Below are positions 1-64,000 of a DNA stretch of 64,000 nt, piece after piece. The notes under the pieces are model-generated. The model was not told the DNA's origin. It searched no databases and saw nothing but the letters and a program-made list of their open reading frames with translations. The DNA lies in the IMG/VR virus record IMGVR_UViG_3300032431_000004, positions 10,824-74,823 of that record; one strand, 5' to 3'. This DNA comes from a virus. Each line of letters opens with the position of its first letter. Positions within the stretch are counted from its first letter, which is position 1. The translations under genes and the position numbers were made by a program.

Positions 1-70
1 AAGCTTCCGCATAGTTGCCAACGTTTCCAACGTTTAACGTTAGAATAACGACAGCTATAAGGAGAGAATT

Positions 71-268
71 ATGGAAGACACGGTAGATGGGGTAGTAATA
101 AGCGCGGCTGAAATGGCCGCGATCGCGCTGGTCATGCATCTGCGATGGAAGCAATCGCAAGCTTTACGCCTTGGCACTGTGGCAGATCGCCCGCCAATGG
201 AGTCGTTTGAGGATTGGCTGAAAGCGATCGCGGGTTCGGCAGTAATAAAGGAAGAGACTAATGGATAG
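71..268 (+). CDS. Hypothetical protein (resembles N-terminus of next gene)
   Basis: RBS AAGGAG; SFEDWLKAIA vs SFDDWLNVIA in 261..755. Confidence 0.6.
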   Translation: MEDTVDGVVISAAEMAAIALVMHLRWKQSQALRLGTVADRPPMESFEDWLKAIAGSAVIKEETNG

Positions 269-755
269 TTCCGAAACCAGTGAAGTATTGCTCAAGCTGG
301 TTGAGCAATGGAGATCTACCGGAGGTTTGACAAGCGACATTCCTGCTAGTTTATCGTTTGATGATTGGCTGAACGTGATTGCATTCTGTCAGGAAGTGCT
401 TGAGTTGGAATTCCCTGCGATCATCGTAGATGAAAAGCTTGAACCTTTTAGTGCCTGCCCATTTTGCGGGGGCAAAGACCAAGTTTTTTTAGACAATGAC
501 AAACGTGATACCGGGACTTCATACGGTTACTACGTCAAATGCTCCTGCGGTGCGGAAGGTGCGGTTGGTGTAGACAAGTCAGAAGCGGCGGCATTGTGGA
601 ATAAGCGATCAGAAACGCCCGCGATCGCGATAGGAGATGACAGGCGGCTTAGCGACAGTCAAAACAAAGCGATCGCTTTTCTAGGAACTTGCTCTGCTCA
701 GCAACAAGCTCAAATGATGGATGGCCACAAGTTTAGGATAGAAACCAATGAATAA
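261..755 (+). CDS. Lar-family restriction alleviation zinc-finger domain protein
   Basis: CPFCGG...YYVKCSCGA...AAALWNKR motif. Confidence 0.7.
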   Translation: MDSSETSEVLLKLVEQWRSTGGLTSDIPASLSFDDWLNVIAFCQEVLELEFPAIIVDEKLEPFSACPFCGGKDQVFLDNDKRDTGTSYGYYVKCSCGAEGAVGVDKSEAAALWNKRSETPAIAIGDDRRLSDSQNKAIAFLGTCSAQQQAQMMDGHKFRIETNE

Positions 756-1116
756 TTCCGAAGCAACCAAACTCAAAGCACCCTCATCCAATAGAGATCC
801 TTTACAAGAGCTGAGAGAAGCGGGGCTGCACATTTACCTATTTGGCGGGTTCTGCCCTGTGCAGTGTGAGGCTACGTTGCCATCTGGCAAGGCACTTTAC
901 TTCCGATCGCGTGGGGAATGTTGGGAGTTGACGATCGCGCCCACAAGATTAGGCGCTGTGAGTGGTGACAACGCATCCCTTAGCATCTCGTCAGAGTACG
1001 GGACTGAACAGTTTGAGGCTGGCTACATGCCACTAGAAACGGCAGCTGACATAATCCTCACCGCGATCGCACTTTATCGATTGTCGTCTGGCAAAGGAGT
1101 AGCTAGCCATGAGTAA
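748..1116 (+). CDS. Hypothetical protein, paralog of 1109..1444
   Basis: Shared PLQ.L..AGL, ATLP.GK, WEL.I, M.LETAAD, SSGKG. Confidence 0.75.
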   Translation: MNNSEATKLKAPSSNRDPLQELREAGLHIYLFGGFCPVQCEATLPSGKALYFRSRGECWELTIAPTRLGAVSGDNASLSISSEYGTEQFEAGYMPLETAADIILTAIALYRLSSGKGVASHE

Positions 1117-1444
1117 CCCTAAAGCCAGCGCGATCGCTAGAAGCCCTTTACAAAGGCTGCAAGACGCAGGGCTTGTAGTCGTTGGATTCGTTGGGTTTGA
1201 CCCTATCATTTGTGACGCCACTCTACCGGATGGCAAAAACATTTATTTTACAGCGTGGGAATATAGCTGGGAGCTAAAGATCACAGAATGGAACATGGCT
1301 TCTCTGGATTCCCTTTTTAACCTTGAGGTTTCATACCCAGAATATTCCGTAGAAAAGTTGATGTCGTTAGAAACTGCGGCAGATTTAATCCTTGCCTCAA
1401 TCGCCCTCTATCAACTGTCGTCCGGCAAAGGGGCGATCGCATGA
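1109..1444 (+). CDS. Hypothetical protein, paralog of 748..1116
   Basis: Tandem paralogy, overlapping start/stop. Confidence 0.75.
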   Translation: MSNPKASAIARSPLQRLQDAGLVVVGFVGFDPIICDATLPDGKNIYFTAWEYSWELKITEWNMASLDSLFNLEVSYPEYSVEKLMSLETAADLILASIALYQLSSGKGAIA

Positions 1445-1746
1445 GCTGGGCAACAAGATCAAGGAAAGTCCTGCTAGAGATTGCGGCCGCGAATCCTCAG
1501 CAGCAAGGGGAATCCCTAGAGGACTGGAGCAAGCGGATGAAGAGAGCGATCGTAGATGGCTACCCATTTATGCAGAGAGGCGGGTTTGCGTATCAGCATT
1601 GGTGCCGCGAGAGGTCGGTAGTCTTGCGCGAGCTGGGCATCGTAGCGGGATTGCCTAAAAAGGGAAGTAGGGCGATCGCAGAGCTGGCAGCCATGCCCCA
1701 CACTGGACAGCTGAATCTATTGGATGTAGGAGATAGAAATGAGTAG
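1441..1746 (+). CDS. Hypothetical protein
   Basis: ATGA coupling to the upstream gene. Confidence 0.65.
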   Translation: MSWATRSRKVLLEIAAANPQQQGESLEDWSKRMKRAIVDGYPFMQRGGFAYQHWCRERSVVLRELGIVAGLPKKGSRAIAELAAMPHTGQLNLLDVGDRNE

Positions 1747-3001
1747 GGAACTAGAGTCATGGTTCAGCGGCGGCGGGCTAGCTGACATAGGGTATGCGGA
1801 GGCTGGCCTTACCCCGACCTTTGCCGTAGAGCTTGACGACGCGATCGCCAGTGTGTACCGGGCAAACCTTAACGATCATTGCCTGACTGCTGACGTTCGC
1901 AATGTCGAATTGTACGGCACCACAAGGTTCTGGTTTCACGTTTCGCCGCCTTGCACTAATGCGTCGGTAGCGAAAACGAATGGTGGTGAAACTGAGCTAG
2001 ACATTCAGCTAGCGCGGGCGATAGTGCGGGGCATTGAACGGCGATCGCCCTGGTTCAGTCTGGAGAATGTATGGGGCTATCGAACGTTTGAAAGCTTCAG
2101 GCTGATCCTAGAAGCCTTGTCTAACAATGGATACAATCTGGCGTACTGGCATCTGAATAGTGCTAATTACGGAGTGCCACAGACTAGGAAGCGGCTAATC
2201 CTGTGCGCGAGCAGAGTAAAACGGGTTGTTCAGCCTCACCCTACCCATGCCAAAGCCCCTGACCTATTTGCACTGCCTTGGGTCGGTTGGTATGAAGCGA
2301 TCGCGGATTTGGTGCCCACACTACCAGAGACTCAATTTGCAAAATGGCAGCTTGAACGGTTGCCAGAAGAGCTGAGAGCAATCACGGCACTGGATCAAAA
2401 TCTAAAAACCTGTCTCGTTGAGACTAAGAATTCTAATCGGCAATGGGGCAAAGGATACCGTGTTGGCAATCTGCCACGGGAGTTACTGATTGGTGATCAG
2501 CGCAGCAATGGGGGGCGATCGCTTTCAATCCGTAATGAGGATCAGCCGTGCTACACAGTTGAGGCTTCTAAAAGCGGCGTTCATGCTGGCAGGGCGTTAC
2601 TAATTGAAGGGACTGAGCAGCGGCGCACAACGGTGTCGCATCGAGGGGAGCTAGAACCATCGTTCACTATCAAGGCATCGATCCACAAGTCTTCTACTCG
2701 GGCATACATCCCTGAACCTTTCATGGTTGATGGGCTTGCCAACAATCGCGGGGCTTCGGTAACGATTGTGACAGGCGATCGCCCTTCCTATACCGTTAAA
2801 GCCTCAGCCTATAAGCAGGCATCGCGGGCATACATCCCTAACGGTAGGGTCGTTACAATCACCCCTGAATGCCTCGCACGGTTTCAGTCAGTGCCCAGTT
2901 GGTATCGGCTATCTGGTAAGGCTTCGCTGGATTGCAAGGTACTGGGTAACGGATTCCCTTGCTTACTGGCTCAGGCATTAGTTGAGGCACAAAAGCTATG
3001 A
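1739..3001 (+). CDS. DNA (cytosine-5) methyltransferase with repeated TRD-like segments
   Basis: Motifs I FSGGG, IV SPPC, VI ENV, VIII QTRKR, IX ECLARFQ, X LGNG. Confidence 0.92.
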   Translation: MSRELESWFSGGGLADIGYAEAGLTPTFAVELDDAIASVYRANLNDHCLTADVRNVELYGTTRFWFHVSPPCTNASVAKTNGGETELDIQLARAIVRGIERRSPWFSLENVWGYRTFESFRLILEALSNNGYNLAYWHLNSANYGVPQTRKRLILCASRVKRVVQPHPTHAKAPDLFALPWVGWYEAIADLVPTLPETQFAKWQLERLPEELRAITALDQNLKTCLVETKNSNRQWGKGYRVGNLPRELLIGDQRSNGGRSLSIRNEDQPCYTVEASKSGVHAGRALLIEGTEQRRTTVSHRGELEPSFTIKASIHKSSTRAYIPEPFMVDGLANNRGASVTIVTGDRPSYTVKASAYKQASRAYIPNGRVVTITPECLARFQSVPSWYRLSGKASLDCKVLGNGFPCLLAQALVEAQKL

Positions 3002-3501
3002 AGGAAATTAGCGTCCTGTTTGTAGATCCCGCGCTGGCATCCCTTGGATGGGCTGTCATCAGCGGGAATTCTCACAGCTTCAAGATGATTGACTTTGGAG
3101 TAGTCGTAACCCCAGCAGGGATGCCACTGGGCGATCGCCTTTCCATAGTTCGGCAAGATGTACTAGAGCTGCTAGAGCTGCACAAGCCTACTGTCGTTGG
3201 CTATGAAAAGCCATTCTTTTCTGGCAAGAATACTAATGCCGCGATTGTGCAAAATGCGATCGGGGTAATGCTCTCTGCGATGGCCGACGCTGGTTATCCA
3301 AGTCCCGTAGAACTGAAGCCATCGCAAATCAAATTGGCGATCGCGGGTAGCGGGAAGGCTGAAAAAGTTGAAGTTAGGGCGGCAGTCCTTGAGCTGTTTG
3401 GATTGACCCACCAAAAAGGGACGAAGGATGACGCCTACGATGCAGCAGCGGGTGCGGCGGCGGTGATGCAAAACTATTTTTTATTTGAGGCAGCGACATG
3501 A
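2998..3501 (+). CDS. ruvC: Holliday junction resolvase RuvC
   Basis: VDP...GWAV, YEKPFF, P..IK.AIAGSGKAEK, DDAYDA. Confidence 0.9.
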   Translation: MKEISVLFVDPALASLGWAVISGNSHSFKMIDFGVVVTPAGMPLGDRLSIVRQDVLELLELHKPTVVGYEKPFFSGKNTNAAIVQNAIGVMLSAMADAGYPSPVELKPSQIKLAIAGSGKAEKVEVRAAVLELFGLTHQKGTKDDAYDAAAGAAAVMQNYFLFEAAT

Positions 3502-3737
3502 GTAAGTTTTTAGTTCAGTTTGCAGACGACGAAGGATTGGGAAGTGAGAACGAGGTTGAAGCCTCTGACCATCAAGGTGCCGCGATCGCATTTGTTGAAA
3601 AGAATTGTGATTCAGAAACCCATGAAGCACTGCTAGAAACTCCTGAGTACATACTCGTTTCTCGCGGCAGCGGCGAACCTGTGAGATTTCAAGTGACTTC
3701 CGAAGTCAGCTATCAGTTCTATGCAAACGAGGCTTGA
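3498..3737 (+). CDS. Hypothetical acidic protein
   Basis: ATGA coupling in operon. Confidence 0.6.
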   Translation: MSKFLVQFADDEGLGSENEVEASDHQGAAIAFVEKNCDSETHEALLETPEYILVSRGSGEPVRFQVTSEVSYQFYANEA

Positions 3738-3741
3738 AAAC

Positions 3742-3960
3742 ATGAATATTACTCTTGAGCAACTAGAAGCGGCGTTGGCAGTTCTAGCAAAAGACCATCG
3801 GTTCCAAGGTTCAGAAGTCAGGCTTCATAACACTAGGCTGTTGAGGATGCTGGGCAAACCACTAACGGCTGCTGAAGAACTGGCGATCGCTGAATCTCGC
3901 CGTCGCGCTGTAAACGCAATGGTGTCGCCATCCTTTGTAGTAGGGAGCGATCGCACATGA
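3742..3960 (+). CDS. Hypothetical protein
   Basis: In-operon ORF; ATG at 3742 preferred. Confidence 0.55.
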   Translation: MNITLEQLEAALAVLAKDHRFQGSEVRLHNTRLLRMLGKPLTAAEELAIAESRRRAVNAMVSPSFVVGSDRT

Positions 3961-4286
3961 TCTACACCATTACAAAATCAATTGCTGCTATCAAGGTAAG
4001 CCCAGCGGTGTCATCAGCAGTCCGACTAAAAATAGAGAATGGGTTTCGACTGGCAGAAGTTTACTTGGCAGATGTGGCTACCCATCATTTCATTGCTGGC
4101 TCCTACACTCCCGTTGAAACTTTCACCATGTTTCAAATGGTTGACGAAACTGCCACTGATGCTGACATAGAGATGGTTCGACAGATCTTGCAGAAGCATG
4201 AAGAAGAAGACGCAGCCAGTCAGCTTAGGATGGCACGGCACAGAGAGCAAATGAGTTTAGACATGGGCATGGGAGGTGACGTATGA
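3957..4286 (+). CDS. Hypothetical protein
   Basis: ATGA coupling. Confidence 0.6.
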   Translation: MIYTITKSIAAIKVSPAVSSAVRLKIENGFRLAEVYLADVATHHFIAGSYTPVETFTMFQMVDETATDADIEMVRQILQKHEEEDAASQLRMARHREQMSLDMGMGGDV

Positions 4287-4585
4287 CGGCAGCACATGAT
4301 GAATTGCGATCGCAGATAAACGCGATCGCACTGCGGACACAGAAGTTAGAGGATGCGATAGCGAAGCGCTGCTTGCAGATTGAGACTGACAAGTTTCTGC
4401 CAATTTCCGTTTGCTACAGGCGGTTAGGCTACCGAAATTCAACCCATTTCAGAAACGCTGTCTACGCAGATGAGCAGCGAATGTCAGAAGGGAAGACGCC
4501 CAATCATTTTCCGCAGGGCGCTATCCAGAAGCGGGGTGGTAGATGGTTCGTAGATGTCAAAGCAGTAATGGAGTCGAAAACATGA
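4283..4585 (+). CDS. Putative small DNA-binding (excisionase/winged-helix-like) protein
   Basis: CYRRLGY...GRWFVDVKAV; paralog of next ORF. Confidence 0.5.
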   Translation: MTAAHDELRSQINAIALRTQKLEDAIAKRCLQIETDKFLPISVCYRRLGYRNSTHFRNAVYADEQRMSEGKTPNHFPQGAIQKRGGRWFVDVKAVMESKT

Positions 4586-4752
4586 ACGAGCAGTTCAAAT
4601 CAGTGGCAGCCTGCTACCGCACATTAGGATACGCAAGACAGGAAGATTTGAGGCAGGATATCCGCTCAAAGCGACTGCCAGAAGGGAGCTATGCGATTGT
4701 AAACGATCGCTATTTCGTAGACGTTCAAGCGGTACAAGAGGCACAAGCATGA
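4582..4752 (+). CDS. Putative small DNA-binding protein, paralog of 4283..4585
   Basis: CYRTLGY...RYFVDVQAV; ATGA coupling. Confidence 0.55.
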   Translation: MNEQFKSVAACYRTLGYARQEDLRQDIRSKRLPEGSYAIVNDRYFVDVQAVQEAQA

Positions 4753-5390
4753 CACATTCAGCAACGACGGCAAAGAGCGATCGCCAGCCATTAGATCGCT
4801 ATGATTCTCCTGAGTGGATGCCAGATGTATTGTTCTATGAACTCCCAGGATTTCCTAGTGACACGGTATTTTTTGAGTGCTGCAAGGAGGGTGGGTCAAT
4901 CTCAAAAACAATTCTTGATCACGGATACCAGGTCATCACCGCAGACATTGACCCAAATACTGATCCTGACTTTGTTTTAGACATGACTAAGCCGGATTCC
5001 TGGGATGCGCTACCCCACTTTGATTACGTAATCACCAATCCACCTTTTTGTGATGCTGATGCCATCGTAGGCATGGCAATCCCTAGGGCTAAAGGAGTGA
5101 TGATGTTACTGCGTAAGACTTGGGATGAGCCAACAGTCATCCGCTACGAACTGCTAGAAAAACACCCTTGGACAAACAAGATTTGCTTGCCTCGCTATAA
5201 GTTCACGAGGTCTAAAGATCCGTCTACCGGGCTGAGAACTGGCAATTGGCAGACAGATTCAACGCCGATCGACTGGTTCATGTGGATGCCAAGCATGGGT
5301 ATCCCCACCATGAGCGTCTACTCCGAAGACAAGATAAACAAATTTTCTCGATACACTGCTAACCCCGACAGGGAGGGCGATCGCAAATGA
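4749..5390 (+). CDS. Amino (N6A/N4C) DNA methyltransferase
   Basis: D.Y.SP N-terminus, degenerate SAM motif FECCKEGG, VITNPPF catalytic motif. Confidence 0.75.
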   Translation: MTHSATTAKSDRQPLDRYDSPEWMPDVLFYELPGFPSDTVFFECCKEGGSISKTILDHGYQVITADIDPNTDPDFVLDMTKPDSWDALPHFDYVITNPPFCDADAIVGMAIPRAKGVMMLLRKTWDEPTVIRYELLEKHPWTNKICLPRYKFTRSKDPSTGLRTGNWQTDSTPIDWFMWMPSMGIPTMSVYSEDKINKFSRYTANPDREGDRK

Positions 5391-5809
5391 ACCCCGAAAC
5401 CCAAGCAAAGACAACATTGAACGTAGCCAACCTCAAGACGACCAAGATTGGGATCAGGTGCGATCGCGCTTCCTTCCTAGGCAACCCATTCGATATGGAA
5501 CGCGAGGCAGATAGAGCCAGTGTTTGTGACGGTTTCAGAAAGTATCTGTGGGCAGTCGTTGGGCATGGGCGATCGCCTGTAGACGCCGCCAACGCCATCG
5601 CAGCCAGTATGGGGTTACAGATGTCAGCAAAGTGGCGATCGCCCACTACAGGCCAATTCCTAGCGGCTCTAGAGCAAGTGGAGCTAGCACCGGACGGAAC
5701 TAAGCTACTTTGCTGGTGTAGCCCCCTGCGGTGCCACTGCGATGAGTACGTGAACTATCGGGCATGGGTTGAGCAAACTATTGAGGGCAACAGCGACCAT
5801 GAATCCTAA
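5387..5809 (+). CDS. DUF4326-like protein
   Basis: R.S.LGNPF and LLCWCSPLRCH motifs. Confidence 0.75.
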   Translation: MNPETQAKTTLNVANLKTTKIGIRCDRASFLGNPFDMEREADRASVCDGFRKYLWAVVGHGRSPVDAANAIAASMGLQMSAKWRSPTTGQFLAALEQVELAPDGTKLLCWCSPLRCHCDEYVNYRAWVEQTIEGNSDHES

Positions 5810-6347
5810 TCTTGACAATTCTTGGATACAAACCTATACAGGGAAGGCTTTTTTCCCGCTAAGCCCTGAAACCGAAGATATCGACATCATTGATATTGCT
5901 TGGGCGCTATCAATGCAGTGCAGGTATGCAGGGCATTGCAAACGGTTCTACAGCGTTGCCGAGCATTCAGTCCTAATTTCCCGCGCTGTCCCACTGGAAG
6001 ACAGGTTGATAGGCTTGCTGCATGACGCTTCTGAGGCTTATTTGGTTGACATCCCACGGCCTATCAAATGGGCAATGGGTGGGTACGCAGGATACGAAGC
6101 CACTCTGATGAATGCGATCGCTATCCGCTTTGGCTTGCGCGATGTCACAACCGAGGCTGTTAAGGATGCTGACGCTCGGATACTGCACAACGAACGAGCT
6201 GCACTAATGCCAGGGGGCGATCGGGACTGGACTATCCCTGGCGAGCCACTGCCCAATATCAAGGTGATAGGACGAAGCCCTCCCGGTGCTTTTGAATTGT
6301 TTATGGCAGAGTTTAGGCATCTTACTGAGGAGGGCGATCGCGCTTAA
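5799..6347 (+). CDS. HD-domain phosphohydrolase (YfdR/5'-deoxynucleotidase-like)
   Basis: DIA.ALS..CRYAGH, YSVAEHS, LLHDASEAY, VKDAD. Confidence 0.85.
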   Translation: MNPNLDNSWIQTYTGKAFFPLSPETEDIDIIDIAWALSMQCRYAGHCKRFYSVAEHSVLISRAVPLEDRLIGLLHDASEAYLVDIPRPIKWAMGGYAGYEATLMNAIAIRFGLRDVTTEAVKDADARILHNERAALMPGGDRDWTIPGEPLPNIKVIGRSPPGAFELFMAEFRHLTEEGDRA

Positions 6348-6368
6348 TCGTCTGACATTGCTTCCACC

Positions 6369-6404
6369 GCGCACAGCCGGGATTGGCGACCCGGCACCCA
6401 CTAC
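6369..6404 (+). promoter_or_regulatory. Repeated leader hairpin GCGCRCAGCCGGGA-N-CCCGGCA (copy 1)
   Basis: Related copies at 6661-6700, 6952-6989 and 50928-50966 (-), each just upstream of a start codon. Confidence 0.55.
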
Positions 6405-6416
6405 ACCCACTAAAAA

Positions 6417-6629
6417 ATGAACTCAACAACTCCTTTAATTCCCCAGATGATAGAGATAATCACGAGACTTCACTCCAGAGTCTCAGATAGAGACCTGCTA
6501 CGCCACCTGGCAGACGCCCTAGACGCCTTAGAATGCGCTGGCGATCGCCTCAACGAGATAGAAGCCGAAGAAGACGCCAGAGCGAGTGCTGACCCTCTAG
6601 ACGATGGCGATCGCGCATACGACGCCTAG
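6417..6629 (+). CDS. Hypothetical protein
   Basis: ORF after leader hairpin. Confidence 0.55.
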   Translation: MNSTTPLIPQMIEIITRLHSRVSDRDLLRHLADALDALECAGDRLNEIEAEEDARASADPLDDGDRAYDA

Positions 6630-6708
6630 GTAGACAACCTGCTAACGGGCTGAGATTCAGAGCGCGCAGCCGGGAGTAGCGCCCGATACACACCTACTAA
6701 GGAACGCC

Positions 6709-6951
6709 ATGACAACTGTTATTGATTTCATCGAAGCAACATTGGCTTTATGTGGAGAGTGGGAGAAGGGCGATCGCCTTCCACCCGATGACGAAATAGT
6801 TTCTAGGCTGCTTGGGGAGATCGGCGTTTTTGAGCAAGAGATTAGAAGCCTAGACTTGAGCGATCTGGTCGGCGCGAGGCTGGCGGTTCCAGATGCCTTA
6901 ATGCTGCTGGCGTCGCTCAAAAACAGGATACAAGCGATCGCACTAGGATGA
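6709..6951 (+). CDS. Hypothetical protein, paralog of 7001..7282
   Basis: MTTVIDFIEA vs MTTAIEFIEE; LASLK shared; same leader. Confidence 0.7.
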   Translation: MTTVIDFIEATLALCGEWEKGDRLPPDDEIVSRLLGEIGVFEQEIRSLDLSDLVGARLAVPDALMLLASLKNRIQAIALG

Positions 6952-7000
6952 AGCGCGCAGCCGGGAGTAGCGTCCCGGCATTCCACTACCAAGGAACTCC

Positions 7001-7282
7001 ATGACAACCGCTATTGAGTTTATTGAAGAAGCATTAGTTTTGTGTGACGGGTGGGAGGATGGCAATCCGCCTAGCGACAAAAGCATCTCTGAGCTACTTG
7101 GAAAGATTGACACCGTTCACAGAGGGCTGAAAAGGACAGATATGGAGAGCAGGAGCGCGATCGATCAGTATGTGACCCCAGGCGTCCTAAATCGGCTGGC
7201 ATCGCTGAAAATCAGGGTACGCTGCATCGCACCGCTAGAAGAGAGCGGCTGGCAAGAAAACGAACGGCAGGGTGAAGCCTAG
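7001..7282 (+). CDS. Hypothetical protein, paralog of 6709..6951
   Basis: Paralogy and shared leader. Confidence 0.7.
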   Translation: MTTAIEFIEEALVLCDGWEDGNPPSDKSISELLGKIDTVHRGLKRTDMESRSAIDQYVTPGVLNRLASLKIRVRCIAPLEESGWQENERQGEA

Positions 7283-7330
7283 ATCTGACGCACTCCCTAT
7301 CCGTTCCCAAAAAAAACTTTGCCCAGCCCC

Positions 7331-7359
7331 TTGACAACGCCCGTATCTTTTGGCATACT
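7331..7359 (+). promoter_or_regulatory. Sigma70-type promoter
   Basis: TTGACA-17 bp-CATACT with extended TG; upstream A-tract; RBS AAGGAG before 7390. Confidence 0.7.
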
Positions 7360-7389
7360 AAAGAAGACAGCCGAAGAAAGGAGATCCCG

Positions 7390-7617
7390 ATGACCAACTC
7401 AGCCGCCCAGACCGCCGCCCAGACCGATCGCCAGCCTCGCGCCGACCTGATCGGGAGGTACCTCGGCCTCGCACCTCAGCCCCAAGCGCAGAACAGCGAT
7501 CGCGCCGTAGCCCTAGCGATCCTGCTAGAGGAAATTCAGGACAGCGGAGACGCCGTTCTCCTGTTCCAGGTCGCCGAGATGGCGCTCGGGATGGGCAAGC
7601 GCCTCGCCGGCTGCTAG
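7390..7617 (+). CDS. Hypothetical protein
   Basis: Promoter + RBS. Confidence 0.65.
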   Translation: MTNSAAQTAAQTDRQPRADLIGRYLGLAPQPQAQNSDRAVALAILLEEIQDSGDAVLLFQVAEMALGMGKRLAGC

Positions 7618-7691
7618 AAGCCAGCCCCGGTGGTCATCGGACTGCTGGGGCGATCGCGCATCAGTCCAAACAGCTAGCGAAAAACAGAAAA

Positions 7692-8090
7692 ATGATCAAC
7701 CCTAAAATTACAAAGCCCTGCGCAGACTGCCCATTCAGGAGATCCGTAGCCTTCCCTATCGGAGTAGAAAGGCGATCGCAAATTGCTGAATCCCTCGGGA
7801 ACGATTGGCACACGTTCCCATGCCACAAAAGCACGTTCGATAAAGACGGCGAACCCCTACCAGACAGCGCACATCGCCATTGCACCGGGGCAATGATGGT
7901 GCTAGAGCAGTGCGATCGCCCTAACATTGCCATGAGGATTGCTCGGCTGGAGAAGCTGTATCATCCCGACAATCTAGAGGATTGGGGCGATATCTTTGAG
8001 AGCTTTGAAGACTTCATTGAAGCATCCCCGGATTTCGACTTTGAAGATCCTGACTTTGACGGTTTAGAGGTAGAAGAAGAAACATGGTAA
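7692..8090 (+). CDS. Cys/His metal-binding phage protein (DUF6283-like)
   Basis: KPCADCPFRR...FPCH...CTGA; acidic tail. Confidence 0.55.
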   Translation: MINPKITKPCADCPFRRSVAFPIGVERRSQIAESLGNDWHTFPCHKSTFDKDGEPLPDSAHRHCTGAMMVLEQCDRPNIAMRIARLEKLYHPDNLEDWGDIFESFEDFIEASPDFDFEDPDFDGLEVEEETW

Positions 8091-8133
8091 TCAACTGCCC
8101 ACACTGCAATCGAACAAGCAAAGGATAAATCTG

Positions 8134-8397
8134 ATGACTTTGGAAACTTCGACCAACTTAGAAGATGTTTTAGACATTCGACCTGCCGGAGGCGTTTCAA
8201 GCCTTGAGGGTGGATTCAGGATTGGATGGTTTAAAGACAAAGAGCTGCCAGGAATTTGCTTGGCAATAAATAGACGAGGCGAGGTTTTTGCTAGGTTCAT
8301 GAAAGACGAAACCGTTCATCATGCAAAAAACCTATCAAGAGCAGAGTCAGAAGCGATTTCTGGCATCAAACTATTGCATCTTGGGTGGGAGCTTTGA
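8134..8397 (+). CDS. Hypothetical protein
   Basis: In-operon ORF. Confidence 0.55.
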   Translation: MTLETSTNLEDVLDIRPAGGVSSLEGGFRIGWFKDKELPGICLAINRRGEVFARFMKDETVHHAKNLSRAESEAISGIKLLHLGWEL

Positions 8398-8618
8398 ACT
8401 GCCCACACTGCAAAAGCGATCGCATGACCAAGTACGGCTTCACCACATCAGGCCGTCAAATCTGGCGTTGCTCTGCCTGCGCCAAAGATACCAGCGGCAA
8501 CCCCACAGGCAGGCCGTTAAAGTCGGTGGGGAAGTGTCCCAACTGTGGGAGCGATCGCACTCGCAAAACATGCGGCAGGGGACGCTGCAAAGCCTGTGGG
8601 AAGACTTGGAAGCTCTAG
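8385..8618 (+). CDS. Double zinc-ribbon protein (InsA-like ribbon)
   Basis: CPHC..K.G..SGRQIWRCSAC plus CPNC...RCKAC; start may be TTG 8394. Confidence 0.6.
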   Translation: MGALNCPHCKSDRMTKYGFTTSGRQIWRCSACAKDTSGNPTGRPLKSVGKCPNCGSDRTRKTCGRGRCKACGKTWKL

Positions 8619-9436
8619 GGAACGTACCCGATCGCCGTGTTAAACGTATCCATTCGGCTTCTGAAACTGGCATTCTGGGCTGTTGATTGGGCGGCACCAA
8701 TATGAGCCATCGACAGTTGGTGATTACCTTGCCCGGTTAGTGCTCCGTTATTGCTACGGGCTAGGAGAAGAAACGTAACACTTGATCTTCCTGCCGAGCT
8801 AACTGTACTTTCTAGCTCAGTGGCACCTCTCCTAGACGTTATCCCCGCACTACTAGCCCTGCTAATAGAGCAATAGCTGTTATCAGTTGGCACTACTGTA
8901 GAAGACACTTGACTATCGGTTCCATTAGAGTTCAATCTATTGAGAGTAGTAGTGTTGTTTGTTGCGACTCCTATAGATGTATTTGTAACGTTTCCAGCAT
9001 TTACACATCCCATCAAAAACCTAAGAGACGTAGTAGCGGTGCTTATCCTTCTCACTAAGCAACCCATAGAAGCATTGTCTTGAGTAAAATTTATTCCATC
9101 TAAAGGTGCCCAATTTGTATTTATAAGTCCTGTGGTAGTATTCCCCTGCCATCCCTGCCTTCTGACGAATGTCGGCGGCGTTGCACCCTCACTAGCGGCG
9201 TTTTGCCGACTCACAACGCACCGCAAAGAATCTGGTGCATTGTCCCCAAAATGAAGTAGATAGAGCCTGTCAAAAGACAATATCCCATCAGCCGCAAAAC
9301 CCCCTAGCAGCGCGTCAAGAGCCTGCCTCTCAGCCGTGCTATAGTTGCCCGTTGCAACATCTAGCCAAGCCTGGGTATCAGCCCTGAAGCTGGCTATAGT
9401 GGGGTAATGGAAGATTGCGCGTACGGTTGGGAGCAT
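8615..9436 (-). CDS. Putative tail fiber/receptor-binding or other virion protein
   Basis: Thr/Ser/Asn/Gly-rich, lectin-like composition; at the end of a structural cluster. Confidence 0.55.
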   Translation of the reverse strand: MLPTVRAIFHYPTIASFRADTQAWLDVATGNYSTAERQALDALLGGFAADGILSFDRLYLLHFGDNAPDSLRCVVSRQNAASEGATPPTFVRRQGWQGNTTTGLINTNWAPLDGINFTQDNASMGCLVRRISTATTSLRFLMGCVNAGNVTNTSIGVATNNTTTLNRLNSNGTDSQVSSTVVPTDNSYCSISRASSAGITSRRGATELESTVSSAGRSSVTFLLLARSNNGALTGQGNHQLSMAHIGAAQSTAQNASFRSRMDTFNTAIGYVP

Positions 9437-9757
9437 TTAGAGTTTCACAATAGGCGCGATCGCCCCTGTCCAATCGTTCTGAGGATCTTTTGCAGTACTA
9501 GCGATCGCACCTATTGCCGCAACGAATGCGTGATACTTTGCCGCATTGAAGTGCAGGCCAGCAAGATCCTCGTTAGTGATAACGCGATCGCCATTCAGGA
9601 AATAGCCCTTTTTCAACCCCACCAAAAGATAGGCGTCAATCCTGCCCAGCAGCTCAGTAGCCGCCAGCCCGATCTCTGCTCCCTTCTGGCAATGCGATCG
9701 CTTGTCGTTTACGGTTGCCTGCGTGTTTTGGTCAAGTTGTTCTTGGTTCAGTGTCAT
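9437..9757 (-). CDS. Hypothetical protein
   Basis: ATG at 9757 (MTLNQEQ) follows stop of upstream small ORF. Confidence 0.6.
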   Translation of the reverse strand: MTLNQEQLDQNTQATVNDKRSHCQKGAEIGLAATELLGRIDAYLLVGLKKGYFLNGDRVITNEDLAGLHFNAAKYHAFVAAIGAIASTAKDPQNDWTGAIAPIVKL

Positions 9758-9759
9758 GG

Positions 9760-9924
9760 TTAGGCAAAAATAGTTGGGCGTGGTTTGCGGGAATTGGCTA
9801 GCTTGTCGAATCGCTTCAGAAACTCTTCGGCAGAGTCGGCCTTTGCAATGCACTCAGCTGGAATGCTGCCATCCGCGTCAAGAGGGCGATCGAATATATA
9901 GGCAACGAATTTGGGGTTTGACAT
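9760..9924 (-). CDS. Small 54-aa protein (not in ORF track)
   Basis: RBS GGAG, MSNPKFVAYIFDRPLD...PTIFA*, fills gap in operon. Confidence 0.55.
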   Translation of the reverse strand: MSNPKFVAYIFDRPLDADGSIPAECIAKADSAEEFLKRFDKLANSRKPRPTIFA

Positions 9925-9937
9925 TATTTCTCCAGTT

Positions 9938-10402
9938 TTAAGCGGCGGTGTCGCCAGTGATTCGATACAGATTTGCGGCCATCCCAGGGAGTATCGAGAT
10001 AGGGGAGTCCATTAACGCTGTCTTGAACTGGTTTCGGGCATTCCTAACCGTTGTACCAGCCCCTTGAACTATCGTGACTTGCCCGGTGGATGATGGAACA
10101 ATTATGCAATTAAATCCGGTAGGCAGCCCACTTGGGATTGTTACGCTGATTGCAGTTGAGGCACTAAACACCTTTTGCTTCCCCATGTCGGCGGCAACGA
10201 ATGTGTAGGTAGTCCCGGCAACCTCTTCTGAAACGATCGCATAATTTTGGATCCCTTGAGCGTTGAACCCTTGAGCGGCGGTGATTGCGGTTAGGATTTG
10301 CTGAGCTGCTAGCTGCGATCGCGCTGCCGCTGCATCAGCGGATTCCGCCAAAGCCTTCCCTAGCGCGGTTATTGCCCAGTCTGAAATCTGTTTGAATCTC
10401 AT
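9938..10402 (-). CDS. Tail fiber-related protein
   Basis: TTYTFVAAD.GK..VFSASTAISVTIP..LPTGF..GQVTI module typical of fiber proteins. Confidence 0.6.
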   Translation of the reverse strand: MRFKQISDWAITALGKALAESADAAAARSQLAAQQILTAITAAQGFNAQGIQNYAIVSEEVAGTTYTFVAADMGKQKVFSASTAISVTIPSGLPTGFNCIIVPSSTGQVTIVQGAGTTVRNARNQFKTALMDSPISILPGMAANLYRITGDTAA

Positions 10403-10413
10403 AGGTTAACGGC

Positions 10414-11124
10414 TCAAGAGAAGTAGCGGGCGGTGACGCGATCAGCAACCTCTAATGGAAATCCAGCATTTGCAGCCGACCAGGTGATAGTGAGGCCAGA
10501 GAGGGAGAATGCAGCGGCAGCACCGCCAAAGGTGTCGAACTGTTGCCCATTAACGTAAAGCCTCAAATTGGCTATATTCAGTGGGGTAAACCCAAGGTTG
10601 GCCACGGTGTTTAGCGCCGTAACTGTCAGCCGTTCGCCCCGTGGCGTTCCACTCCCACCCCCTGCTCCGGCAGGGTCGTTGGAGATATTGCGCGCACTGA
10701 CAGCGATCGCGGCATCCGCTGGAAACCTTGCGAAGTCAAACCTGTAACTAAACTCAATATCGATCGCCGCTGCTGGCATGGAGTGAGCCGTTTCGACACC
10801 AGCTATCAGAGAGAAGTAGGTCAGGGTGTAGACGCCGCCCGCCTCGGTGATTCGGCCAAATACCTCGTTCCCACTTGCATCAGTTAGTTTGAGCTTGCTT
10901 GTGCCGCCGTAAATCTCGGTGCGGTTGTTGGCTCCGGTTACAATCACTCCGATCGTATTGGAACCCCCTAGCGGCTGCACCGGAACCGACACCCCGCCTT
11001 CGCCAGCGGTAGACAGGGCAGTACCGATGGCAGTGGTGAGGACTCCGCTGGTGCCGCTGGCAGAAAATCCGTTCACTCGAACGGATGCACTCTGCGGCTT
11101 GATAATCTGTTTGGCTGGAATCAT
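10414..11124 (-). CDS. Virion structural protein (tail-associated)
   Basis: Gly/Ala/Thr-rich; C-terminal LYVNG domain related to 11134..12048 repeats. Confidence 0.6.
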   Translation of the reverse strand: MIPAKQIIKPQSASVRVNGFSASGTSGVLTTAIGTALSTAGEGGVSVPVQPLGGSNTIGVIVTGANNRTEIYGGTSKLKLTDASGNEVFGRITEAGGVYTLTYFSLIAGVETAHSMPAAAIDIEFSYRFDFARFPADAAIAVSARNISNDPAGAGGGSGTPRGERLTVTALNTVANLGFTPLNIANLRLYVNGQQFDTFGGAAAAFSLSGLTITWSAANAGFPLEVADRVTARYFS

Positions 11125-11133
11125 AGCTAGCTC

Positions 11134-12048
11134 CTATTGGTAAAAAACTTCAAACTCGTCTGACGTTTCAAGCTGCACTCGATTTTGCCAGTTAAGTATC
11201 GCCCCGTTGATGGTGTAATCGAGCGCGAACCTCGCCTTTACCCCATTCAAGAAAAGATAACTCAACTGCGGAGATGCGGGCACTGCCGCTAGCGTGAAAA
11301 CTGTCTGCCCATTTGAAGGCGTAAAAACTGTTCGATTCAGTACAACTACATTGACAGCCAGACTGGCATTGTACTGGTAGAAAACTTCAAATTCGTCCGT
11401 TACCTGAAGCTGTACTCGATTTTGCCAATTAACGTTAGCGCCATTGACTGTGTAATCGAGCGCGAACCTCATCTTTACCCCATTCAGGAAAAGATAGCTC
11501 AACTGTGGCGATACGGGCACCTCAGCTAAGGTGAAAACGGTTTGACCATTTGACAGCGTGAAAACTTCCCTAGTGGAACTAATGCCACCGCCACCGCCTC
11601 CGGTGATCAGTCCAGGATGAGCCGCTAGATTGGCATTATGGGTAGCGATCGCACCATCAACAACACCAGACAACCACGCAGGGATAGGGTCAGGCGGCGC
11701 ACCGGGGATGACAGGCGGCACTACACCCCACTGGGTAATCGTCCCGACAACCGTCACCTGCCCACTAAAAAACTTATCGCGATCGCCACCCGGCGACTCC
11801 AGCAGCACATCGTAGGCATGGCTACTGCTGGGCCTTATGTTGGTTAGCGATCGCCCTAGTTCAAGTCTGACATCTCCATCTGGCTGAACCGTGGCTAATG
11901 GTTCAGCCAGCAAGACGCCAGCCGCATCTCTAATTTGGCAGCGGGCACCCCAGCTTGCGTCAGGCAATGGCAAAACAGGGGGCGTTAGGGTTTGCTCCCA
12001 ATCCGTCCTTTGATGAATGATTAATTTTGCCGCTGTAGTTTTCGACAC
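11134..12048 (-). CDS. Tail-associated protein with two tandem ~70-aa domains
   Basis: VFT.SNGQTVFTLA.VP.SPQLSYLFLNGVK.RFALDYT duplicated; BppU-like N-terminus. Confidence 0.65.
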   Translation of the reverse strand: MSKTTAAKLIIHQRTDWEQTLTPPVLPLPDASWGARCQIRDAAGVLLAEPLATVQPDGDVRLELGRSLTNIRPSSSHAYDVLLESPGGDRDKFFSGQVTVVGTITQWGVVPPVIPGAPPDPIPAWLSGVVDGAIATHNANLAAHPGLITGGGGGGISSTREVFTLSNGQTVFTLAEVPVSPQLSYLFLNGVKMRFALDYTVNGANVNWQNRVQLQVTDEFEVFYQYNASLAVNVVVLNRTVFTPSNGQTVFTLAAVPASPQLSYLFLNGVKARFALDYTINGAILNWQNRVQLETSDEFEVFYQ

Positions 12049-12365
12049 TCGCTACAGATAGGTTAGGGGAGCGCGATCGCCCCTAGCAAAGCCCCCAAAA
12101 GCGATCGCATGTAGAGAATAACCGAAATCGTAGAGAGCGGCGAAAAATGGGCGATAGGATGGCGATAGCGATCGCATGTACGCGTTTGTAACCATTACTA
12201 GGCAACGGTTACAGCAGTCAAACAGCTTCCTGAGTACGCGTTACTAGAACCTGTTGCAAGGTCAAACACCTTGCAAGTAGAGAGCCTTTAGAATCGCTAG
12301 AATCCCTTGTAGCTCAACGCTTGCCCCTTGCAACCTAGAGAGAACAGGGCAGCCAGAAGGCAGGT

Positions 12366-12490
12366 AAAAACAGGCAGTGTCATGTTGACTGTCATACTTT
12401 TGGCAACACATTCTAAGCCTTGCTGAGCATGAGTTAGAAGCCTGCCGTCGCAGCGTCACTGACATCTAGTAGTTTTAGGTTTGCTGCCAA
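12366..12490 (+). repeat. Palindromic dispersed element, copy 1 (left arm only)
   Basis: aaaacaggcagtgtc-atgtt-gactgtcatacttttggcaacac...ctgccgtcgcagcgtcactgacatctagtagttttagg. Confidence 0.9.
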
Positions 12491-12764
12491 AGACTTAAGA
12501 TGGCAGCGATCGCCCATGTTAGGAAAAAAGGAATGCTTGCAGGCTTCTGGTTTTGCTTCAATAGCTATCTAGACTGGCATCGGTTAATGGTTCAGGCGTA
12601 CAACCAGTCGTTTAATCAGTTCAAATTTTTCAGATGCTTAGGGCAAACCGAATGGTTGACTTGAGGCAGCAATCGGCAGGCAGCGCTGCGCGATCGCCCA
12701 TAGCTTCATTTTCTTTAGCCGCCTGATTTGGGCGGCTTTCCTTTGGGCGATCGCGTTTTTCGCT

Positions 12765-13064
12765 AAAAGTAGGCAGTGTCATGTTGACTGTCATACTTTT
12801 GGCAACATACTCTAACCCATACTCAGTAAAGCTTAGACACCTGCCGTCGCACTGTCATTGGCATTAAGAGTTTTAGATTCTGAGATTAGGATTATCTCTA
12901 AGAAGATTAGATATTTAATTCAGTGAATTAATAACTCTGAATCCTCTCCTATTTTGAAATCAGAAAAATCAATGACAGTGCGACGGCAGGCATCTAAGCC
13001 ATATATACCAAGGCTTTAAGTGTGTTGCCAATTTGTTGACTGTCACGTAGACACTGCCTGTTTT
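12765..13064 (+). repeat. Palindromic dispersed element, copy 2 (full, ~300 bp)
   Basis: ~100-bp imperfect inverted arms around an AT-rich centre ttaattcagtgaattaa. Confidence 0.95.
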
Positions 13065-13094
13065 TTTGGGGATTCTAGCAGCTGAGACTACCCC

Positions 13095-13260
13095 TAAAAA
13101 GACTCAGGTATTTAATCCAATAGATTGAATACCTGAGTCTTCCCTTATTTTGAAATCGTAAAAGTCAATGACGCTGCGACGGGAGGTGTCTAACCCATAC
13201 TCAGCAATACTTTAACCCTGTTGCCAAAACAATGACAGTCACGTAGACACTGCCTGTTTT
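13095..13260 (+). repeat. Palindromic dispersed element, copy 3 (centre + right arm)
   Basis: Central hairpin aagactcaggtatttaatc/gattgaatacctgagtctt, then arm ending gacactgcctgtttt. Confidence 0.9.
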
Positions 13261-13281
13261 CCCAGAATGCCACCGGCTAAA

Positions 13282-13803
13282 TCAGCTATTCAAATAATCT
13301 GCCAAAAGCTGATTCAGTTCATCCCTGACGCCTGGGTACAGATCCCCATTAGCATCAACAGGCAGGAATGGCCGCGCCGGAACACTTGCCCTCGGTGCCC
13401 CAAAGTTATGAATAGCTCCTAGATCGTAGCGACCGACTTTTTGAGCAGTGCCCACTTCAGCAGCATTATTAGTGGCACGGGAGTACAGTGAATTGAAAAG
13501 CGCCCCAGACCATTGCAGCTTCAGTTTGCCGCCAGCTTTAGGCGCTCCCCTGGTGTTTGTACCTTTTCGCTTCTTACGGCTGCTGTAGCCCTCCTTATAG
13601 CGTCTGTACCGATCGCTTAATTCTGCCCACGGTTTTCCAGCGGCACCGGGAGCGCGTTGATTTTTGAATGCCCTGACAGCTTCAGCCTCAAGGTAATTCG
13701 CCCACGCTTTGTAAAGTGGCTGAGGTTTTCTGATTTTGGCGATCGTTTCCGATAGAATGCGATCGCCCGTGAGTTGGGATACATCAAATTCAAAGGTTGA
13801 CAT
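13282..13803 (-). CDS. Virion morphogenesis protein (Mu gpG / tail completion S family)
   Basis: W..LS..Y, L..SG.L..S, AIHNFG, VPARPFL. Confidence 0.85.
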   Translation of the reverse strand: MSTFEFDVSQLTGDRILSETIAKIRKPQPLYKAWANYLEAEAVRAFKNQRAPGAAGKPWAELSDRYRRYKEGYSSRKKRKGTNTRGAPKAGGKLKLQWSGALFNSLYSRATNNAAEVGTAQKVGRYDLGAIHNFGAPRASVPARPFLPVDANGDLYPGVRDELNQLLADYLNS

Positions 13804-13810
13804 GCTGACC

Positions 13811-14497
13811 TCAGAGTAGTGGTTCTGATTTTCCTTCCCAATCCCCACAGGTGCTACCGTCTACCCCGGTAGGGTGCATGGCACAGACAAGTTTGTTGCC
13901 GCCATAGGACTGCCCGTGGTAGTTGGTGCAGCCATCGCAGGCGATCGGCTTAGAAGGATTGAGGGACTGAACGGCTCGCGTCCACTCATCTCTACGTGCT
14001 TGGGGAAATCTTCTAGTACTAAACTCTTCTATTAAGTTCATCATTGATAGATCGTTTGATCTTAATTCGTCAATTGATAAAACTGTCAGGGAACGCCCAG
14101 CACTACGAGAGTCAGCTTCCCCGATACCTAGAGAAGCGCCAACGATGCCAACCCCATAGACATCGCTGCCCAGTGATTCCCCGGCTGCTAGTGCGATCGC
14201 CTGCTGCCTTGCGGCGTATTGACTAGACCTTCCAAAAAACCTATCTCTTGCCAGTTCAAACTCAGGGCGGTACTGCCTGTATATGCGAGGCACCAATCGG
14301 AACCCGTCTAGGAACCCGAACCACTCAACTGCCCCTGTGCAAAATAGATCAAAGAATTCGCGGTAGGAAGGCAGTTCAAGCCGATCGCACGAGATCTGTA
14401 TGTGACTGTCCACTCTCCTGTTATCCCTGACACCCTTCGATGAAAGCAGCTCAGCTACTATTTCCACAATCGCCATTTTTTCAACATCTAAGGACAT
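13811..14497 (-). CDS. Hypothetical protein with C-terminal cyanobacterial Cys-rich domain
   Basis: CDGCTNYHG...VCAMHP.G...CGDW; same motif in 20040..20618. Confidence 0.65.
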   Translation of the reverse strand: MSLDVEKMAIVEIVAELLSSKGVRDNRRVDSHIQISCDRLELPSYREFFDLFCTGAVEWFGFLDGFRLVPRIYRQYRPEFELARDRFFGRSSQYAARQQAIALAAGESLGSDVYGVGIVGASLGIGEADSRSAGRSLTVLSIDELRSNDLSMMNLIEEFSTRRFPQARRDEWTRAVQSLNPSKPIACDGCTNYHGQSYGGNKLVCAMHPTGVDGSTCGDWEGKSEPLL

Positions 14498-14543
14498 AGG
14501 ATTTCCTATAGGGTAGACTTCCCCCTATCCTACCAGCGCGCCA

Positions 14544-15293
14544 TCAGCTTGCAGGCAGGCTGCCATTGGCAAAACCAGCATTAACCCGATCGCGCTCTTG
14601 AGCTATCTGAGCGGCGATAGTAGGCGGCGATCGCGCAATGACTGCCTCAATAATCTCAGCCCGTTTTGCTGCTGATGTCGTTCCCGGCGCATAATCAAAC
14701 CCAGGATCAGGCTCGATCGACTGACCTGCTATCTGATCGCCCCGCTTCAGCACGCTCACTTCTAAGTTTTCAGATAAAAGCGATCGCACTGACAGGCTGA
14801 TATATCGGCATGAGCAGCCGTAGCCATTTGGCAATGACATGGGCACGTCTTGAGCCGGGAACACCGTACCGTCTAACGCTATGTGGGTAGGCCGTGGGTG
14901 CGTTGCGCCTCCGTGGATAAGCTGCCGATACGGTTGCAGCCGCACAACGTCAGGGTCAGTCTGCTGTTGCTCCCGGCCAGCCCCGTACGACATTTTTAGA
15001 TTGGTGTTGTAAATGACATTGGCTCTCCATGATTTGTTCCCAACCCAGTCGCCAGCTATCTTCTCAAACTCTGCGCGGAATTCGTCAGGCCGTTGCCCTA
15101 AAGCGATCGCCCTATCCAATGCTGCCCTGATGCCAGACAATAAATCGCCCTTGGCACCGGCAACAACAAAAAAGGCGTCATGCTGATCGTCCGTAATGTC
15201 TCGCCAGGTATCGGTGCCAAGGTTAATTTTGTCAAGAAGATAGGCGATCGCTTCAGGGTATGGCTTGGTAGCGTAGGCCGAATTACTCAGCAT
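14544..15293 (-). CDS. Minor head morphogenesis protein (Mu gpF/SPP1 gp7 family)
   Basis: AFFVVAG, IYNTN...Y.AGR, RPTH..LDG, PNGYGCSC, PDPGF. Confidence 0.9.
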   Translation of the reverse strand: MLSNSAYATKPYPEAIAYLLDKINLGTDTWRDITDDQHDAFFVVAGAKGDLLSGIRAALDRAIALGQRPDEFRAEFEKIAGDWVGNKSWRANVIYNTNLKMSYGAGREQQQTDPDVVRLQPYRQLIHGGATHPRPTHIALDGTVFPAQDVPMSLPNGYGCSCRYISLSVRSLLSENLEVSVLKRGDQIAGQSIEPDPGFDYAPGTTSAAKRAEIIEAVIARSPPTIAAQIAQERDRVNAGFANGSLPAS

Positions 15294-16944
15294 CTTCCTG
15301 TGCCTCAAAGATGCCGGCTAGCCGACTGCTAAACATTGCCTCAGCCATAATTTCGGTTAGCGCGTCGCCATCCAAGTCAGGGAACGCTTGGTCTAATGAG
15401 TCCCTGAATTCTCTCAGACTGCCCGCACTATCAAGGCGCGATCGCACTTCTTCTAGCATTCGCTCAAACTGTGGCTCCGCTTTTTGCCGTAGCCGTTCAG
15501 TAAACTTGTCGATGGTATTTGATGGTGCAGAAAATTGAGCTGTTGCCGGCGCGATTTCTGGGGCTGGCCTGTCAGGAGTAATGGCGATCGCGGTTTCTTC
15601 AGGCAACCCGAATACATTGATGAGTACCTGTATGGCATTATCCCTAGGCAACGTATTGTCAGTAAGGAAGTTCAGCAGCGATTGGGTTCCAATCTGGCCT
15701 AGCCCTTGGTAAAGCGGCGCTGGCTGGTCAACAATTGGGCTGCCATCAGCGGCGATCGCAGGGGCTTGGATATCGGTGAATCCGTCGCCATAAGTAGTTT
15801 TTACGTACTCTGCCTTCGGCCTGTATCCCCATGAAAGGATTTCAGTATCCCGTATGGCCTGCGCATTTAGGTCAGGACGATCGGTGATTTTTCTCCATAC
15901 TCTAGGCGGCGCTGCTGATGGATAATTTATCAGCGATAGATTCCTGATCCAACCACGGTTAGCGCTATGGCAAATTAAGTCAGAATCCGATTGGATAATA
16001 TCGGTTCTCACTTGGTGCAGCATCTCGCCTTTATCCACCCCGCCTGCACCTTCGAGCGTCATCGTTTGCCCTAAAATCAGCTTGGCGATCGCCCTATCCC
16101 AATAGCCTAAGAACGCCTGATAGTCGCCAGCGCCCGACCGTGTGGCTTCTAATAGTTCAATCATCATGCCTTCAGGAATAACGATTGCGCTGTCGGTATG
16201 ACATGCCCGTACAGCCTGCAAGAGCACTTGCTTTTCTGCGTCTGTGGCAGCTTTAGAGTGTTTCCCAATGGGCGTAGGCTGTCCAAACTTTTCAAGGTAT
16301 ACTGCCCAAAATTTGCCGCCGTTTTTCTTGAACCACACGCACCAGTAGATTACGGATGCCAGCCCCCTACCATAGGGATCGTCATCGTTATCCCCACCGG
16401 TGCGGAAGTACCACCATTTGCCTGGGTAAAGGGTTTCTACATCTTCACCTTCCCAGCTTTCCCAAGTGATCAAACGAAGGCGGCCATCTTTATCAAACCG
16501 GAAGCGGCGTTGTTTCCTGACTTTGATCTTGTCAGGGTAAACGAGATCGCCATCCTTTTCCAATAGAAGTTCAGATACCGCATAGCCATAGTGAACGGCA
16601 TACTGAATTTTTTTATTAACGTCATCCCATGCAATATGGTTCAGGACTTCTTTGAGCCAGTCAGCGGCAACATCATCTATATCGCTACTTCCCCCAGCTT
16701 CTACTTCCCACGGGTGCGCTATTAACGCATTCTGCCGCTGCTCATAGCCAGCTAGAACCTGATGGTCCTCTAGAAGCTTTTCATAAATTTCTAGACGGTA
16801 GCCATTCTCTGCAAGGACGCGATCGTCAGGAAAATCCAGTTCCCCGGCATAGCGGCGCGTCAGATCCTTGCTGCGTGGCGCTACCTCTACACCTAATGCT
16901 GGCGCTGCTGAGATTGATCCATTCGTAGTGGAGGAGGTGAACAT
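15283..16944 (-). CDS. Portal protein (Mu gp29/DUF935)
   Basis: YGYAVSE, PYGRGL, W..YLEKFG.P, IAKLILGQT. Confidence 0.92.
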   Translation of the reverse strand: MFTSSTTNGSISAAPALGVEVAPRSKDLTRRYAGELDFPDDRVLAENGYRLEIYEKLLEDHQVLAGYEQRQNALIAHPWEVEAGGSSDIDDVAADWLKEVLNHIAWDDVNKKIQYAVHYGYAVSELLLEKDGDLVYPDKIKVRKQRRFRFDKDGRLRLITWESWEGEDVETLYPGKWWYFRTGGDNDDDPYGRGLASVIYWCVWFKKNGGKFWAVYLEKFGQPTPIGKHSKAATDAEKQVLLQAVRACHTDSAIVIPEGMMIELLEATRSGAGDYQAFLGYWDRAIAKLILGQTMTLEGAGGVDKGEMLHQVRTDIIQSDSDLICHSANRGWIRNLSLINYPSAAPPRVWRKITDRPDLNAQAIRDTEILSWGYRPKAEYVKTTYGDGFTDIQAPAIAADGSPIVDQPAPLYQGLGQIGTQSLLNFLTDNTLPRDNAIQVLINVFGLPEETAIAITPDRPAPEIAPATAQFSAPSNTIDKFTERLRQKAEPQFERMLEEVRSRLDSAGSLREFRDSLDQAFPDLDGDALTEIMAEAMFSSRLAGIFEAQEDAE

Positions 16945-16987
16945 GGGCGATCGCGCTTAATTTGCCCCAAGAATAACCCAGATACAA

Positions 16988-17025
16988 AAAACCACTCCTT
17001 GCTTGCATGCGGTAGGAGTGGTTTT
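16988..17025. terminator. Rho-independent terminator
   Basis: aaaaccactcct / aggagtggtttt stem. Confidence 0.65.
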
Positions 17026-17100
17026 GAAATGTCGCAAACACAAAAAGGAGACCCTTGAAATCCCTTGCCAATAGTCTAGCGCAAGGGGAGGGGATTGCCT

Positions 17101-17364
17101 TTAGCAGGGCAGCGTTGCCTTAGCGCGGTTAGAGGCTGCGATCGCTACTGCGGCTACGAACCTGTGAGCAAAATATCTCTCGGTAATCCCTGGCAAATAA
17201 GCTGCCATCAAAAAAATATAGCTAGCGTCATACGGATTATCGTCTAGCCAGACTCGCAGTCTAAAGAGTGGTTCACCTTCGCGCTCTTCATAAATTACTC
17301 TGCAATCATCACCCCAATCAGGTTTGGAAGTTTTAATGTTGTGCAGAATCTTGTCAGCAATCAA
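17101..17364 (-). CDS. Hypothetical protein
   Basis: Coupled ORF. Confidence 0.5.
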   Translation of the reverse strand: MIADKILHNIKTSKPDWGDDCRVIYEEREGEPLFRLRVWLDDNPYDASYIFLMAAYLPGITERYFAHRFVAAVAIAASNRAKATLPC

Positions 17365-17714
17365 CTGGGCTTCAATCGTTTTGCCTCCTTTGGTTTTGCG
17401 ATCGCGTCAAGCCAAACAAGCCGTAAGTACGGTGCGCTTAGCGATTCTGGAATCTGTTTGTCAATTGAGTTAAACCATCTCTGGGCCAGTTCATCTGTAG
17501 AAACATATCGCCATTGGAGCGGCACGAAGTTCAAATGATTTGAATGGTTAAACTTCACCCACCCACGCATCCCGTGAATGCTGAAATCAATGAGGTAACG
17601 CGCCAATTCAGTATTGACACCGTGTCCTTTGACCTCAACCAAAGCCCCTGCGACAGGCAGCCGATCGGCAGTATTACGCCATTGCTCAACGTTCATTCTT
17701 TTCTCTCCGCTCAC
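17361..17714 (-). CDS. Hypothetical protein
   Basis: Coupled ORF. Confidence 0.55.
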   Translation of the reverse strand: MSGEKRMNVEQWRNTADRLPVAGALVEVKGHGVNTELARYLIDFSIHGMRGWVKFNHSNHLNFVPLQWRYVSTDELAQRWFNSIDKQIPESLSAPYLRLVWLDAIAKPKEAKRLKPS

Positions 17715-17886
17715 GCCTACTTTTCCTTTTCCGTTCTGCTGGCGTCATGGGCTGATCACCCACCATTGGCCGTCCCCTAGGGGAAGGGTTCTCATTGATT
17801 ACTCGATGGCAGGCAGGGCAGCGCCATCGCTGATACCCCGCCTTGTCTTTGCCCCAGCGATGACTGGGGCGATCGCAGTGTTCCAT
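17686..17886 (-). CDS. Zinc-ribbon protein (InsA-like) with basic MTPAER tail
   Basis: WGKDKAGYQRWRCPAC, GRP, PMTPAERKRKSR. Confidence 0.6.
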   Translation of the reverse strand: MEHCDRPSHRWGKDKAGYQRWRCPACHRVINENPSPRGRPMVGDQPMTPAERKRKSRRERREKNER

Positions 17887-17888
17887 TT

Positions 17889-18065
17889 TTACTCCGCTGA
17901 CATAGCGATCGCGCTTTTGATATCAGCATCGCTAAACCCCCGCTTCCGCCCTTCTGCAAATATTCTGGCTTGATATGCCGCATCGGTCTGGTCACTGAGG
18001 TCAACACCAGAGTCTAGGATTTTAGAGATAATTTCGTTCAGGATTTCAGTGGGATTAAGTTTCAT
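17889..18065 (-). CDS. Small hypothetical protein
   Basis: ATG 18065 (MKLNPTE); the longer track ORF starts inside the repeat element. Confidence 0.55.
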   Translation of the reverse strand: MKLNPTEILNEIISKILDSGVDLSDQTDAAYQARIFAEGRKRGFSDADIKSAIAMSAE

Positions 18066-18165
18066 CGTTTTTGCCTTTTGCTGCTTACTTTTATAGTATG
18101 TCACAAAAAGAGTGGGAATAGTGGGAAGTTTCATATTGACTGCGTGAAGATGTGCGATCGCGCTT

Positions 18166-18463
18166 AAAAGAGGCAGTGTCAACATGACTGTCATACTTTT
18201 GGCAACACACTCTAAGACTTACTGAGTATGGGCTAGACACCTGCCGTCGCACTGTCATTGGCATTAAGAGTTTTAGGTTTACTGCCAGAGTTCCCACTAA
18301 AAAGATTCAGGCATTTAATCTCAGCAGATTAAATGCCTGAATCTTCTCCTATTCTGAAATCACAAAAGTATGTGACGCTGTGACAGCAGCCTTCTAAGGT
18401 ATACGTATCAGGGCTTTAGGTATGTTGCCAAAACAATGACAGTCATGTTGACACAACGCTTTT
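18166..18463 (+). repeat. Palindromic dispersed element, copy 4 (full)
   Basis: Inverted arms; perfect 19-bp central hairpin aagattcaggcatttaatc/gattaaatgcctgaatctt. Confidence 0.95.
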
Positions 18464-18466
18464 ATC

Positions 18467-19294
18467 CTACCGAGATCCGGTCAAGCTCCACTGGTGCCGT
18501 TGTGCGCCAGTTCCCCTGCGCTCTACCTTGCCTTCCCGTTGCAAAACTTTCAGAACCCTGTAGACATAGGTGTGTGAAAGTTTTACCTCACCTACGATTT
18601 TGTCAGACTGGGACTGTCCTGAGCTGAGAGCGTTCAGCACTTTTCGCTTTGCATCTTCTCCTACGTAGCCAGATTCTCCAATCGTTCTGGACTTCTTGAC
18701 TGGCGAAGCGCTACTTGCCGATCGCATTCCCTGCGTTGGCTGAGCCACTGCCTGAGCCAGCATGAGCTTGGCCTTCTCAAGATCAATCTCTGCCAGTCTG
18801 ACGTCCAGTTCCTTCAGTCTGACCTGATTGTCAACCAATGGCGGCTGAGGACTGGCTGTGGGCATCCACCCGGTCTTTGAATGAATAAGAGTTCGCAAAC
18901 CAACCCCGCTGCTCAGTAAGAGCGATCGCTTTGCTTCCTTGGTTTGATCCTTTGGAGCGGCAAAGCAGGCGTAGTAGCTAATCATCGCTGAGCAGAAAAC
19001 GTCAGGCAAGATTTCTGACCCATAAGGATCGGAGCTGTTTACTACTGGCAAAGCAATACCAGCAAAGCTTTTTAGGCATTCTGGGAGGTCGTTGCTTATC
19101 GGGTCAGAAGATCGGATCTTTTGCACCCAGTAGCTAATCGAAGGCTGAGATTTACCTACAAAACGACCTAGGCCACGATGGCTCATACCAGAACGACCGC
19201 TCAGCCGCTCGGTATAGTATTCAATCCCATCTTCCACAAACTTGATGAAATCGCCGCTCTCAGGTGCATTAAGCAATTGGATTTGTGCAGACAT
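18467..19294 (-). CDS. Antirepressor-like DNA-binding protein (N-terminal HTH, C-terminal winged helix)
   Basis: DGIEYYT...GMS.RGL.R; paralog of 34527..35297; C-terminal LSHTYVYRVLKVLQREGKV. Confidence 0.65.
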   Translation of the reverse strand: MSAQIQLLNAPESGDFIKFVEDGIEYYTERLSGRSGMSHRGLGRFVGKSQPSISYWVQKIRSSDPISNDLPECLKSFAGIALPVVNSSDPYGSEILPDVFCSAMISYYACFAAPKDQTKEAKRSLLLSSGVGLRTLIHSKTGWMPTASPQPPLVDNQVRLKELDVRLAEIDLEKAKLMLAQAVAQPTQGMRSASSASPVKKSRTIGESGYVGEDAKRKVLNALSSGQSQSDKIVGEVKLSHTYVYRVLKVLQREGKVERRGTGAQRHQWSLTGSR

Positions 19295-19313
19295 AGCTAA
19301 AACTTGGTAAGTG

Positions 19314-19331
19314 ATGCTACTATCATAGCAT
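19314..19331. promoter_or_regulatory. Putative operator palindrome between divergent regulators
   Basis: atgcta-ctatca-tagcat. Confidence 0.4.
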
Positions 19332-19355
19332 GAAGTATTTACTTTGAGGTTACTC

Positions 19356-19496
19356 ATGACTACCAAAAAGCACGCGATCGCAGCCTATCTAGACGAAAAG
19401 GAAGTTGAGTTCTTATGTGCGATCGCATTGGAGTGGGGATGCAGCATGTCTGCCGCCATCAAAAGGCTAATTAGAGAGAAGGCGAAGGAGGGTTGA
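19356..19496 (+). CDS. CopG/ribbon-helix-helix small regulator (46 aa, not in track)
   Basis: RBS GAGG; MTTKKHAIAAYLDEKEVEFLCAIALEWGCSMSAAIKRLIREKAKEG. Confidence 0.7.
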   Translation: MTTKKHAIAAYLDEKEVEFLCAIALEWGCSMSAAIKRLIREKAKEG

Positions 19497-19517
19497 ATAG
19501 TCAGGCTGACTGACATC

Positions 19518-19632
19518 ATTTCAAAATCACAAAAGTCTGTGACGCTGTGACAACACAACTCTAGTGTATACATACCAATACTTTAGGTGTGTTGCCAAAC
19601 TAATGACAGTCATGTTGACACTGCCTGTTTTT
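19518..19632 (+). repeat. Palindromic dispersed element, copy 5 (right arm only)
   Basis: aaatcacaaaagtctgtgacgctgtgac...gttgccaaactaatgacagtcatgttgacactgcctgttttt. Confidence 0.9.
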
Positions 19633-19637
19633 CACCT

Positions 19638-19677
19638 AAAAACCCCCTCAGAGAAACTGTTCTCTGAGGGGGTTTTT
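19638..19677. terminator. Bidirectional terminator
   Basis: Perfect 18-bp stem aaaaaccccctcagagaa/ttctctgagggggttttt between convergent genes. Confidence 0.85.
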
Positions 19678-19693
19678 GCGATCGCCCTTGGCA

Positions 19694-20014
19694 TTAATCC
19701 AGTAATCGCGTTTCAGCAATTTCTACCCTTAGCCACTCTGATGGGTTCGGGTAGCTTGGGTGCTCAAGGTGCTTTGCTTTGCAGGCTCTCAGGTAGCTAG
19801 CGATCGCGCTTGTGGCACCTTCCTTCGTTTTGGCGATCGCTTGCCATGTTCCCCGATCAAGAGTGCTGCGCCCAAACTGACACTCAGCTGACCATACTGA
19901 TGTCTCTACCGGGCTAACCAAAGTCCAGTAGGCAAAGCTGTCAGACCAGCCTTCCTGAATCTCTACGGCTTCCTTGGAGAGCTTGCAGTCTTCCAATTTC
20001 GTGCTGACTTCCAT
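19694..20014 (-). CDS. Hypothetical protein
   Basis: ORF with upstream RBS-like sequence. Confidence 0.6.
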   Translation of the reverse strand: MEVSTKLEDCKLSKEAVEIQEGWSDSFAYWTLVSPVETSVWSAECQFGRSTLDRGTWQAIAKTKEGATSAIASYLRACKAKHLEHPSYPNPSEWLRVEIAETRLLD

Positions 20015-20039
20015 TTTTCAGTATCCTTTCTAAATTGTA

Positions 20040-20618
20040 TTAGGCATAGTCATTGCAAAATTCCCCATTCCCGCTGGGATGCACGGCACACACAGTCAGC
20101 ACATTTCCAATTTTTGCCCCAAAGAAGTAGTGGCAGTCATGGCAGATGGCAGGAATAGCAATGGAAGGAGGAGAAGAGGTAAAGGCAGCGGAAGGATTAT
20201 ATTTGACCGCACTTCCTCGAATTTTCTTATACGATACATAGCCGCGTGCCTGAATCGTCGTGTCCATGTAGGTCAAGATCCTTCTAGCAATTTCAGCGAT
20301 CACATATTTTGGCGATCCTTGAAGGTTCTCAAAAATGTCAAGATCTACGCAGTATTTAAATCCCACGGAACCATCTTCAGGATCTAGTCCAGGCTGGCGT
20401 GCCACGGCACTTAAGACAGCCGTTCTGGGACTCATTGAGTTGTAGACTTCTGACGAGCAGAAAGACCGAACTCTTATCTCCCACTCCGTCCGAAGTCTTT
20501 TCATTTCACTCTGCACTTCTGCCGCAAGCTGGCTGCTTGACATCAAAGCCATTTGAATTGCCCTCCTAAATGTGTCTGCACTTCCTAGCATAGATGCTAC
20601 CGCGATCGCACGTCCCAA
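20040..20618 (-). CDS. Hypothetical protein with C-terminal Cys-rich domain
   Basis: CHDCHYFFG...VCAVHPSG...CNDY; start uncertain. Confidence 0.6.
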   Translation of the reverse strand: MGRAIAVASMLGSADTFRRAIQMALMSSSQLAAEVQSEMKRLRTEWEIRVRSFCSSEVYNSMSPRTAVLSAVARQPGLDPEDGSVGFKYCVDLDIFENLQGSPKYVIAEIARRILTYMDTTIQARGYVSYKKIRGSAVKYNPSAAFTSSPPSIAIPAICHDCHYFFGAKIGNVLTVCAVHPSGNGEFCNDYA

Positions 20619-20649
20619 GCATTCATCTGCGAGTCAAGTGGAGCAAGCC

Positions 20650-20725
20650 TTTTGATTTCTGCGTTTTCAAAACGCAGAAATCAAAACCTAAAAGGTGGGC
20701 TTGTGTTACCACCTTTTAGGTTTTG
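20650..20725. repeat. Two overlapping long palindromes
   Basis: 18-bp arms with a 1-nt centre (20650-20686); 17-bp arms with a 10-nt loop (20682-20725). Confidence 0.8.
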
Positions 20726-20925
20726 GCGCTGAAACATAATCCCTGCAAAGGTTTGATTGCGATACCACACTGCCTAAACTGCGCTCTAGTCGGTAGCGAT
20801 CGCCATCTATAGCCCGCAATGCTATACACTTTACGCATATAGCCCTCCTTGGGGCTTGGAAGGGGCAAAACTCACCTAGCGGTTCAAGCATCGGGTGAGT
20901 TTTGTTTTGGCAACACAAATTTGTT

Positions 20926-22449
20926 TCAATACCCCCTCATGCCACTATCACCACCATAGCCGCCAGCGCCCACCCGCTTACCTGCACTCAGGAACTCTAT
21001 GGGCGCGCCTTCTTGCAGAGAGGCATACCAGGCGAGGCAACAAGCGATCGCACTATCTCCATGCCGCTGTCCGCCGTCATTGCCCTTACTCCTGCCATCC
21101 TTTACCCGAGGGATGCCGCCGATCATTTGAATGTCACGATGATCTTGTAGCCAGTCAGCAGACTGAGGGATTGTAATCTTCCTATCCTCTAGGGCAGCTT
21201 TATATTTTGGGAACCATTCCCCATAGAACTTTGCTGACAGGTGCAATTGGGCGATACGGCCTGTGCCATATTTCAGCATTGCTGCCTCTGCCAGAAATCC
21301 TCCGTTACCGCCTGCGTCAAACGCGCCAAACATGAACCGAGGCAACCGATCGCATAACCATACCAAAATCTGCTTCTGTTGCTCAAAGGGCACGTTGCGC
21401 AGCTCTAGGGCGAACGGGCAAACCCTCACCAGATTGTCAGCTAATTGCAGCGGCATGAGTACCGTGAGGTCACCCGATCGCCCAAAGTCTTCGCCTAAAT
21501 ACGATCGCCATTCAGGCTCCAGTCGGTGCAGGTATGGTGCTACTGAATCTTGTAGCCAGTCGTCTACATGCGCGATGCGATCGGCTTCACTCCATAGCGC
21601 AAAATCTGAATCCAGTGAAAGTTTCAAAACTGGGATGGCTTCATTCATGCACTGTTCAATCACTGCTCTGGGGATGTAGGTGCCTCCACTTCTAGCAGGG
21701 ATGCAATCCAGCTCTTGTGAGGCGCGATCGGCATAGTTAGCATAGATACGCTCAACAAAGCTAACCTCGCTCTCTGATGACCATGCGGTGCCACTGGAGA
21801 GGCAGATCCGTTGGTACAGGCCATCTGCGATCGCTTCCCTGAATGTGGTGAAATGCCTTGAGTATGGCAGCCTACCAGCTAGCACTTCTAGTTCCAACCG
21901 ATAATAGTCGTTGTCCACTCCGTTATAGGTAGTTATGAGTCTCAGATCGCCACCCCAGATCTGAAGGGCTAGTGACGCCTCAACGACTAACGGAAGGATC
22001 CCTTCATCTAAGAACGCTGCTTCATCCACAATGATTCTGCCTTTGCGCCCACGGAGTTTCCTGGGTGTGCCCGCGATCGCTTCTATTTCATGCCCGCTGT
22101 CAAAGTAAATGCGAAAAACTAGGATCGACTTTTCTTCATCACCCCGCCTGAACACTTCGTCCTTGGTTAGGAAAACTTCAGACTCAGAAATTTGCGACAC
22201 AACTAGGTCATAAGCCCGCGCCCACGCTGCACAGTCTTTAATGAACTGCCTGGTAATGTCTTTGTCGTAACAGATGTAGGTTACGTTCATTCCACCCGCT
22301 GACTTAGAGCAAGCAGCAGTGAGGGCGGCGTCGGCGGCTTCAGTCCAGCTGATTCCTATCCGGCGCGGCTTGGTAAACATTTTCACCTCAGAGCGATCGC
22401 TTAGCCAGCGATGCTGAGCAGGTAGGAATAGTGGTGGGCGACTAGCCAT
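20926..22449 (-). CDS. terL: Terminase large subunit (Mu gp28-like)
   Basis: KPRRIGISW Walker A variant, IIVDEAAF Walker B, GEDFGRSGDLT, HGDSAIA nuclease motifs. Confidence 0.93.
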   Translation of the reverse strand: MASRPPLFLPAQHRWLSDRSEVKMFTKPRRIGISWTEAADAALTAACSKSAGGMNVTYICYDKDITRQFIKDCAAWARAYDLVVSQISESEVFLTKDEVFRRGDEEKSILVFRIYFDSGHEIEAIAGTPRKLRGRKGRIIVDEAAFLDEGILPLVVEASLALQIWGGDLRLITTYNGVDNDYYRLELEVLAGRLPYSRHFTTFREAIADGLYQRICLSSGTAWSSESEVSFVERIYANYADRASQELDCIPARSGGTYIPRAVIEQCMNEAIPVLKLSLDSDFALWSEADRIAHVDDWLQDSVAPYLHRLEPEWRSYLGEDFGRSGDLTVLMPLQLADNLVRVCPFALELRNVPFEQQKQILVWLCDRLPRFMFGAFDAGGNGGFLAEAAMLKYGTGRIAQLHLSAKFYGEWFPKYKAALEDRKITIPQSADWLQDHRDIQMIGGIPRVKDGRSKGNDGGQRHGDSAIACCLAWYASLQEGAPIEFLSAGKRVGAGGYGGDSGMRGY

Positions 22450-22485
22450 ACTATAGAGATGTGTTGGAAGAGAGGGACATTTTCA

Positions 22486-22764
22486 ATGAGCAAGGCAATG
22501 AGATACCTGAAACAGATTGACAAAAAGCGATCTGCAAGCAGCGCTACGCTATCGCACCTAGGAAGGATGTCACCACCGACAGAACCCGTCCATGTGGCAC
22601 CTGTCCTAATATCTACAACTAGATGGGCGGATACTCGTACTGATCCAGCGCAAGATCTCAGGGACGTTTGGCAAACAATGAGAGAATATAATGCCGTCGC
22701 GGATTATCACAAGGCTCAAAAGATTCTTGAGTATATCGAAAAAAGATCTGCTCGCTCTAAGTAA
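22486..22764 (+). CDS. Hypothetical protein inserted antisense between terminase genes
   Basis: Fills the 300-bp gap; GAGGGA upstream of ATG 22486. Confidence 0.45.
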   Translation: MSKAMRYLKQIDKKRSASSATLSHLGRMSPPTEPVHVAPVLISTTRWADTRTDPAQDLRDVWQTMREYNAVADYHKAQKILEYIEKRSARSK

Positions 22765-23584
22765 CAATCTCCCAAACCCTCCTCATAGTTTCATCACGGC
22801 TCTCCTGCCCCAGCCCGCGTGAATCGTCGCCACCCTCAGCCGATCGCATTTCCGGCTTTTCATCTTTGTCTATCTGCTTTTGTTTGAGCGCGTACGCCTG
22901 AAGCGCTTGGAGTCTGCGAGATTCGGCACCGATCAGACTCATGCGCGTGCGGGTAACTTCTAGAATCTCACTCATCAGTTCAGATTCAGGGCACCCAAGC
23001 GCGATCGCTTTTAGTAGGTCATTCGTTTTCTTGGCTACAGTAGCCATGTCCTTTTCCCGATATGCCTCAGACATCTCCTTACTAATTTGCCTCAGCCGTC
23101 CCCAGTGTTTAGCGCTAGGTTCTCCATCGTTCATTCGTTTTAAGAGGCTGCGAGAAAACGTATTCATTAGGGCAATGTCTCTCCGCATCCCTAGCAGCTC
23201 ACCATCTGCGATCGCGTCTTCATACCCTGGCTGCATGGCACCGGGCAGAGCGTCGGTATAGTGCCCTTCATGAATCATTCCCGGTGGGCGGTGCAAATCT
23301 TGCGCGATCGCTTCTATCGCACCCATTGACAAACTTGGGATAGAATTTGCCAGCACTATAGGCGGAGGCGGCAGCGGTGGCGAAACATGTTTTACTGGTT
23401 TCGGCTCACGCGCTTTTAGTGTTTTAGATTGATCCTCTATCCATTTAGCTTTGCCAGCTACAACCCTAAGCCTAGAGTAGGATGGAGCGTTTTCGTCACC
23501 AGTTTCCTCACGGCTTAAATCTTTAAGCTCAACCTTATTATTGATGAAAAAACGGTACAAAGAAGCCCAGTCTATTTCAGCCAT
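22757..23584 (-). CDS. Putative terminase small subunit
   Basis: Upstream of terL; helical, N-terminal HTH-like; call is positional. Confidence 0.5.
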   Translation of the reverse strand: MAEIDWASLYRFFINNKVELKDLSREETGDENAPSYSRLRVVAGKAKWIEDQSKTLKAREPKPVKHVSPPLPPPPIVLANSIPSLSMGAIEAIAQDLHRPPGMIHEGHYTDALPGAMQPGYEDAIADGELLGMRRDIALMNTFSRSLLKRMNDGEPSAKHWGRLRQISKEMSEAYREKDMATVAKKTNDLLKAIALGCPESELMSEILEVTRTRMSLIGAESRRLQALQAYALKQKQIDKDEKPEMRSAEGGDDSRGLGQESRDETMRRVWEIVT

Positions 23585-23641
23585 GTTTCGCACTTAAAAC
23601 ACGAAACCAGAATAACCGAAACACGAAAAGATGCCTAAAAC

Positions 23642-23676
23642 ACGATCGCCGCCTTCAGTCCATAGGCGGCGATCGT
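23642..23676. terminator. Hairpin/terminator
   Basis: acgatcgccgcct/aggcggcgatcgt stem. Confidence 0.55.
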
Positions 23677-23698
23677 CAATTTATTCTATGGGCGATCG

Positions 23699-24100
23699 CT
23701 AGTCTTCCTTTTCAAAAGGTTCAACCTCCAAAATATATAGCGGATACTCTAGCCACCCAAAAGATAAGGACGGCTGCAATGTCACTATAAGAATTTTCAG
23801 TGCGTCCCATAGGGTAGCTGGCCTTACCTTGAACTGTGGCTCCGCGCAGACAATGTTGCAAGATTTATCACTTTTCACTTTTTCCAAAAGCTCTTCCATT
23901 TTTTCTTTTTCAAAGCTGGCGCGATCGCCTTCCCCGTTGCTATGTCTGCTGGCTAGGTATTCTAACTCGTGTTTTTCTTGGATGGCTCGTACATCCGCCT
24001 CGCTCCTCAGTAGTGATGCATAGCCTAGGAAAGTTTGCCTTATTGCTCTGTTAGCGTCCTTTGAGGTTACAAAACTGTCAGACCAATCAAAAGTACCCAT
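23699..24100 (-). CDS. Hypothetical protein
   Basis: ORF with GGAG upstream. Confidence 0.55.
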   Translation of the reverse strand: MGTFDWSDSFVTSKDANRAIRQTFLGYASLLRSEADVRAIQEKHELEYLASRHSNGEGDRASFEKEKMEELLEKVKSDKSCNIVCAEPQFKVRPATLWDALKILIVTLQPSLSFGWLEYPLYILEVEPFEKED

Positions 24101-24215
24101 AGGAAATCTCCGCTTTTTTCAATTGTCGCATGCAGCGCTCCGCTATCGCCTATAGGGGAGTAGCACATTTTTTTAGATTTGGGCTATTCTATGCGCAACT
24201 GTTTGATGAGAAACT

Positions 24216-25364
24216 GTGAAACCGATCCCCATCCTTGCCATTGGCACTCGATTTGCAAATAACGGCATCAGCTACAAATTCTCTCAGGAGGATTTGGAAG
24301 CGATCGCCGCATCGTTCAACGCGTCAAAGCCAAAGGTTCCGTTTGTCGCTGGTCATGCTAGCGATGAGCCGGGGTTTGGGCAGCCTGACGAGTTGGCGGT
24401 GAAGGATGGGGTTTTACATGCCACTCAGTATCAGGTGAACCCGGTCTTTAGGGCGATCGTCAATACTGGCGAATTGTCTGGGGTATCGGTGAAGGTTCGC
24501 ACCCCTAGCCACCCTGACAATAAAACGGGAACCTATGAGCTAAAACACATTGCCTTTTTAGGCCGGACTGAGGCGGCTGATCCTAGCTTGGTTGCTGCAT
24601 TTTCCCGTGAAGCGATCGACCTAGCGCAGCCTGAAGAGATTGAGTTCTCATCGTTTTTAGATTTGAATGATCGACCGATTTTAGAGGCACCTACAGAGGC
24701 AAGCATGACTACAGACATTAAGACTGAGTCGATCGCACCAGTAGCCACCCCGGCTGCCACTCCTACAGAGGCATCCCCTCAGATGAATGAATTATTGGAA
24801 AAGTTGCAGGCTTTAAGCGGGCGACTATCGGTAACTGAATTTGCACAGTTTATGGAAACTGTGAAACCTCCAGCTCCGGTTTCAGTTCCGGCCCCGATTC
24901 CAGAAACTCCTATCGTTGCCCCTGTCGATACGTCTGCCTTAGACGCGATGAGACTGGAATTAGACGCGGCAAATATCGCGTTATCAGATCTACGGACTAA
25001 GGATGCTGCCTTTAGCCGTGCGCAGGCAGTGAGGCCAACAATGGACAAGTTGGTAGAGCGGGGCTATGGCGGCGAGGTAGCTGGCCTTACTGCCATGTTC
25101 TCGGCGATGACAGACGATCAAGAGATTGCATTCTCTAGCCCCGCTGGCGAAGTGAAGGCGTCACAGACTGAGCTGCTAAAGGCTTTTCTTGAGCGATTGC
25201 CGTCGCGCATCACGCTTGGTGGTGAGGTGGCAGGTGGTGAGGTTGCTGAATTCTCCAAGATGAGTCCAGCAGATATCTCTAAGGCGATCGACAAATACCG
25301 TGAGAAGAATCCTACGGCCAGTCCAGGGGAAGCCCTTTCAGCTCTACGAAAAGGAGGCATGTAA
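24216..25364 (+). CDS. Prohead protease/scaffold (Mu gpI-like)
   Basis: P.VAGH, VSV, LKHIAFLG...A.P.L; Pro/Ala-rich scaffold C-terminus. Confidence 0.85.
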   Translation: MKPIPILAIGTRFANNGISYKFSQEDLEAIAASFNASKPKVPFVAGHASDEPGFGQPDELAVKDGVLHATQYQVNPVFRAIVNTGELSGVSVKVRTPSHPDNKTGTYELKHIAFLGRTEAADPSLVAAFSREAIDLAQPEEIEFSSFLDLNDRPILEAPTEASMTTDIKTESIAPVATPAATPTEASPQMNELLEKLQALSGRLSVTEFAQFMETVKPPAPVSVPAPIPETPIVAPVDTSALDAMRLELDAANIALSDLRTKDAAFSRAQAVRPTMDKLVERGYGGEVAGLTAMFSAMTDDQEIAFSSPAGEVKASQTELLKAFLERLPSRITLGGEVAGGEVAEFSKMSPADISKAIDKYREKNPTASPGEALSALRKGGM

Positions 25365-25730
25365 ATGTCAAAACGCAATTACGAATTGGTAAAAGCCTAC
25401 GCACCGGGCGCGGCTTTTGGCAGATATTTGATCATGAAATTTTCAGCACCAAATACTGTAGTCGTTGGGGCGGCTGCTACCGATATCCTGATCGGCGTCT
25501 CAACTGATATTGACACGGCAGCAACCGATGTTGTTGGCGATGTCGTTCGTGACGGCATTGCTCCCGTATTTTATGGCGGCACTGTTGCTGTGGGCGATCG
25601 CCTGACATCAAACGGAGTGGGAAGGGCGATCGCTACCGTTACAGCAGGTAATTTTTTCATTGGCATTGCTGAGGTGGCTGGTGTCACTGGCGATATTGGT
25701 TCTGTCAAGATCGCATCTGGCTACGTTTAA
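25365..25730 (+). CDS. Head decoration/cement protein (DUF2190-like)
   Basis: V.VGDRLTSNG.GRA; between protease and capsid. Confidence 0.75.
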   Translation: MSKRNYELVKAYAPGAAFGRYLIMKFSAPNTVVVGAAATDILIGVSTDIDTAATDVVGDVVRDGIAPVFYGGTVAVGDRLTSNGVGRAIATVTAGNFFIGIAEVAGVTGDIGSVKIASGYV

Positions 25731-25816
25731 GCACTGTTGGAACGCCCTAGGTTAGCCCCCAAGGTTTGTCCCAGACAGCTATTGCAGCTCATCTGTTCAA
25801 AACTAAGGGTTCCAAA

Positions 25817-26776
25817 ATGCCTCTCTCTGCCTATCCAATTGATCCGCAGCTCACTGGACTGTTGATCAGCCACATGAATATGCCGACTGATTACATTGCA
25901 AATACGATCGCGCCTTACCGCCCGGTGGCAGCGCGATTGTTTGAATGGGATCAGTTCAACATTGATGAAATGTTTACACCCCAGGGCGGCGCTGTTGGGC
26001 GGCTGTCTAAAACTGATGACGTAACTTTTGGAGCAACTCGACTCACGTCATCAACGGCAAATTACGCGCTTAGCTCTCCTGTACCGTTTGAAGATATCAA
26101 CAGTCAAGATGTTGGTGTCGGCTACGACGTTTTGAGCCGACACACTGAAGGACTGTCAGCATTGATCCAATTGGATCGAGAGGTTCGTGTAGCTGCAAGG
26201 GTTCAGAACCTCGCTACCTATCCAGCGTCACAGCGGGTCACTCTGTCGGGTACATCTCAGTGGAGTGACTACACTAACAGCGATCCACTGACCAGTATGC
26301 TGACAGCGCTTGACATCCCTCTGCTTCGGCCTAACACGATGATAATGTCACAGTCTACGTGGACAATCCTACGCAGACATCCAAGACTGGTACAAGCGTC
26401 TAAGCCAGCGTCGGTGTCGGGTCAGGGCACTATTTCTCTTGCTGAGCTAGCAGAGGTTCTTGAGATTGATCAAATACTTCTTGGCAAGGCACGGAGAAAC
26501 ACTGCTAAGCCTGGACAGCCCGCAGTGATGGGGCGTCTATGGGGTAAAGGTGTAGCTGCTGTCTACATCAACCCAGCGGCACAGCTGCAAGGTGTAGCTA
26601 CCGAACCGACATTCATGCTGACGCCTCGGTTTGGGACTCCAGTAACGAATCAAGAGCCTGTCGCTCCTGGGCAGATGGGCATGTACGGCGGCATTCGGGT
26701 AACGGCTGGCGAATCGGTTGCTGAGCTGGTTCAGTCCACTCAGGGCGCTTACTACTGGGAGGCAGCAGTCGCCTAA
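25817..26776 (+). CDS. Major capsid protein
   Basis: DPQLTGL, YIA..IAP..PV, REVRVAA, QWSDY.NSDP, PNTMIM; position. Confidence 0.9.
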   Translation: MPLSAYPIDPQLTGLLISHMNMPTDYIANTIAPYRPVAARLFEWDQFNIDEMFTPQGGAVGRLSKTDDVTFGATRLTSSTANYALSSPVPFEDINSQDVGVGYDVLSRHTEGLSALIQLDREVRVAARVQNLATYPASQRVTLSGTSQWSDYTNSDPLTSMLTALDIPLLRPNTMIMSQSTWTILRRHPRLVQASKPASVSGQGTISLAELAEVLEIDQILLGKARRNTAKPGQPAVMGRLWGKGVAAVYINPAAQLQGVATEPTFMLTPRFGTPVTNQEPVAPGQMGMYGGIRVTAGESVAELVQSTQGAYYWEAAVA

Positions 26777-26991
26777 TGAAATTCATTCTCGCTGACAGTC
26801 TGGAGCGCGATCAAATCCTTTACTCCCCTGGCGAGTTCATTGAACTAGATGAGGAGAAGGATAAAAGCGCGATCGCATCTTTCAAAGCGCTTGGGGTGAT
26901 TAAAGACCTTCCGCAGGCACCGGAGATCAAAACCGCCAAAAATGCCACCAAGCCGACTCCCGAAGTTCTGCCCAAGCCAGCAGCTAAATAA
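26776..26991 (+). CDS. Small head-associated protein
   Basis: YSPGEFIEL; coupled to capsid. Confidence 0.65.
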   Translation: MKFILADSLERDQILYSPGEFIELDEEKDKSAIASFKALGVIKDLPQAPEIKTAKNATKPTPEVLPKPAAK

Positions 26992-27416
26992 TGATTTACG
27001 CCACCGTAACCGACATGACAACAGCGTTTGGGTTCGACGAAATCCTCGAACTCAGCACCCTTGATGACGCGGCAGCTCAATCTATTGACGCTGCTGTAAT
27101 CGAAGGTGCGATCGCTGATGCTAGCGGGCTAATCAATGGCTACCTACAAGGGAGGTATACGTTGCCGCTGCTGGTTATTCCTGCCATGTTACGGCGCATC
27201 TGCTGTGATATTGCCCGGTACTATCTCCATCGGATTGCACCGTCTGAGGACGTTTTAGAACGGTATAAAAGCGCTCTAAAACTGCTGAGTGAAATCGGCA
27301 CCGGGCGGGTTGATCTAGGGCTAGCGGTTGCGGACTCACCAGCTGCGGTGGGTGGTCTGCCCATCTTTGTCGCTGGCGATCGCATTTTTACTGCTGCTAA
27401 TTTGCAGAGATATTGA
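26991..27416 (+). CDS. Head-tail connector (Mu gp36/DUF1320)
   Basis: YATV.D, AS..INGYL.GRY.LPL, CDIARYYL, RYK.AL. Confidence 0.9.
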   Translation: MIYATVTDMTTAFGFDEILELSTLDDAAAQSIDAAVIEGAIADASGLINGYLQGRYTLPLLVIPAMLRRICCDIARYYLHRIAPSEDVLERYKSALKLLSEIGTGRVDLGLAVADSPAAVGGLPIFVAGDRIFTAANLQRY

Positions 27417-27856
27417 TGACTGAGTTTGATCCGGTAGAACAACTAATCATTGAACGGTTGCTCAGTGAAATGGGCACCGATTTTAATGTGATGTCGTTCA
27501 CCTATGATCTTTCAGCTGTGGCTAAACCAGTTGCTCGGGCAACCATTTTGATTGGGCATAAAGGCGATCGGCTAGCGGCACCGAATCGGCTTGACCCGTT
27601 ACCACGGGCGATCGCGCAGCAACGGGTGGTGAGTTATGAAACCATCATTCGGTTTCAGGATTTACGCACTAATCTGCGCGTCAAGCCATTCGCCGATCGC
27701 ATCCAAAATGCACTGACAGGCTTCTCGCCTTCCCCACCGCCTGCAACATTCATGTATCAGGTGCAGGGCGGGTTTGTACCTGTTTCAGATGGGCTGCTAC
27801 TCTATGCCCAGATCTTTGAATTCTCGTCTCCCTATCAACAATTGAAGGCTATCTAA
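27413..27856 (+). CDS. Tail terminator/completion protein (Mu gp37-like)
   Basis: Position; I.NALTGF.P. Confidence 0.6.
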   Translation: MMTEFDPVEQLIIERLLSEMGTDFNVMSFTYDLSAVAKPVARATILIGHKGDRLAAPNRLDPLPRAIAQQRVVSYETIIRFQDLRTNLRVKPFADRIQNALTGFSPSPPPATFMYQVQGGFVPVSDGLLLYAQIFEFSSPYQQLKAI

Positions 27857-28596
27857 TGGCATTACTTTATGGGATTGGATCTTTCGACTTTCTCACTCTT
27901 GGCCTTACGCCAGAACGCTTGCTACCAGTTGAGCCGATGGAGTTTACGTTGGCGGGTGAAAGCACTAGCAAAACCTCCACTAAATTCAAAGATGGCATCT
28001 TGGTAACTGCGGGAACGGCTCAGGCTGGAGAGACTTTTACTCTGACGATTGGGATTGAGGCGGTGAACTGGCTATCGTTGCAATTTGCTTATGGTGAACT
28101 TGCAGGCACTACCGCTAGCATCGCACTGCCAACCCTCAAGTATGCTACGATTCCCGCCCTAACCCCGTTTGAGATTATTGATACGGATCTGACGTCCTTG
28201 ATTGTTTACGCAACGAACTTGGCAAGTGGAATCCCACTGACTCGTGTTGTTGGAGTACCTGCGGCGTCAGGAGAATTCCAAGTAGTGACGGGCACAACTA
28301 GATTAATCTTCCACTCTTCTGACGCTGGAAAAGCGATCGCGTATCGTACGTTCAAAGCGTATACGAATGTTTCAACCATCGGGGTTGAGGCAGTTGCTAC
28401 AACCCTGTCAAATTTCCAATTCAGCGGAGTTTGCTACAACGACGAAGAAAAATACGAGCTGGTCATCCCCAGAATGGGGAAAACGAACATCCCTTCGCTG
28501 GGCATTTCTGATGTTACGAAATTGGACGTTGAATTCCAGCTGGCGCTAACGGGTTCTAACCGTAAAGTATTCCAGCTGATCAAGCTACCTGCCTAA
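27856..28596 (+). CDS. Major tail tube protein
   Basis: Position, beta-rich Thr/Gly composition; no sheath gene, so siphovirus. Confidence 0.7.
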   Translation: MALLYGIGSFDFLTLGLTPERLLPVEPMEFTLAGESTSKTSTKFKDGILVTAGTAQAGETFTLTIGIEAVNWLSLQFAYGELAGTTASIALPTLKYATIPALTPFEIIDTDLTSLIVYATNLASGIPLTRVVGVPAASGEFQVVTGTTRLIFHSSDAGKAIAYRTFKAYTNVSTIGVEAVATTLSNFQFSGVCYNDEEKYELVIPRMGKTNIPSLGISDVTKLDVEFQLALTGSNRKVFQLIKLPA

Positions 28597-29237
28597 TGTA
28601 TCTGGAATTCTCGCCACGAGCTGAGTTTGTAGATCGACTTGGCATTACCCGTCGCGTTGCCCTGTGTTCCCTCATAGGGCAACAAGAGTTCTTTGAGCGC
28701 ATCACTGAAATAGCCAGCCTGTTAGGTGATGCTGATGCTGGCGAAAGCTGGCAGGAGCTATATGCGAAAAGCGATCGCTTTCAATTTCTGTCTAAACGAT
28801 GCCTTGAGCTAAATGGCATCGATCCTGAATGGCTAACTCTAAACGACCTAGAACCCCTACTAATTGGTCAGGGGGATGAGCCGGGGTGGCTAGTAACGCT
28901 CAACACCCCTAAGCCTGCCGAAGGCAAGGAGAGGGGGCAAAAGGATAGTGCATCACTAGCTGAGATTGTGGCCGCGATTGGTTCAATGACTGGCTCAATT
29001 GAAGAGGGTTTGAGGCTGGTAGCGACATTGCCAGCCCCGGTGCTATTGGAGATTCTAGAGGCACGGGTAGACCAAACGCGATCGCCAGAAGAGAAACAAA
29101 AGGCAGACTTTAAGAAACGCAAGCCCGACCTCCTGAAGGCGCTGAAGGAAGTTCAGGAGCGCCACAAAGCTGAATATCTAGCAGGAATGAACGATGGTAG
29201 CCAACACGACAGCGGTGATCCGGCTCAGCCTCAATAG
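28596..29237 (+). CDS. Tail assembly chaperone
   Basis: Between tube and tape measure. Confidence 0.55.
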   Translation: MYLEFSPRAEFVDRLGITRRVALCSLIGQQEFFERITEIASLLGDADAGESWQELYAKSDRFQFLSKRCLELNGIDPEWLTLNDLEPLLIGQGDEPGWLVTLNTPKPAEGKERGQKDSASLAEIVAAIGSMTGSIEEGLRLVATLPAPVLLEILEARVDQTRSPEEKQKADFKKRKPDLLKALKEVQERHKAEYLAGMNDGSQHDSGDPAQPQ

Positions 29238-32200
29238 CGATGCTGTCGATCGTGATGCAAAGGCATTAGCGGAGAGCCTGAAACGGACGCTTGGCAGTAT
29301 CAAAATAAACAGTAAGCTAATCGATCTGGGCAATGCACCGGATGAGATTACGCGGCTAACTGCCAGCATTAAACAGCTTCAGTCAGCATCGGCAGATCCA
29401 AAGGCAGCTGCTCAGCTTCAAAAAGAAGCGCAGATCTTGCAAGAGCAGCTGCGCTATAAAAAAGAACTGGCTGCCATTGAGGGGGCGGGTTTTGGGACTG
29501 AAGATGCTGCAAATGCGCGGGCACTGGCGGCTGAACTTAGTAAGTTAAACCTCCAAAAGATTGCCTCTGACTTTGACAAGCTAGGGAACGCAGCGGCTAC
29601 GGCGGCGGCAAAGGCGAAGGCGATTGAAAACAGTAGCCAGAATACATCTGCGCTGGCGACATCGCTAAACCGTAGCTTCACAGCAGCTCAGCAGTTTGCA
29701 GGCGGGTTAGGGCTGACAGCTCAGAAGGCCAATGAAGCGATCGCCAAACTGAGGGAATTGGATACGGTTGGCGCTACCAATGCCCAAAAATTTGCGGTAT
29801 TGAACAAAGAGCTTGGCATCACGCAACAGCAATTTGGATCACTCAATAGTGCAGCACTGCAAACCAGGGAAGGGTTGACGGCAGTTGCAGGTGGTGCGGC
29901 TGCGATCGCGGCTGGCATTGCCGGGGTATTCGTTAAAGGCACTCAAGAATTTTTAGCATTTGACAATGCAATCCGTCAGTCTGGCGTCATTAGTGGGAGT
30001 CTAGGGACACCTCAGTTTGAAGCGCTAAGGGCAGAAGTTGAGCGGTTAGGGATCGCAACGACAAAGACCCCGGCTCAAATTGCTGAAATGAGTATCAGCC
30101 TTAGCCGCGCTGGCTTCACTGCTGAAGAAACGTCTGTGGCGCTTGCGGGGATTGTTCAAGCTTCAGAAGCTACCGGGGAGAACCTTGAGGTCGTTGGCGA
30201 TATTATTTCAAGGACAGTACGGACGTTTAGCAAAGATATTGGGGAAACGCAAGATGTAGCCGACTTGCTAGTTCAAACGGCTAACTCTACAAATACCTCT
30301 GTCCGGAGTCTAGGGGAATCCCTCTCCTATGTGGGAACTTCTGCGGCAACCAGCAACCAGCCGTTAGACGATACGTTAATTCTTTTGGGTCTGCTAGGGG
30401 ATGTTGGACTAACCGGAAGTGCAGCCGGAACAACACTTGCAGAAACGATAGAAAGGCTTAAAATTGCTAGCGCCGGTGCGGAAACTGAGTTCAGCGGATT
30501 GGTGCGAGGAAGCGCAAAGGCGTCGCAGGCTTTTAACGTTATTGGAGCTTCAGCACGAAATACAGACGGCAGCATGAAGTCGGTGCTTGAAATCTTGCCT
30601 GAGATAAAAGCTAATTTAGCTGGCTTATCTCAGGTTGATCGGGATGTTGTCACAAAAGCGTTATTTGGGACTCAAGGGGCTAGAACTGTCAATGCGTTTC
30701 TTGCAGCCACTCCTGAACGCATCGCGGCTGTAACAGAAGAAGTCAAGAACTACAGCGGGGCATCCGCTAACGCCAGCGAAGAACTAAGACAGGGACTAGG
30801 AGGGGCAATCAATCTATTTACAGGCTCCCTCAGTGCAGCGGCTACAGAAGCGGGGCAATTTGTAGCAGTAGGTTTAGAGCCTGTAGTCAGGGCGGCAACT
30901 GGACTTCTAAATACGTTCCTTGGACTGCCAGCGCCCATCCAAGGATTTATCCTTGCCACTACCGCGCTGACAGGCGCGATCGCCGCTGCTGTTGCGGTTA
31001 TTGCCACCTATCAGCTGCTAAATATCCAGCTATTAGCAGTGCAGGCCGCAGAAACCTTAGCGATGATTGCAACTACAATTGCTACGAAAGGGGCGACGGC
31101 GGCGCAGCTGCTTTTTAATACTCAGATATCAATCACGCAGGCTAGGTTGATTGCTACTAGGGCAGCTTTGGCTGTAGGAGCGATCGCAAAATTAGCTTTT
31201 GCGGCAGCAACCGGTGGAGCTGCTGGGGCAATGGGAGCCTTTGCCGCTTCACTTGCTGCTGTAGCGCCTTTACTGATCGTGATAGCGGCTGGCATTGCTG
31301 GCATTAAGTTTGCTCAGTATGCCAATGAATTAAGAGAAGCTAACGACGCGATCGCCCAATCGTCAACATCAGTAGAATCTGCCAGCACAGAAGCATTCGC
31401 CGCAGCAAATCGCACTAAGGCAGCTACCGACAAATTAAATGAAGCAAGGTTGTCGGGGCAATCGGTTACCCAAAGCGAACTGGACGACGCAAAGAAGCTG
31501 ACTGAAGCCAATGACGCCAGACTAAAGGGACTGCAGGAACAGCTTAAGCAGGTTGAAGCGATCTCCGTAGCCGGTGGGAGTGACGAGCAAAAAGCCAGTC
31601 AAGACGCGCTGACACAAACCATTAAAACTAGTATTGGGGCGCTTGAAGGGCAAAACAAAAAGCTAAAAGAATCGATCGGGTTAAGGGAAGGAGTTACTGA
31701 TAGCATCGAAAGCCTGTCAGCAGGGTATGACGAACAACTTTCTGAACTTGAAAGGTTCAATCAGCAGAGAGAGCTTAGCGCTACCGAAGCCTTAGCCGCT
31801 GGCAATATCACAGAAGAGAAAGCCCGCGCTGACAACCTTATTGCTGAGCAGAATTATTTATCGCAGCGGATCGCGCTAAACGAATCAAAGCTTGCTGAGT
31901 TAGAAGCTGCTAGAGGCTCCGCAACTGACGCAGAATCACTCAAAAAAGCAGGTGAAGAAATTGTAAAAGTTGAAGCAACTATCGCGGGCGATCGCCTGAA
32001 GGTTGCTCAAAACTCATTGGCGGAAAGGCGGCGGCTGCAAGAGGAAGAGGTGAAGGAATTGGCGATCGCTGAAACCGAAGCTCAAACAGCGATCGCAACC
32101 GCACGAGCGTCTGGCAGCATCACCGATGGAGAAGCTAACATTCGTAGGCTAGCGGCAACACGCGATCGCATTGCTGGTGAGCTAGCCCTTGAAATAAAAG

Positions 32201-33807
32201 GCTCGGCAGATAAACAAAAGATTGCTCAACTTGAATTGCAATTAGTTGAGAACGCAGCGGCACAACAAGAGGCTGTTGAGGCTGAATCCCTGAACCGCAT
32301 TGCCAAAGCGACCCAGGAAGCTAACCGGCAGATTGAAGCATCGCAGAACGAACGGATTGCAGCCGTCAAGCAAGCTCAATTAGATGGCGTTGCTACTGAG
32401 GAGGAAGCTGCTAGGCAGATTGCTGACATCCAACGCAGCGGCACCGGGGAAAAGGTACAGGCAGTTGAGGATGAACTAGCAGCCCTAAGGGCGGCGCGGG
32501 CGGCGGGTACTGTTGATACTGAAACCGGAGCTGAAAAGGAAGCTGAGTTGATTCAGCAACTAGGCCAGCTCAGCCTACAGCGATTAGATGACGAACTGGC
32601 TGCCAGAAAGGCTGTGCAGGAAGAGGCGATCGCAGCCATCCAACGGGAACTAGCCGCAAGCGATCGCGCTGCTGGACGCAAGATAGCAGGGCTAGAGCGG
32701 CAGGTAGCGGCGCAACAGCAGGTAGAGGCATCGTTACAGCGTCAGTCTGATTTACTGTCGTCTCAGGCCAGCCTATCGCAAGCACTGAGCAATCTAGACC
32801 AGGTGCGATCGCAATCCTCAGTTGATAGATTCAGCCGTGCGCTTGAAATCCAGCAACGGCTCAATAGTGGAGAAGTAGAATCGGCACAGGTACAGCGGGC
32901 ATTGCAGCAAGAACTATCGGGGCTAGGGGTTAGCCGTGGAGCAAGTGAGCTGAGCATTATTCGCCAGCGTCAAGCTGAAGAGGATCGGCTTGCTGCAATC
33001 CAACGGGTTGCCCTTTCTGCTAGACAGACTCAGGAACGGGCATCACTTGAGCTTGAAACTAGACGCAATCAGCTGGTATCGCAACGTGCGGTTGTGGAGT
33101 CGCAGATCGCTGAAATTCAGGCACGGCAGAATCAAAATACTGCACAGGCATCGTTAAGGGAAGCACAGGTAACAGGCAATGCTGACCAGATAGCGGCGGC
33201 ACAAGCTGATGTCGAATTAGCGCAGCAGTCTACCGACCTAGCAGGTCAATCACGGCTGATTGCTCAAGAGAATGCTACAGCACAAGCCGCGATCGCTACC
33301 AATGCCAATGCTGCCTTACTCGCTCAACAAGCGGCTGAGTTGGTGCAAACTAGGGCAGCTGAGCAAGCAAGGCAATATGCTCAAGCATTGGCAGCGGCAG
33401 AGGCAAGTAGCGCAGGTATCGCTAGGAATCTAAGCGGCGGCACACCACAGGCACGGCGCGATGGTGGTGGCGTGAAAGCTGGCGCTCCTTACTTGGTTGG
33501 GGAAGCTGGCCCTGAGCTGATTACCCCTAGGCGTAGCGGATGGGTGTGGACGGCGCAACAAACTGCTGAAATGCTAAAGGCAAGTGTACCCAAAAGTTTT
33601 ACAGGCGGGGTAGCGATCGCGCCTGCGTCTAACCCAACATTGCCACTGCTCAAAGAAATTAGAGGGCTGCGAGCTGACCTAAAAGCGTTAGATCGCCCAC
33701 AACAAAACAATAACTTCACATTGGTAAACGAAGAAGACCCGTACGACAAAGTGGTCAAGACCGCCAGTGCATTGCTGAGGGGGCGGATTCAGAGCTTGGG
33801 GTTGTGA
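29194..33807 (+). CDS. Tail tape measure protein (TP901-type core)
   Basis: 1537 aa Ala/Gln-rich coiled coil, TTKTPAQIAE...L.RAG core, hydrophobic segment, C-terminal YLVGEAGPEL. Confidence 0.95.
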   Translation: MVANTTAVIRLSLNSDAVDRDAKALAESLKRTLGSIKINSKLIDLGNAPDEITRLTASIKQLQSASADPKAAAQLQKEAQILQEQLRYKKELAAIEGAGFGTEDAANARALAAELSKLNLQKIASDFDKLGNAAATAAAKAKAIENSSQNTSALATSLNRSFTAAQQFAGGLGLTAQKANEAIAKLRELDTVGATNAQKFAVLNKELGITQQQFGSLNSAALQTREGLTAVAGGAAAIAAGIAGVFVKGTQEFLAFDNAIRQSGVISGSLGTPQFEALRAEVERLGIATTKTPAQIAEMSISLSRAGFTAEETSVALAGIVQASEATGENLEVVGDIISRTVRTFSKDIGETQDVADLLVQTANSTNTSVRSLGESLSYVGTSAATSNQPLDDTLILLGLLGDVGLTGSAAGTTLAETIERLKIASAGAETEFSGLVRGSAKASQAFNVIGASARNTDGSMKSVLEILPEIKANLAGLSQVDRDVVTKALFGTQGARTVNAFLAATPERIAAVTEEVKNYSGASANASEELRQGLGGAINLFTGSLSAAATEAGQFVAVGLEPVVRAATGLLNTFLGLPAPIQGFILATTALTGAIAAAVAVIATYQLLNIQLLAVQAAETLAMIATTIATKGATAAQLLFNTQISITQARLIATRAALAVGAIAKLAFAAATGGAAGAMGAFAASLAAVAPLLIVIAAGIAGIKFAQYANELREANDAIAQSSTSVESASTEAFAAANRTKAATDKLNEARLSGQSVTQSELDDAKKLTEANDARLKGLQEQLKQVEAISVAGGSDEQKASQDALTQTIKTSIGALEGQNKKLKESIGLREGVTDSIESLSAGYDEQLSELERFNQQRELSATEALAAGNITEEKARADNLIAEQNYLSQRIALNESKLAELEAARGSATDAESLKKAGEEIVKVEATIAGDRLKVAQNSLAERRRLQEEEVKELAIAETEAQTAIATARASGSITDGEANIRRLAATRDRIAGELALEIKGSADKQKIAQLELQLVENAAAQQEAVEAESLNRIAKATQEANRQIEASQNERIAAVKQAQLDGVATEEEAARQIADIQRSGTGEKVQAVEDELAALRAARAAGTVDTETGAEKEAELIQQLGQLSLQRLDDELAARKAVQEEAIAAIQRELAASDRAAGRKIAGLERQVAAQQQVEASLQRQSDLLSSQASLSQALSNLDQVRSQSSVDRFSRALEIQQRLNSGEVESAQVQRALQQELSGLGVSRGASELSIIRQRQAEEDRLAAIQRVALSARQTQERASLELETRRNQLVSQRAVVESQIAEIQARQNQNTAQASLREAQVTGNADQIAAAQADVELAQQSTDLAGQSRLIAQENATAQAAIATNANAALLAQQAAELVQTRAAEQARQYAQALAAAEASSAGIARNLSGGTPQARRDGGGVKAGAPYLVGEAGPELITPRRSGWVWTAQQTAEMLKASVPKSFTGGVAIAPASNPTLPLLKEIRGLRADLKALDRPQQNNNFTLVNEEDPYDKVVKTASALLRGRIQSLGL

Positions 33808-33865
33808 AGGCGACGAAACTTGCGATCGTCCCTTTGCTACTTACTCGTAAACTAGTAGAATAAAT

Positions 33866-33933
33866 AAACACGATGGGTATCGAACAACCTCGCCAACGCG
33901 AGGCTACGGCGTAAGCCTAGACCCATCGTGTTT
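33866..33933 (+). ncRNA. Candidate small structured RNA/leader
   Basis: 13-bp closing stem aaacacgatgggt/acccatcgtgttt with internal hairpin cctcgc-caac-gcgagg; TTGCTA-16-TAGAAT upstream. Confidence 0.35.
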
Positions 33934-34088
33934 GTGTTTTTATAACTAATTGAACCAATCTTCAGTAAAAAACGGGTGTTCGATGGCCAGGGCTGAATCC
34001 TCATTGGTAAAGGGTTTTAGTGTTTTATTGGTCACGATTTTGGCTGTTCATTGGCCACGCACTTCCACCCATTTTGGTAGGCAAAGAA

Positions 34089-34293
34089 ATGGCCTCTTTT
34101 GACTCAACTTGTGGCAGCGCGGCGATCGCAATTAATATCGGCTAAATTGAGGCAACCCCTAGCCCCAAAAGATATGAAACTTGCGATCGCACGTCAGCTA
34201 GCACCGGGCGGCGTTACACAGATTGAGTGGCCTGTCGATATTCAGCCGCAAACCGGGACGGCGATCGCGCTTGATTCGGTTGAGGTCTGGTAG
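34089..34293 (+). CDS. Small tail-associated ORF (TTG start at 34099, or +1 frameshift after ATG 34089)
   Basis: ATG GCC TCT TTT GAC: one extra T separates MAS from LTQLVAARRS. Confidence 0.4.
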
Positions 34294-34300
34294 GGCGATG

Positions 34301-34510
34301 TTTAAAGTAGAAACCCCCTAACTTCACTGCTAGGGGGTTTCTTTGATGAGTTGAGTTGAAGAGAGTGGAGAAGAGCTGAGTCGGGCTGAGGCGCGTCGTT
34401 CCCTTAATATAGCAAAACCCCCAGCCGTTAAGCCAGGGGTTCTTTGATGAGACGAAACGTGATGAGCCGAGAGGAGTCGAGGAGAGTCGAGCAGAGAGGA
34501 GCCGTTCCCC
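34301..34510 (-). repeat. Two tandem units: pentamer (GAGNN)n array + terminator hairpin
   Basis: Hairpin-ctttgat-(gagNN)n-cgttccc at 34310-34403 and 34413-34509. Confidence 0.75.
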
Positions 34511-34526
34511 TATCCTACCTTAAACA

Positions 34527-35297
34527 TCAGGTCAGATCCATTTCCATCTGCCAGCCATCACCATAGAATTCATTGCACAATGCCCTGAAATTATCCTTTG
34601 ACCCTCTAGACAGCCCCATGAAGGTGTCTAGCCTGACCACGTGGGGAGCAAGCCTATCACGGATCTCTTCTGGTAGGAATTGGTGAATCTTGTGCCTGCG
34701 AATCCCATTCTGAGGAGGGTTTAGCTGGTTGATTTTTGCCTTTTCTTCAGCCGTCATCCAACTGTAGACAAACTTCCAATAGCCACTGCCGCCAAACCAG
34801 CCAAAAAACGGACGGCAAAATTTAGGATCAAAGAAGATCTCCCACGGCGCGGCTTCATCCAAGATGCGATCGATTGACCGATGCGATTCTGGGGCTGATA
34901 TGTACCGCTCTGGTAACCATCCCGTCTGAGTTTGGATGTAGGAGGTCAAGCCAATGTTGACAGTCGCAGGCAGAACGTCTTGAGCCTTTTCCCTTCCCTC
35001 AAACGCATAGTGTTGGATGACTGCCGCGCAAAAGTCTGACGGCCAAGCGCTGATTTTCCCACCATTCTTTGCGAACTTGGTACGCAGGTCTAAAGCTTTG
35101 CCTGTAAACGGTTCTAGAGATCTAGATACCTTTTTGGTACGCAGCGATTCTAGGAGTTTTCGGATGCTCCCTTCACTAACTCCACAGGCTCTAGCTATAC
35201 CCCGCTGGCTCATGAAGGAAGCCCCGGTAGCTACAACCGTAAAATACTCAACACCATTGATTTCTGATTTCAAAAACTCTAAGCTTGTTACAGCCAT
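34527..35297 (-). CDS. Antirepressor-like DNA-binding protein (P63C-like C-terminus)
   Basis: NGVEYFT..MSQRGIARACG HTH; W...F...F, R.HKIHQFL. Confidence 0.65.
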   Translation of the reverse strand: MAVTSLEFLKSEINGVEYFTVVATGASFMSQRGIARACGVSEGSIRKLLESLRTKKVSRSLEPFTGKALDLRTKFAKNGGKISAWPSDFCAAVIQHYAFEGREKAQDVLPATVNIGLTSYIQTQTGWLPERYISAPESHRSIDRILDEAAPWEIFFDPKFCRPFFGWFGGSGYWKFVYSWMTAEEKAKINQLNPPQNGIRRHKIHQFLPEEIRDRLAPHVVRLDTFMGLSRGSKDNFRALCNEFYGDGWQMEMDLT

Positions 35298-35437
35298 CGG
35301 TCTACCTCTACTAGATTGTGGTCAGCGATCGCACCAAGGTAACAACTCAGTGCGATCGCGCTTCTCTAATTATATGCTGAAATCTCCCTCTGGCATTACC
35401 GCTAGGGGGATTTCTACTTTAAAGCCAATTACCCTCT

Positions 35438-35739
35438 AAAAACAGGCAGTGTCTACATGACAGTCAACAAATTGGCAACACACTTAAAGCCTTGGTATAT
35501 ATAGGTTAGATGCCTGCCGTCGCACCGTCACAGACTTTTCTGATTTCAAAATAGAACAGGATTTAGAGTTATTAATTCAGTAAAATAAATATCTAATCCT
35601 CTTAGAGGTAATCCTTGGCAGCAAACCTAAAACTACTAGATGCCAGTGACGCTGCGACGGGAGGCATCAAGCCTGTGCTGAGTATGGGTTTAACCCTGTT
35701 GCCAAATCCATGACAGTCAACATGACACTGCCCCCTTTT
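35438..35739 (-). repeat. Palindromic dispersed element, copy 6 (full, inverted)
   Basis: Same arms; centre reversed (gatttcaaaatag...aaacctaaaactactaga). Confidence 0.95.
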
Positions 35740-35829
35740 AGCCAAAATGCGATCTGCAAACAGCGCTTCGCGATCGCCCATAGCCTCCAACTGGAATATA
35801 GTGGAAAGCGATCGCGCTTTTGAGGCAAC

Positions 35830-36336
35830 ATGGCACGCTGGCAAGTCAGGATTAGGCAACCCGCATCGGCCACCCCGGTCATCCCTGAACTGGTGTTGGA
35901 CACTTTTGGGGAAGATGGCTATAACCGATCGCAGATTCAGCAGGTGAACCTCAGAGACTTCACGGTTGGCGGATCAGCCATCATCAGCGGTGCCACGTAT
36001 CCCTATCGCTACACATGGGCGATCGCGTGTCAGGTTTCAGAAGATGACGCGCTGCAATTGGAGGCGCTGGTAATTTGGCAAGACAAGCGATATGCCGCAG
36101 GGTTAGACGGGCGACTGAGGTTGATAGATGAGGTAGAGCTTTTGCCACCAGAAGCCGCGCCACATTCCAAAACGCTCATTGCTCCTGAAACGAATTCCTA
36201 TGGGTTTCTCCGTGGGTTTGGCAGCTTCAATGTGAAAATAAGCCTACCTGATAGCCACAAGACTCATGTGGGGAGAAGTGCTGAGGATGGCCTACCAGTG
36301 AAGCTGCTTCAGTTCAGTGCGGTAGAGTTGCCCTGA
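35830..36336 (+). CDS. Distal tail (Dit)-like protein
   Basis: Position after TMP, size, beta-rich. Confidence 0.5.
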   Translation: MARWQVRIRQPASATPVIPELVLDTFGEDGYNRSQIQQVNLRDFTVGGSAIISGATYPYRYTWAIACQVSEDDALQLEALVIWQDKRYAAGLDGRLRLIDEVELLPPEAAPHSKTLIAPETNSYGFLRGFGSFNVKISLPDSHKTHVGRSAEDGLPVKLLQFSAVELP

Positions 36337-36376
36337 TGGGCTATTGTGAATAGGAATTTAATGAGGTTTTCTATAT

Positions 36377-37003
36377 ATGCTGAGTAGTCCTGAAAATATT
36401 CAAACGACTGAGGAATGGATCGCTCAACTCTCAGAGGCTACCGGGAAGAGCTTTGAGATAGTGGGAGATATTCTCTTAAGGACGATGCGGACGTTTTACA
36501 AAGAAATTGGAGAAACCTATTTACTAGCTGATCAGCTAGTTGCGGTGATCAGCTCAACCAATACCTCAATCTTAGGATTGGGTGAGTCCTTAGCTTTCGT
36601 AGGGCCGATTGCTGCCCTTATGAACCAGCCACTAGATGACGTTCTAATCCTGCTAGGTCTGCTGGGAGATGCTGGCATTGAGGGGAGTATGGCGGGCATA
36701 GGCTTGATGGCTGTCTTAAATCGACTTCAAGTTACGTCGGCAGCGGCAGAACCAGAATCCATTAAGAGAACTTTTGATATCGTCAGCGCTTCTGCCAAGA
36801 ATAGCGACGGATCAATGAGATCCGTTTTAGAAATACTTCCAGAGCTTCGGGGAAGCATTGGCAAGCTATGGCAAGCTGAGCAAGGCATTTTGATGGAGGC
36901 ATTGTTTGGGGTAGAAGGCGCACCAGTTTTTCAGGCATTGTTCAATACAACTCCAGAACATGTCGCGATCGTTACCAGTCGAGTCAAGAGCGCTGGCAGG
37001 TAG
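36377..37003 (+). CDS. Stand-alone paralog of the tape measure core domain
   Basis: SEATG..E.VGDI..RT.RTF, STNTS...LGESL, NQPLDD.LILLGLLGD, DGSM.SVLEILPE, ALFG match TMP 30163-30747. Confidence 0.85.
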   Translation: MLSSPENIQTTEEWIAQLSEATGKSFEIVGDILLRTMRTFYKEIGETYLLADQLVAVISSTNTSILGLGESLAFVGPIAALMNQPLDDVLILLGLLGDAGIEGSMAGIGLMAVLNRLQVTSAAAEPESIKRTFDIVSASAKNSDGSMRSVLEILPELRGSIGKLWQAEQGILMEALFGVEGAPVFQALFNTTPEHVAIVTSRVKSAGR

Positions 37004-37070
37004 CCGCACCTGAACACCGAAGGAGAGTAGTGGGTTATTCTGAATGGAAATTTAACGAGGTTTCTTACGT

Positions 37071-37466
37071 ATGCTGAGCAGTTCTGGAGAGAATTTAGAC
37101 GCCGCTGAAATGGTCGTTGCCAGTCAGATCAGGATAGTAGATGAGCTACAGCAAAAAGCGATCGCAGATCCGCTGAATATTAATATTGCCACAGCTTTGA
37201 GCGCCCATTCTGCTACGCTCTCTTCGCTGTGGAGCATGATTTTTGTTAGGGGGGAGGAACTGGCGATGGAGCTGAGTAATGAGGGTTATCCCTTGGCAGA
37301 AGCCCCGAGACTAAATGGCGAGGTTCTACAATCACGGAGCGATGGCGGTTCAATACCTGCGGACTTCCCTCTCAGGCTAGGAGAGTCTGGCCCCGAGTTA
37401 TTCTATCCTTGGGAGCGCTTATCTACTGGTGAAATTGGCATTGTCAAAAATATTTCATGGGGCTAA
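37071..37466 (+). CDS. Protein with TMP C-terminal motif; leader shared with 36377
   Basis: RSDGGSI...LGESGPELFYP vs TMP RRDGGGV...VGEAGPELITP. Confidence 0.65.
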   Translation: MLSSSGENLDAAEMVVASQIRIVDELQQKAIADPLNINIATALSAHSATLSSLWSMIFVRGEELAMELSNEGYPLAEAPRLNGEVLQSRSDGGSIPADFPLRLGESGPELFYPWERLSTGEIGIVKNISWG

Positions 37467-37710
37467 ACCGATGGGTATCGAAAACACAAGCAAGCCGACA
37501 GGTGAAAACGATCGCATTTGGAGAGGCCACATCGTTAGCCTAGGCAAGGAATATCAGCGCTGTGAGTCTTCAGGCGCAAGGGATATTTGGTATTGGCGGT
37601 TCGTTTTAGACGTTGCCACTTGGGCACTTGACCAATGCAATAAGCGATTGAGCGCACCGGTACTCAGAACATGGCATTATCAAAAAGAATTGAAACGCGA
37701 TCGCACATGA
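37451..37710 (+). CDS. Hypothetical protein
   Basis: In-operon ORF, ATGA coupling downstream; start uncertain. Confidence 0.45.
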
Positions 37711-38246
37711 AATATTTTCTTGACACCGAATTTATTGAAGACGGCACCACTATTGACTTGATCAGCATTGGTCTGGTGTGTGAGGACGGGCGGGAATTCT
37801 ACGCCGAAAACTCTAGCGCCGACCTTTCAAAGGCTGGGGAATGGGTGGAAGCGAATGTGTTGCCGTTGCTTTGGTCTAGAAGCGCAGACAAGGAAAAAGC
37901 AAGCCTGTGGAGCCGTGATGGCGTGGCTGGCGGATTGCTGACCCACAAAGAGATAGGCTCGGCAATTCGGCTGTTCATACCGGAAGATGACAAGCCTGAG
38001 TTTTGGGCTTATTACGCAGACTATGACTGGGTAGCCTTTTGCCAGCTATTCGGAACAATGATGGATTTGCCAGATGGATTTCCTATGTACTGTCGCGATA
38101 TCAAGCAATGGTGCGACCAGCTTGGCAGCCCTGATCTGCCTAAGCAGGATGGGACAGAACACAATGCTCTTGAGGATGCCCAGTGGACATTAGAGGCTTG
38201 GGAATTCTTGAACGCAATTGACCTAACCCCTAATGTCACTCCTTAA
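37707..38246 (+). CDS. DEDDh 3'-5' exonuclease (DUF5051/Rv2179c-like)
   Basis: FLDTEF, DLISIGLV, YADYDWV, HNALEDA. Confidence 0.88.
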   Translation: MKYFLDTEFIEDGTTIDLISIGLVCEDGREFYAENSSADLSKAGEWVEANVLPLLWSRSADKEKASLWSRDGVAGGLLTHKEIGSAIRLFIPEDDKPEFWAYYADYDWVAFCQLFGTMMDLPDGFPMYCRDIKQWCDQLGSPDLPKQDGTEHNALEDAQWTLEAWEFLNAIDLTPNVTP

Positions 38247-40290
38247 CCAGCTTGCCCGTAACTGCACAGTATCGATCGCCTATGCCAACGGCACGGGTAG
38301 CCTCAGTGTGACTGCTCAGCTAATCGATCTGGTGGTTAGCAACTCCCACTTAGATGAGAGCGGGCTGATAAAGGTCACGGGGAAGCTGACGCTAGCAGGC
38401 CGGAGGGTGGTCGGATTCAGTGAAGAGCTAGACCCACGCATAAACCGTAGTCGGTGGCTGCGCGGCAATCGAATCACTGTGCAGATAGCTGATAGTACCG
38501 GGGCGCTCGTTCCACATCCTAGAGGGGCGCTGCGTATCCTCAAGACACCGCCGCCGCCATCGCTTGACGGTGGCAACTTAGAAATCGAAGTAGGTTGCGA
38601 TCTTACCTACTTTGATAGCCCTGGGTTGCCAGAGAGCAATATTGACGCATCGCCAACCTTCCCTGCTGTCTTGACACGGGCGATCGCAATCAATTACCTA
38701 GCTGACAAGATTGGCGCGCCATTACTGATTGATAGCATCCCTGAATATCCGCTGGCTTATCTACCGTCTGACCTTGACGGCAGCCGCATCGCTCAAATGG
38801 GCGGGCTAGCATTTGTAGCCGGTTATGTGCTGTGGATGGATGGCGATCGCGCCTTGAGGGCAACGCGGATAGATGTAGAGCGATCGCCTGACTATACCTA
38901 CTCAGCAATATTAGACGCCAGCAGTTTTGAATTTCGGCCTGCCGACGAAACCACGGCAGAAAACGTAACGGTAGTTGCCCCGATGGCAACGCGAACAATA
39001 TTTGAGGTAGATCCCCCTCGCACCGACACAACCGAAGAGGGCAACTATAAAGAAACTGTCACGACTTCGATCAATGGCGACGTCTATTTTGTGGAAAGCA
39101 GGAAACAGCTAAAAGATTTATTCCCTACTATTTACCCGAATAATCGGGCAATGGCGATCGCCTCTACCACAACCAGGTCAGAATCGTATTCAACTGAGAT
39201 GAGGTTAGACAGTGAAGAGGAGATGACGCGATCGCCCCAGGGCGTAGTACTGCCAACATTATTTCCCGGCAGCACTACGCTGATTGATTCTGAACGAACT
39301 GTTACAAATTACGAATATCAGAACGGGGCAACCTACAAAATCTCAGTGTTGAGCTATCGCCCTGCTGGGGTAGCATTCCCATTTGATCCGCTCTACCCGG
39401 TGCCGACTGCATTGGTGTTGGTAGAAACGGATGTAAAACGATGGGATGTTTTCCGAGATGGGTATCAGCTGACGCAAACTAAATTAGATTTGACTACTCG
39501 CAAATCAGAAGCCACTACCGATTACAGCTCAACCGAATACACGCCGCCAGCGCCAAAGTACAAAAAGGCAGATTATGACCAAGAAGAAACTCCTACTGCG
39601 GGCGGCGCTGAATTTGAGCAGGATGGCGGCACGGATAGCGGGCTAGGGCGATCGCGTGTCTACAGCGTGACAGGCTCCATCAGCAGCCCTCAGCAGGCCG
39701 TAGAGCTAGCCAAAACGTTAGGACAAATCCTCTATGCCAGAGGATACCCCGTGAGTTGGTCAACTGCCATCCCTGACACGATGCTCTCCAGCTATAGCCC
39801 TCTGAGGGTGTGGAAGTGGATAGATCCTAACTGCACATCGCGGTATATGGCAGATGGTGACGCATTTGCGATCGCGCCTGATGAGGCTACATTTGCCGCT
39901 GATGGCTTGTTCCTAGGCACTGAGAATACACCGGGGGTTGTTGATCCACCCTATCGGTTCAAGCTAAAAGGGACGCTGGCGATCGGCTCGTCTTCAGTAT
40001 TTGACCTGTCAGTGGTAGAGGATGCGTTGCTACTGGGCACCGTGGCGATCGGCTCGTCTTCAGTATTTGATCTGTCGGTTGTAACAGCTGCCGGGATGTC
40101 TGGCGTATTGGCGATCGGCAGCTCTAGCACGTTTGACCTGTCGGTTACGGAACCATCTGTACTGATTGGGTCAATGGCTTCTGAGACGACAGCAACCTTT
40201 GATTTATCTGCTACGCAACCACCTCCGCTACTTGGAGTGATGGCTTCTGAAACGACAGCGACGTTTGACCTGTCTGCTACGCAACCTTAA
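38233..40290 (+). CDS. Tail tip/baseplate hub protein with C-terminal repeats
   Basis: Position; five ~21-aa repeats G.LAIGSSS.FDLSV / G.MASETTATFDLSA. Confidence 0.65.
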   Translation: MSLLNQLARNCTVSIAYANGTGSLSVTAQLIDLVVSNSHLDESGLIKVTGKLTLAGRRVVGFSEELDPRINRSRWLRGNRITVQIADSTGALVPHPRGALRILKTPPPPSLDGGNLEIEVGCDLTYFDSPGLPESNIDASPTFPAVLTRAIAINYLADKIGAPLLIDSIPEYPLAYLPSDLDGSRIAQMGGLAFVAGYVLWMDGDRALRATRIDVERSPDYTYSAILDASSFEFRPADETTAENVTVVAPMATRTIFEVDPPRTDTTEEGNYKETVTTSINGDVYFVESRKQLKDLFPTIYPNNRAMAIASTTTRSESYSTEMRLDSEEEMTRSPQGVVLPTLFPGSTTLIDSERTVTNYEYQNGATYKISVLSYRPAGVAFPFDPLYPVPTALVLVETDVKRWDVFRDGYQLTQTKLDLTTRKSEATTDYSSTEYTPPAPKYKKADYDQEETPTAGGAEFEQDGGTDSGLGRSRVYSVTGSISSPQQAVELAKTLGQILYARGYPVSWSTAIPDTMLSSYSPLRVWKWIDPNCTSRYMADGDAFAIAPDEATFAADGLFLGTENTPGVVDPPYRFKLKGTLAIGSSSVFDLSVVEDALLLGTVAIGSSSVFDLSVVTAAGMSGVLAIGSSSTFDLSVTEPSVLIGSMASETTATFDLSATQPPPLLGVMASETTATFDLSATQP

Positions 40291-40307
40291 AGAGGAGTAT
40301 TGACACA

Positions 40308-41162
40308 ATGCCTAGCTCGATTTCTGGATTTCTCGCAGGTGAATTATTACGTCTAGTTTTCAACAATTTTGGTGGGCACGAACCTCTTCCAACTATTTAT
40401 ATTGAGCTTCTGACAGCAGCCCCCAACAACTATTTTTATGGTGGAGGTAGCATACAAGGTTCAAGCCTTAGCAGGCTAGCGATCGCCAACAATTCAACTA
40501 ATTTCCCATCAGCCTCAACAATTGGATTGGTAACGCAAAAAGTTAATGGAACCACACTAAGTTTTGGCACGGCTGGCAGCGCCCTGTCTTTTGTAGGCTT
40601 TGGCTTTTATGATTCTGCTACAGGTGGCACATGGCTTGGAGGTGGAAGCTTCACGGTGCCATTAGATTTTGCGTCAGGAGTAGCTGTGACGATCGCCCCT
40701 GGAGGCGTTGCTATTGGCATCAACACCGCTAGCGCAGGGGGCTGCTCAGGCTATGTATGCCGTAGAATGCTAGACCTAGCTTTTGGAGCTGTAGCCTATA
40801 CTAAACCGAGTAATTTTGGCGCATATTTCACAACCGCGCCAAACTACGCTACTGGTGCGGGTGGTGTTGAGGCGGCAGGCGGCGGATATTCCCGTGTCGA
40901 AACTACTGGGGCAGGCGGCATCAATGACGGTAATGAACAGATTTTTGCATCTTCATCACTTCCGATTGACTCTAATATCATTTTTGCAAATCCCACAGCT
41001 GACCAAGGCACAGCAGTAGCGGGTGGAATATTCGATGCTGCTAGCGGAGGGAATCTGTTATGCGGTGGAGATCTTGCAGTGCCAAGAAACCTAGTTTCAG
41101 GATCTACTGGCGTTTTCTTTGAAGTGTATTCAATCCAAGTAAGAATCTTGTCTGTAGATTAA
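40308..41162 (+). CDS. Tail protein with two tandem domains
   Basis: YDSATGGTWL / FDAASGGNLL; paralog of 41172..42026. Confidence 0.75.
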   Translation: MPSSISGFLAGELLRLVFNNFGGHEPLPTIYIELLTAAPNNYFYGGGSIQGSSLSRLAIANNSTNFPSASTIGLVTQKVNGTTLSFGTAGSALSFVGFGFYDSATGGTWLGGGSFTVPLDFASGVAVTIAPGGVAIGINTASAGGCSGYVCRRMLDLAFGAVAYTKPSNFGAYFTTAPNYATGAGGVEAAGGGYSRVETTGAGGINDGNEQIFASSSLPIDSNIIFANPTADQGTAVAGGIFDAASGGNLLCGGDLAVPRNLVSGSTGVFFEVYSIQVRILSVD

Positions 41163-41171
41163 CCGGAGATA

Positions 41172-42026
41172 TTGACCATGCCAAGCGCGATCGCACGTAC
41201 ACTGTCGGGATCTCTTCTAAATCATGTATTTGGGAATACTGCCTACACCCCGCTGGGCACCATTCATGTAGCGGTGCTGACAACCAGCGCATCCGACTGG
41301 ACAGTGGGCACCGGGGCAGTGCAGGCAGCTGGCGTTGCTAGAGTTGCGCTCGTCAATAATTTGACCAACTTCCCGGCAGCGGTAACGGCTGGCACCCTGA
41401 CCAGCAAAGGTAACGGAATAGCGATCGCATTCGGGAACGCCCCGGCGAACCTAAGCCTAGTTGGATTTGCCCTGTACAGCGCGGCTAGTGCAGGGGTATG
41501 GCTAGGGGGTGGGACGCTAAATGCACCGCTAGCAGTATCTAGCGGCAGCCCGATTAGGTTTGATGCTGGCACCATGACGATCCGAGGGAGTTCAAGTGCG
41601 GGCGAACCGAGCGGGTTCCTTTTCCGCAGGCTATTAGATCTTGCTTTTGGTTCTGCCGCTTATGCAGCGCCGGCTAATATATTTGGAGCGTATTACACTA
41701 CCGCACCAAGCAACGCTACAGGCACAGGTGGTATTGAGCCAGGTGTAGGAGCATATGCCAGAGTGAGCAGAGCAAATAACACAACCAACTTCCCTAGCGC
41801 TACTGGCGGCACTGTGGCCACCAAAACTTGTGCTACTGACATTGCGTTCCCAAATCCAACGGCTCCACAGGGCACCGCAGTAGCAGGCGGACTGATTGAT
41901 GCTGCTACTGCGGGGAATCTATTATGGTCAGGAGCTTTGGTTAGCAATCGGGTAGTTAGCACCACCACCACTGAGGTCAAATTTACTGCAAATACGATCG
42001 CACTTAATATCACCCCGGTATCGTAA
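41172..42026 (+). CDS. Tail protein with two tandem domains
   Basis: Paralog of 40308..41162; NNTTNFP, DAATAGNLL. Confidence 0.75.
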   Translation: MTMPSAIARTLSGSLLNHVFGNTAYTPLGTIHVAVLTTSASDWTVGTGAVQAAGVARVALVNNLTNFPAAVTAGTLTSKGNGIAIAFGNAPANLSLVGFALYSAASAGVWLGGGTLNAPLAVSSGSPIRFDAGTMTIRGSSSAGEPSGFLFRRLLDLAFGSAAYAAPANIFGAYYTTAPSNATGTGGIEPGVGAYARVSRANNTTNFPSATGGTVATKTCATDIAFPNPTAPQGTAVAGGLIDAATAGNLLWSGALVSNRVVSTTTTEVKFTANTIALNITPVS

Positions 42027-42289
42027 TGACTGACTTAGCGCGACAACGATTAGAGCAAAGCCGCGCCAATTACTTGGCAGCTTTCCAGACCAGAGAAGAG
42101 CAGCGATTGACTCAACGACAAATCGCGATCGCCTATCAGGGGTTCGATAGGGGTAGTCATAAGGCCAAAACTTTCGATGGCGGCACAGTGGAGATTGAAC
42201 CACTGTTTAACGGCAGCGCTCAAGTCGGTGAACTACTGGCAGGGGTGCGATCGGGTAACAAAATATTAGCCATTGGGAAGAGTCAATGA
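42026..42289 (+). CDS. Small tail-associated protein
   Basis: MTDLARQRLEQ shared with 42524. Confidence 0.65.
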   Translation: MTDLARQRLEQSRANYLAAFQTREEQRLTQRQIAIAYQGFDRGSHKAKTFDGGTVEIEPLFNGSAQVGELLAGVRSGNKILAIGKSQ

Positions 42290-42531
42290 ACGATTTCAGC
42301 GGATTAAAGCAAAAACTAATTGACGAGGGGAAGCTGGAAGAGTTTGCAGAAGCTTGCATCCGCTTTTGCTATGCAACTCCAGATGGGGAGCCAGTTGCTC
42401 ACTTGTCCCTTACAGCTATAGATCTAGACCCCCAAGGCAGCATCGAAGCTGCCGAACTGATAACAGCAATCGTATTCCTGACAAAAGAACAAGTTATTTT
42501 GATTGGGCTGAAGGTGCTAGCGCATGACTGA
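42286..42531 (+). CDS. Hypothetical protein
   Basis: Coupled ORF. Confidence 0.55.
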   Translation: MNDFSGLKQKLIDEGKLEEFAEACIRFCYATPDGEPVAHLSLTAIDLDPQGSIEAAELITAIVFLTKEQVILIGLKVLAHD

Positions 42532-43654
42532 TCTCGCACGGCGCAAACTTGACCAAGGGCGCGATCGCTATCTCCAGCGCCTAGCCAGACAGTCAGCATC
42601 TCCGCAGCCGCCATCCTACCTAGGCGCTGGCAATGAGGAGGGCAACCCCCTACTGGCAACACCGGGCGGCACTCCTACTCAGTACGGGCGACAGCTATCA
42701 TCGGGCAGCATTAGGAATGGGGAAGAGGTTGCGGTATTCAGGGGCGATCGCATTAGCCGGACTGTTGGGCGCAATCGCATTGTGAGGGATGAAGATGAAG
42801 ACGCCGCGATCGTGCCTACTGAGCTGGCATGGGTGATGTTCTATGAGAATGGGATACCAAGCCCAGCAGGTGTCAGATATATCTATGAATTTTATGTAGG
42901 AGGCATCTGCCCTACCTTACTAGCATTTGAGATTAACGAATTCCCTCCATTCAGTAGAGAGTTTACCCGTGAACGCTACATGGAGTATGCCCTAGCGCTA
43001 GAAGATAGGGGGGCAGTTCTAGAGATCCGGCTTGGGCGTTTATACCCGTTTGGATTGCAGCCTGGGGCTAGCCCTCCTGATCCCGTCCCTAGCGATGCCC
43101 TGCCAGAACTTGGTGTTTTTTCAGCCCAAGTGCTTGATCCTAATTCTGATTACTATCGATACGTGAGTAGGAGAGCCTTTCTGATCACTCGCGATGGGAT
43201 TGTTACTGAAATCCCTCCAGGCACTAGCGAAGCTATTGGGGCTTGGGAATATGAACGCCGTGAGTATCTTATTAATTGGCAACCATTAGATCCTACGCCT
43301 GTCGCGCTAACTGACTTTTGTGCCCAAAATCTTTTGCAGCCCGGTAGTGAAAACAACTATTACAAAGGGAAGCTGACTGTACCAAGGTTTAACCCCCCTG
43401 CTCTTGGCGAACAAATAATCTTATCTAGAAGATTCACCAGTAATGCGGTAGAGACTGCGCTTATCACGAATCTCAATCCACCGCCTGAGGTCACCATTTA
43501 CTTATGCGCTGCGAATCTCGAAACCTCTCCAACAGAATGCCAAGCCACGGTTACTCAGGTAAAACCGTTCGTCATTACTCGGCCTGACTTCATTCTGAGT
43601 TTCTTCGCCGGTGGTCAGTACAGGTTTCTAATATCAGGCAATTTAGCAAGCTGA
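42524..43654 (+). CDS. Putative tail spike/receptor-binding protein
   Basis: N-terminus MTDLARRKLDQ paralogous to 42026; last gene of tail operon. Confidence 0.5.
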   Translation: MTDLARRKLDQGRDRYLQRLARQSASPQPPSYLGAGNEEGNPLLATPGGTPTQYGRQLSSGSIRNGEEVAVFRGDRISRTVGRNRIVRDEDEDAAIVPTELAWVMFYENGIPSPAGVRYIYEFYVGGICPTLLAFEINEFPPFSREFTRERYMEYALALEDRGAVLEIRLGRLYPFGLQPGASPPDPVPSDALPELGVFSAQVLDPNSDYYRYVSRRAFLITRDGIVTEIPPGTSEAIGAWEYERREYLINWQPLDPTPVALTDFCAQNLLQPGSENNYYKGKLTVPRFNPPALGEQIILSRRFTSNAVETALITNLNPPPEVTIYLCAANLETSPTECQATVTQVKPFVITRPDFILSFFAGGQYRFLISGNLAS

Positions 43655-43663
43655 GAAATCGCC

Positions 43664-44008
43664 CTATCCGCTGGCTTGACATGCGATCGCACTTGGCATT
43701 CCGGCATCGCTAATACCCACTTTCAGCCGATACTCTTCAATTTGCGCTGGCGTGGCTTCACCCAATATGTCTAGTCGGTTCATGCCGGGGCTGGCAACAA
43801 TTCCAAATGGGTTGCCGCCTTTGGTGAACTTTGGCGATCGTGCTAGCACGTATACAGAGCAATGGTAGACGGTGCCTCTCTTGAGCGGTTCAGGGCTTAA
43901 TGTGATTGCCCGATAGTCATAGTTGTTCCGATCTACCACATATAGCCATTGCCGATAATTGGCAATCTTTAACTTTTGACCCGACCCGGCAACTGTCAGT
44001 AAGGGCAT
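43664..44008 (-). CDS. Hypothetical protein
   Basis: ORF with GGCTATTCT motif upstream. Confidence 0.55.
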   Translation of the reverse strand: MPLLTVAGSGQKLKIANYRQWLYVVDRNNYDYRAITLSPEPLKRGTVYHCSVYVLARSPKFTKGGNPFGIVASPGMNRLDILGEATPAQIEEYRLKVGISDAGMPSAIACQASG

Positions 44009-44094
44009 ATTGCTTTTGATCGATAGCTACTCCGGCTCAAGAATAGCCTAGGTTGGGGCTGGTAGCGATATTGGGCGCTGATGGGCGATCGCTT

Positions 44095-45471
44095 TTAGAC
44101 GTGCCCGACTAGCACTGCATTGACACCTGTAAGCGCTTCCCACCTTTCCAGGATCACGGTGCAATAGAGGTCGCTCAGCTCAAAGCCGTAGACGGTGCGA
44201 TCGCCTTCCATCTGTTGAGCTGCGATTAAGCTCATGCCGCTGCCTAGGAATGGGTCAAAGATTAGATCGTCGGGCTTGCCATATTTCTCAAAGCACCATT
44301 CAGCAAGCGCGATCGGCTTTTGGGTTGGGTGAACTCTTTTTTGTCCATGCTCTGAAGCCTTTAAGCAGCCATTCCACATGTGACGAAAGATGCGTACAGA
44401 CGTGGGCTGGTTTGTCCATGCTAATTCAGCATCGGCAAAGTCCCCAGAGTTTTCTTTGTCCCAAATTAGCCAGCAACTAGAGTCTGGCAGTGCGCTTGAA
44501 AAGTGATTAGCTCCCCACCAAAACTGGTTAGGCATTGAGCGAAGGAGGTTGAAGGCGGCGATCGCGGTTTTGGTTGAATCGTCACCAATGACAGCTGGAC
44601 GAGGGATGCTTTGGATCGGCTTCTTCGAGAGAGAAGAAGCCGATCCAAAGGGCTTTGCTCTGTCCTTCATTGGGTCAAACTTCATTCCGTACGGAGGATC
44701 AGCCCACACCATCCCCACCGCCCGATCGCCCAGCAACTTCTTAACATTCCCCTCATCAGTCGAATCACCGCAGCAGATCCGGTGCCGCCCCAATTGCCAG
44801 ATCTCACCCAACTTTACGCGACTGGCGATCGCGCCTTCGTCTGCTGCATCTAGCAGGTCTGCGATCGCCTCCTCATCCTCTTCCTGTGGGATGCCTTCCC
44901 CCTCTGCCTCTAACTCTTCATACCTCAGCAGGGCATCTAAGTAATCGCCATCAAAACCAATCGGCAAAGAATCCTCATCAGCCAGCCCTTCTAATTGCTT
45001 AGAGAAGCCAGAGTCAAACATCTTGGCGATATCGTGGGCGCTGAAATCGCTACCCGCCATGGTCAGAATGTTGTGAGAAAAGCCAAACGCTTCAGCTTGC
45101 TTCTCTGACAATGCATCAACTCCAAACTTCACAGGTACAACCCATTCGCCATCAGCCTTGAGTGTGCCGATCCCTTTGGGTGGATCTTCACCCTGCTGTC
45201 TCATCAACGCTAGTCGGAATAGGAGAGCCTTAGTTCGTCCGTTACCGTAGACAAACCCACCTTCACCGCCATTTAGGTTGCTATCCCACTTAGCACAATC
45301 GGCATACCCATAGGACGCGATTGCTTCATCCAACATCTGAAGGTCATGCAACTTTGCATTATCCTTCCAAAGCTGCAAGTCGAGATCGAACGCTGGCAAG
45401 GGCACGTAGCGGATGTGTAGAACATCGCCATCAACGGCTGAGTGGTTAACTGAAGATTCTAGTATCGACAT
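44095..45471 (-). CDS. N6A/N4C DNA methyltransferase (beta class) with ParB-like N-terminus
   Basis: LGRHRICCGDST, DPPY, HPTQKP, DPFLGSG; NAK.H and GNGR in N-terminus. Confidence 0.9.
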   Translation of the reverse strand: MSILESSVNHSAVDGDVLHIRYVPLPAFDLDLQLWKDNAKLHDLQMLDEAIASYGYADCAKWDSNLNGGEGGFVYGNGRTKALLFRLALMRQQGEDPPKGIGTLKADGEWVVPVKFGVDALSEKQAEAFGFSHNILTMAGSDFSAHDIAKMFDSGFSKQLEGLADEDSLPIGFDGDYLDALLRYEELEAEGEGIPQEEDEEAIADLLDAADEGAIASRVKLGEIWQLGRHRICCGDSTDEGNVKKLLGDRAVGMVWADPPYGMKFDPMKDRAKPFGSASSLSKKPIQSIPRPAVIGDDSTKTAIAAFNLLRSMPNQFWWGANHFSSALPDSSCWLIWDKENSGDFADAELAWTNQPTSVRIFRHMWNGCLKASEHGQKRVHPTQKPIALAEWCFEKYGKPDDLIFDPFLGSGMSLIAAQQMEGDRTVYGFELSDLYCTVILERWEALTGVNAVLVGHV

Positions 45472-45550
45472 CTTGGGGAAATATTTTAGCTAAAGTTTAG
45501 CGCGGTTGCCTATACGTTTGGGCTAAACTTTATGCAAACCCTACAACCAT

Positions 45551-45967
45551 ATGGAACCTACTGATATTGACTCAATCGCGCTTCGAGTTGATGCTCTAGA
45601 AAAATCGCAAGATGCGGCAGCCCAAATCGACACACAGCAGCAGGCACTAATTCAAAGTCTCTCTGAGGTGATTGGTCAGCTAGCTGCTGAAAAGCAGGCC
45701 GCAAAAGCGGAAGCTAGTCTTGGTCAGAAGCTAATGGGATCTTTGATTTTTACCATTATATTACTGGGATTTAGCATAGATCCCAGTACCACACGCATCA
45801 AAAGTGAAGGGGCTGAAGTTGGGCTGCGAGAAGTCCCTTGGGGCGTTTCAGCAGGCTGCTTACTAGCGATCGCAGTAGTAGTTTTGAACCAAGAACAAAC
45901 GGATAGAGGGATTGCGGTACTGGCAAGCATCAGAGGTCTAGCGGTCATCCACAAAGGCAACGGCTGA
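45551..45967 (+). CDS. Membrane protein, putative holin
   Basis: Two hydrophobic helices; directly upstream of endolysin. Confidence 0.5.
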   Translation: MEPTDIDSIALRVDALEKSQDAAAQIDTQQQALIQSLSEVIGQLAAEKQAAKAEASLGQKLMGSLIFTIILLGFSIDPSTTRIKSEGAEVGLREVPWGVSAGCLLAIAVVVLNQEQTDRGIAVLASIRGLAVIHKGNG

Positions 45968-45983
45968 TTCAGGAAAAAGGCAA

Positions 45984-46730
45984 ATGGCAACACTCCACAT
46001 CATAAAGTCAACCTGGTTAAAACAGGCCGCTGTTCAGTCATCAGGGCTGTCAGACGGCAATAAATACGCCGCTAGCGCAGGTCAGACCTTTGAGCTGGCC
46101 AGCTTTGAGTCAATTGAGGATCTGTCAAAAAATGATGGGGACAGCCATGTCAAAATTTTCTTAGCTGAGCCAGTTAAAGAAAAAAGGACATGGTATGTTT
46201 TCCAGCGTGACGTTGCCATCATGGATGGCGATCGCGTTTTGTTCCCGTCGCCTGAAGACGATGAACGTACCGCCAACCGTAAGCTGGCGATCGCGCATGA
46301 CTATTCAGGAATTGTCTTGTGGCTACCCGGTGGGCGAAAGGTTCACTCTGACGAGCCGATTATTAAGTCTGGCAATTTCTCATGGGGTGAAGCTAGCCAC
46401 GGCGGCGAGCGCATCCCTAAAGACAAGCAGACGGTAGAACGTATAGTCAAGCTGGCGATCGCGCTTCAGGACGCTAGGGCGGCTATCGGTAGACCGTTCC
46501 GAATTACCTCATGGTATAGACCAGAGCCGTTCAACTCACGGGTGGGCGGGGCATCGCGATCGCAGCATCTAAATGGCGGTGCCGTAGACATTGTGGTTGA
46601 GGGCTACAGTGGCGCTCAACTGGCAAGGAAGATCAAACCATTCTGGCCTGGTGGCGTTGGGATCTATCCCGGTAACCGTAAACATATTCTGCACTTGGAT
46701 ATCGGAACTAAACGATCTTGGGGAGTCTAA
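45984..46730 (+). CDS. Endolysin, peptidase M15 family
   Basis: ITSWYR..N..VGGA..SQHL.G.AVD...LHLD zinc-peptidase motifs. Confidence 0.88.
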   Translation: MATLHIIKSTWLKQAAVQSSGLSDGNKYAASAGQTFELASFESIEDLSKNDGDSHVKIFLAEPVKEKRTWYVFQRDVAIMDGDRVLFPSPEDDERTANRKLAIAHDYSGIVLWLPGGRKVHSDEPIIKSGNFSWGEASHGGERIPKDKQTVERIVKLAIALQDARAAIGRPFRITSWYRPEPFNSRVGGASRSQHLNGGAVDIVVEGYSGAQLARKIKPFWPGGVGIYPGNRKHILHLDIGTKRSWGV

Positions 46731-47028
46731 AAACAGGCAGTGTCTACGTGACTGACATGCTTTTGGCAACACACTTAAAGCCTTGGTATATATGGACTAG
46801 ACACCTGCCGTCGCACTGTCATTGGTTTTTCTGATTTCAAAATAGGAGAGGATTCAGACTTATTAATTCACTGAATTAAATATTCAGATCTCTTAAGGGT
46901 GATCCTAGGCAGCAAACCTAAAACTACTAGATGCCAATGACGGTGCGACGACAGGTGTCTAACGCATACTCAGTACAGGTTTGAGTATGTTGCCAAAAGT
47001 ATGTCAGTCAACATGACACTGCACTAAT
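46729..47028 (-). repeat. Palindromic dispersed element, copy 7 (full, inverted)
   Basis: Begins within the endolysin stop codon; same arms and centre. Confidence 0.95.
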
Positions 47029-47043
47029 TCAGGGGGTTTCTAA

Positions 47044-47379
47044 GTGGATCAACTACTTTGCCATTTTTGGGGCGACTTCATGACCCAGACATCTTGGATG
47101 GCGCTGACAAAATACGAGCGAGGGCTTAGGGGTTGGTTACCAGCGATCGCCCACGGCATTATTTACACCTGTTGGTTCCTACTTTTAACTCAGGACGTGC
47201 GATCGCTTTTAATCATCGGGGTGACTCATATCGTGATTGATCACTACCGGGTTGCTGGATGGTGGGCGCGGCTGATCAACTGGGAATGGGTCAGCCCTCA
47301 GCCCGTCATCCCCCTTTGGTGCATGGTCGTAATTGACCAAACGATGCATTTAACGATCAACTATCTGGCGCTGAGATAA
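47044..47379 (+). CDS. DUF3307-like membrane protein
   Basis: HFWGDF..Q..WMA..K, HG..Y, H..ID, DQTMH. Confidence 0.75.
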   Translation: MDQLLCHFWGDFMTQTSWMALTKYERGLRGWLPAIAHGIIYTCWFLLLTQDVRSLLIIGVTHIVIDHYRVAGWWARLINWEWVSPQPVIPLWCMVVIDQTMHLTINYLALR

Positions 47380-47922
47380 ATGTTCTCAAGAAAAAAGAAG
47401 GAGCAACCGAAAAGGGATGACTCAAATTACATTTATTTTGAATCAGATCTGGCGTTCCCTGCGGCGGCGGGTAAGTCGCGCCATGCATTGGCGGCATACC
47501 GAATCAGCGATCGCACCCGATATTTACTACCAACTAAATCAGAAAATCAGGGCATCATTGCGGCAGCACTGTCGGCTGAGCGTCGGGCTGAAAGGCGATC
47601 GCTTATAGAAGAGCTGTTTTACGGCACGCCAACCCACGGTGTCAGCTTCACCGCTGCCTTCAGCTTCCCAGTCAGAAGCACCACCATTTTTGCTTATGGG
47701 CTGAGGCTAGCAACTCCCGGCTATGATTCCAATGCGATCGCCCGTGGAGTTTGCAAGTTTTTGCAATGGCAGGCGGGCGAACTGAGGATAGATCGGTTGC
47801 TTTTCCAAGGTGAGTTGAGCATCCCTGAAGCGGATTTACTTCGAGCAAACCACGCAATAGTGAAGATATTTTGGCTAAGCGCGATCGCTTCAAAATATGC
47901 GTCAATCATTGGCAGCCGCTAG
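47380..47922 (+). CDS. Hypothetical protein
   Basis: Abuts upstream stop. Confidence 0.55.
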   Translation: MFSRKKKEQPKRDDSNYIYFESDLAFPAAAGKSRHALAAYRISDRTRYLLPTKSENQGIIAAALSAERRAERRSLIEELFYGTPTHGVSFTAAFSFPVRSTTIFAYGLRLATPGYDSNAIARGVCKFLQWQAGELRIDRLLFQGELSIPEADLLRANHAIVKIFWLSAIASKYASIIGSR

Positions 47923-48377
47923 GGTTTACGCTAATAGAGCAACTGGCCGCGATCCTGATAGTTGCGGTGTTGAGCGCGATCGCATTGCCTTCCTACCTGA
48001 ATCAGAAGGATAAGGCGGAAGTTGCCCACGCTACCTTAATTGCTCAGTCGTTCGTTGTCCCTTTGCTGGAATATCGCCTGATGCATGGCAATTTCCCTCC
48101 TGACGTTAATGCCAATGTTGCCCCTGTGGGGTTAGAGGATGTCTGGGTCAATGGGTCAGCAGCTCCATTGCGATCGCCGTTCGACTATGAACACCACGGA
48201 CTAGGGAACGGCGGTGGGGATGGCATGGGGCAATGCCTCATAATGATTACCTGGTTTGGCAAAAACCAGATTAGAGATCCCGCAACATCGGTTTACAGCG
48301 CGATCGCCAGTGGGGATGATGTGATTATCAGGGTGGCTACTTACGATTGCGACCAACCACGTAGGAGTATTCGCTAA
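47871..48377 (+). CDS. Type IV pilin/pseudopilin-like protein
   Basis: Prepilin motif G|FTLIE, hydrophobic helix ...IALPSY, Y...HGNFP, C-terminal Cys pair. Confidence 0.85.
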   Translation: MAKRDRFKICVNHWQPLGFTLIEQLAAILIVAVLSAIALPSYLNQKDKAEVAHATLIAQSFVVPLLEYRLMHGNFPPDVNANVAPVGLEDVWVNGSAAPLRSPFDYEHHGLGNGGGDGMGQCLIMITWFGKNQIRDPATSVYSAIASGDDVIIRVATYDCDQPRRSIR

Positions 48378-49103
48378 ATGCTGTTAGACGATATTGAGGC
48401 TGCCATCTCCACCGATAACGGTAGCTTATTGCTGCACTACCAGCCGCTCAAAAAGTTGCCAGATCTGGACAAGCCACCGCTCTTTTTTGAAGCACTCGTT
48501 AGAATGAAGAACGGCAAAAAGATTGCCCCTGCCAGCAATTTCATTACTGCGGTGCTACACAATCCATCGCTGGCGATGCGACTAGATGAATGGGTGCTGA
48601 GGTCTGTAGCGGCGCAAATGCGGACGGACGACTTTAGATATGCCGTGAACGTTACCCCGGCGTCCCTACACCAGCCTGGGTTTCTTCACCTGGTAAAGGA
48701 CATATTTGAGGACATTCCGAAGCATAGGCTGGTGATTGAGGTGATTGAAACCAGCCAGCTACACGAGGAAGCGATCGCATGTGTCAAGGATCTGAATGAA
48801 CGGTTTTGCACCTACCTTGACGACGTAGGTGAGGGGTGGTCAAATCTGAGGGCGATCGCTAATCTGTCTGTTTCCGGCTTAAAAATCCACGGGCGCTACA
48901 TTTCTAATATGTCTGCCTACAAAAAACATCGGGCAATCGTAGGCGGCGTCTTTGACATCTGCCAGAGCCTTCAGCTGGAATGTGTGTGTGAATGGGTAGA
49001 GACTCCGTTAGAAGTTACATCCGTAGCGCTAAGGGCGGCAGACTACCCATTCCTGAAGCTGTACCTACAGGGCTATGAGATTGGGAGGCCAGAGGCTAAG
49101 TAG
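48378..49103 (+). CDS. EAL-domain c-di-GMP phosphodiesterase
   Basis: HYQP, EALVR, AVNV, IEV.E, LDDVG.G.S, LKI, E.VE, LQGY. Confidence 0.9.
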   Translation: MLLDDIEAAISTDNGSLLLHYQPLKKLPDLDKPPLFFEALVRMKNGKKIAPASNFITAVLHNPSLAMRLDEWVLRSVAAQMRTDDFRYAVNVTPASLHQPGFLHLVKDIFEDIPKHRLVIEVIETSQLHEEAIACVKDLNERFCTYLDDVGEGWSNLRAIANLSVSGLKIHGRYISNMSAYKKHRAIVGGVFDICQSLQLECVCEWVETPLEVTSVALRAADYPFLKLYLQGYEIGRPEAK

Positions 49104-49128
49104 TGGCGCATTCAGCCTAAGCAAAAAG

Positions 49129-49154
49129 AAGCCCCGCCAATACGATGCGGGGCT
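49129..49154. terminator. Terminator between convergent operons
   Basis: agccccgc/gcggggct stem with A-tract on the left. Confidence 0.6.
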
Positions 49155-49189
49155 GTCTGTGTGCGTGTCGCTAGTATTCTAGCGTTGAT

Positions 49190-49516
49190 TTAGTCTGTCA
49201 GGACTCTGACAATTCCATCGAGAGAGTGCTTTTTAGCAAGTTTAATCAGGTCTTTAGTAAGGTCTGAACTCCTCTTCAGACCTTTTACTTTCATAGCAAT
49301 TACTTCTTTACTTGCTATGACATCGGAGGGATGGTTCAGAACGCAAAAATCGGGATGGACTTCCTGGACTGACTGCGCGGTCATCAGCTTCACTGGATGA
49401 ATTGATTGCAGCAACGCTTGGGCTAAGGCTGCGTTTTCATTTTCTGCGCGGTGAAACGATGGGTTAACCGTGACCCCGTTAACGCTGAAACCTAAGATTA
49501 CAAGGTAGTCTTTCAT
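49190..49516 (-). CDS. Hypothetical protein
   Basis: Coupled operon. Confidence 0.6.
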   Translation of the reverse strand: MKDYLVILGFSVNGVTVNPSFHRAENENAALAQALLQSIHPVKLMTAQSVQEVHPDFCVLNHPSDVIASKEVIAMKVKGLKRSSDLTKDLIKLAKKHSLDGIVRVLTD

Positions 49517-49980
49517 GTGCGATCGCCTTTCAATTCTTTAATCAATTGCTCCGCTACGATTAACCGCGCTGAACAGTCTGCGAACTTGTAGCCACGGTTC
49601 CACCAAAGATGTTCATCAAACCAATGATAGTCGTCATCGTAAGGGCATTGTCTGTCATTTCCCTCCTTCGATGCTGCGTTGCAGCCTTCGTCAAACCACG
49701 TTTCAATTTTTGTGCTTTCACTGACAAGCGCGATTGGCTTAAACCCTTCAGCCATGACCCCCGACCAGTCAGACTGACCCTGACCCCACCGCACAATTAG
49801 GCAGCTAATGTTGTCATGCCCAACTATATAGGCAGACTCTACCGTTACCACGAAGCTTGGCTCCCACCCTCTTGAAATAAGGTGGGTTAGGGTTTGCGCG
49901 TCTATCGGACTGAGCTTCCCCTTGGTGCCGACAGGGTACTTTAGCTGCAACGCTTGTTCTTGGGTGAATTGATTAGTCAC
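49513..49980 (-). CDS. Hypothetical protein
   Basis: Coupled operon; C-terminal CPY...WW..G. Confidence 0.6.
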   Translation of the reverse strand: MTNQFTQEQALQLKYPVGTKGKLSPIDAQTLTHLISRGWEPSFVVTVESAYIVGHDNISCLIVRWGQGQSDWSGVMAEGFKPIALVSESTKIETWFDEGCNAASKEGNDRQCPYDDDYHWFDEHLWWNRGYKFADCSARLIVAEQLIKELKGDRT

Positions 49981-50195
49981 GTGTGATCACCTCTCGTGAT
50001 TCTTTCAAAAAGGCTCGAAATGTAAAGCAGGAATAGCGGCACGAATGGCATACAAAGGATTGTGACTGCCCACCAAGGAACCAGGACTCCAAACGCTAAC
50101 AGCGCGGAGCTGGTAATTTTCCCGATAAAATACGCATTTGCGATCACAACGAACCCGGCTGCAACGACAATAGCTAAAAGCTTAGGTGTTCTCAT
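49977..50195 (-). CDS. Small membrane protein
   Basis: Two hydrophobic helices. Confidence 0.6.
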   Translation of the reverse strand: MRTPKLLAIVVAAGFVVIANAYFIGKITSSALLAFGVLVPWWAVTILCMPFVPLFLLYISSLFERITRGDHT

Positions 50196-50572
50196 GGGTG
50201 ATCGCCTTCCAAGTTTTCCACTAATTCAAATCTTCCACCAATACCGACTCTCAACCAATCGACCTCAGATGAGATTGCACATGACCTACCACGGCCATGA
50301 GGATTAGAATCGGCAACTAATCCCTGAGAAAAGATCTCATCCCTCAGCCCACCGTGTGACGGGCATTCCCAGCCCATTACTTCTAAATGGTTCCACAGGT
50401 TTTGACACTCTGGACAGGTAGAAAACGCGCTCCATTCGCCTTCCCATAACCCCTTTGCCCGCCAGTAATGTTCACCGGGCGCGATCGCCTTTTGACATTC
50501 GCAGCACCGATGGTATTTTCTGGCCTTTACAGGCTTCGATTCGTATACGTCTGGCCCTTGCTGATCACACAT
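50192..50572 (-). CDS. Cys-rich phage protein
   Basis: KARK.H.C.EC...I.PGE.Y, TCPEC. Confidence 0.7.
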   Translation of the reverse strand: MCDQQGPDVYESKPVKARKYHRCCECQKAIAPGEHYWRAKGLWEGEWSAFSTCPECQNLWNHLEVMGWECPSHGGLRDEIFSQGLVADSNPHGRGRSCAISSEVDWLRVGIGGRFELVENLEGDHP

Positions 50573-50915
50573 TGCGATCGCCCTCCTGCGTTGGTTGGGT
50601 AAACGAACTGACCTCCTCCCGATCCGCCATGCCAACCTGTCTTTTTACCTTCATGCCATGGCCTTCAAGCATCTGGGCAGTTGCTTCCGCCACCTCTGCT
50701 AGGGAATAATTTGAATCCACAACGACATCAAACACCTTTTGACTGGAGTACATGGAGAGAGACCTTACAAATGGGTGAACCTTTAACCCCTGCATATCTT
50801 TCAGGACGTCTTGATCTAGAACTCGGGCAAACGCAACTTTTACTAAGCCATTGTTTTGTGAGGTTGTGACAGTAGCAGAAGAGACGGGCTGAATCGAATC
50901 AAAATTGATAGTCAT
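50565..50915 (-). CDS. Hypothetical protein
   Basis: Preceded by GCCGGG leader hairpin. Confidence 0.6.
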   Translation of the reverse strand: MTINFDSIQPVSSATVTTSQNNGLVKVAFARVLDQDVLKDMQGLKVHPFVRSLSMYSSQKVFDVVVDSNYSLAEVAEATAQMLEGHGMKVKRQVGMADREEVSSFTQPTQEGDRNV

Positions 50916-50990
50916 AGGGAAATCTCAGTAGGTAGAATGCCGGGGCGCTCCTCCCGGCTGTGCGCTGTGGAGCTGGCAATTATGGGAGTT

Positions 50991-51323
50991 CTACTTTGGG
51001 CGATCGCCCTCTACAGTTTCATCCCAATCTGGTTGCCCGCCATGCCATCGTTTCATCCAAGCCCGTTTCAGCGAGTTCAGATCTAAATGTGACTTTTCTA
51101 CGGCACCTGCCTTGACAGCCTTAGCCCGCTTGGATGGAGTCAGATCGTAATGGGGCACAACTGAACGCTGGAAATATTCGCGCTTCAGCCCGATTGACTT
51201 TGCAAATGCGTGTAGCTCGTCTAGGTTTTCGTCACATAAAAGGTGGCACCATTGATTGCCATGCCGCCGCGCTTGATCGTTTCTTGGGGTAGCCGTAAAC
51301 TGAACATCAACGTATATAGCCAT
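50991..51323 (-). CDS. DUF4031 protein
   Basis: MAIYVD, WCHL, ELHAFA..IGL.R.YFQ, HYDLT. Confidence 0.85.
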   Translation of the reverse strand: MAIYVDVQFTATPRNDQARRHGNQWCHLLCDENLDELHAFAKSIGLKREYFQRSVVPHYDLTPSKRAKAVKAGAVEKSHLDLNSLKRAWMKRWHGGQPDWDETVEGDRPK

Positions 51324-51359
51324 TTTCTCTGCCCTCTACCTGCTCAATTTCAGCCAACC

Positions 51360-51782
51360 TCACACGCGATCGCCTTCCAGTAACAGGTAAAGCCCAGCCA
51401 GCGTGATTGCATCTCCAACATCAAAATAAGCTTTGTCGTTTGACTTAGACATTTCCACAAGCCGATCGCCGTCTAGGTCATAAAGGAAAGCAACGAGGCG
51501 AACCCACAAGCCTTTGAACGGAGTCACTACTAGCTTGTACTTACTTGTCTTGGTTACGCTGTTGCAATACTCTTCCGCAAATACCATGAAATCATCAATC
51601 GAAACTTTTTCGACATAGCCAGAATGCACAACGGAAGGATTGATCTTTTTAGCAATTCCCATAGCTGACGCGATCGCCATTTTCTTGGTAGCCGAAGACT
51701 CAGAGGTGGCGATGCTTGAAAATACCTCTTTCGTTATGGAACTGGACAAGTCAATGTGCTGCAAAATTTCTTTAGTGTTCAT
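51360..51782 (-). CDS. Hypothetical protein
   Basis: Coupled operon. Confidence 0.55.
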   Translation of the reverse strand: MNTKEILQHIDLSSSITKEVFSSIATSESSATKKMAIASAMGIAKKINPSVVHSGYVEKVSIDDFMVFAEEYCNSVTKTSKYKLVVTPFKGLWVRLVAFLYDLDGDRLVEMSKSNDKAYFDVGDAITLAGLYLLLEGDRV

Positions 51783-52012
51783 TCCAAATTTTCCTTCTGG
51801 TTGGTTAATTCAATCTCAGCCACAATTAATTCAGCGCGGCTGGCCATCCCCAGCAGGGCTAGCCAGATTACATCAGCTTGGGTGATGCCCCGTTGTAGCG
51901 CGATCGCCCTGCACAACCCCCTAGCCTGTGGAGTTACCACAGTTAGCCGCACTCCTGCGTTATGGAGGGAGTTAGGATCGCGGCTATTGTATCCGCCCTT
52001 GTTAGCTGTCAA
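51779..52012 (-). CDS. Small RHH-like DNA-binding protein
   Basis: RLTVVT...IALQRGITQADVI. Confidence 0.5.
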   Translation of the reverse strand: MTANKGGYNSRDPNSLHNAGVRLTVVTPQARGLCRAIALQRGITQADVIWLALLGMASRAELIVAEIELTNQKENLE

Positions 52013-52254
52013 TTGGCTCCTTGCAGGCTTTCGTATGCCTTCGTCACTAACTGAGCTGAGATGGCGATCGCTGTTCCTTGGTGAGAGTGGTGACCGTCTT
52101 GCGGCTTCAGCGAGAGCTTGATGGATGCGGTAATCGCGTCCTCAATCGCTGCTTCCATAGAATGAGAAAACGCAGCCATAGATGTAGTGACAGAGCCTAC
52201 CTCTGTTGGGCTAAAGCGTTTTGTAGCTGTCACTGATACTGCGTAAAGTTGCAT
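52009..52254 (-). CDS. Hypothetical protein
   Basis: First gene of small-ORF operon. Confidence 0.55.
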   Translation of the reverse strand: MQLYAVSVTATKRFSPTEVGSVTTSMAAFSHSMEAAIEDAITASIKLSLKPQDGHHSHQGTAIAISAQLVTKAYESLQGAN

Positions 52255-52326
52255 GTTTTCTTTTCCTGTGCGGGCTATACAAACTAATGTACCGCAAAGG
52301 ATGAACCGTTGTCAACAGTTTATTTC

Positions 52327-52692
52327 CTACAAGCTCAGCAGTCTATAGCCCATCGCCAAAATCTCTACAGTTTCACTCTTCTGATGGTTGCCCAGTACCG
52401 GGCTGTCAAGGTCTTTGACCCAATGCTGATTAGAGTGCAAGTCTCCGTGGCAATCTTGACAAACTGGGAATACGTCAAGCCCTGGCAATTCACGGCCTGC
52501 GATCGCGCCGTAGCTATCTTGATAGCGAATATGATGAACCTCCACCGATGGTCGGCAGAGGCAGTAACAGCAGGTTCCTTTTGTGGAACGATGGGCGATC
52601 GCGCATATCTGTTTCCAGTAGCGATCATCATAGCGATCATCGAAGGTAACTTTTTTTAGTTTGAGATTAAGCGATCGTTTTTTATACCCCAT
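52327..52692 (-). CDS. HNH endonuclease
   Basis: CCYC...VHH..Y...VCQDCH..LH. Confidence 0.75.
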   Translation of the reverse strand: MGYKKRSLNLKLKKVTFDDRYDDRYWKQICAIAHRSTKGTCCYCLCRPSVEVHHIRYQDSYGAIAGRELPGLDVFPVCQDCHGDLHSNQHWVKDLDSPVLGNHQKSETVEILAMGYRLLSL

Positions 52693-54382
52693 TACTTTTC
52701 TTCTTATCGATCAATGCCCTCAGCAAATTAGCGGCTTCATCGGTGAGCGGCTGTTTGGTGTACTTCTGCCAAAACTTTTTTAGTTCTGATGTGGTGAGCT
52801 GACGCCCTGCCTTTTTTTCAGCATCAGCAATGCCAGCATAGAGATCGCCTTGCTTTAGGTCTACGTCTGGAGTAGTCAGGGAAGGTTTGGGGATGGCAGT
52901 AAAAGTAGGCTCGGGGATAGTTGGTTCTGGAGCTTCTGGCTCATCCATTCCATAGACAATCTCTTCATTGCTTTGGTTGAGTGTCCCACGATCAATTTCA
53001 GGTTGTGAATCGGGATACTGAGGAAGGAAGACTAGCCGCCAGCCGCTTGCTAAATTAGTCAAGGCAATTACCCGGTTAGGGTCAAACGTGTTGCCATTCA
53101 GGTAATCATTGAACTGAGTCGCCAGCCGATCTCTGGCCTGCACGTTATCAACGATGCTGCGTGCCCCTGACAGTGCTTTAATCATGGCGTCTGTACGATT
53201 GCCTCGTGATAGCACAATCATGTCCATGCTGCCCTGGATAGCCCTATTCTGGCCTATGTCTTCTACGTATGGAGAATGGCTGGTAACAATGTTCAGTAGT
53301 AGCTTATCGCGTCCCTTTGTTACCTGCTGATAGACCAGCATATTCATTTCTTCACGGTGCTTCGTTTTGTTGGCAGTGTCGTACATTTTCGCTGCCAACA
53401 ATGAGTTGTTCCACTCGTCAGAAATAATAACGGTAGGGAACCCAGGATAGTCAGAAAGCCGATCGCTATTAATGGCCTTCATCCGGCTCAACGTTTCACC
53501 AATCGTATCGACATCGACATAGATATAGTCTTCAGCTGACTTTTCCAGTCCACAGAAGTTTTTGCCCTTAGCCAACTGCTTACCGTTGAAAACGCAAAAG
53601 TCTACATTTCCTTGGTTGAGGTTATTCGTTGCAGCGATCGCGGCATTCAATAGATTACTTTTGCCGGTACCCTTTGGACATGCGATCAAGATTGAGCCAC
53701 AGATATTAGCATCGACTGACATTTGTGCCATCAGTGACGCTAGATCTTCGGTTGGGAACGGATCTTTTGAGTTGCTGCGTCCTTTCCTAAATGAGCTGGT
53801 AGCACGGGCAACGGGGCTGGGAGTTGGCGCAGAAATGTGTGAGATCGCGCCTTCTTTGGGCACTGGCTGGGCAGTAGTATCAACAGTTTGGATATCATCG
53901 CCACCGATGTACTCATAAGTTTCAGGATCAATGCCTAGCTTCAGCAAGAATGACTCTTCACCCATCCCTAACGCAATGCCCCATTCTTCGGCATAAGCGA
54001 CGGCCTGATGAGCTGGCATAGCTTCTAAGACTTCCAATAGCTCAGCATCACGGCACATCAGATCAACCAATGCTTGTCGCTCAGATTCTCGCTCTAACGC
54101 ATTCCTGAACTGTAGCTGTTGCTGAGTCTCAATATATTCCCATTCCTTTTGGTTGCTACTGGATTTTGTTGCTACACAGCTTAGTGCGACGGATGACGCA
54201 AATGCAGTGGCAAGGCTGAACCCTTTCATCGCACGGGGCATGTTGACGGCTATTGGTGCCAATGTTGCGATCGCTGCCAATCCTAACAGCGGCCACATCT
54301 GGCTATTTGCCGCCTGCCGTGCGGTAGCGATTGTTTTCTTTTCAGCATCAAATAGAAGCACTTCAAATTCCCCACAAAGCAA
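52682..54382 (-). CDS. Membrane-anchored FtsK/HerA-superfamily P-loop ATPase
   Basis: Two N-terminal TMs, PKGTGKS Walker A, IISDEW Walker B, KGR, TSHS. Confidence 0.7.
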   Translation of the reverse strand: MLCGEFEVLLFDAEKKTIATARQAANSQMWPLLGLAAIATLAPIAVNMPRAMKGFSLATAFASSVALSCVATKSSSNQKEWEYIETQQQLQFRNALERESERQALVDLMCRDAELLEVLEAMPAHQAVAYAEEWGIALGMGEESFLLKLGIDPETYEYIGGDDIQTVDTTAQPVPKEGAISHISAPTPSPVARATSSFRKGRSNSKDPFPTEDLASLMAQMSVDANICGSILIACPKGTGKSNLLNAAIAATNNLNQGNVDFCVFNGKQLAKGKNFCGLEKSAEDYIYVDVDTIGETLSRMKAINSDRLSDYPGFPTVIISDEWNNSLLAAKMYDTANKTKHREEMNMLVYQQVTKGRDKLLLNIVTSHSPYVEDIGQNRAIQGSMDMIVLSRGNRTDAMIKALSGARSIVDNVQARDRLATQFNDYLNGNTFDPNRVIALTNLASGWRLVFLPQYPDSQPEIDRGTLNQSNEEIVYGMDEPEAPEPTIPEPTFTAIPKPSLTTPDVDLKQGDLYAGIADAEKKAGRQLTTSELKKFWQKYTKQPLTDEAANLLRALIDKKKSNGV

Positions 54383-54623
54383 ATACTAGAACCAAAAAGC
54401 CGATTACAACCCCAGGCGCGACAGCTATCAACCAATCTTTAGGCTCCATCCGCCCACCCGTTACTGACATGGCATGAAGGATGCGGTAGATGGTGAAAAG
54501 GAAAACTACAATCGCGGCTATATAAATCAATCCAGTCAACCGAAGGAATGATGCCAGCATGATTCCACTCATGGTCGCTAACGTCATTCCTGCGTAAAGG
54601 AAATCTTTAGGTGACATTACCAA
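54363..54623 (-). CDS. Small multi-TM membrane protein
   Basis: Three hydrophobic segments. Confidence 0.65.
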   Translation of the reverse strand: MVMSPKDFLYAGMTLATMSGIMLASFLRLTGLIYIAAIVVFLFTIYRILHAMSVTGGRMEPKDWLIAVAPGVVIGFLVLVFALWGI

Positions 54624-55075
54624 ACACCCCGACGGCCTTCAAGGGCAGATTTGACACCAACCAGTTCAGCCTTCATTGCCTGCCGTTCGTAGCCGTTAAT
54701 CATGTAGTCTTTGGCGTACTTTCTATTGCGGGCTGCAATCTTTTGAAATTTCGTCATCGCGTGACTTTGTAAGTCGCCAGCGTGGCCATGCATTTGCTCC
54801 AATTTATCCATTTGAACCTTTGTCGCCTTCACGTAGTCCTTTGCCAAAACTTCCTGAATTGTTAGGGCTTCAGCTTGCTCAATGGCACCGCAGGCTGTAG
54901 CCTGGTTGATAGATTTTGGCAGTATTGCTTTGGCTTGAATCTGCTGTGGCGCATCCGACTGAATGTGATTCCCAACATTGGGGGCTAGGTGCCCGAAGTC
55001 TACACCGGGCTTGGAAACCGCTCCATAGCTACCAACGGTAAGAGCGCTTGAAATTGTTGATAGTAGTCCAGTCAT
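54617..55075 (-). CDS. Hypothetical protein
   Basis: Operon ORF. Confidence 0.6.
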   Translation of the reverse strand: MTGLLSTISSALTVGSYGAVSKPGVDFGHLAPNVGNHIQSDAPQQIQAKAILPKSINQATACGAIEQAEALTIQEVLAKDYVKATKVQMDKLEQMHGHAGDLQSHAMTKFQKIAARNRKYAKDYMINGYERQAMKAELVGVKSALEGRRGVW

Positions 55076-55085
55076 GTTTTTAAAA

Positions 55086-55805
55086 TTATTGTGGGACGGA
55101 AGCTGCTGAGATTTGCCCTAGTGGGCTTCGGAAATCGGCTTTGACATTGACTGAGGCTAGTCCGTTGTTACCCCGAATTACATCACTGAACGCTTGGCAC
55201 TTAGCGAAATCGGCTGAGCAGTTTGAAGGATTGTCCCTAAAAAATGCTTGCCATGTTGCACCATTCCCTGCCGCCCATTGCTGCTGAAAATAAGCTACCC
55301 AGTAGTCGTACCCTTGCGTTGGCGCAACTTGCAGAGCTGGCGCGATCGCCCTTTCAATTGCTGGTGCGGCTGCATAGGTGGGCTGCGGCTGTGCGGGCTG
55401 CTGGGCTTCACCGCTGGGGCAACCGATCGCTAGGACGCAAATTACAGAAGGCCGCGACTGTGCCAAGATCTTGTTGTTCTGAGCAAGTTGAGCGATAACG
55501 GATGCTTCCATTTGTCGCGGTTGATTGCCTGACCAGATTGCCATTACCCCAATCATTCCAGCGATCGCCATATAAGCGATTGGGGCAACCATTGGCAACC
55601 ATTCAGCAACAGAGGTACTGACCCGTGGCATTGCGGTAGGTAGATGGAGTCGCCCTTGCTGAGCTTGGGCAACTGCTAGGGCGCTTAGCTGTTGCTGGCG
55701 ATCGCGCAGCCGTGCGATCATTAATTCCTTGGGACTAGGCTCAACACTAGAGTCACCATCCCAAACGTCTTGCTGTCCCTCTAGTTGCTGTTGCTGAGTG
55801 TCCAT
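55086..55805 (-). CDS. Membrane-anchored Gln/Pro-rich protein
   Basis: One TM, Cys pairs. Confidence 0.6.
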   Translation of the reverse strand: MDTQQQQLEGQQDVWDGDSSVEPSPKELMIARLRDRQQQLSALAVAQAQQGRLHLPTAMPRVSTSVAEWLPMVAPIAYMAIAGMIGVMAIWSGNQPRQMEASVIAQLAQNNKILAQSRPSVICVLAIGCPSGEAQQPAQPQPTYAAAPAIERAIAPALQVAPTQGYDYWVAYFQQQWAAGNGATWQAFFRDNPSNCSADFAKCQAFSDVIRGNNGLASVNVKADFRSPLGQISAASVPQ

Positions 55806-55813
55806 CTTGCTGC

Positions 55814-55999
55814 CTACTGTTGCTCAACTTGCGGATACGGATTTGAAAAGAACGTTGGGATTACGGTAGTGGCGACGGTGCCAATTATGAAAAGCGCGAT
55901 CGCCATTACCGCTAGCGGATTCCTAGGCTGAGGCTGCGTCTGCTGTATCAGTCTCTCCGAAAGAAGCAGACGCAGCTGCAAACTGTTCCGACCAATCAA
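55814..55999 (-). CDS. Small membrane protein
   Basis: Single TM; overlaps upstream gene. Confidence 0.4.
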   Translation of the reverse strand: MIGRNSLQLRLLLSERLIQQTQPQPRNPLAVMAIALFIIGTVATTVIPTFFSNPYPQVEQQ

Positions 56000-56465
56000 A
56001 GGGTCGAAAGAGGTCTGAGCCGCTAGCGATCACCTCCAAAGTTTGGCCGATTACTTCAGTTGGCATCGCTAGAATTGCACTGGCATTCCGAACCGCGATC
56101 GCCGCCGTTAGCTCCTGAGTTCCCTTAATAAGGGAATCGCTTTCAGTAACTAGACTCTGAGTGATGGAAGCGATCGCGTCACGCTGGTCAGACTGTGACT
56201 TCGCTTGTTCGGTGCGGATTTGCTCTACAGGGACAGCGATCGCACCTTTTCCTTTGCGCTTTTTGGCAGAGACTCCAACAGCCCCGCCTTTTGAAGTTGC
56301 CAGTGTAGAGCTTTTGGCTGCTAGCATTTCAGTTAGCGCCTCTAAAGTTTCCCCAGATACTTCGTTGATAGCGATCCGACTTTTTACCAGTTCAGACTCA
56401 ACTTCAGACTGAGGCAGGTTGACGCCCTTGCTTGCCAGATGCTTCATTAATTCTTGGATTGACAT
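55923..56465 (-). CDS. Hypothetical helical protein
   Basis: ATG 56465 with AGGA upstream. Confidence 0.6.
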   Translation of the reverse strand: MSIQELMKHLASKGVNLPQSEVESELVKSRIAINEVSGETLEALTEMLAAKSSTLATSKGGAVGVSAKKRKGKGAIAVPVEQIRTEQAKSQSDQRDAIASITQSLVTESDSLIKGTQELTAAIAVRNASAILAMPTEVIGQTLEVIASGSDLFRPFDWSEQFAAASASFGETDTADAASA

Positions 56466-56946
56466 GACACTTTTCCTGTTTGTTAATTGATTTGATTGCT
56501 CGACTGACCCATTTAGCCACCTGACTTGCTGTGTAATCATGCAGGCGGCTGTACCTGACCATCCCAACTTCTCTGCCCCATTCGTAGAGCGTAGGCTCTG
56601 CGATCTTCCGTCCCGTCAAACTCCTGATTGTTTCTGTCAGCTCGTGCCCTTTACATGGGGCGATGAGGGTTTCAGGCGGAAGACCTGCCATCGTTACGAG
56701 CCATTCATTCCAGTCCCTCGTTTTTCGCTCTATATAAATGTCTAGGAGCGTCAGCCTCCGAAGCGGCTGTTCTTTTTTCAGAAGAGCAATCGCAAATAGG
56801 TTTGCCACCTGCTCTTCTGTTAACCACCGCTCATGCTTTGGCACCTCAGCTATCTGCCGCCATGCGTACCATGTACGGGGTGAGAAGTCCCGTGTATATA
56901 GCTCATAGCACTTCTCCCTTACTTCCTTGTCTCTGTTTAGTTGCAT
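56404..56946 (-). CDS. DNA-binding protein with two MerR/excisionase-like HTH modules
   Basis: FSPRTWYAW..IA and IAEPTLYEWG; YT..QV. Confidence 0.6.
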   Translation of the reverse strand: MQLNRDKEVREKCYELYTRDFSPRTWYAWRQIAEVPKHERWLTEEQVANLFAIALLKKEQPLRRLTLLDIYIERKTRDWNEWLVTMAGLPPETLIAPCKGHELTETIRSLTGRKIAEPTLYEWGREVGMVRYSRLHDYTASQVAKWVSRAIKSINKQEKCHVNPRINEASGKQGRQPASV

Positions 56947-57555
56947 CCTTCCGACTTGCCTTCCCCCTTGTTATGTACGATTTCGTAACGACTGCCTATG
57001 AACAAACATTAGCACTAAAGCTTTCGGCGCGCTACCCCTAAACGACAAAAGTCGGCAAAGTTGCTGACTCCATAAGGACTTTATGCGCAGCAATATCAAC
57101 CTCAAACGAATACAGGAAAAGCGATCACGCTATTTTATGGGCACTTCCGAAAAGTTTTTAGTGTTTAGAACATTCGGAAAGTTTGCAGAGTTTTGAAAGA
57201 ACGAAATCTTTAGAATTGTCTGAAGGTTTCGAACGTTCAGTAATTGCTGAACACAATGAATAGCAATTGAAAGCGCGATCTGCCTTTTTTGGTGACGGTA
57301 CCGCGCTGAGCTCTCAGGAATTATGGGACGCCCATAATCGGATCGTTATATTGGCGCTGGATTATACGCATTTTGTCAGCAGGGTAGGCGCGATCGCGCT
57401 TAGACGGGATTGGTGGCGCGGTTCTGGCGTCGGCAATGTAAAGAAGGCTTTAAGAATGCTGCTTAATTGGCATTTTTGTTTTGGGGCGATTTCGTACGTT
57501 TTGACGGTGCATGCCGATAAGCTTTATAGACAAGTTGTGATTAGGCGCAAAACCA

Positions 57556-57921
57556 GTGGCAAACGGCGAAAGGCGGAAAGAGCTAAGAGTGAACCTGACG
57601 CTCCCCAGCACATATTTTCAGCATCTACGGCGGTGGGCGTCAGAAGTAAGAGAGCAACCCACTAGCCTTGCTGCCAGACTGACGATGGAGGGAATAGACT
57701 CCGCGCTAAAGGAAGGGCGCATACCCGTGGGCATTTCTCCATATCAATCGCTGGCTCATCTAGTGCTAGAAAACTGGGATTTACTTATAGAAGAGAGTGA
57801 AGTAGATCCCGGCCGCCTCAGCTCAATTAGGGACGGCGCAACCCCAGACGAAATGGATCTATTAAAAATTGCCTGCACACTGAAGCTATCGATCAAGGAA
57901 GTGCGATCGCTTTTGCGGTAG
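57556..57921 (+). CDS. Putative repressor (RHH-like N-terminus + XRE-like HTH)
   Basis: RVNLTLP...SLAA; RLSSI.DG..P...LLKIA..L; divergent from 56946. Confidence 0.6.
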   Translation: MANGERRKELRVNLTLPSTYFQHLRRWASEVREQPTSLAARLTMEGIDSALKEGRIPVGISPYQSLAHLVLENWDLLIEESEVDPGRLSSIRDGATPDEMDLLKIACTLKLSIKEVRSLLR

Positions 57922-57960
57922 GAAGTGCTGGCTGCCGTGACAGCAAAAGTAGAGCGACCT

Positions 57961-57998
57961 AAAAGCAGGCATACCTTTTGGATATGCCTGCTTTTTTT
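57961..57998 (+). terminator. Repeated terminator, copy A
   Basis: gcaggcata/tatgcctgc + T7 + ggctaaat. Confidence 0.85.
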
Positions 57999-58012
57999 GG
58001 CTAAATGCTGCT

Positions 58013-58313
58013 AAAAAGGGGCCGTGTCAACGTGACTGACATACTTCTGGCAACACCCTCTAGCTCTTACTGAGTATGGGTTAGATGCCTGTCGTCGCAG
58101 CGTCACCGGCATTAAGGGTTTTAGATCCTGAAACTAGGATTGCCCTTAAGAGATCTGAATATTTAATTCAGTGAATTAATAACTCTAAATCCTGTTCTAT
58201 TTTGAAATCACAAAAGTCTGTGACGGTGGGACAACACACTCCTAACCATTGGTATATATAGCTTAGAGGGTGTTGCCAAAACTATGGCAGTCACGTTGAC
58301 ACGGCGCTATTTT
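58013..58313 (+). repeat. Palindromic dispersed element, copy 8 (full)
   Basis: Inverted arms and conserved centre. Confidence 0.95.
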
Positions 58314-58356
58314 GGAAGGTGCTATAGCGCTTTTCAGGAATACTTTGGACAATCGC

Positions 58357-58385
58357 TTGACTATCCCGATACGCTGCACTATATT
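58357..58385 (+). promoter_or_regulatory. Sigma70 promoter (duplicated at 60348)
   Basis: TTGACT-17-TATATT followed by gggagataagaaacga. Confidence 0.8.
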
Positions 58386-58435
58386 GGGAGATAAGAAACG
58401 AACACCAACACAGCTCAGTAAAAACGGAAAACTTC

Positions 58436-59095
58436 ATGACTACTAAATTCGCTTTTGCTTACACCGACTCTGGACTACTCCCTAGATTTCGTGACAATCA
58501 CTTTCATTATCATCATTTCTTTCCATCAAAAGGAGAATACGCAATCATTGAACCATTAATCTCGGGAAGCGAGATGTCAGGAGGTTTTGATCTTGCTGTT
58601 AAATTCTTAGCTACCAGGGATGACCGACTGCATGAAGAAGCCAGCGAAAATGATGGCGAATTACCCTTTGGCTGCTGTTCATCCTATGTAGAACCAGAGC
58701 TGCTGTGCATCTATGAAACCACCTCGGGCACGGTTCTATGTGTGGACGTACATGGCGATCGTCAAATCTCGATACCAATTGTTAGAGCTGGAGGTTTCCA
58801 CCACAAAATCATCTTGCTAGTGCTAGCCGGGATTACAGCAGCTCAGCTGAGCCGATACGAAAACCTTCATACGGTCGGTGCAGATGAATTTGAGTCAGCA
58901 CATAAAGAGCGCAAAGCTCTCTATGATTCAATCCTCTGCCAGCACGGGTACGAGCCTTATGAGTCTTGGGAGCAACACGTTCAAGCTGAATGCGATCGCA
59001 AAGATCGCCTCGCTTCTGGAGTTGGCGAATGGTCGATTGATGATACCGATTATGAGGATTACGAGGGCGCAGATTTACAAGATGACGGCAATTGA
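58436..59095 (+). CDS. Hypothetical acidic protein (cassette 1)
   Basis: Downstream of promoter. Confidence 0.65.
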   Translation: MTTKFAFAYTDSGLLPRFRDNHFHYHHFFPSKGEYAIIEPLISGSEMSGGFDLAVKFLATRDDRLHEEASENDGELPFGCCSSYVEPELLCIYETTSGTVLCVDVHGDRQISIPIVRAGGFHHKIILLVLAGITAAQLSRYENLHTVGADEFESAHKERKALYDSILCQHGYEPYESWEQHVQAECDRKDRLASGVGEWSIDDTDYEDYEGADLQDDGN

Positions 59096-59100
59096 TTCTC

Positions 59101-59427
59101 ATGCCTAGAAGAAATCCTCAAGAGGGCGATCGCGTTCGCCCTCACGACAAGACCAGTAATCTGCGCGGAATAATCACGATAGCCTCACCGCAGCCGGGAG
59201 GCGAAGTGACAATCAGAGTTGGCGTAGATGGCAGCCTAACCATCCAAGGCACATGGAAGGAGCTAAGTAAGTCATGGAGCATCACAAAGCCCATTAACAC
59301 CCAAAGGAGGGTTCTGACGATGCCCCTGGAGATAGATAAAGAATTGGTGATGATTGGGGATGAGCAAGGGCTATCGCCTGAGGCAGTCGCCATTGAGCTG
59401 CTGAGGGATGCGATCGCATCTAGGTAA
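59101..59427 (+). CDS. Protein with C-terminal RHH/Arc-like domain; paralog of 61471..61797
   Basis: MPR.NP, GTWKEL, NTQRRVLT.P..ID.EL...EQG.SPE.VAIELLR. Confidence 0.75.
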   Translation: MPRRNPQEGDRVRPHDKTSNLRGIITIASPQPGGEVTIRVGVDGSLTIQGTWKELSKSWSITKPINTQRRVLTMPLEIDKELVMIGDEQGLSPEAVAIELLRDAIASR

Positions 59428-59502
59428 AAAGTAGATCAGCCTGATAGCATTTCTAGCCAGTCATTTTCGTAGAAAACTAAATCAAAAAGAGTAGAGAATC
59501 TA

Positions 59503-59916
59503 ATGCCAAATTACCTAGTGTTTCGCTCCCCTACTGGAATTCGTGCTGTTGTACTGGGCGCACCCGGTACAGGAGTGCCAAAAGACCAAGTTATGAGAGA
59601 AGATGAACGATTTGCGGTGGTCATTGATGACGTTCCTAGTCCAGAGGCGGCGATTTGGAAGGCTGCGCTGGAATACCACGAAGATGCGATCGCCGGAATG
59701 ATGAAGGTATTGGTTTTTTATCTGGACGAAATCGACTGGGATCGTGATAGCACTTTCAACGCAGAAGTCGTAGACGAAGTTTTTAAGAGCCTCCATCGAC
59801 TCCACAAAGAAGGGCTTTCCTGCACTCAGGAGCTTGAAGATCTGACCCCGCATTGGATCGTCCCTGGAAAAGAGGTTGAGCCAGAAGAGAGTCTTGAGCA
59901 GCTAACCCTGATCTGA
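59503..59916 (+). CDS. Hypothetical protein flanked by 22-bp direct repeat
   Basis: aaaagtagaYcaRcctgatagc at 59427-59448 and 59936-59957. Confidence 0.65.
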   Translation: MPNYLVFRSPTGIRAVVLGAPGTGVPKDQVMREDERFAVVIDDVPSPEAAIWKAALEYHEDAIAGMMKVLVFYLDEIDWDRDSTFNAEVVDEVFKSLHRLHKEGLSCTQELEDLTPHWIVPGKEVEPEESLEQLTLI

Positions 59917-59955
59917 TCGGGTTGCACTTAAGTCTAAAAGTAGACCAACCTGATA

Positions 59956-59990
59956 GCGGGCATACCCAAAAAGTATGCCCGCCTTTTTTT
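59956..59990 (+). terminator. Repeated terminator, copy B
   Basis: gcgggcatac/gtatgcccgc + T7. Confidence 0.85.
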
Positions 59991-60005
59991 GGCTAAATGC
60001 CACTG

Positions 60006-60305
60006 AAACAGCGCAGTGTCTACGTGACTGACATACTTTTGGCAACACACTCAAACCCTTACTTAGCACGGCTTAGATGCCTCCCGTCGCAGCGTCACTG
60101 ACATTAAGGGTTTTAGATTCTGAGATTAGGATTAGTCCTAAGAGATCTGAATATTTAATTCAGTGAATCAATAACTCTAAATCCTGTTCTATTTTGAGAT
60201 CGTAAAAGTCAATGACGGTGGGACAACACACCTCTAAGCATTGATATATATAGTTCAGAGGGTGTTGCCAAAAGTATGTCAGTCAACATGACACTGCCTT
60301 GCTTT
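60006..60305 (+). repeat. Palindromic dispersed element, copy 9 (full)
   Basis: Inverted arms and conserved centre. Confidence 0.95.
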
Positions 60306-60347
60306 GGAGGGTGCATGGCACTTCTCAGAAATACTTTAGCTAATCGC

Positions 60348-60376
60348 TTGATTATCCCGATACACTGTACTATATT
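60348..60376 (+). promoter_or_regulatory. Sigma70 promoter (paralog of 58357)
   Basis: TTGATT-17-TATATT followed by gggagataagaaacga. Confidence 0.8.
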
Positions 60377-60425
60377 GGGAGATAAGAAACGAGTCCAGCA
60401 CGCCAAACACAAAAGAGAAATTAAA

Positions 60426-61220
60426 ATGTTTACCTTGAATGTTGCCCCTCAATTGACTCATTCCTTTGGCTGGCAAGAGCTAGAAAAGATTGAAGCTTTC
60501 AAGGCTTCTGTCATGTCGCTATCTGGCGACGTGCGGATGCCAAGCGATATCTGCATTGATATCACTTCGGAAGAGAGCGAGAAATTCAACACTACTATTT
60601 ACGAAATGGTTGCAAAGGTAAGGGGCGAGGATGTCTATAGTCAAAACTTTAGGCAGACCACGGTTGACGACTTCCGGCTGTCAAACTACTCTTTCCGTGA
60701 ACTCTTGGGAAAGGTTATATCAACTCAAGTCATCGACGGACTCCTGCCCCTTGAATGGGTGGAATTGCTTGAGGTAAGTGGCTTGCCTTGCCCTAGGAAT
60801 ATAAGCCATAAGCTACTCCCAGGAGTTAAAGCCTGGTCTGATGGTGCGATCCAAAAAGCAACCTGGAGTGGAGAGTGTGAAGATATATTCTTGACTAAAG
60901 CTGGCAGTCAAAACTGGAAAGTCTGCTTCGTTAACGGGGATACGTTCTACCTCCCACCTAGCGGGTGGACGGCAAAGGTTGAGAGCCTAGAAAAGGTTGA
61001 AGCTAGGCTGGCAGCGGTAGAGTCTCAGAGAGCAGATGAGTCGCTAGCTGCGGCACAGAGATACATTGGCTGGGCGGTGTCAGCAGTCGTTGGGAGCGAG
61101 ATCACCCTTACGTCTCCTACTGGGGAAACGGTAGCAATCAAAGCGTCCCACGAAGTCTGGGACTGTGGAAATAAGAGTCAATCATGGCTGGTCATCGGTG
61201 GCGATTGCTTCTTGAGTTAA
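60426..61220 (+). CDS. Hypothetical protein (cassette 2)
   Basis: ATG 60426 after promoter; track start lies inside the repeat. Confidence 0.65.
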   Translation: MFTLNVAPQLTHSFGWQELEKIEAFKASVMSLSGDVRMPSDICIDITSEESEKFNTTIYEMVAKVRGEDVYSQNFRQTTVDDFRLSNYSFRELLGKVISTQVIDGLLPLEWVELLEVSGLPCPRNISHKLLPGVKAWSDGAIQKATWSGECEDIFLTKAGSQNWKVCFVNGDTFYLPPSGWTAKVESLEKVEARLAAVESQRADESLAAAQRYIGWAVSAVVGSEITLTSPTGETVAIKASHEVWDCGNKSQSWLVIGGDCFLS

Positions 61221-61274
61221 TCTTGCGACCCTGACACGATCGCATTCCAGCCAACCCAGGAGAGAAAACAGAAA

Positions 61275-61478
61275 ATGAGTCAGTTCACCCCCGCTCAAAA
61301 CGATTCTGCTAAAGCCTACCAAGCCTACGTTGATGGCGGATGGGCTAAGAACGAGTTTTATAGCTATGCCTCAAACAACGATCCCTATGGATGGAAAGAT
61401 TCTTGGATAGGAGAATCCTTTTCTCAGTGGCTAGCTACTGAGCTAGTGGGAAGAGAGCACAAGAGCAATTATGCCTAG
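61275..61478 (+). CDS. Small hypothetical protein
   Basis: RBS AGGAG. Confidence 0.6.
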   Translation: MSQFTPAQNDSAKAYQAYVDGGWAKNEFYSYASNNDPYGWKDSWIGESFSQWLATELVGREHKSNYA

Positions 61479-61797
61479 AGGAAATCCCAAACCAGGCGGC
61501 TCTGTTCGCCCTCGCGACACGACCAGCCAGCTCCGAGGATACATCGATCCAACCTCGTCCATCGATCAGGGGCGCGTTATCATCAGGGACGCAGTAGACG
61601 GTGCCCTGATCGGCTGTGGCACATGGAAGGAGCTGCGCAAGGTCTGGCTCCTCATGAAATGCGTTAACACCCAAAGGCGGGTTCTGACAGTGCCACGGGA
61701 TATCGACAGCGAATTGATAAGGCTGGGGGTGGAGCAAGGGCGATCGCCTGAGTCTGTAGCCATTGAGCTGCTGAGAGGGGCGATCGCGCTTAAGTAA
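61471..61797 (+). CDS. Protein with C-terminal RHH/Arc-like domain; paralog of 59101..59427
   Basis: High similarity at protein and DNA level. Confidence 0.75.
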   Translation: MPRGNPKPGGSVRPRDTTSQLRGYIDPTSSIDQGRVIIRDAVDGALIGCGTWKELRKVWLLMKCVNTQRRVLTVPRDIDSELIRLGVEQGRSPESVAIELLRGAIALK

Positions 61798-61816
61798 AAA
61801 GTAGATCAGCCTGATA

Positions 61817-61850
61817 GCGGGCATACCCAAAAAGTATGCCCGCCTTTTTT
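61817..61850 (+). terminator. Repeated terminator, copy C
   Basis: Stem identical to copy B. Confidence 0.85.
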
Positions 61851-61864
61851 GGCTAAATACTTTC

Positions 61865-62166
61865 AAAACAGGCAGTGTCATGTTGACTGACATACTTTTG
61901 GCAGCATACTCAAACCCTTACTGGGTATGGATTAGGTGCCTCCCGTCGCAGCGTCACTGACATCTAGTAGTTTTAGATCCTGAGATTAAGATTAGCCCTA
62001 AGAGATCTGAATATTTAATTCAGTGAATTAATAACCCTGAATCCTGTTCTATTTTGAAATCAGGAAAATCAATGACAGTGCGACGGCAGGCATCTAAGCC
62101 ATATATACCAACGCTTTAACCCTGTTGCCAAAAGTATGTCAGTCACGTTGACACGGCGCTATTTTT
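61865..62166 (+). repeat. Palindromic dispersed element, copy 10 (full)
   Basis: Inverted arms and conserved centre. Confidence 0.95.
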
Positions 62167-62261
62167 GGGAATTTTAGCGGCTGAGGCTATCCTAGTCAGA
62201 TTTCCCAGCCGTAATATTCCAGAGTTCTGGAATATCCAACATATTGATTCAGATTTAGCTG

Positions 62262-62291
62262 TTGACAGGCGATCGCATTTCTCTGTATTGT
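62262..62291 (+). promoter_or_regulatory. Sigma70-type promoter
   Basis: TTGACA-18-TATTGT. Confidence 0.55.
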
Positions 62292-62315
62292 CGGAAAACT
62301 GATTGGAGTAAAACG

Positions 62316-63152
62316 TTGGACACAAAGACCTGGAAGAAATTTGAATGCCAGTCATTTGAAAAAGCGATCGCACTTTTCAAGAAACAGCATCCTGACTGGC
62401 TCACTAAATTTGCCAGTCAAATCGGAATAATTGAGGCTACCTACAGCTCATTGCCAGAAGAGGAGCGACCTAGGGTTCTTTTCATCATGCGGGTGCTACT
62501 GACAGATTTAGGGTATTCATGGCCGCTGGCAGATGAGCGAGAGCGCAGGTCAGAGCGCAGTCAGGAAAGATTTGCCGACATCCTTCGTGGGAGAACCCTC
62601 ACCATGAGCCAAGTTAGGGCAATTTCCAACTTGAAAACCCACTCAGTAGAGCGAACGCTGATGGAGATGCTAGAAGAAGGGCTTGTAACGAGGGTGCGGC
62701 AGCCAGACGGGCATTTTCTCTACAGCCTGACAAACGACGCTGAGGGAAGCACACGGCTGTCACTCACCAAAGCCCAGCGCAACGAGGCAGAAAACAGGAG
62801 GCGGGTGATCGAAGCGCTCGTTGGTGACATGCTCAGCCTGACCGCCATCCGTGCGATCGCACATATGAGCAGGCTAAAGGTGAACGAAGTCGTAAAAGCA
62901 CTGGTGTCAGAAGGGCTAGTAGTCTCCGCAGCTTGTCCAAGGGGCGATCATGTGTATGGGCTACCCGGTGGCAGGTCGTTGGAACAAACGATGCTCAGTC
63001 GCATTGCAGCCACCGCAGAGAAGATAAAACGATCGGATACCTACGATCCCAAGTCGCTTCGCAGGGAACTCGCTAGAAGGGCATATGTACCGGGCAAGCT
63101 CTTGGATCAGCACAGAGACTTGTGGGCTGATGATCAGGAGGCAGCAGCATGA
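62316..63152 (+). CDS. DNA-binding protein with tandem winged-helix domains
   Basis: GGAG + TTG start; VERTLMEMLEEGLV and VNEVVKALVSEGLV. Confidence 0.7.
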   Translation: MDTKTWKKFECQSFEKAIALFKKQHPDWLTKFASQIGIIEATYSSLPEEERPRVLFIMRVLLTDLGYSWPLADERERRSERSQERFADILRGRTLTMSQVRAISNLKTHSVERTLMEMLEEGLVTRVRQPDGHFLYSLTNDAEGSTRLSLTKAQRNEAENRRRVIEALVGDMLSLTAIRAIAHMSRLKVNEVVKALVSEGLVVSAACPRGDHVYGLPGGRSLEQTMLSRIAATAEKIKRSDTYDPKSLRRELARRAYVPGKLLDQHRDLWADDQEAAA

Positions 63153-63784
63153 CTGTGTTTCTCAGTAGTTACGCATTTGAGATGATCATTCGCCACGCTG
63201 ATCGATGTTGGGGTGGAGTCTACATGGAAAAGTTCAACTACGTAGAAGTTTCCATCGTCGTCCTCTGCCAAACAAGACGTGGCAAGTTCTTGGTAGGAAT
63301 TGAAAGTGTTTACCCTGAAGGTGTCTGGGAGTTCATAAACGAAGAAGACTACGACCAAGATTTTATTGATTTTAATTCGACTTTTCACTGTGAAGTCTGG
63401 GATGCAAATCAGGTATTGAAAGAGTTTGAAGGCTGCAAGTGTCCCATTCATCCTTTTAGCAATCTACCTTGTCGTCGCTTCGGTGATGAGGACAGCAGAT
63501 TTATCTCACAAGGCACTATCCCCATCAAGAAGCCAGACAGCGTAGTTGAGCCTGAAGGATACGATTGGTGGTACACATGGGCGACTGCTTCAGGACACCC
63601 AGAAGGAAAAATTAAATACGGGCTGCACTGCTTCTATCCACAGAACCAACGAGAACGCAAAGCGATAGAAATAAAATTCTCCAACGGCATGAGCTTTCCT
63701 TGGATGCACGGGGATAGAGGCTTGACAGCGAAGCTAGAGGCATTTCTTCCCTTGTGGGCTGGCGATCAGGAGGCAGCAGCATGA
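63149..63784 (+). CDS. Hypothetical protein flanked by 33-bp direct repeat
   Basis: Both this and the upstream gene end LWA.DQEAAA*. Confidence 0.65.
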   Translation: MTVFLSSYAFEMIIRHADRCWGGVYMEKFNYVEVSIVVLCQTRRGKFLVGIESVYPEGVWEFINEEDYDQDFIDFNSTFHCEVWDANQVLKEFEGCKCPIHPFSNLPCRRFGDEDSRFISQGTIPIKKPDSVVEPEGYDWWYTWATASGHPEGKIKYGLHCFYPQNQRERKAIEIKFSNGMSFPWMHGDRGLTAKLEAFLPLWAGDQEAAA

Positions 63785-63804
63785 ACGATTTCTTTAAGTT
63801 CTGG

Positions 63805-63920
63805 AGAAAAGCGCTATTGAAAACCTAGACAAAGTTGGATAAACCCATTCTTCCCCGTCCCTCGGTTTAGCGGCAAAGAAAAGCGCTATTGAAAACCTAG
63901 GCAAAGTTGGGTAAATCCAT
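63805..63920. repeat. 44-bp direct repeat x2 (72-bp period)
   Basis: agaaaagcgctattgaaaacctagRcaaagttggRtaaaYccat at 63805 and 63877. Confidence 0.8.
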
Positions 63921-64000
63921 GTATGCCGACAGTCCGTGAGCAAAGCGCACTAGGCTCACTGAGGATTACTGAAGTGCCTTGCGGCTTGCCAATCGTCTTC

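Follow-up and report, generated by a model that had tools for sequence, protein, structure and literature searches.

Dispersed palindromic elements in a cyanobacterial phage as candidate recognition modules for its own Rep protein

The genome of an uncultured cyanobacterial phage of about 75 kb (record IMGVR_UViG_3300032431_000004) carries, scattered between its genes, a palindromic non-coding element of about 300 bp, which raises the question of what the element is for. The window analysed here is a stretch of 64,000 nucleotides, positions 10,824-74,823 of that record. A sequence-only reading of the window had described seven full and three half copies and taken them for a protein-bound multipartite site rather than a passive MITE, with att/res/attC-type sites, partition sites and structured RNA amongst its candidates. 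We therefore set these possibilities against the anatomy of the element, its occurrence elsewhere and the replication gene of the phage.

Copies, lineage and the question of mobility

All of the copies previously described, seven full and three half, were recovered in the window by repeat search and with an nhmmer profile, and all are intergenic:

12366-12499, + strand: half copy, left arm and start of the centre (nhmmer model positions 1-139, E 4.8e-36; repeat family D4)
12765-13066, + strand: full copy (nhmmer E 2.5e-97; alignments A1 and A2)
13080-13261, + strand: half copy, centre hairpin and right arm (nhmmer model positions 120-301, E 1.4e-35)
18165-18465, + strand: full copy with a perfect 20-bp centre hairpin (nhmmer)
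19518-19632, + strand: half copy, right arm only (nhmmer)
35436-35740, - strand: full copy with a KilA-N/BstA-like gene on one side and tail genes on the other (nhmmer)
46727-47030, - strand: full copy at the border between an M15 peptidase (endolysin) gene and a DUF3307/pilin/EAL accessory block (nhmmer)
58012-58315, + strand: full copy, first in a tandem cassette array (repeat search; nhmmer)
60004-60307, + strand: full copy, second in the array (repeat search; nhmmer)
61864-62167, + strand: full copy, third in the array (repeat search; nhmmer)

The tight length and double orientation noted earlier also hold, with full copies spanning 297-305 bp and lying five on the + strand and two on the - strand. 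Mean column identity is 80% for the seven full copies of the window and 83% for 27 distinct full copies (alignments A1 and A2). The gene beside the copy at 35436 (34527-35297, - strand) is divergent, and the site of the half copy at 19518 is occupied in the relatives L040 and L032 by a longer or nearly full copy.

The family is real and lineage-specific. Copies are present on 43 metagenome contigs of the same phage lineage, and of 45 metagenome loci 43 lie in a context overlapping that of the source phage (a few with new cargo on one side), the other two being a CRISPR array. There were no matches in 185,579 reference genomes, nor in phage and plasmid collections. Both the element and the Rep protein discussed below are absent from the sole more distant relative, whose TerL is 58% identical and whose record is 87% complete.

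MITEs of prokaryotic and viral genomes are likewise short, non-coding, intergenic and multicopy with inverted ends (PMC11602168), and the element could be a non-autonomous relative of these, its arms serving as terminal inverted repeats of about 100 bp and its transposase coming from the host or an unsampled element. Long inverted arms, a constant size and occurrence in either orientation would suit such an origin, as would an apparent inversion of the element in relative L051, at the site adjoining window position 13261, and, in variant L065, a TnpB gene of IS607/IS605 type carried by the cassette directly upstream of a copy. We nevertheless regard it as improbable. As the earlier reading had observed, there is no target-site duplication, here at any boundary offset tested, and a six-frame Pfam search of the whole, nearly closed 74.8-kb record found no tyrosine integrase, serine recombinase, resolvase, rve or Y1 transposase. 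The suggested comparison of related phages for empty sites returned none amongst the relatives compared; copy positions are instead conserved at 83-93% identity. The element thus differs from a classical MITE in having no duplication, transposase partner, cellular counterpart or insertion polymorphism, and its box-and-spacer conservation points to selection rather than decay.

Anatomy of the arms and centre

The arms are inverted repeats of about 100 nt that align without gaps, and across the 27 copies they show invariant boxes separated by spacers that vary in sequence whilst keeping a fixed length. Short boxes are arrayed along the roughly 90-100 bp of each arm: an outer palindrome (TGTCA-N3-TGAC), a CTGAG box about 45 nt further inward and inner GTCGC/GTCAC boxes at about +69 and +77. 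The two arms face inward across an AT-rich centre of about 100 bp, with a GC content of 30-36% compared with 50% for the record.

The element might act as structured RNA or single-stranded DNA, in which a long hairpin or cruciform could be a target of RNase III, work as a terminator or form a replication hairpin. The arms are indeed about 70% complementary across 100 nt, four copies carry compensatory variants in their central hairpins, and one arm pair covaries (columns 28/278; AT 12, TA 10). This complementarity is, however, the same within a copy as between copies (69.7 vs 69.1 per 100 positions), the RNAalifold covariation term amounts to just -0.24 kcal/mol, and the predicted pairs almost all join invariant boxes. 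Given also that local hairpins are inconsistent (-2 to -29 kcal/mol across copies), that there is no Rfam match and that orientation relative to transcription is mixed, we consider structured nucleic acid a very unlikely basis for the family. The central hairpin reported in the earlier reading is strong in the 18165 type, in L025 and L069 and in the 13080 half copy, but weak in the rest. In the 18165 copy a perfect 20-bp hairpin (-28 kcal/mol) is followed by TTTTT on the - strand, and this centre resembles an intrinsic terminator serving the - strand gene upstream of it; in the 13080 half copy TTTTT likewise follows the hairpin on the - strand, 3' of a Mu-G-like - strand gene.

Invariant boxes, fixed-length spacers and the lack of covariation between arms are consistent with a protein that recognises double-stranded DNA, in agreement with the proposal of a protein-bound multipartite site. 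The suggestion of partition sites fared less well, neither ParA nor ParB having been found.

The Rep gene and its plasmid homologues

Directly upstream of the window lies the gene (L072:5125-7872) for the phage Rep, a DUF3987 primase-helicase of 915 amino acids, and the layout of the element arm occurs twice within it, as an inward-facing inverted pair. The pattern TGTC-N5-GACTG-N-CA has 17 occurrences in the 74.8-kb record, 15 of them in elements and the other two in the Rep gene, where pattern search places the outer boxes as follows:

record 6048, + strand: outer box in the Rep gene (arm A)
record 7685-7701, - strand: outer box in the Rep gene (arm B)

Together these outer sites make up an inverted pair of 34 nt with 85% complementarity, where shuffling predicts 0.03 occurrences. 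The arm profile aligns the two sites across model positions 10-97 and 10-88 with marginal scores (E 0.07 and 0.17). Both have an inner GTC[AG]C box at +76, compared with +77 in element arms, and arm B has CTGAG at +45 as the elements do. Outside the elements, the composite of outer and inner patterns is found in just these two places of the record, where 0.1 would be expected. Arm A includes stretches that code for conserved peptides (VTG, AVT), where constraint on the protein plays a part. The members of the pair are 1.6 kb apart, and pairing within the rep mRNA is also conceivable.

Five cyanobacterial plasmids have equivalent iteron arms within their Rep genes; they come from Gloeothece citriformis, G. 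verrucosa, Chroococcidiopsis CCNUC1, Nostoc cf. commune SO-36 and Tolypothrix PCC 7910. In every case the open reading frame has an inverted arm pair spaced 1.6-2.0 kb apart, with an outer palindrome and inner tandem boxes in every arm. Site A falls at alignment column 434/435 in all six Rep proteins, phage and plasmid, and site B at columns 1113-1132. The box sequences are lineage-specific (TGTCACCGGTGACA, TGTCACCAGTGACA, TGTCAGTACTGACA, TGTCTACGTAGACA), and the core of the outer site is common to both arms of any one replicon. The peptides encoded by arms A and B are unrelated, which points to a constraint on the DNA. Across the whole 29 kb of plasmid pP742403 the core is restricted to its two Rep-gene sites. 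Inverted GTCCACA iteron arms also lie in the 3' part of rep on pOSC7112.05 (7.6 kb), where the Rep homologue is the only recognisable replication gene, whilst a Calothrix Rep homologue that we examined has no such arm pair. The element arm profile does not detect the plasmid arms (E above 2), so this comparison rests on layout and position rather than on sequence.

Because the element arms match the site pair in the phage's own Rep gene, the copies are most probably additional binding modules of origin type, and the proposal that they are non-coding, origin-like recognition modules of this plasmid-type Rep is one that we hold at about even confidence. The earlier reading is thus partly supported, in that the element is not a classical MITE and its pattern fits recognition by a protein; the phage's own replication initiator was not amongst its candidates. 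If Rep does bind both arms of each element, the AT-rich centre would be the meltable part, and the bound modules might act as secondary origins, as fork barriers or as both. Breaks arising there could be repaired through recombination-dependent replication, and both conversion between copies and turnover of cassettes would then be concentrated at the modules. For a 75-kb phage, seven to ten modules of origin type would be an unusual number.

Cassette turnover and known systems

The copies exchange short patches with one another constantly. Within the 306 columns of the element alignment Rmin is 50, linkage decays within about 30 bp and recombination intervals are spread over the whole element. 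Segments of orthologous copies are sometimes closer to other copies than to their orthologs, the centre in L036, for example, being 95.9% identical to the 46727 copy and 79.4% identical to its own ortholog. The copies also mark places of accessory-gene swapping: amongst related contigs the adjoining cassettes are gained, lost, replaced or reordered, which bears out the earlier remark that copies border accessory blocks. The link between copies and variable blocks is not exclusive, since most of the roughly 12 indels in the two long syntenic relatives are not close to an element. Each unit of the tandem array runs in the order terminator, element, promoter, cargo, with the following signals:

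59956-59982, + strand: intrinsic terminator directly 5' of an array copy (repeat family D8; terminator scan)
about 57961-57996 and 61817-61843: equivalent array terminators (terminator scan)
58357-58385, + strand: sigma-70-type promoter TTGACT-17-TATATT directly 3' of an array copy (repeat family D10; promoter scan)
60348-60376: promoter paralogue in the array (promoter scan)

An array with one element per unit, its units present or absent among variants and each element an imperfect palindrome as attC sites are, might suggest att-, res- or attC-like sites for site-specific recombination or gene capture by an unrecognised recombinase. That candidate of the earlier reading now appears highly improbable: known recombinase families are absent from the record, the breakpoints do not share one core, and unit deletions also arise from crossovers inside paralogous ribbon-helix-helix genes (joints 59150>61524 and 59085>61469), which is the behaviour of homologous recombination.

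A further possibility, somewhat unlikely in our judgement, is a regulatory linker akin to the promoter-early stem-loops (PeSLs) of T4-type phages. PeSLs are conserved, dispersed intergenic motifs of about 100 bp beside accessory genes, and a sigma-70 promoter together with a terminator hairpin accounts for their conservation. Cassettes are deleted, inserted and reordered when the copies recombine, with terminators and promoters travelling along (PMC2839356, PMC4122927). The element would then be a conserved junction that insulates transcription units and binds a regulator of the phage distinct from Rep, such as one of ribbon-helix-helix or KilA-N/BstA-like type, its conservation merely supplying homology for modular cassette exchange. 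The copies do lie at operon borders, those of the array sit between terminator and promoter, the centres of the 18165 copy and the 13080 half copy resemble terminators, and the cassette turnover in relatives is what PeSLs bring about (PMC2839356). Two KilA-N/BstA-like genes abut two copies, and ribbon-helix-helix-like genes lie directly upstream of four, with Pfam matches below the cut-off for two of these and absent for the other two. The element itself, however, has no conserved sigma-70 promoter (the best candidate, in the AT-rich centre, scores 8/12), its hairpin is weak in most copies, and orientation relative to flanking genes is mixed, with four single copies one way and the three array copies the other. 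In contrast to PeSLs, the promoter and terminator are external to the element, and conservation falls on box arrays of 100 bp that recur in the Rep gene; a linker would fail to explain why the arm occurs twice in that gene and has equivalents in plasmid Rep genes. Proteins of both regulator types, adjoining some copies as they do, are candidate binders other than Rep.

For the reading as Rep modules, three systems offer comparison. The herpes simplex virus origins oriL and oriS, of which there are two or three copies per genome, lie between transcription units and have palindromic arms with boxes for the UL9 initiator-helicase around an AT-rich centre; this is an analogy of design only, the proteins and hosts being unrelated to those of the phage. 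Extra arrays of initiator-binding repeats outside the minimal origin are familiar from P1 (oriR with incC and incA) and P4 (ori and crr), where such iteron control arrays are one or two in number and near rep. With iteron plasmids and plasmid-prophages of this kind the phage would share lineage-specific box sequences that track Rep, whereas its modules occur throughout a genome in which we found no partition genes.

A parallel in layout is offered by phage SPP1, which has oriL inside the initiator gene 38 and oriR in an intergenic position among late genes, beside three morons. Both origins are bound by gp38, and forks that stall at gp38-oriR are proposed to set off recombination-dependent replication (PMC6316719, PMC3485210). 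The two copies in SPP1 consist of direct repeats, where the present phage has seven full and three half copies, each full one with two inverted arms of about 100 bp, and SPP1 uses gp38 with a separate DnaB-type helicase rather than a fused primase-helicase Rep of cyanobacterial-plasmid type. In both phages, nevertheless, sites of the initiator (here putative) occur in its own gene and at distant intergenic places, the distant sites are bracketed by transcription signals and adjoin moron genes, and repeated boxes lie beside an AT-rich region that unwinds in SPP1 and may do so here.

Anatomy, distribution and class of the repeat

The family of palindromic repeats proposed from the sequence alone is real. 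A profile made from the seven copies in the window recovered ten places, seven full copies and three half copies, and the repeat listing for the whole window agrees with this.

Copies of the element in the window (coordinates are window starts or ranges)
12765, 18165, 58012, 60004 and 61864, plus strand: full copies (profile and repeat search)
35436 and 46727, minus strand: full copies (profile and repeat search)
12366-12499: half copy, left arm (profile)
13080-13261: half copy, centre and right arm (profile)
19518-19632: half copy, right arm (profile)

The element is 297-305 bp long, with a mean column identity of 80% across the seven window copies and 83% across 27 distinct full copies. Its arms, each of ~100 nt, are inverted repeats of one another that can be aligned without gaps and are ~70% complementary, and they enclose a centre of 30-36% GC, compared with 50% in the record. 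Neither a Ter-like two-arm layout nor a common direction relative to transcription accounts for the order of orientations (+ + - - + + +). The window covers bases 10824-74823 of the 74.8-kb IMG/VR virus record, whose first 10.8 kb has no additional copy. A contig from a relative (L030:8590-10050) joins record position ~73962 to ~472-1927, running from the right end into the left, so the genome is nearly closed at ~75 kb, as a circle or in permuted form, while the CheckV completeness estimate for the record is 78%. The large terminase is ~48% identical to a BcepMu-type phage terminase, a scan of the window for tRNAs found none, and searches for RecT, ERF, YqaJ and a PDDEXK nuclease were likewise negative.

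Searching with a strict 22-base element pattern, we found no match in 185,579 reference genomes, one other viral contig, and 45 metagenome loci. All but two of these loci (43 of 45) are close relatives of the phage, at 83-93% nucleotide identity, and the remaining two are a CRISPR array. No match was returned by blastn of the element against phage and plasmid collections, and a more distant relative (TerL 58% identical) carries no copy. The HIP1 sequence GCGATCGC occurs 213 times in the record against ~1 expected, and this excess points to a cyanobacterium as host. The CRISPR array came to light as a by-product of the search.

CRISPR arrays with spacers matching the phage lineage
L031:19-3758 (Ga0335397_10067707): 52 repeats of the 37-nt unit GCTTCAAAGGGGCTGCACATGGTTAGTGCAGTTCATC
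L043:88-3614 (Ga0335395_10027668): 49 repeats of the same unit

One spacer (L031:2233-2270) is directed against the element itself, matching the outer boxes of an arm at 34 of 38 positions (window 12776-12813), and at least four others match the phage at window 27029-27064 (34/36), 1428-1454, 8539-8565 and 46638-46663. Since its spacers match the phage, the array probably belongs to the host; its repeat was not found in reference genomes.

The terminal inverted repeats would suit a MITE or another non-autonomous mobile element, but target-site duplications and partner or cellular copies are missing. No direct repeat of 3-9 nt was found at any boundary offset beyond matches between T runs, and a six-frame search, extended to the whole record, detected no tyrosine integrase (PF00589), serine recombinase (PF00239), rve or Y1 transposase. 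Every element site covered by relatives is occupied, although these relatives were found through the element itself and are thus biased against empty sites. The sequence-only reading had noted the lack of duplications and of a transposase or integrase and had doubted a passive MITE; both points are borne out, with the absence of the element from reference genomes now added to them, and we consider a mobile element of this kind very unlikely.

Other classes that had been put forward are not supported either. A structured RNA, or a hairpin acting as single strand, should show pairing maintained within copies, yet arm complementarity is the same within a copy as between left and right arms of different copies (69.7 versus 69.1 per 100). 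The covariation term from RNAalifold is -0.24 kcal/mol, with the predicted pairs almost all falling between invariant boxes, and Rfam at gathering thresholds gave no match in the window. Local hairpin energies range from -2 to -29 kcal/mol among copies: copy 18165 and the half copy at 13080 have a strong hairpin followed by a T run, strong hairpins also occur in two relatives (L025 and L069), and elsewhere they are weak. An RNA function is, in our judgement, extremely unlikely. The suggestion of a parS-type partition site was also dropped, ParA and ParB (PF02195, PF13614) not being found. Taken together, we think it probable that the element is a double-stranded DNA module recognised by a protein rather than a MITE or an RNA.

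Paired arms in the Rep genes of the phage and of cyanobacterial plasmids

The best candidate for a cognate initiator on the same replicon is a DUF3987 primase-helicase (Rep) of 915 aa, encoded just upstream of the window at 5125-7872 of the phage record (L072). The record contains 17 occurrences of the outer-box pattern TGTC-N5-GACTG-N-CA. Of these, 15 lie in elements and the other two are both inside the Rep gene, in arms at record 6048-6140 and 7610-7701, with 0.03 expected by shuffling. Together these two sites are the gene's best inverted repeat, with 85% complementarity over 34 nt and 1586 nt between them, and like the arms of the element they face inward. The arm profile spans nearly the whole arm at both, but with E values of only 0.07 and 0.17. 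The internal spacing is shared as well: the offset between the outer box and the inner GTC[AG]C box is +76 in the two Rep arms and +77 in element arms, and CTGAG is found at +45 in the second Rep arm (arm B), the same offset as in the elements. Part of the first (arm A) codes for conserved peptides. Short boxes thus appear to recur at sites within the replicon's own putative initiator gene, as would be expected of iterons, and the AT-rich centre of the element would fit the unwinding region that accompanies an iteron-type origin. Rep of the closest relative (P0004, on contig Ga0209591_10003032) is 93% identical; neither the Rep-arm pattern nor relatives of Rep were found in viral contigs.

In PLSDB, Rep homologues are present in 54 records, all of them cyanobacterial plasmids, and in some plasmids of 7 kb the homologue is the sole recognisable replication gene. 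We compared five plasmids, from Gloeothece citriformis, G. verrucosa, Chroococcidiopsis CCNUC1, Nostoc cf. commune SO-36 and Tolypothrix PCC 7910, and each of their Rep genes contains two arms in inverted orientation, separated by 1.6-2.0 kb, with an outer palindrome and inner tandem boxes.

Arm pairs within plasmid Rep genes
L078: 26483-26590 and 28400-28496
L079: 5937 and 7623
L080: 6168 and 7983
L081: 2919-3015 and 4540-4648
L082: 2818-2919 and 4441-4554

In an alignment of the six proteins, in which the plasmid Reps are 31-39% identical to that of the phage, the first site falls at column 434/435 in all six and the second at columns 1113-1132. The boxes themselves are specific to each lineage (TGTCACCGGTGACA, TGTCACCAGTGACA, TGTCAGTACTGACA and TGTCTACGTAGACA in the plasmids, TGTCAAC(G/A)TGAC in the phage), and the plasmid arms go undetected by the profile built on phage elements. 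The two arms of a given replicon match one another, at 100% in Nostoc and, for Tolypothrix, in the outer boxes; the peptides that they encode are unrelated. Third-codon conservation between the two Gloeothece genes did not discriminate, as their Rep proteins are 80% identical. The composite of outer and inner boxes occurs exactly twice per replicon tested in this comparison, inverted and inside rep, and across the whole of pP742403 (29 kb) the core is confined to those two sites. On pOSC7112.05 (7.6 kb), the rep gene of a remote homologue carries GTCCACA iteron arms, inverted, in its 3' portion. No arm pair was found in the Calothrix homologue. Boxes that are lineage-specific, repeated within the replicon and tied to the Rep gene carry the signature of iterons, and the rep-internal pair is probably the plasmid origin.

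We found no description of such a pair in DUF3987 Rep genes in the literature searched; work on CyRepA was set aside as a guide to this Rep because CyRepA proteins belong to DUF3854. If the arms at these fixed positions are indeed iterons, they are likely the replication origin in a class of plasmids that is widespread in cyanobacteria, an idea that can be tested directly and that would be useful for building cyanobacterial vectors.

Exchange among copies and the genes beside them

A four-gamete test on 27 copies gave an Rmin of 50 in 306 columns, with intervals spanning the whole element, and linkage between columns is lost within ~30 bp. Over one segment, orthologous copies in relatives are often closer to a different copy. 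In one relative (L036) the centre of a copy is 95.9% identical to the 46727 copy, compared with 79.4% to its own ortholog, and in another (L068) a left arm is 95.9% identical to a different copy, compared with 81.6%. The pattern is one of short-patch conversion among copies, inverted and distant ones included, with no single crossover core. The proposal that the copies are recombination or gene-capture sites (attC, att or res) is not supported, both PF00589 and PF00239 being absent from all six frames of the record and exchange being spread across the element rather than fixed at a core, and we give a site-specific recombination site hardly any chance of being correct.

The DNA adjoining the copies is also subject to turnover. 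Three relatives (L029, L058 and L068) have the left flank of copy 58012 joined to the right flank of copy 60004, and L030 carries other cargo between the promoter and the ribbon-helix-helix gene. L049 and L028 are without the KilA-N/BstA-like gene that adjoins copy 35436. In L025, 3 kb of additional DNA containing two more partial copies is inserted next to copy 18165, and L040 has a nearly full copy at the site of the 19518 half copy. Logan contigs from four DNA runs contain unit deletions (59085>61469 and 59150>61524) together with reordered units; opposite-strand joints inside elements (46801<>58238 and 46883<>60134) may be assembly chimeras and were excluded as evidence for inversion. The earlier claim that copies border accessory blocks stands in that cargo beside them varies among relatives, but indels are frequent away from copies too, so the link with variable blocks is real without being exclusive.

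Several further observations concern the same regions. In L027 and in Logan contigs the cargo gene 59503-59916 adjoins the 49.5-50.9 kb region (49518-50940), partly inverted, a place where the window has no element. In one variant an IS607/IS605-type TnpB gene with Cas12f1-like TNB and HTH_OrfB_IS605 domains (L065:176-1909) is inserted immediately ahead of the terminator upstream of an array copy. In the relative L032 an HNH/NUMOD4 homing-endonuclease gene (728-1267) takes the place of window gene 20040-20618, which follows shortly after the 19518 half copy. L059 is without the stand-alone gene derived from a tape-measure fragment (36377-37003; region 36387-37028). A second repeat of 41 nt, GC-rich and containing HIP1 (core GCGATC-TGCAAGCAGCGCT-CGC-ATCGC), lies at 12663-12703, 22521-22561 and 35743-35783, twice next to an element and once where terL begins; several relatives have it next to elements too, and it occurs at loose ends of contigs.

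Genes directly adjoining copies of the element
34527-35297 and 18467-19366, minus strand: KilA-N/BstA-like paralogues with an N-terminal DNA-binding domain, each adjoining the right arm of an element
57556-57921, 59092-59427, 61471-61797 and 19356-19496: putative ribbon-helix-helix genes, directly upstream of four copies

The two paralogues match BstA in PADLOC with E values of 2.5e-14 and 3.5e-5, and PDLC01151 (named HTH) with 2.3e-33 and 1.7e-19. In the Salmonella prophage BTP1, BstA stops phage DNA from being replicated, and a cognate DNA element counteracts it (PMC8585504). The putative ribbon-helix-helix region is N-terminal in two genes and C-terminal in two paralogues, and Pfam support is weak or absent; for 59092-59427 and 61471-61797, where Pfam gives none, the assignment follows from a C-terminal sequence pattern.

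With such neighbours, the element might instead be a PeSL-like linker bound by a regulator other than Rep. This would account for its position at borders, for the adjoining ribbon-helix-helix and KilA-N/BstA-like genes and for cassette shuffling of the kind described in PMC2839356, and we do see mosaic copies at which cassettes are missing, replaced or reordered in variants. However, it leaves the arms in the Rep gene unexplained, and the element has no conserved sigma-70 promoter. The best internal candidate is weak, matching at 8 of 12 positions in the AT-rich centre of 22 of the 27 copies, and the inward-facing right-arm sequence TTGGCA-17-(G)TATAT depends on the allele and fails a uniform promoter scan. 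In the 58-62 kb array the strong promoters and the terminators are placed outside the element, and the hairpin that could serve as an internal stem-loop terminator is strong only in the copies named above. We view a linker of this type as unlikely.

A proposed origin-like module and its counterparts in other phages

Building on what was observed directly, namely the build of the element, the arms it shares with the Rep gene, the parallels in plasmids, the mosaic exchange among copies and the turnover of cassettes, we favour a reading of the element as an origin-like module predicted to bind Rep, to which we would give an even chance. The element would consist of two arms of the Rep-gene iteron type set back to back with an AT-rich centre between them. 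Rep may bind the arms and the centre may then melt, and bound modules could fire as secondary origins or stall forks, following the model proposed for phage SPP1. Breaks at initiator-bound modules would explain both the mutual conversion of copies and the turnover of adjoining DNA.

A bolder version is rather improbable in our view. Here, the modules would be miniatures of the Rep-gene iteron pair with its interior deleted and would be functional Rep-dependent origins, such that a cassette lying between two modules, looped out by recombination, could replicate in minicircle form, using Rep provided in trans. The system would be the replicative counterpart of integron cassettes and PeSL mini-circles, amplifying morons and spreading them between co-infecting phages.

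If the origin-like reading is true, the recognition site of an initiator can leave its gene, multiply across the genome and become a standard junction for the exchange of accessory genes, and a single cis-element would tie together replication, recombination and modular phage evolution.

Parts of this arrangement have precedents. In P1 and P4, sites for the initiator are duplicated outside the initiator gene. SPP1 has oriL within its initiator gene 38 and oriR in an intergenic position between late genes, next to three morons. Both are bound by gp38, and it has been proposed that collision with the gp38-oriR complex breaks the DNA and shifts the phage to recombination-dependent replication (PMC6316719, PMC3485210). 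The likeness to SPP1 lies in candidate initiator sites within the initiator's own gene together with duplicates outside it, and that to PeSL in palindromic junction motifs at shuffling cassettes, which are already known there. What appears to be new is the number of copies (seven full and three half), the two-arm palindromic design apparently derived from a pair that lies within the Rep gene, the linkage of such modules to cassette exchange, and the putative iteron pair conserved within the rep genes of cyanobacterial plasmids.

Follow-up and report, generated by a model that had tools for sequence, protein, structure and literature searches.

Rare in-place inversions of quasi-palindromic boxes in a dispersed phage repeat, probably caused by template switching and spread by gene conversion

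How does a repeated DNA element come to carry the same short segment in opposite orientations in different copies, and in combinations that change from one copy to the next? This question is raised by a 64,000-nt stretch (hereafter the window; positions 10,824–74,823 of the 74.8-kb virus record IMGVR_UViG_3300032431_000004) of a cyanophage-like genome that contains about ten copies of a non-coding palindromic repeat of about 300 bp. The 17 arms found in the window correspond to seven full and three partial copies of this inverted-arm element. Each element has two arms of about 115 bp, with a conserved core of about 96 nt that holds the boxes, i.e. short imperfect palindromes (quasi-palindromes) lying between invariant blocks (GGCAGTGTC, GACTGWCAT, TTTGGCAACA, CTGCCGTCGCA and GTCA). 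The motif GTC-N5-GAC is found 21 times in the window, compared to 9.4 ± 3.1 times in shuffled sequences, and 17 of these 21 occurrences lie at arm ends. The outer site, CAGTGTC-N5-GACTG, resembles a pair of inverted half-sites flanking a variable spacer; the inner end of each arm has a related site in inverted orientation. Arms are named below after their copy and their physical side (e.g. c2L). Note that copies 6 and 7 are oppositely oriented, so that their physical left arms are of the R type; this has no effect on the copies cited in the earlier note. The arms of the window and those of related metagenome contigs together provided a set of 79 complete arms.

The virus belongs to a freshwater or microbial-mat cyanophage-like siphovirus group and is not of the T4 type: a tape-measure protein, a Mu-type portal and F and G head genes are present. 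The element is a phage-specific repeat located at the junctions between gene modules, and its positions are conserved among relatives. Two related phages (L149 and L148) have different or fewer cassettes in the interval flanked by their orthologs of copies 8 and 10, and a third one (L012) has extra cassettes beside copy 4. A promoter and terminator scan placed a terminator just upstream and a promoter-like site just downstream of copies 8–10, both outside the arms, and gave weak matches only inside the arms. The HTH proteins adjoining copies 4, 6 and 10 were considered as a paralogous family binding the element and discarded, these three proteins displaying no mutual similarity. The whole window has no Rfam match at the gathering threshold, and neither the element nor the tape-measure gene has a match among the INPHARED phages. 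A scan of 185,579 prokaryote species genomes with two element patterns gave no real match (none for the first pattern; 16 single matches in unrelated taxa for the second, about the number expected by chance). The element family itself, which marks variable cassette junctions and has no match in Rfam, INPHARED or cellular genomes, is the more interesting object and a separate finding.

Every allele quoted in the earlier note lies where that note placed it, and the middle box is flipped in place as it proposed: the A box in c2L relative to c4L and c8L, and the B box in c8R relative to c2R and c10R. The A box is forward in c4L (arm 18172–18267, + strand; box 18211–18237) and c8L (58020–58115, +) and flipped in c2L (12772–12867, +), where the quasi-palindrome spans residues 12811–12837 (+). 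The c2L box is identical to that of c4L at 24 of 27 positions as a reverse complement, against 19 of 27 in the forward sense (23 and 20 of 27, respectively, for c8L), and each of its five asymmetric positions has been exchanged for precisely the complement of its mirror-image base. A second flipped A box is found in c6R, an L-type arm (35637–35732, −; box within 35659–35696). The box is forward in c7R, also an L-type arm (46928–47023, −), and in c10L (61871–61966, +), as a CTGGG variant; the solo L-type arm c1L (12373–12468, +) has a forward A-family box. Two arms are composite: c9L (60012–60107, +), whose outer end is R-like, has an A-family box with a variant centre, and c3R (13159–13254, −), the R-type arm of a partial copy 3 that duplicates the centre and R arm of copy 2, is a module chimera with an A-family box on an R-type arm.

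The B box is flipped in c8R (58211–58306, −; box within 58233–58270), where it is bounded by the stems CTCTAAGC and (G)GTTAG, and in c9R (60203–60298, −; box within 60225–60262). It is forward in c2R (12963–13058, −), in c10R (62063–62158, −) and in the R-type left arms c6L (35445–35540, +) and c7L (46736–46831, +), and B-family boxes are forward in c4R (18363–18458, −) and in the solo R arm c5R (19530–19625, −). The boxes of c8R and c9R match those of c2R and c10R at 13–14 of 15 positions as reverse complements, compared to 9 of 15 forward; a B-box 11-mer is exact as a reverse complement and differs at 9 of 11 positions when read forward. The B box is the clearest case of a flip and the A box a well-supported one; the evidence is weaker for the GTC-N5-GAC core (TGT/ACA) and for the adjoining 13-nt block. 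In the 13-nt block, the 13-mer CATGACAGTCAAC of c6L (35456–35468, +) is the in-place reverse complement of GTTGACTGTCATG of the ATGTT-type arms, and c2R contains the inverted-type block GAC-AGTCAAC (about 13035–13047, −). A simple CATG-mediated inversion was rejected as the origin of this block on account of a register misfit. A 3-nt hypervariable spacer was likewise discarded as a further flip site, two reverse-complement pairs among 12 alleles, with about one expected by chance, not being significant.

Within the N5 core, the window displays ATGTT in c1L (12382–12386), c2L (12781–12785), c6R, c7R, c10L and c9R, where it is L-like; AACAT in c4L (18181–18185), c4R and c5R; TACGT in c2R, c3R, c7L and c9L; AACGT in c8L, c8R and c10R; and TACAT in c6L. 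In arm orientation, ATGTT of c2L and AACAT of c4L occupy the same position and are reverse complements, as claimed earlier. Among the 79 arms, ATGTY is found in 28 of 41 L arms and WACRT in 32 of 38 R arms. Since ATGTT and WACRT are mutually reverse-complementary, the two ends of an element usually agree in the direction of the core when read on one strand, and on the top strand the N5 polarity is indeed equal at both ends in most elements. Most N5 'flips' are better read as the replacement of the L-arm allele (ATGTT) by one of the R-arm alleles (WACRT) or the reverse, as exemplified by c4L, whose N5 is identical to that of its partner c4R. The reverse-complement relation involves the three central bases only (TGT/ACA) and could, taken alone, be due to chance (we estimate p at roughly 0.03–0.15). 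The rare allele ACGGT is confined to one element (L188), both arms of which carry it; it is exactly the half-flip product by which GTCAC-G-GTGAC becomes a perfect palindrome, and may have arisen by template switching.

Over the 79 arms, we found 17 exact in-place reverse-complement allele pairs, 11–13-mers included; the control transformations yielded five pairs (reverse only) and eight pairs (complement only), none longer than 8 nt. The inverted segments measure 3–27 nt and are all bounded by short inverted repeats of 3–8 bp (TCTAA/TTAGA, CTCTAAGC/GCTTAGAG, GTCA/TGAC). Two features expected of micro-inversions are thus present, namely in-place reverse-complement alleles and short bounding inverted repeats; a third, a stable single-strand hairpin, is not displayed by the boxes. 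Local box hairpins are weak, with a ΔG of about 0 to −3.3 kcal/mol and z-scores of −0.5 to +0.9, strong folding being a property of the whole element only, and a covariation analysis of the box-2 stem gave moderate pairing with no clear compensatory pattern. Several metagenomes, assembled independently, contain the same flipped states, and c4L, c2R and c3R are reproduced with zero differences by Logan contigs of the probable source run; the flips are therefore not assembly artefacts, an objection that the earlier note had raised against itself. The best explanation for joints such as 12489→12888 is that other copies cross-map there.

The alleles of neighbouring boxes re-assort across copies, in agreement with the earlier note: 28 module combinations are present, and 66–75% of site pairs are incompatible. 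A PHI-like recombination test was significant (p<0.0005); with the boxes masked, it gave p=0.0025 for the arms of the window and p=0.08 over all 79 arms. Homoplasy is strong. On a backbone tree built from the non-box columns of the arms, arm type (L/R) requires one change, box-2 orientation three, the 13-nt block three, the A/B family four and the N5 class 13. The frequent micro-inversion suggested earlier is thus overstated, as three changes are enough for box-2 orientation, and the flipped B boxes form one lineage with common flanks. Gene conversion can mimic recurrence of flip events on a tree.

The comparison of orthologous loci shows that states vary among close relatives. At the c2L locus, the A box is flipped in three phages and forward in two; the A box of c6R is flipped, and its four orthologous arms are not fully flipped. 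The N5 core of c4L (AACAT) is ATGTT in its L012 ortholog, and the c1L locus has four different N5 alleles in four phages. Partial A-box states occur in L160 and L178 as well as in c9L, which makes a stepwise point-mutation route conceivable for this box. Pairing the L arm of an element with its own R arm gives no greater similarity than pairing it with a shuffled one (p 0.1–0.35), so within-element conversion is not pervasive; homogenisation within elements is rejected as a general process and kept for single cases only, such as L188 and copy 4.

Altogether, we consider it probable that the flips began as rare inversions, produced at quasi-palindromes by short-range template switching, that phage recombination and short-tract gene conversion then spread them, and that they do not constitute a switch. 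The in-place inversions would be small in number: at least three in the middle box (the A box of the c2L locus, the A box of c6R and one B-box lineage), at least one in the 13-nt block and probably one old inversion in the N5 core. Their most likely cause is short-range template switching during replication, in which the new strand would briefly use the complementary strand as its template across the interval delimited by the short inverted repeats of the box, a mechanism deduced from end products alone. Short-tract gene conversion and homologous recombination then carried the inverted alleles, along with ordinary substitutions, from arm to arm, from copy to copy and from one related phage to another, as the mosaic pattern shows, thereby producing the combinatorial picture of the boxes. 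Judged from assembled contigs, the flips would be fixed mutational footprints, tolerated because each box remains a palindrome. The weak local hairpins leave stable hairpin extrusion unsupported, so that the switch would rest on 3–8 bp of microhomology; as template switching needs microhomology only, they count against the word 'hairpin' and not against the mechanism. Template switching and gene conversion among arms, two of the routes offered in the earlier note, fit the exact in-place reverse complements, their bounding inverted repeats, the homoplasy, the PHI-like signal and the ACGGT allele of L188.

If box polarity had a function, the asymmetric cores would be strand-specific signals (loop sequences in transcripts, the half-site order of a DNA-binding protein or promoter-like hexamers), and flips would be selected to keep their direction relative to transcription. 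In our reading of the alignments, the B box, followed along the strand that carries the flanking genes, is TTGGTATATAT-like in seven of the eight R-type arms of the window, including those of copies 8 and 9, which combine an anti-oriented element with a flipped B box. The N5 polarity shared by both ends of most elements points the same way, as does one ATGTT L arm that scores as TTGACT-16-CATACT in the promoter scan. However, all flipped B boxes belong to one lineage with the same flanks and are effectively a single observation, copy 10 and its orthologs break the B-box strand rule, and copies 8–10 lack a consistent N5 polarity when read on the sense strand; we therefore regard a functional polarity as unlikely. 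The more specific idea that the B box is an extended −10 promoter was dropped, as it contains no hexamer with A2 and T6 and is absent from the output of the promoter scan.

A few point mutations, or one-sided changes perfecting a palindrome, might also mimic a flip in the N5 core and the A box, which are about 70% self-complementary. The A-box 27-mers are identical to their own reverse complement at 18–20 of 27 positions, one 11-mer pair differs at only three positions when read forward, the N5 flip amounts to three bases, and the intermediate states of L160, L178 and c9L are those expected of such a route. It is nevertheless rather improbable that no inversion took place in these two boxes, given that c2L swaps all five asymmetric positions to the mirror complement and that the control transformations gave no comparable matches. 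The B box, which differs at 9 of 11 positions forward and is yet an exact reverse complement, cannot stem from this kind of mimicry.

With still less confidence, one may imagine that N5 and the B box are direction-setting spacers of protein-binding or recombination sites, like lox/FRT spacers or the strand-choice bases of attC, box polarity and allele identity deciding which element ends pair or fire; if true, this phage group would possess a combinatorial address code governing the exchange of cassettes or their transcription. A programmed site-specific inversion or crossover, by an invertase or shufflon-type switch or at lox/FRT/attC-like sites with an asymmetric spacer, is very unlikely, even though the outer site looks like a pair of half-sites with an inverted relative at the inner arm end and the elements bound cassettes whose content varies between relatives. 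Each flip corresponds to few events on the tree, and segments of 3–27 nt with flanking repeats of 3–8 bp are too small, known invertase substrates being far larger. Moreover, 50 ORFs of the 74.8-kb record, the small ORFs being scanned in part only, yielded no recombinase domain of the tyrosine or serine type and no integrase or transposase domain. This absence and the shortness of the flanking repeats leave site-specific crossover, the remaining route of the earlier note, unsupported.

That the boxes are independent miniature palindromic mobile units inserted in the arms in either orientation is highly improbable: nested small dispersed repeats have been described in cyanobacterial genomes, but here the box matches lie inside arms (5 of 6 for A and 5 of 5 for B, which we read as arm-only occurrence), box position and arm length are constant, and neither the element nor any of its parts was found in the 185,579 species genomes. 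Finally, an artefact in assembling or aligning a repeat-rich metagenomic contig is scarcely credible, as the flips, besides recurring in independent assemblies, are defined against the invariant blocks that flank a box over a span of about 40 nt, i.e. less than a sequencing read, despite the fact that the elements interrupt the Logan contigs of the source run, indicating that these repeats are hard to assemble.

Among known systems, the flip/flop of the terminal hairpins in parvoviruses such as AAV also involves two orientations of an asymmetric segment inside a palindrome. It arises at each replication round by hairpin transfer at the genome ends and stays at 1:1, whereas here the sites are internal, events are few and states look fixed. 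The Hin/Gin, FimBE and shufflon switches have a dedicated recombinase encoded nearby, of which none was found among the 50 ORFs here. MITEs were rejected: no target-site duplication is visible at the arm ends, no transposase was found in the ORFs scanned, positions are conserved among relatives, and cellular genomes contain no real match. Integron attC sites were rejected as well, given that no IntI integrase was found, the size of the element (about 300 bp versus 57–141 bp) and the fact that no R''/R' core sites (RYYYAAC/GTTRRRY) were seen by eye in the arm consensus. A parallel is provided by the palindrome- or hairpin-associated small inversions of plastid non-coding DNA, e.g. the trnH-psbA spacer (PMC2903610; surveys in PMC6824564 and PMC12371153), in which a short segment is likewise inverted in place between short inverted repeats, varies among close relatives and can mislead trees by resembling a cluster of substitutions. 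In contrast to these, the boxes studied here lie in a multi-copy phage repeat whose alleles move between copies by conversion, several are nested or adjacent in each arm, and their local stems are weaker. Quasipalindrome template-switch mutation in E. coli (PMC7202029) and the short-range template switching that creates inverted copies in comparative genomics (PMC7954356, PMC8794818) similarly alter several bases in one event, giving a reverse-complement copy or a more perfect palindrome, a pattern fitted by the full flips and by ACGGT; compared to the E. coli case, the mechanism is deduced here from its end products. The PeSL (promoter-early stem-loop) cassettes of T4-type phages (Arbiol et al. 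2010, PMC2839356) are also dispersed intergenic repeats at cassette boundaries, and there as here close relatives differ in the genes that lie between adjacent copies; the terminator upstream and the promoter-like site downstream of copies 8–10, both outside the arms, are a further similarity. Unlike PeSLs, the present elements belong to a virus of another type and consist of about 300 bp with two 115-bp arms in place of a simple promoter and hairpin.

The phenomenon thus looks like a known DNA-copying error combined with recombination, and not like a genetic switch. What looks like a cluster of substitutions in an intergenic repeat of a phage can be one inversion spread by conversion, which is relevant to the alignment, dating and tree-building of such repeats and guards against reading flips as switches. 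The 79 aligned arms, each with several flippable boxes, constitute a natural data set for the relative rates of both processes, and a cyanophage-like siphovirus group is added to the phages whose dispersed palindromic boundary elements evolve by template switching and concerted exchange.

Repeat finding and motif scans identify 17 arms in the window, belonging to seven full elements (copies 2, 4, 6, 7, 8, 9 and 10) and three partial ones (c1L, c3R and c5R, where the number gives the copy and L or R the left or right physical arm). The conserved core of each arm spans about 96 nt, and the arm reaches about 115 nt up to the AT-rich, asymmetric centre of the element, which lies inward of the arms. 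Variable boxes and invariant blocks alternate along the arm, from outside to inside: (i) an A-run and GGCAGT; (ii) GTC-N5-GAC, with N5 being five variable nucleotides; (iii) TGWCAT, a variable 3-nt spacer and TTTGGCAACA; (iv) the middle box, a quasi-palindrome (TCTAA ... TTAGA); and (v) CCTGCCGTCGCA..GTCAYTG. The true type of an arm is set by the asymmetric centre (L-type, CATTAAGAGTTTTAG...; R-type, TTTTCTGATTTCAAAATAG...), and judged in this way copies 6 and 7 are inverted. As a single strand, the whole element, which has no match in Rfam, has a very stable fold (DNA, -69 kcal/mol, z -11; RNA, -130 kcal/mol, z -12.8). The outer arm ends of all elements read AAAA(C)AGGCAGTG (e.g. window 12765-12780 and 13050-13069), so that a full element would form a giant hairpin whose GC-rich base leads into a T-run on either strand, the arrangement of a putative intrinsic terminator that acts in both directions and has a very large loop. 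At the inner end the terminal motif recurs in diverged and inverted form (CAGTGAC-GCTGC-GAC versus CAGTGTC-N5-GAC; e.g. window 12447-12463, 35642-35658, 60086-60102 and 61945-61961), and a third occurrence, GGCAG(G)TGTC, adjoins the middle box; the arms thus look like a single short site repeated in either orientation, in the manner of iterons or operators.

Contigs that carry the element comprise one from IMG/VR and 45 from metagenomes, the latter mostly 1-3 kb long. The element is absent from the INPHARED phages, and across 185,579 prokaryote species, each represented by one genome, a 22-base pattern matched nowhere and a looser pattern gave only 16 single matches, which is chance level. An arm HMM returned 140 matches, corresponding to 96 unique arms, 79 of them complete. 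Since the element-bearing contigs come from relatives that share synteny and, within genes, 82-94% DNA identity, many of these arms are orthologous to those of the window.

We searched the 79 complete arms for alleles that occupy identical alignment columns and are exact reverse complements of one another, requiring three or more differences and differing ends. The search yielded 17 such pairs, among them 11-mers plus one 13-mer from the middle box and a 13-mer pair adjoining the core (GTTGACTGTCATG versus CATGACAGTCAAC), whereas 5 pairs emerged under plain reversal and 8 under plain complementation, none longer than 8 nt. The in-place flips described in the earlier note are therefore real. 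Middle boxes fall into family A (centre TTACTGAGTAT), mostly in L arms, and family B (centre TTGGTATATAT), mostly in R arms, and each family occurs in both orientations: A is flipped in c2L, c6R and three metagenome arms, and B in c8R, c9R and eight others. The B-box flip is unambiguous, the best 15-nt window matching at 14/15 positions as the reverse complement versus 9/15 forward. The A box is itself about 70% self-complementary; in c2L all five asymmetric positions are swapped (24/27 versus 19/27). N5 alone is weak evidence of flipping, as only its central three bases change (A-TGT-T versus A-ACA-T).

N5 is ATGTY in 28/41 L arms and WACRT in 32/38 R arms, so that on one element strand the core usually has the same direction at both ends, and most N5 'flips' appear to be exchanges of the two allele classes between arm types. 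For instance, c4L carries AACAT like its partner c4R, whereas the orthologous L arm of L012, a related phage contig, has ATGTT; the c1L locus displays four N5 alleles in four phages. Altogether, the 79 arms make 28 module combinations, 66-75% of the informative site pairs are incompatible, and a PHI-like permutation test gives p<0.0005 on all columns (with the boxes masked, p=0.0025 among the window's arms and p=0.08 over the full set of arms), bearing out the earlier proposal that no single tree accounts for the arms. Pairing the two arms of one element gives no greater similarity than pairing L and R arms at random. Flipping does not explain the 3 nt between TGWCAT and TTTGGCAAC (arm offset 26-28 in every arm; e.g. 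window 12798-12800, 18198-18200 and 19597-19599), which are hypervariable: at least 12 alleles occur (ACT, GGA, AGA, GCT, TGT, AGT, CAG, TAG, GGT, ACC, TGA and TGG), several bases differ even between orthologous arms with identical flanks, and the c5R locus has four alleles across five phages.

On a maximum-likelihood tree of the non-box columns, the minimum number of changes is 1 for L/R arm type, 3 for box-2 (middle-box) orientation, 3 for the 13-nt block, 4 for the A/B family and 13 for N5 class; the orientation count does not support the 'frequent' flipping suggested earlier. All flipped B arms are identical in sequence before and after the box and have a downstream flank in common, and hence represent one lineage copied along with its cassette. 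Flipped A arose at two loci in different backgrounds, and both loci have an unflipped box in related phages.

Several explanations were weighed (ALTERNATIVES). That box polarity is functional is a weak lead: the B box runs along the flanking genes in 7/8 R-type arms, including two anti-oriented copies with a flipped box, but both belong to a single lineage, and copy 10 is an exception. Neither a programmed invertase nor site-specific crossover, the latter envisaged in the earlier note, is likely, as no recombinase, integrase or transposase domain was found among 50 ORFs, the repeats on either side measure 3-8 bp, the inverted stretches span 3-27 nt and the events are few. Independently mobile mini-palindromes are excluded by the boxes never occurring outside arms, and assembly error by the recurrence of flipped states across independent assemblies.

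Template switching and conversion, also put forward in the earlier note, fit the data: short inverted repeats bound each flipped segment, and many site pairs are incompatible. A quasi-palindrome that is inverted or perfected by changes at several bases bears the signature of replication template switching (PMC7202029, PMC7954356, PMC8794818). With alleles ACGGT and ACTGT the core becomes a perfect palindrome, GTCAC-N-GTGAC. ACGGT is confined to both arms of one element (L188, a metagenome ortholog of copy 4), whose core is a perfect 11-bp palindrome, and would be the exact product expected if the first half of a WACGT core were copied from the complementary strand; judged from its alleles, L188 seems a clear single case of arm-to-arm copying with palindrome 'perfecting'. 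A strict hairpin picture is disfavoured: single boxes fold no more stably than shuffled sequence, the two arms of one element resemble each other no more than random L/R pairs do, and a simple inverted-repeat model does not account for how the 13-nt block arose. We therefore propose instead that rare, microhomology-guided template switches would generate the flips, and that frequent short-tract conversion and phage-phage recombination would then spread the alleles. The flips are a mutational pattern of an already known kind, the same outcome being well known in plastid spacers as small inversions (PMC2903610).

The record is a single 74.8-kb virus, of which the window covers bases 10824-74823, with about 50% G+C and HIP1-like GCGATCGC words in the window. 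It encodes a Mu-type portal, Mu F-like and Mu G-like head proteins, a large terminase, a 1537-aa ORF of tape-measure size, minor tail and fibre proteins, two UvrD-like helicases, a DUF3987 primase-like protein and four DNA methyltransferases, including D12 Dam-like, C5 cytosine and N6/N4 genes (L191:9916-10821, window 1739-3001 and 44095-45471). A stand-alone ORF 3' of copy 6 (window 36377-37003) matches the tape-measure-like PhageMin_Tail domain, and a Rv2179c-like 3'-5' exoribonuclease domain protein lies amid the tail genes (window 37671-38246). Elements sit at module and cassette junctions. Around copies 8-10 (window 57800-63200), where each unit has an intrinsic terminator upstream and a promoter-like site downstream, the cassettes between the orthologs of copies 8 and 10 are different or fewer in relatives (L149 and L148), and in L012 additional promoter-gene cassettes adjoin copy 4. 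The element is not a member of the PeSL family of T4-type phages, which works similarly at cassette junctions (PMC2839356), but from its positions it looks like a cassette-boundary or recombination linker.

Follow-up and report, generated by a model that had tools for sequence, protein, structure and literature searches.

Between the tape measure protein (TMP) gene and the large tail-tip gene of a phage genome, we identified an open reading frame, P0001, that is most likely a dispensable chimeric orphan located beside a genuine small accessory gene, P0002. The best explanation, which we hold with about as much confidence as doubt, is that the tail-tip module holds a slot in which accessory genes vary, and that a TMP-core fragment of foreign origin was joined there, in frame, to a duplicated gene start. 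A preliminary description had presented both genes as fragments of the phage's own TMP. TMP-derived sequence is found in both, and both open reading frames are intact but diverged, as had been described (208 and 131 aa); however, P0001 is closer to the TMP of a more distant relative, and P0002 resembles a TMP over only ~30 residues.

The window, i.e., the whole 64,000-nt stretch of DNA analyzed here, originates from a 74.8-kb IMG/VR virus contig estimated to be 78% complete. The HIP1 word GCGATCGC, which is typical of cyanobacteria, is abundant in the window, and a late module of the siphophage type could be recognized: protease, scaffold, major head protein, and adaptor genes, then a TP901-type TMP gene. 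No close isolated phage was found in GenBank, and from its sequence the phage appears to be an uncultured, HIP1-rich (cyanobacterial-type) siphophage. A putative tail chaperone gene is located at 28596–29237. The resident TMP gene (P0003, 1537 aa; 29194..33807, plus strand) follows the head and connector genes, matches PF10145 over residues 280–492 (108 bits), and is 88.6% identical at the nucleotide level to its ortholog L012, with a pS of 0.31 and a pN of 0.04. Two of its segments have counterparts further downstream: the core (aa 320–519; 30151..30750, plus strand), paralogous to P0001, and a C-terminal motif (aa 1413–1445, RRDGG..GEAGPEL; 33430..33528, plus strand), similar to a motif in P0002. 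This “type-1” C-terminus (RRDGG..GE.GPEL) occurs in only some related TMPs, and because two unrelated kinds of C-terminus are found among them, exchange of TMP ends takes place within this group.

The slot itself is bounded by tail genes. On its upstream side lies ORF168 (35830..36336, plus strand), a gpM/Dit-like minor tail protein gene with a dN/dS of 0.07–0.16 across five orthologs, for which structural look-alikes were minor tail proteins with a Phage_min_tail or tube fold (TM 0.55–0.82, to be taken as a lead only). On its downstream side, the slot is closed by ORF685 (38233..40290, plus strand), a large tail-tip protein gene with homologs of 846 aa in contig L007 (94%) and 852 aa in contig L009 (35%). 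P0001 and P0002 come directly after ORF168, followed by ORF79 (MGIEN...WHYQKELKRD; 37471..37710, plus strand), a conserved partner gene of P0002 with a dN/dS of 0.16–0.32 that is also present in L005, L006, and L007, and by a gene for an Rv2179c-like 3′–5′ exonuclease (37671..38246, plus strand; Pfam 2e-17, PHROG 7e-60). The exonuclease gene behaves as a presence/absence cassette: it is missing from L007 and from contigs of three sequencing runs, with joints at 37704>38222 in runs X4 and X8 and at 37698>38222 in run X2. L009, the more distant relative, displays a TMP gene, a 161-aa gene, and the 852-aa ORF685 homolog, with nothing between them. This arrangement, the variable presence of the P0001 and exonuclease genes, and the BstA-like gene described below make the interval from the TMP to ORF685 a hotspot for accessory cassettes.

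Upstream of ORF168, a moron with a BstA-like N-terminal domain (34527..35297, minus strand; PADLOC BstA 2.5e-14, HTH model 2.3e-33) sits between the TMP and tail-tip genes, has a promoter-like site at 35396..35369 on the minus strand, and is kept in L007. Next to it is one copy (35436..35741, no strand assigned) of a ~300-nt palindromic intergenic element with 96-nt inverted arms, which is present in ~10 copies in the window (multiple blastn matches); a search for Rfam families in the window found none. Morons are extra genes variably present between conserved tail genes, e.g., HK97 gp15 (cited in PMC10884400; for the concept, PMC6469090). P0001 resembles them in that its cassette is variably present between tail genes, in a slot that also holds the exonuclease gene and has the BstA-like gene nearby, and differs from them in borrowing a duplicated ribosome-binding site and start and in having a body taken from a structural gene and not from a host-conversion gene. 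Morons are transcribed independently, with a promoter and a terminator flanking the gene; for P0001, a consensus promoter and terminator scan gave no more sites than in shuffled sequences and none in the leader, although cyanophage promoters may not fit the consensus.

P0001 (36377..37003, plus strand) is a chimeric reading frame composed of an MLSS start and ~200 codons of TMP core. The alignment to the TMP core reported in the preliminary description was confirmed: 102 of 200 residues (51%) are identical to residues 320–519 of the resident TMP (BLASTP, E 2e-50). The protein also matches the PF10145 PhageMin_Tail profile at 81.8 bits, relative to a cut-off of 33.2, over profile positions 37–201 of 201, as well as 16 PHROG families (best 5.5e-28), among which 12 have the annotation tail length tape measure protein, and a profile including P0001 matches the TMP in PDB 9g8s chain w over residues 300–503 (E 2e-14). 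The AF2 model is compact and all-helical, with ten helices, a mean pLDDT of 85, and a pTM of 0.84, so that the product is predicted to fold as a stand-alone all-helical domain; a Foldseek search of this model against the PDB returned no match at E ≤ 0.001, and PADLOC had no match for P0001. Thus, P0001 is like the core of TP901-family TMPs (PF10145; PDB 9g8s chain w) in its profile match and all-helical region. Unlike these proteins, which are 1,100–1,500 aa long, it is 208 aa long, is without the N-terminal part, the hydrophobic segment, the coiled coil, and the C-terminal end, and is not placed after tail chaperone genes.

The relationship of P0001 to the resident TMP is distant. Its best BLASTP match among TMPs is P0009, the TMP of L009 (211 bits, compared to 164 bits for the resident TMP), and a maximum-likelihood tree places it as sister to the pair formed by P0009 and the resident TMP with moderate support (85/77), on a branch about five times longer (1.06 vs 0.22) and with a deviant amino acid composition. 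Against every TMP core tested, nucleotide identity was 49–57%, with a pS of 0.75–0.80 and a pN of 0.31–0.41; for the resident TMP core, the values were 55–57% and a pS of 0.75–0.76. Since synonymous sites are saturated, dN/dS between P0001 and TMPs is uninformative. We rejected P0001 as a recent paralog of the resident TMP: its best match is P0009, and its pS is saturated, compared to 0.31 between the resident TMP and L012. Given this difference in pS, P0001 must have separated from the lineage of the resident TMP long before the radiation of the phage and of its relatives without P0001, in which the flanks differ by only 6–9%. A role as a donor for TMP variation, which the preliminary description had raised, is unlikely because P0001 and the resident TMP share only 55–57% nucleotide identity.

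P0001 has departed from the constraints seen in TMPs. When 12 TMP cores were aligned, P0001 kept 38 of the 54 invariant columns, while real TMPs keep 87–100% of them in leave-one-out comparisons; four of the 16 changed columns correspond to the MLSS junction, and the 9-residue block EFSGLVRGS, conserved in all TMPs aligned, is absent. P0001 was also considered and rejected as a functional TMP, being only 208 aa long and spanning TMP residues ~306–519, and failing on invariant-position conservation as well. What the preliminary description had named as refuting its interpretation is borne out in part by the altered invariant positions and the missing block. The reading frame is nonetheless open, and in neutral simulations it stayed open in 14–34% of cases at 0.05–0.1 substitutions per site, ~3% at 0.2, and 0.2% at 0.5. 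Hence an intact frame of 208 codons is unremarkable under a recent gain and would require selection under an old origin.

Searches for relatives of P0001 outside the window returned little. No P0001-like protein of similar length (114–364 aa) was found among 5.8 billion sequences, no relatives were found in a scan of viral contigs, and the viral, metagenome, and genome collections searched yielded the core piece in no other phage. Two 76-nt blocks of a TMP-like contig from run X8 were ≥80% identical to P0001, and an exact 30-mer from the loose end of this contig was not found in viral contigs.

Each of the two genes starts within a copy of the same leader, as the preliminary description had observed. 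The repeat is exactly 56 nt long, its copies (copy A, 36337..36392; copy B, 37031..37086; both on the plus strand) are 80% identical, and it is found twice in the window and in none of 100 shuffles. Each copy opens with the first base past the preceding stop codon, includes a GAGG ribosome-binding site located ten bases ahead of the ATG, and ends in codon 5, so that both P0001 and P0002 start with MLSS. Copy A thus comprises a 40-nt spacer with GAGG at 36363–36366, the ATG, and codons 2–5. Copy B is abutted by a 27-nt spacer (37004..37030, plus strand) that ends with the second TAG in the P0001 frame (37028–37030). Read-through from P0001 into P0002 was ruled out, the two genes being in different frames and the P0001 frame having two TAG codons. 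An extension of the repeat upstream into the end of ORF168 was likewise discarded (local score of 14 vs a shuffle mean of 13.7), and no significant similarity was found between the 27-nt spacer and the end of ORF168.

P0001 is a singleton. The four related metagenome contigs L005–L008 are collinear with the window over 35288–36392 and resume at 37031 (blastn); each displays a single leader, with a 40-nt spacer between the homologs of ORF168 and P0002, and no P0001. Logan contigs from runs X4 and X8 show the same state, with joins at 36375>37070 and 36385>37080 that skip 694 nt. The 694 nt that the window has in addition consist of a single copy of the leader, the P0001 body derived from a TMP core, and the 27-nt spacer. 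The preliminary description had counted an absence of orthologs against its own interpretation: this absence holds for P0001, across four contigs and two runs, and does not hold for P0002, whose orthologs are under purifying selection.

A structure found in one sample only could reflect a chimeric contig in which the leader repeat linked this phage to the TMP of a different one, since metagenome assemblies can be chimeric at repeats. We regard such an assembly artefact as extremely improbable. In a Logan assembly of the probable source run, one 2,481-nt contig covers 35550–38030 with 0 differences, at a depth of 11.4 that is even with the flanks; two assemblers thus yielded the identical sequence. 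A chimera is unlikely because this second assembly agrees and because the leader copies, at only 80% identity, share no long exact word; moreover, a chimera would not produce two clean, in-frame junctions such as these.

Parsimony over the five lineages favors one gain in the lineage of the window. However, deletion between 56-nt direct repeats is easy, and the absence from relatives could equal repeated loss rather than a single gain. The leader copies bear on this question. They mismatch at 11 of 56 positions, while the flanks diverge from those of relatives by only 6–9% (91–94% identity), and so many mismatches exceed the expectation for an in-place duplication younger than this divergence; they need either an older origin or an import with an already diverged leader. 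At eight of the 11 positions, both states occur in the single leaders of relatives, while bases 13 and 15 of the repeat are common to both copies and differ from all four relatives. A single-crossover pattern was sought in the relatives' leaders, and none was clean.

These observations can be read in another way, which we consider unlikely overall: a second, partial TMP gene may once have been located downstream of ORF168, of which only the core, as P0001, and the C-terminal end, as the P0002 motif, survived deletions. Relatives would then have lost the core through recombination between leader repeats, and P0001 would be old and kept open by selection in this phage. The synonymous saturation relative to all TMPs fits an old split, the leader copies are more diverged than the orthologous flanks, the eight positions with both states among relatives are compatible with recombinant survivors, and a 208-codon frame open across such divergence would need selection. 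On the other hand, such a history requires no fewer than two or three separate losses, or one deletion allele spread by recombination; it does not explain why a second leader and start should separate the core from the motif; the shared bases 13 and 15 favor duplication or conversion in this lineage; and no collection searched yielded a second phage with the core piece.

P0002 (37071..37466, plus strand; 131 aa) belongs to a small conserved accessory-gene family characterized by a helical hairpin and a variable tail. Five homologs were found (P0004–P0008, 89–130 aa, 61–93% identical), which in L005–L008 sit after the ORF168 homolog, at the same position as in the window. Across their N-terminal 80 codons, dN/dS was mostly 0.06–0.24, reaching up to 0.68 in the short 60-codon pairs involving L008; for pairs with dS > 0.15, excluding the truncated L008, it was 0.14–0.24, with Fisher p values of 7e-5 to 8e-3. 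By this measure, the family is a real gene under purifying selection in its N-terminal 80 codons. The AF2 model shows two helices at residues 5–32 and 37–70 (pLDDT 78–87) and an unstructured tail (pLDDT < 50). Pfam, PHROGs, and PADLOC returned nothing for P0002. A P0002-family profile searched against the whole library matched only family members and, weakly, repeat proteins (E 3e-11 for one of 1,875 aa with low complexity and about 1e-4 for the remainder), matches whose meaning is uncertain. Scans of viral contigs gave no relatives of P0002 or ORF168, and scans of genome contigs gave no match to ORF168 or the P0002 family, hence no host or prophage context. The P0002 family occupies a position equivalent to that of lambda gpI, a small protein that lies in the lumen of the tail tip, where it supports the C-terminal helix of gpH (PMC10721106), and that is encoded between the distal tail protein and large tip genes. 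The likeness is one of position only, and P0002 is not a core tip component because it is absent from the related L009-type tail module.

The TMP-like part of P0002 is confined to its variable tail. As the preliminary description had claimed, P0002 carries the TMP C-terminal motif: 16 of 33 residues are identical to TMP residues 1413–1445 (E 2e-7), and when 467 stop-to-stop frames of the window were searched with a motif profile built from four related TMPs, P0002 (E 1.6e-5) and the TMP itself were the sole matches. The conserved N-terminal 80 residues, by contrast with these ~30 TMP-like ones, showed no similarity to any of 31 TMPs (E above 0.26). The motif is encoded by an 84-nt (28-codon) in-frame indel segment (37320..37403, plus strand), which is present in the window and in L005 and cleanly absent from L006, L007, and P0007. 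It is missing from three of the five full-length family members, and the motif profile matched P0004 at E 0.04 and left members without the segment unmatched. The segment has a dS of 0.80, compared to 0.19 in the rest of the gene, which suggests that it had a separate history. The TMP-like motif is therefore a separate, indel-polymorphic patch that the P0002 family does not need. The dN/dS comparison proposed as a check in the preliminary description thus ends differently for the two genes: saturated for P0001 against TMPs, it is ~0.2 for the N-terminal 80 codons of P0002, while the TMP-like motif is in the dispensable part.

For the relic of a second TMP gene, these results cut both ways: a core piece followed by a C-terminal motif mirrors the order in the TMP, while the absence of TMP similarity from the N-terminal 80 residues of P0002 speaks against this reading. 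The same order counts against our best explanation, because two TMP-like pieces in TMP order at one locus would be a coincidence under independent captures. The 11 mismatches between the leaders, the frame intact over 208 codons, and possible repeated loss count against it as well.

Under the best explanation, i.e., capture of a foreign fragment in an accessory slot, the locus would have been assembled as follows. The slot, in a late tail operon, would extend from the gpM/Dit-like ORF168 to the large tail-tip gene ORF685, with the conserved helical hairpin gene of the P0002 family, which encodes 98–131 aa, as its resident, starting 40 nt past the ORF168 stop. In one phage, a cassette of ~694 nt would have been added, in which the 56-nt spacer and start (ribosome-binding site, ATG, MLSS) were duplicated and the upstream leader copy was fused in frame to ~200 codons of TMP core, the donor being a TMP lineage as far from the resident TMP as other cyanophage TMPs. 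Mosaic recombination is ordinary in phage tail operons, and P0001 would be a chimeric orphan gene generated by illegitimate or mosaic recombination. It was probably endowed with a working translation start inside the late operon, and for this reason its product, a putatively soluble, acidic, all-helical stand-alone TMP core, would probably be made late in infection. Because relatives are without it, P0001 is most likely a dispensable recombination by-product, and its dispensability and altered constraint make no or only marginal function most likely. In sum, the data show how the locus is laid out, that relatives lack P0001, that it diverged from all TMPs long ago, that its constraint is altered, and that selection acts on the P0002 family; we infer the foreign origin, the late-operon translation, and the lack of function of P0001.

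A different outcome of late expression would be functional mimicry, a reading we find distinctly unlikely. P0001 and the P0002 motif, made late, would bind host or prophage proteins that recognize TMPs and thereby shield tail assembly or injection, or they would poison the tails of competitors. The targets would be an Avs18-like receptor for the central helical segment and a Tab-like or SNIPE-like protein for other parts of the TMP. Avs18 is activated by ~130 helical residues in the center of the TMP, where conservation is highest, and this segment is both necessary and sufficient (PMC13581612). P0001 likewise represents the most conserved region of its TMPs, the PF10145 core, and a stand-alone fold is predicted for it (pLDDT 85), so that the two segments may coincide. 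Tab targets the C-terminal region of the TMP, and its antagonist, anti-Tab, which binds Tab, is encoded in the late operon of the Pseudomonas phage JBD26 (PMC10884400); SNIPE binds TMPs (PMC13190303). P0001 and P0002 occupy the same place in the expression program as anti-Tab; unlike P0001, however, anti-Tab is not described as TMP-derived in the portion of that study considered here (PMC10884400), and no Tab-like gene was identified here.

Mimicry would also be consistent with the intact frame of P0001, its inherited ribosome-binding site and start, and the BstA-like moron in the same variable region. Conversely, P0001 is absent from all close relatives, the P0002 motif is gone from three of five full-length members that keep the remainder of the gene, and a fragment resembling the sensed segment could equally trigger the sensor. 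A literature search found no TMP fragments acting as separate genes or decoys, and no description of a phage-encoded copy of the Avs18 trigger. The specific form of anti-immunity by self-mimicry, in which P0001 would blind or soak up an Avs18-like receptor while the P0002 tail would distract a Tab-like sensor, is in our view very unlikely. By analogy with these systems, the decoy role put forward in the preliminary description is possible, against Avs18, Tab, or SNIPE, and is now more concrete, not more supported; the dominant-negative inhibition put forward beside it gained no direct support either.

Taken together, as a chimeric orphan beside a conserved accessory gene, the locus would be a clean natural example of gene birth in one step, in which a ribosome-binding site and start already in place were duplicated and joined, in frame, to a domain from elsewhere. 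P0001-bearing and P0001-less forms are found in different metagenomes, the bearing form being represented by one metagenomic genome. The stand-alone copy of the TMP core may also coincide with an immune trigger, since Avs18 senses the conserved central segment of the TMP. If P0001 is expressed, it would act as a decoy or else be a liability, and in both cases it would inform how phages live with pattern-recognition immunity.

On the strand opposite to the tail genes, between the tape measure protein (TMP) and tail-tip genes, lies a 256-aa gene (34527-35297, -) with a BstA-like N-terminal domain (PADLOC, 2.5e-14), a strong match to a two-HTH model of PADLOC (2.3e-33) and a promoter-like site of its own. 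In L008, one of four related metagenome contigs (L005-L008) without the TMP-core-like ORF P0001, its place is taken by a different gene of 243 aa. Upstream of the BstA-like gene in L007, the DNA at 1-1374 (-) is not TMP; it includes a minus-strand, 458-aa TnpB/Cas12f-like ORF (PADLOC Cas12u2, 8.5e-45), which is probably an IS element within the phage. An intergenic element of ~300 nt with inverted arms of ~96 nt occurs in ~10 copies in the window (35436-35741, 12365-13260, 18154-18463, 19518-19640, 46726-47036, 58010-58329, 60000-60311 and 61865-62168 among them), and all four relatives also carry it at the same position 5′ of ORF168, the gene upstream of P0001. An Rfam search returned no matching family for this element.

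Downstream, the family profile of the 131-aa P0002 (residues 30-96) weakly matched P0040 and P0042, repeat proteins composed of NPSNLDVALSTRASESTLSGL units (E ~1e-4, 4–5 stretches each), which could reflect either chance composition or a common helical repeat. Adjoining P0002 is the conserved ORF79 (37471-37710, +; MGIEN...SGAR..W....CN..L..P.LR.WHYQKEL), with dN/dS of 0.16–0.32. In L006, the ORF79 homolog is followed by an ORF (1835-2269) with two more copies of this motif pattern, and ORF79-type genes resemble a small family of repeated genes.

The next gene, an Rv2179c-like 3′-5′ exonuclease (37671-38246, +), is present in the window and missing from some relatives, including L007. Contigs joined without it were found in three other sequencing runs (37704 to 38222 in X4 and X8, 37698 to 38222 in X2), and a second variant in the source run has a different left flank at 37707. 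Further on, the C-terminal part of the large tail-tip gene ORF685 (39963-40286) contains ~5 tandem repeats of 66 nt (22 aa) each. After ORF685 come two 284-aa genes, paralogs of each other, that both encode a Gp80 fibre domain (40308-41162 and 41172-42026; Pfam, 1e-30 and 1e-35).

Across the resident TMP (P0003) and related TMPs (P0009-P0019), similar cores end in one of two C-terminal modules that are unrelated to each other (RRDGG..GE.GPEL and ..TPDPV..D...L.DI.), which makes this group's TMPs mosaics in their own right. Within P0001, the blocks 36623-36698 and 36773-36848 share at least 80% identity with contigs of runs X2 and X8, which continue past them into ordinary TMP sequence (..VAKAS-NQPLDD.. 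and ..LEILPE-KKNLSGLGQA), compared to 58–64% for the resident TMP. Some TMP lineage is thus nearer to P0001 in both blocks than the resident TMP is.
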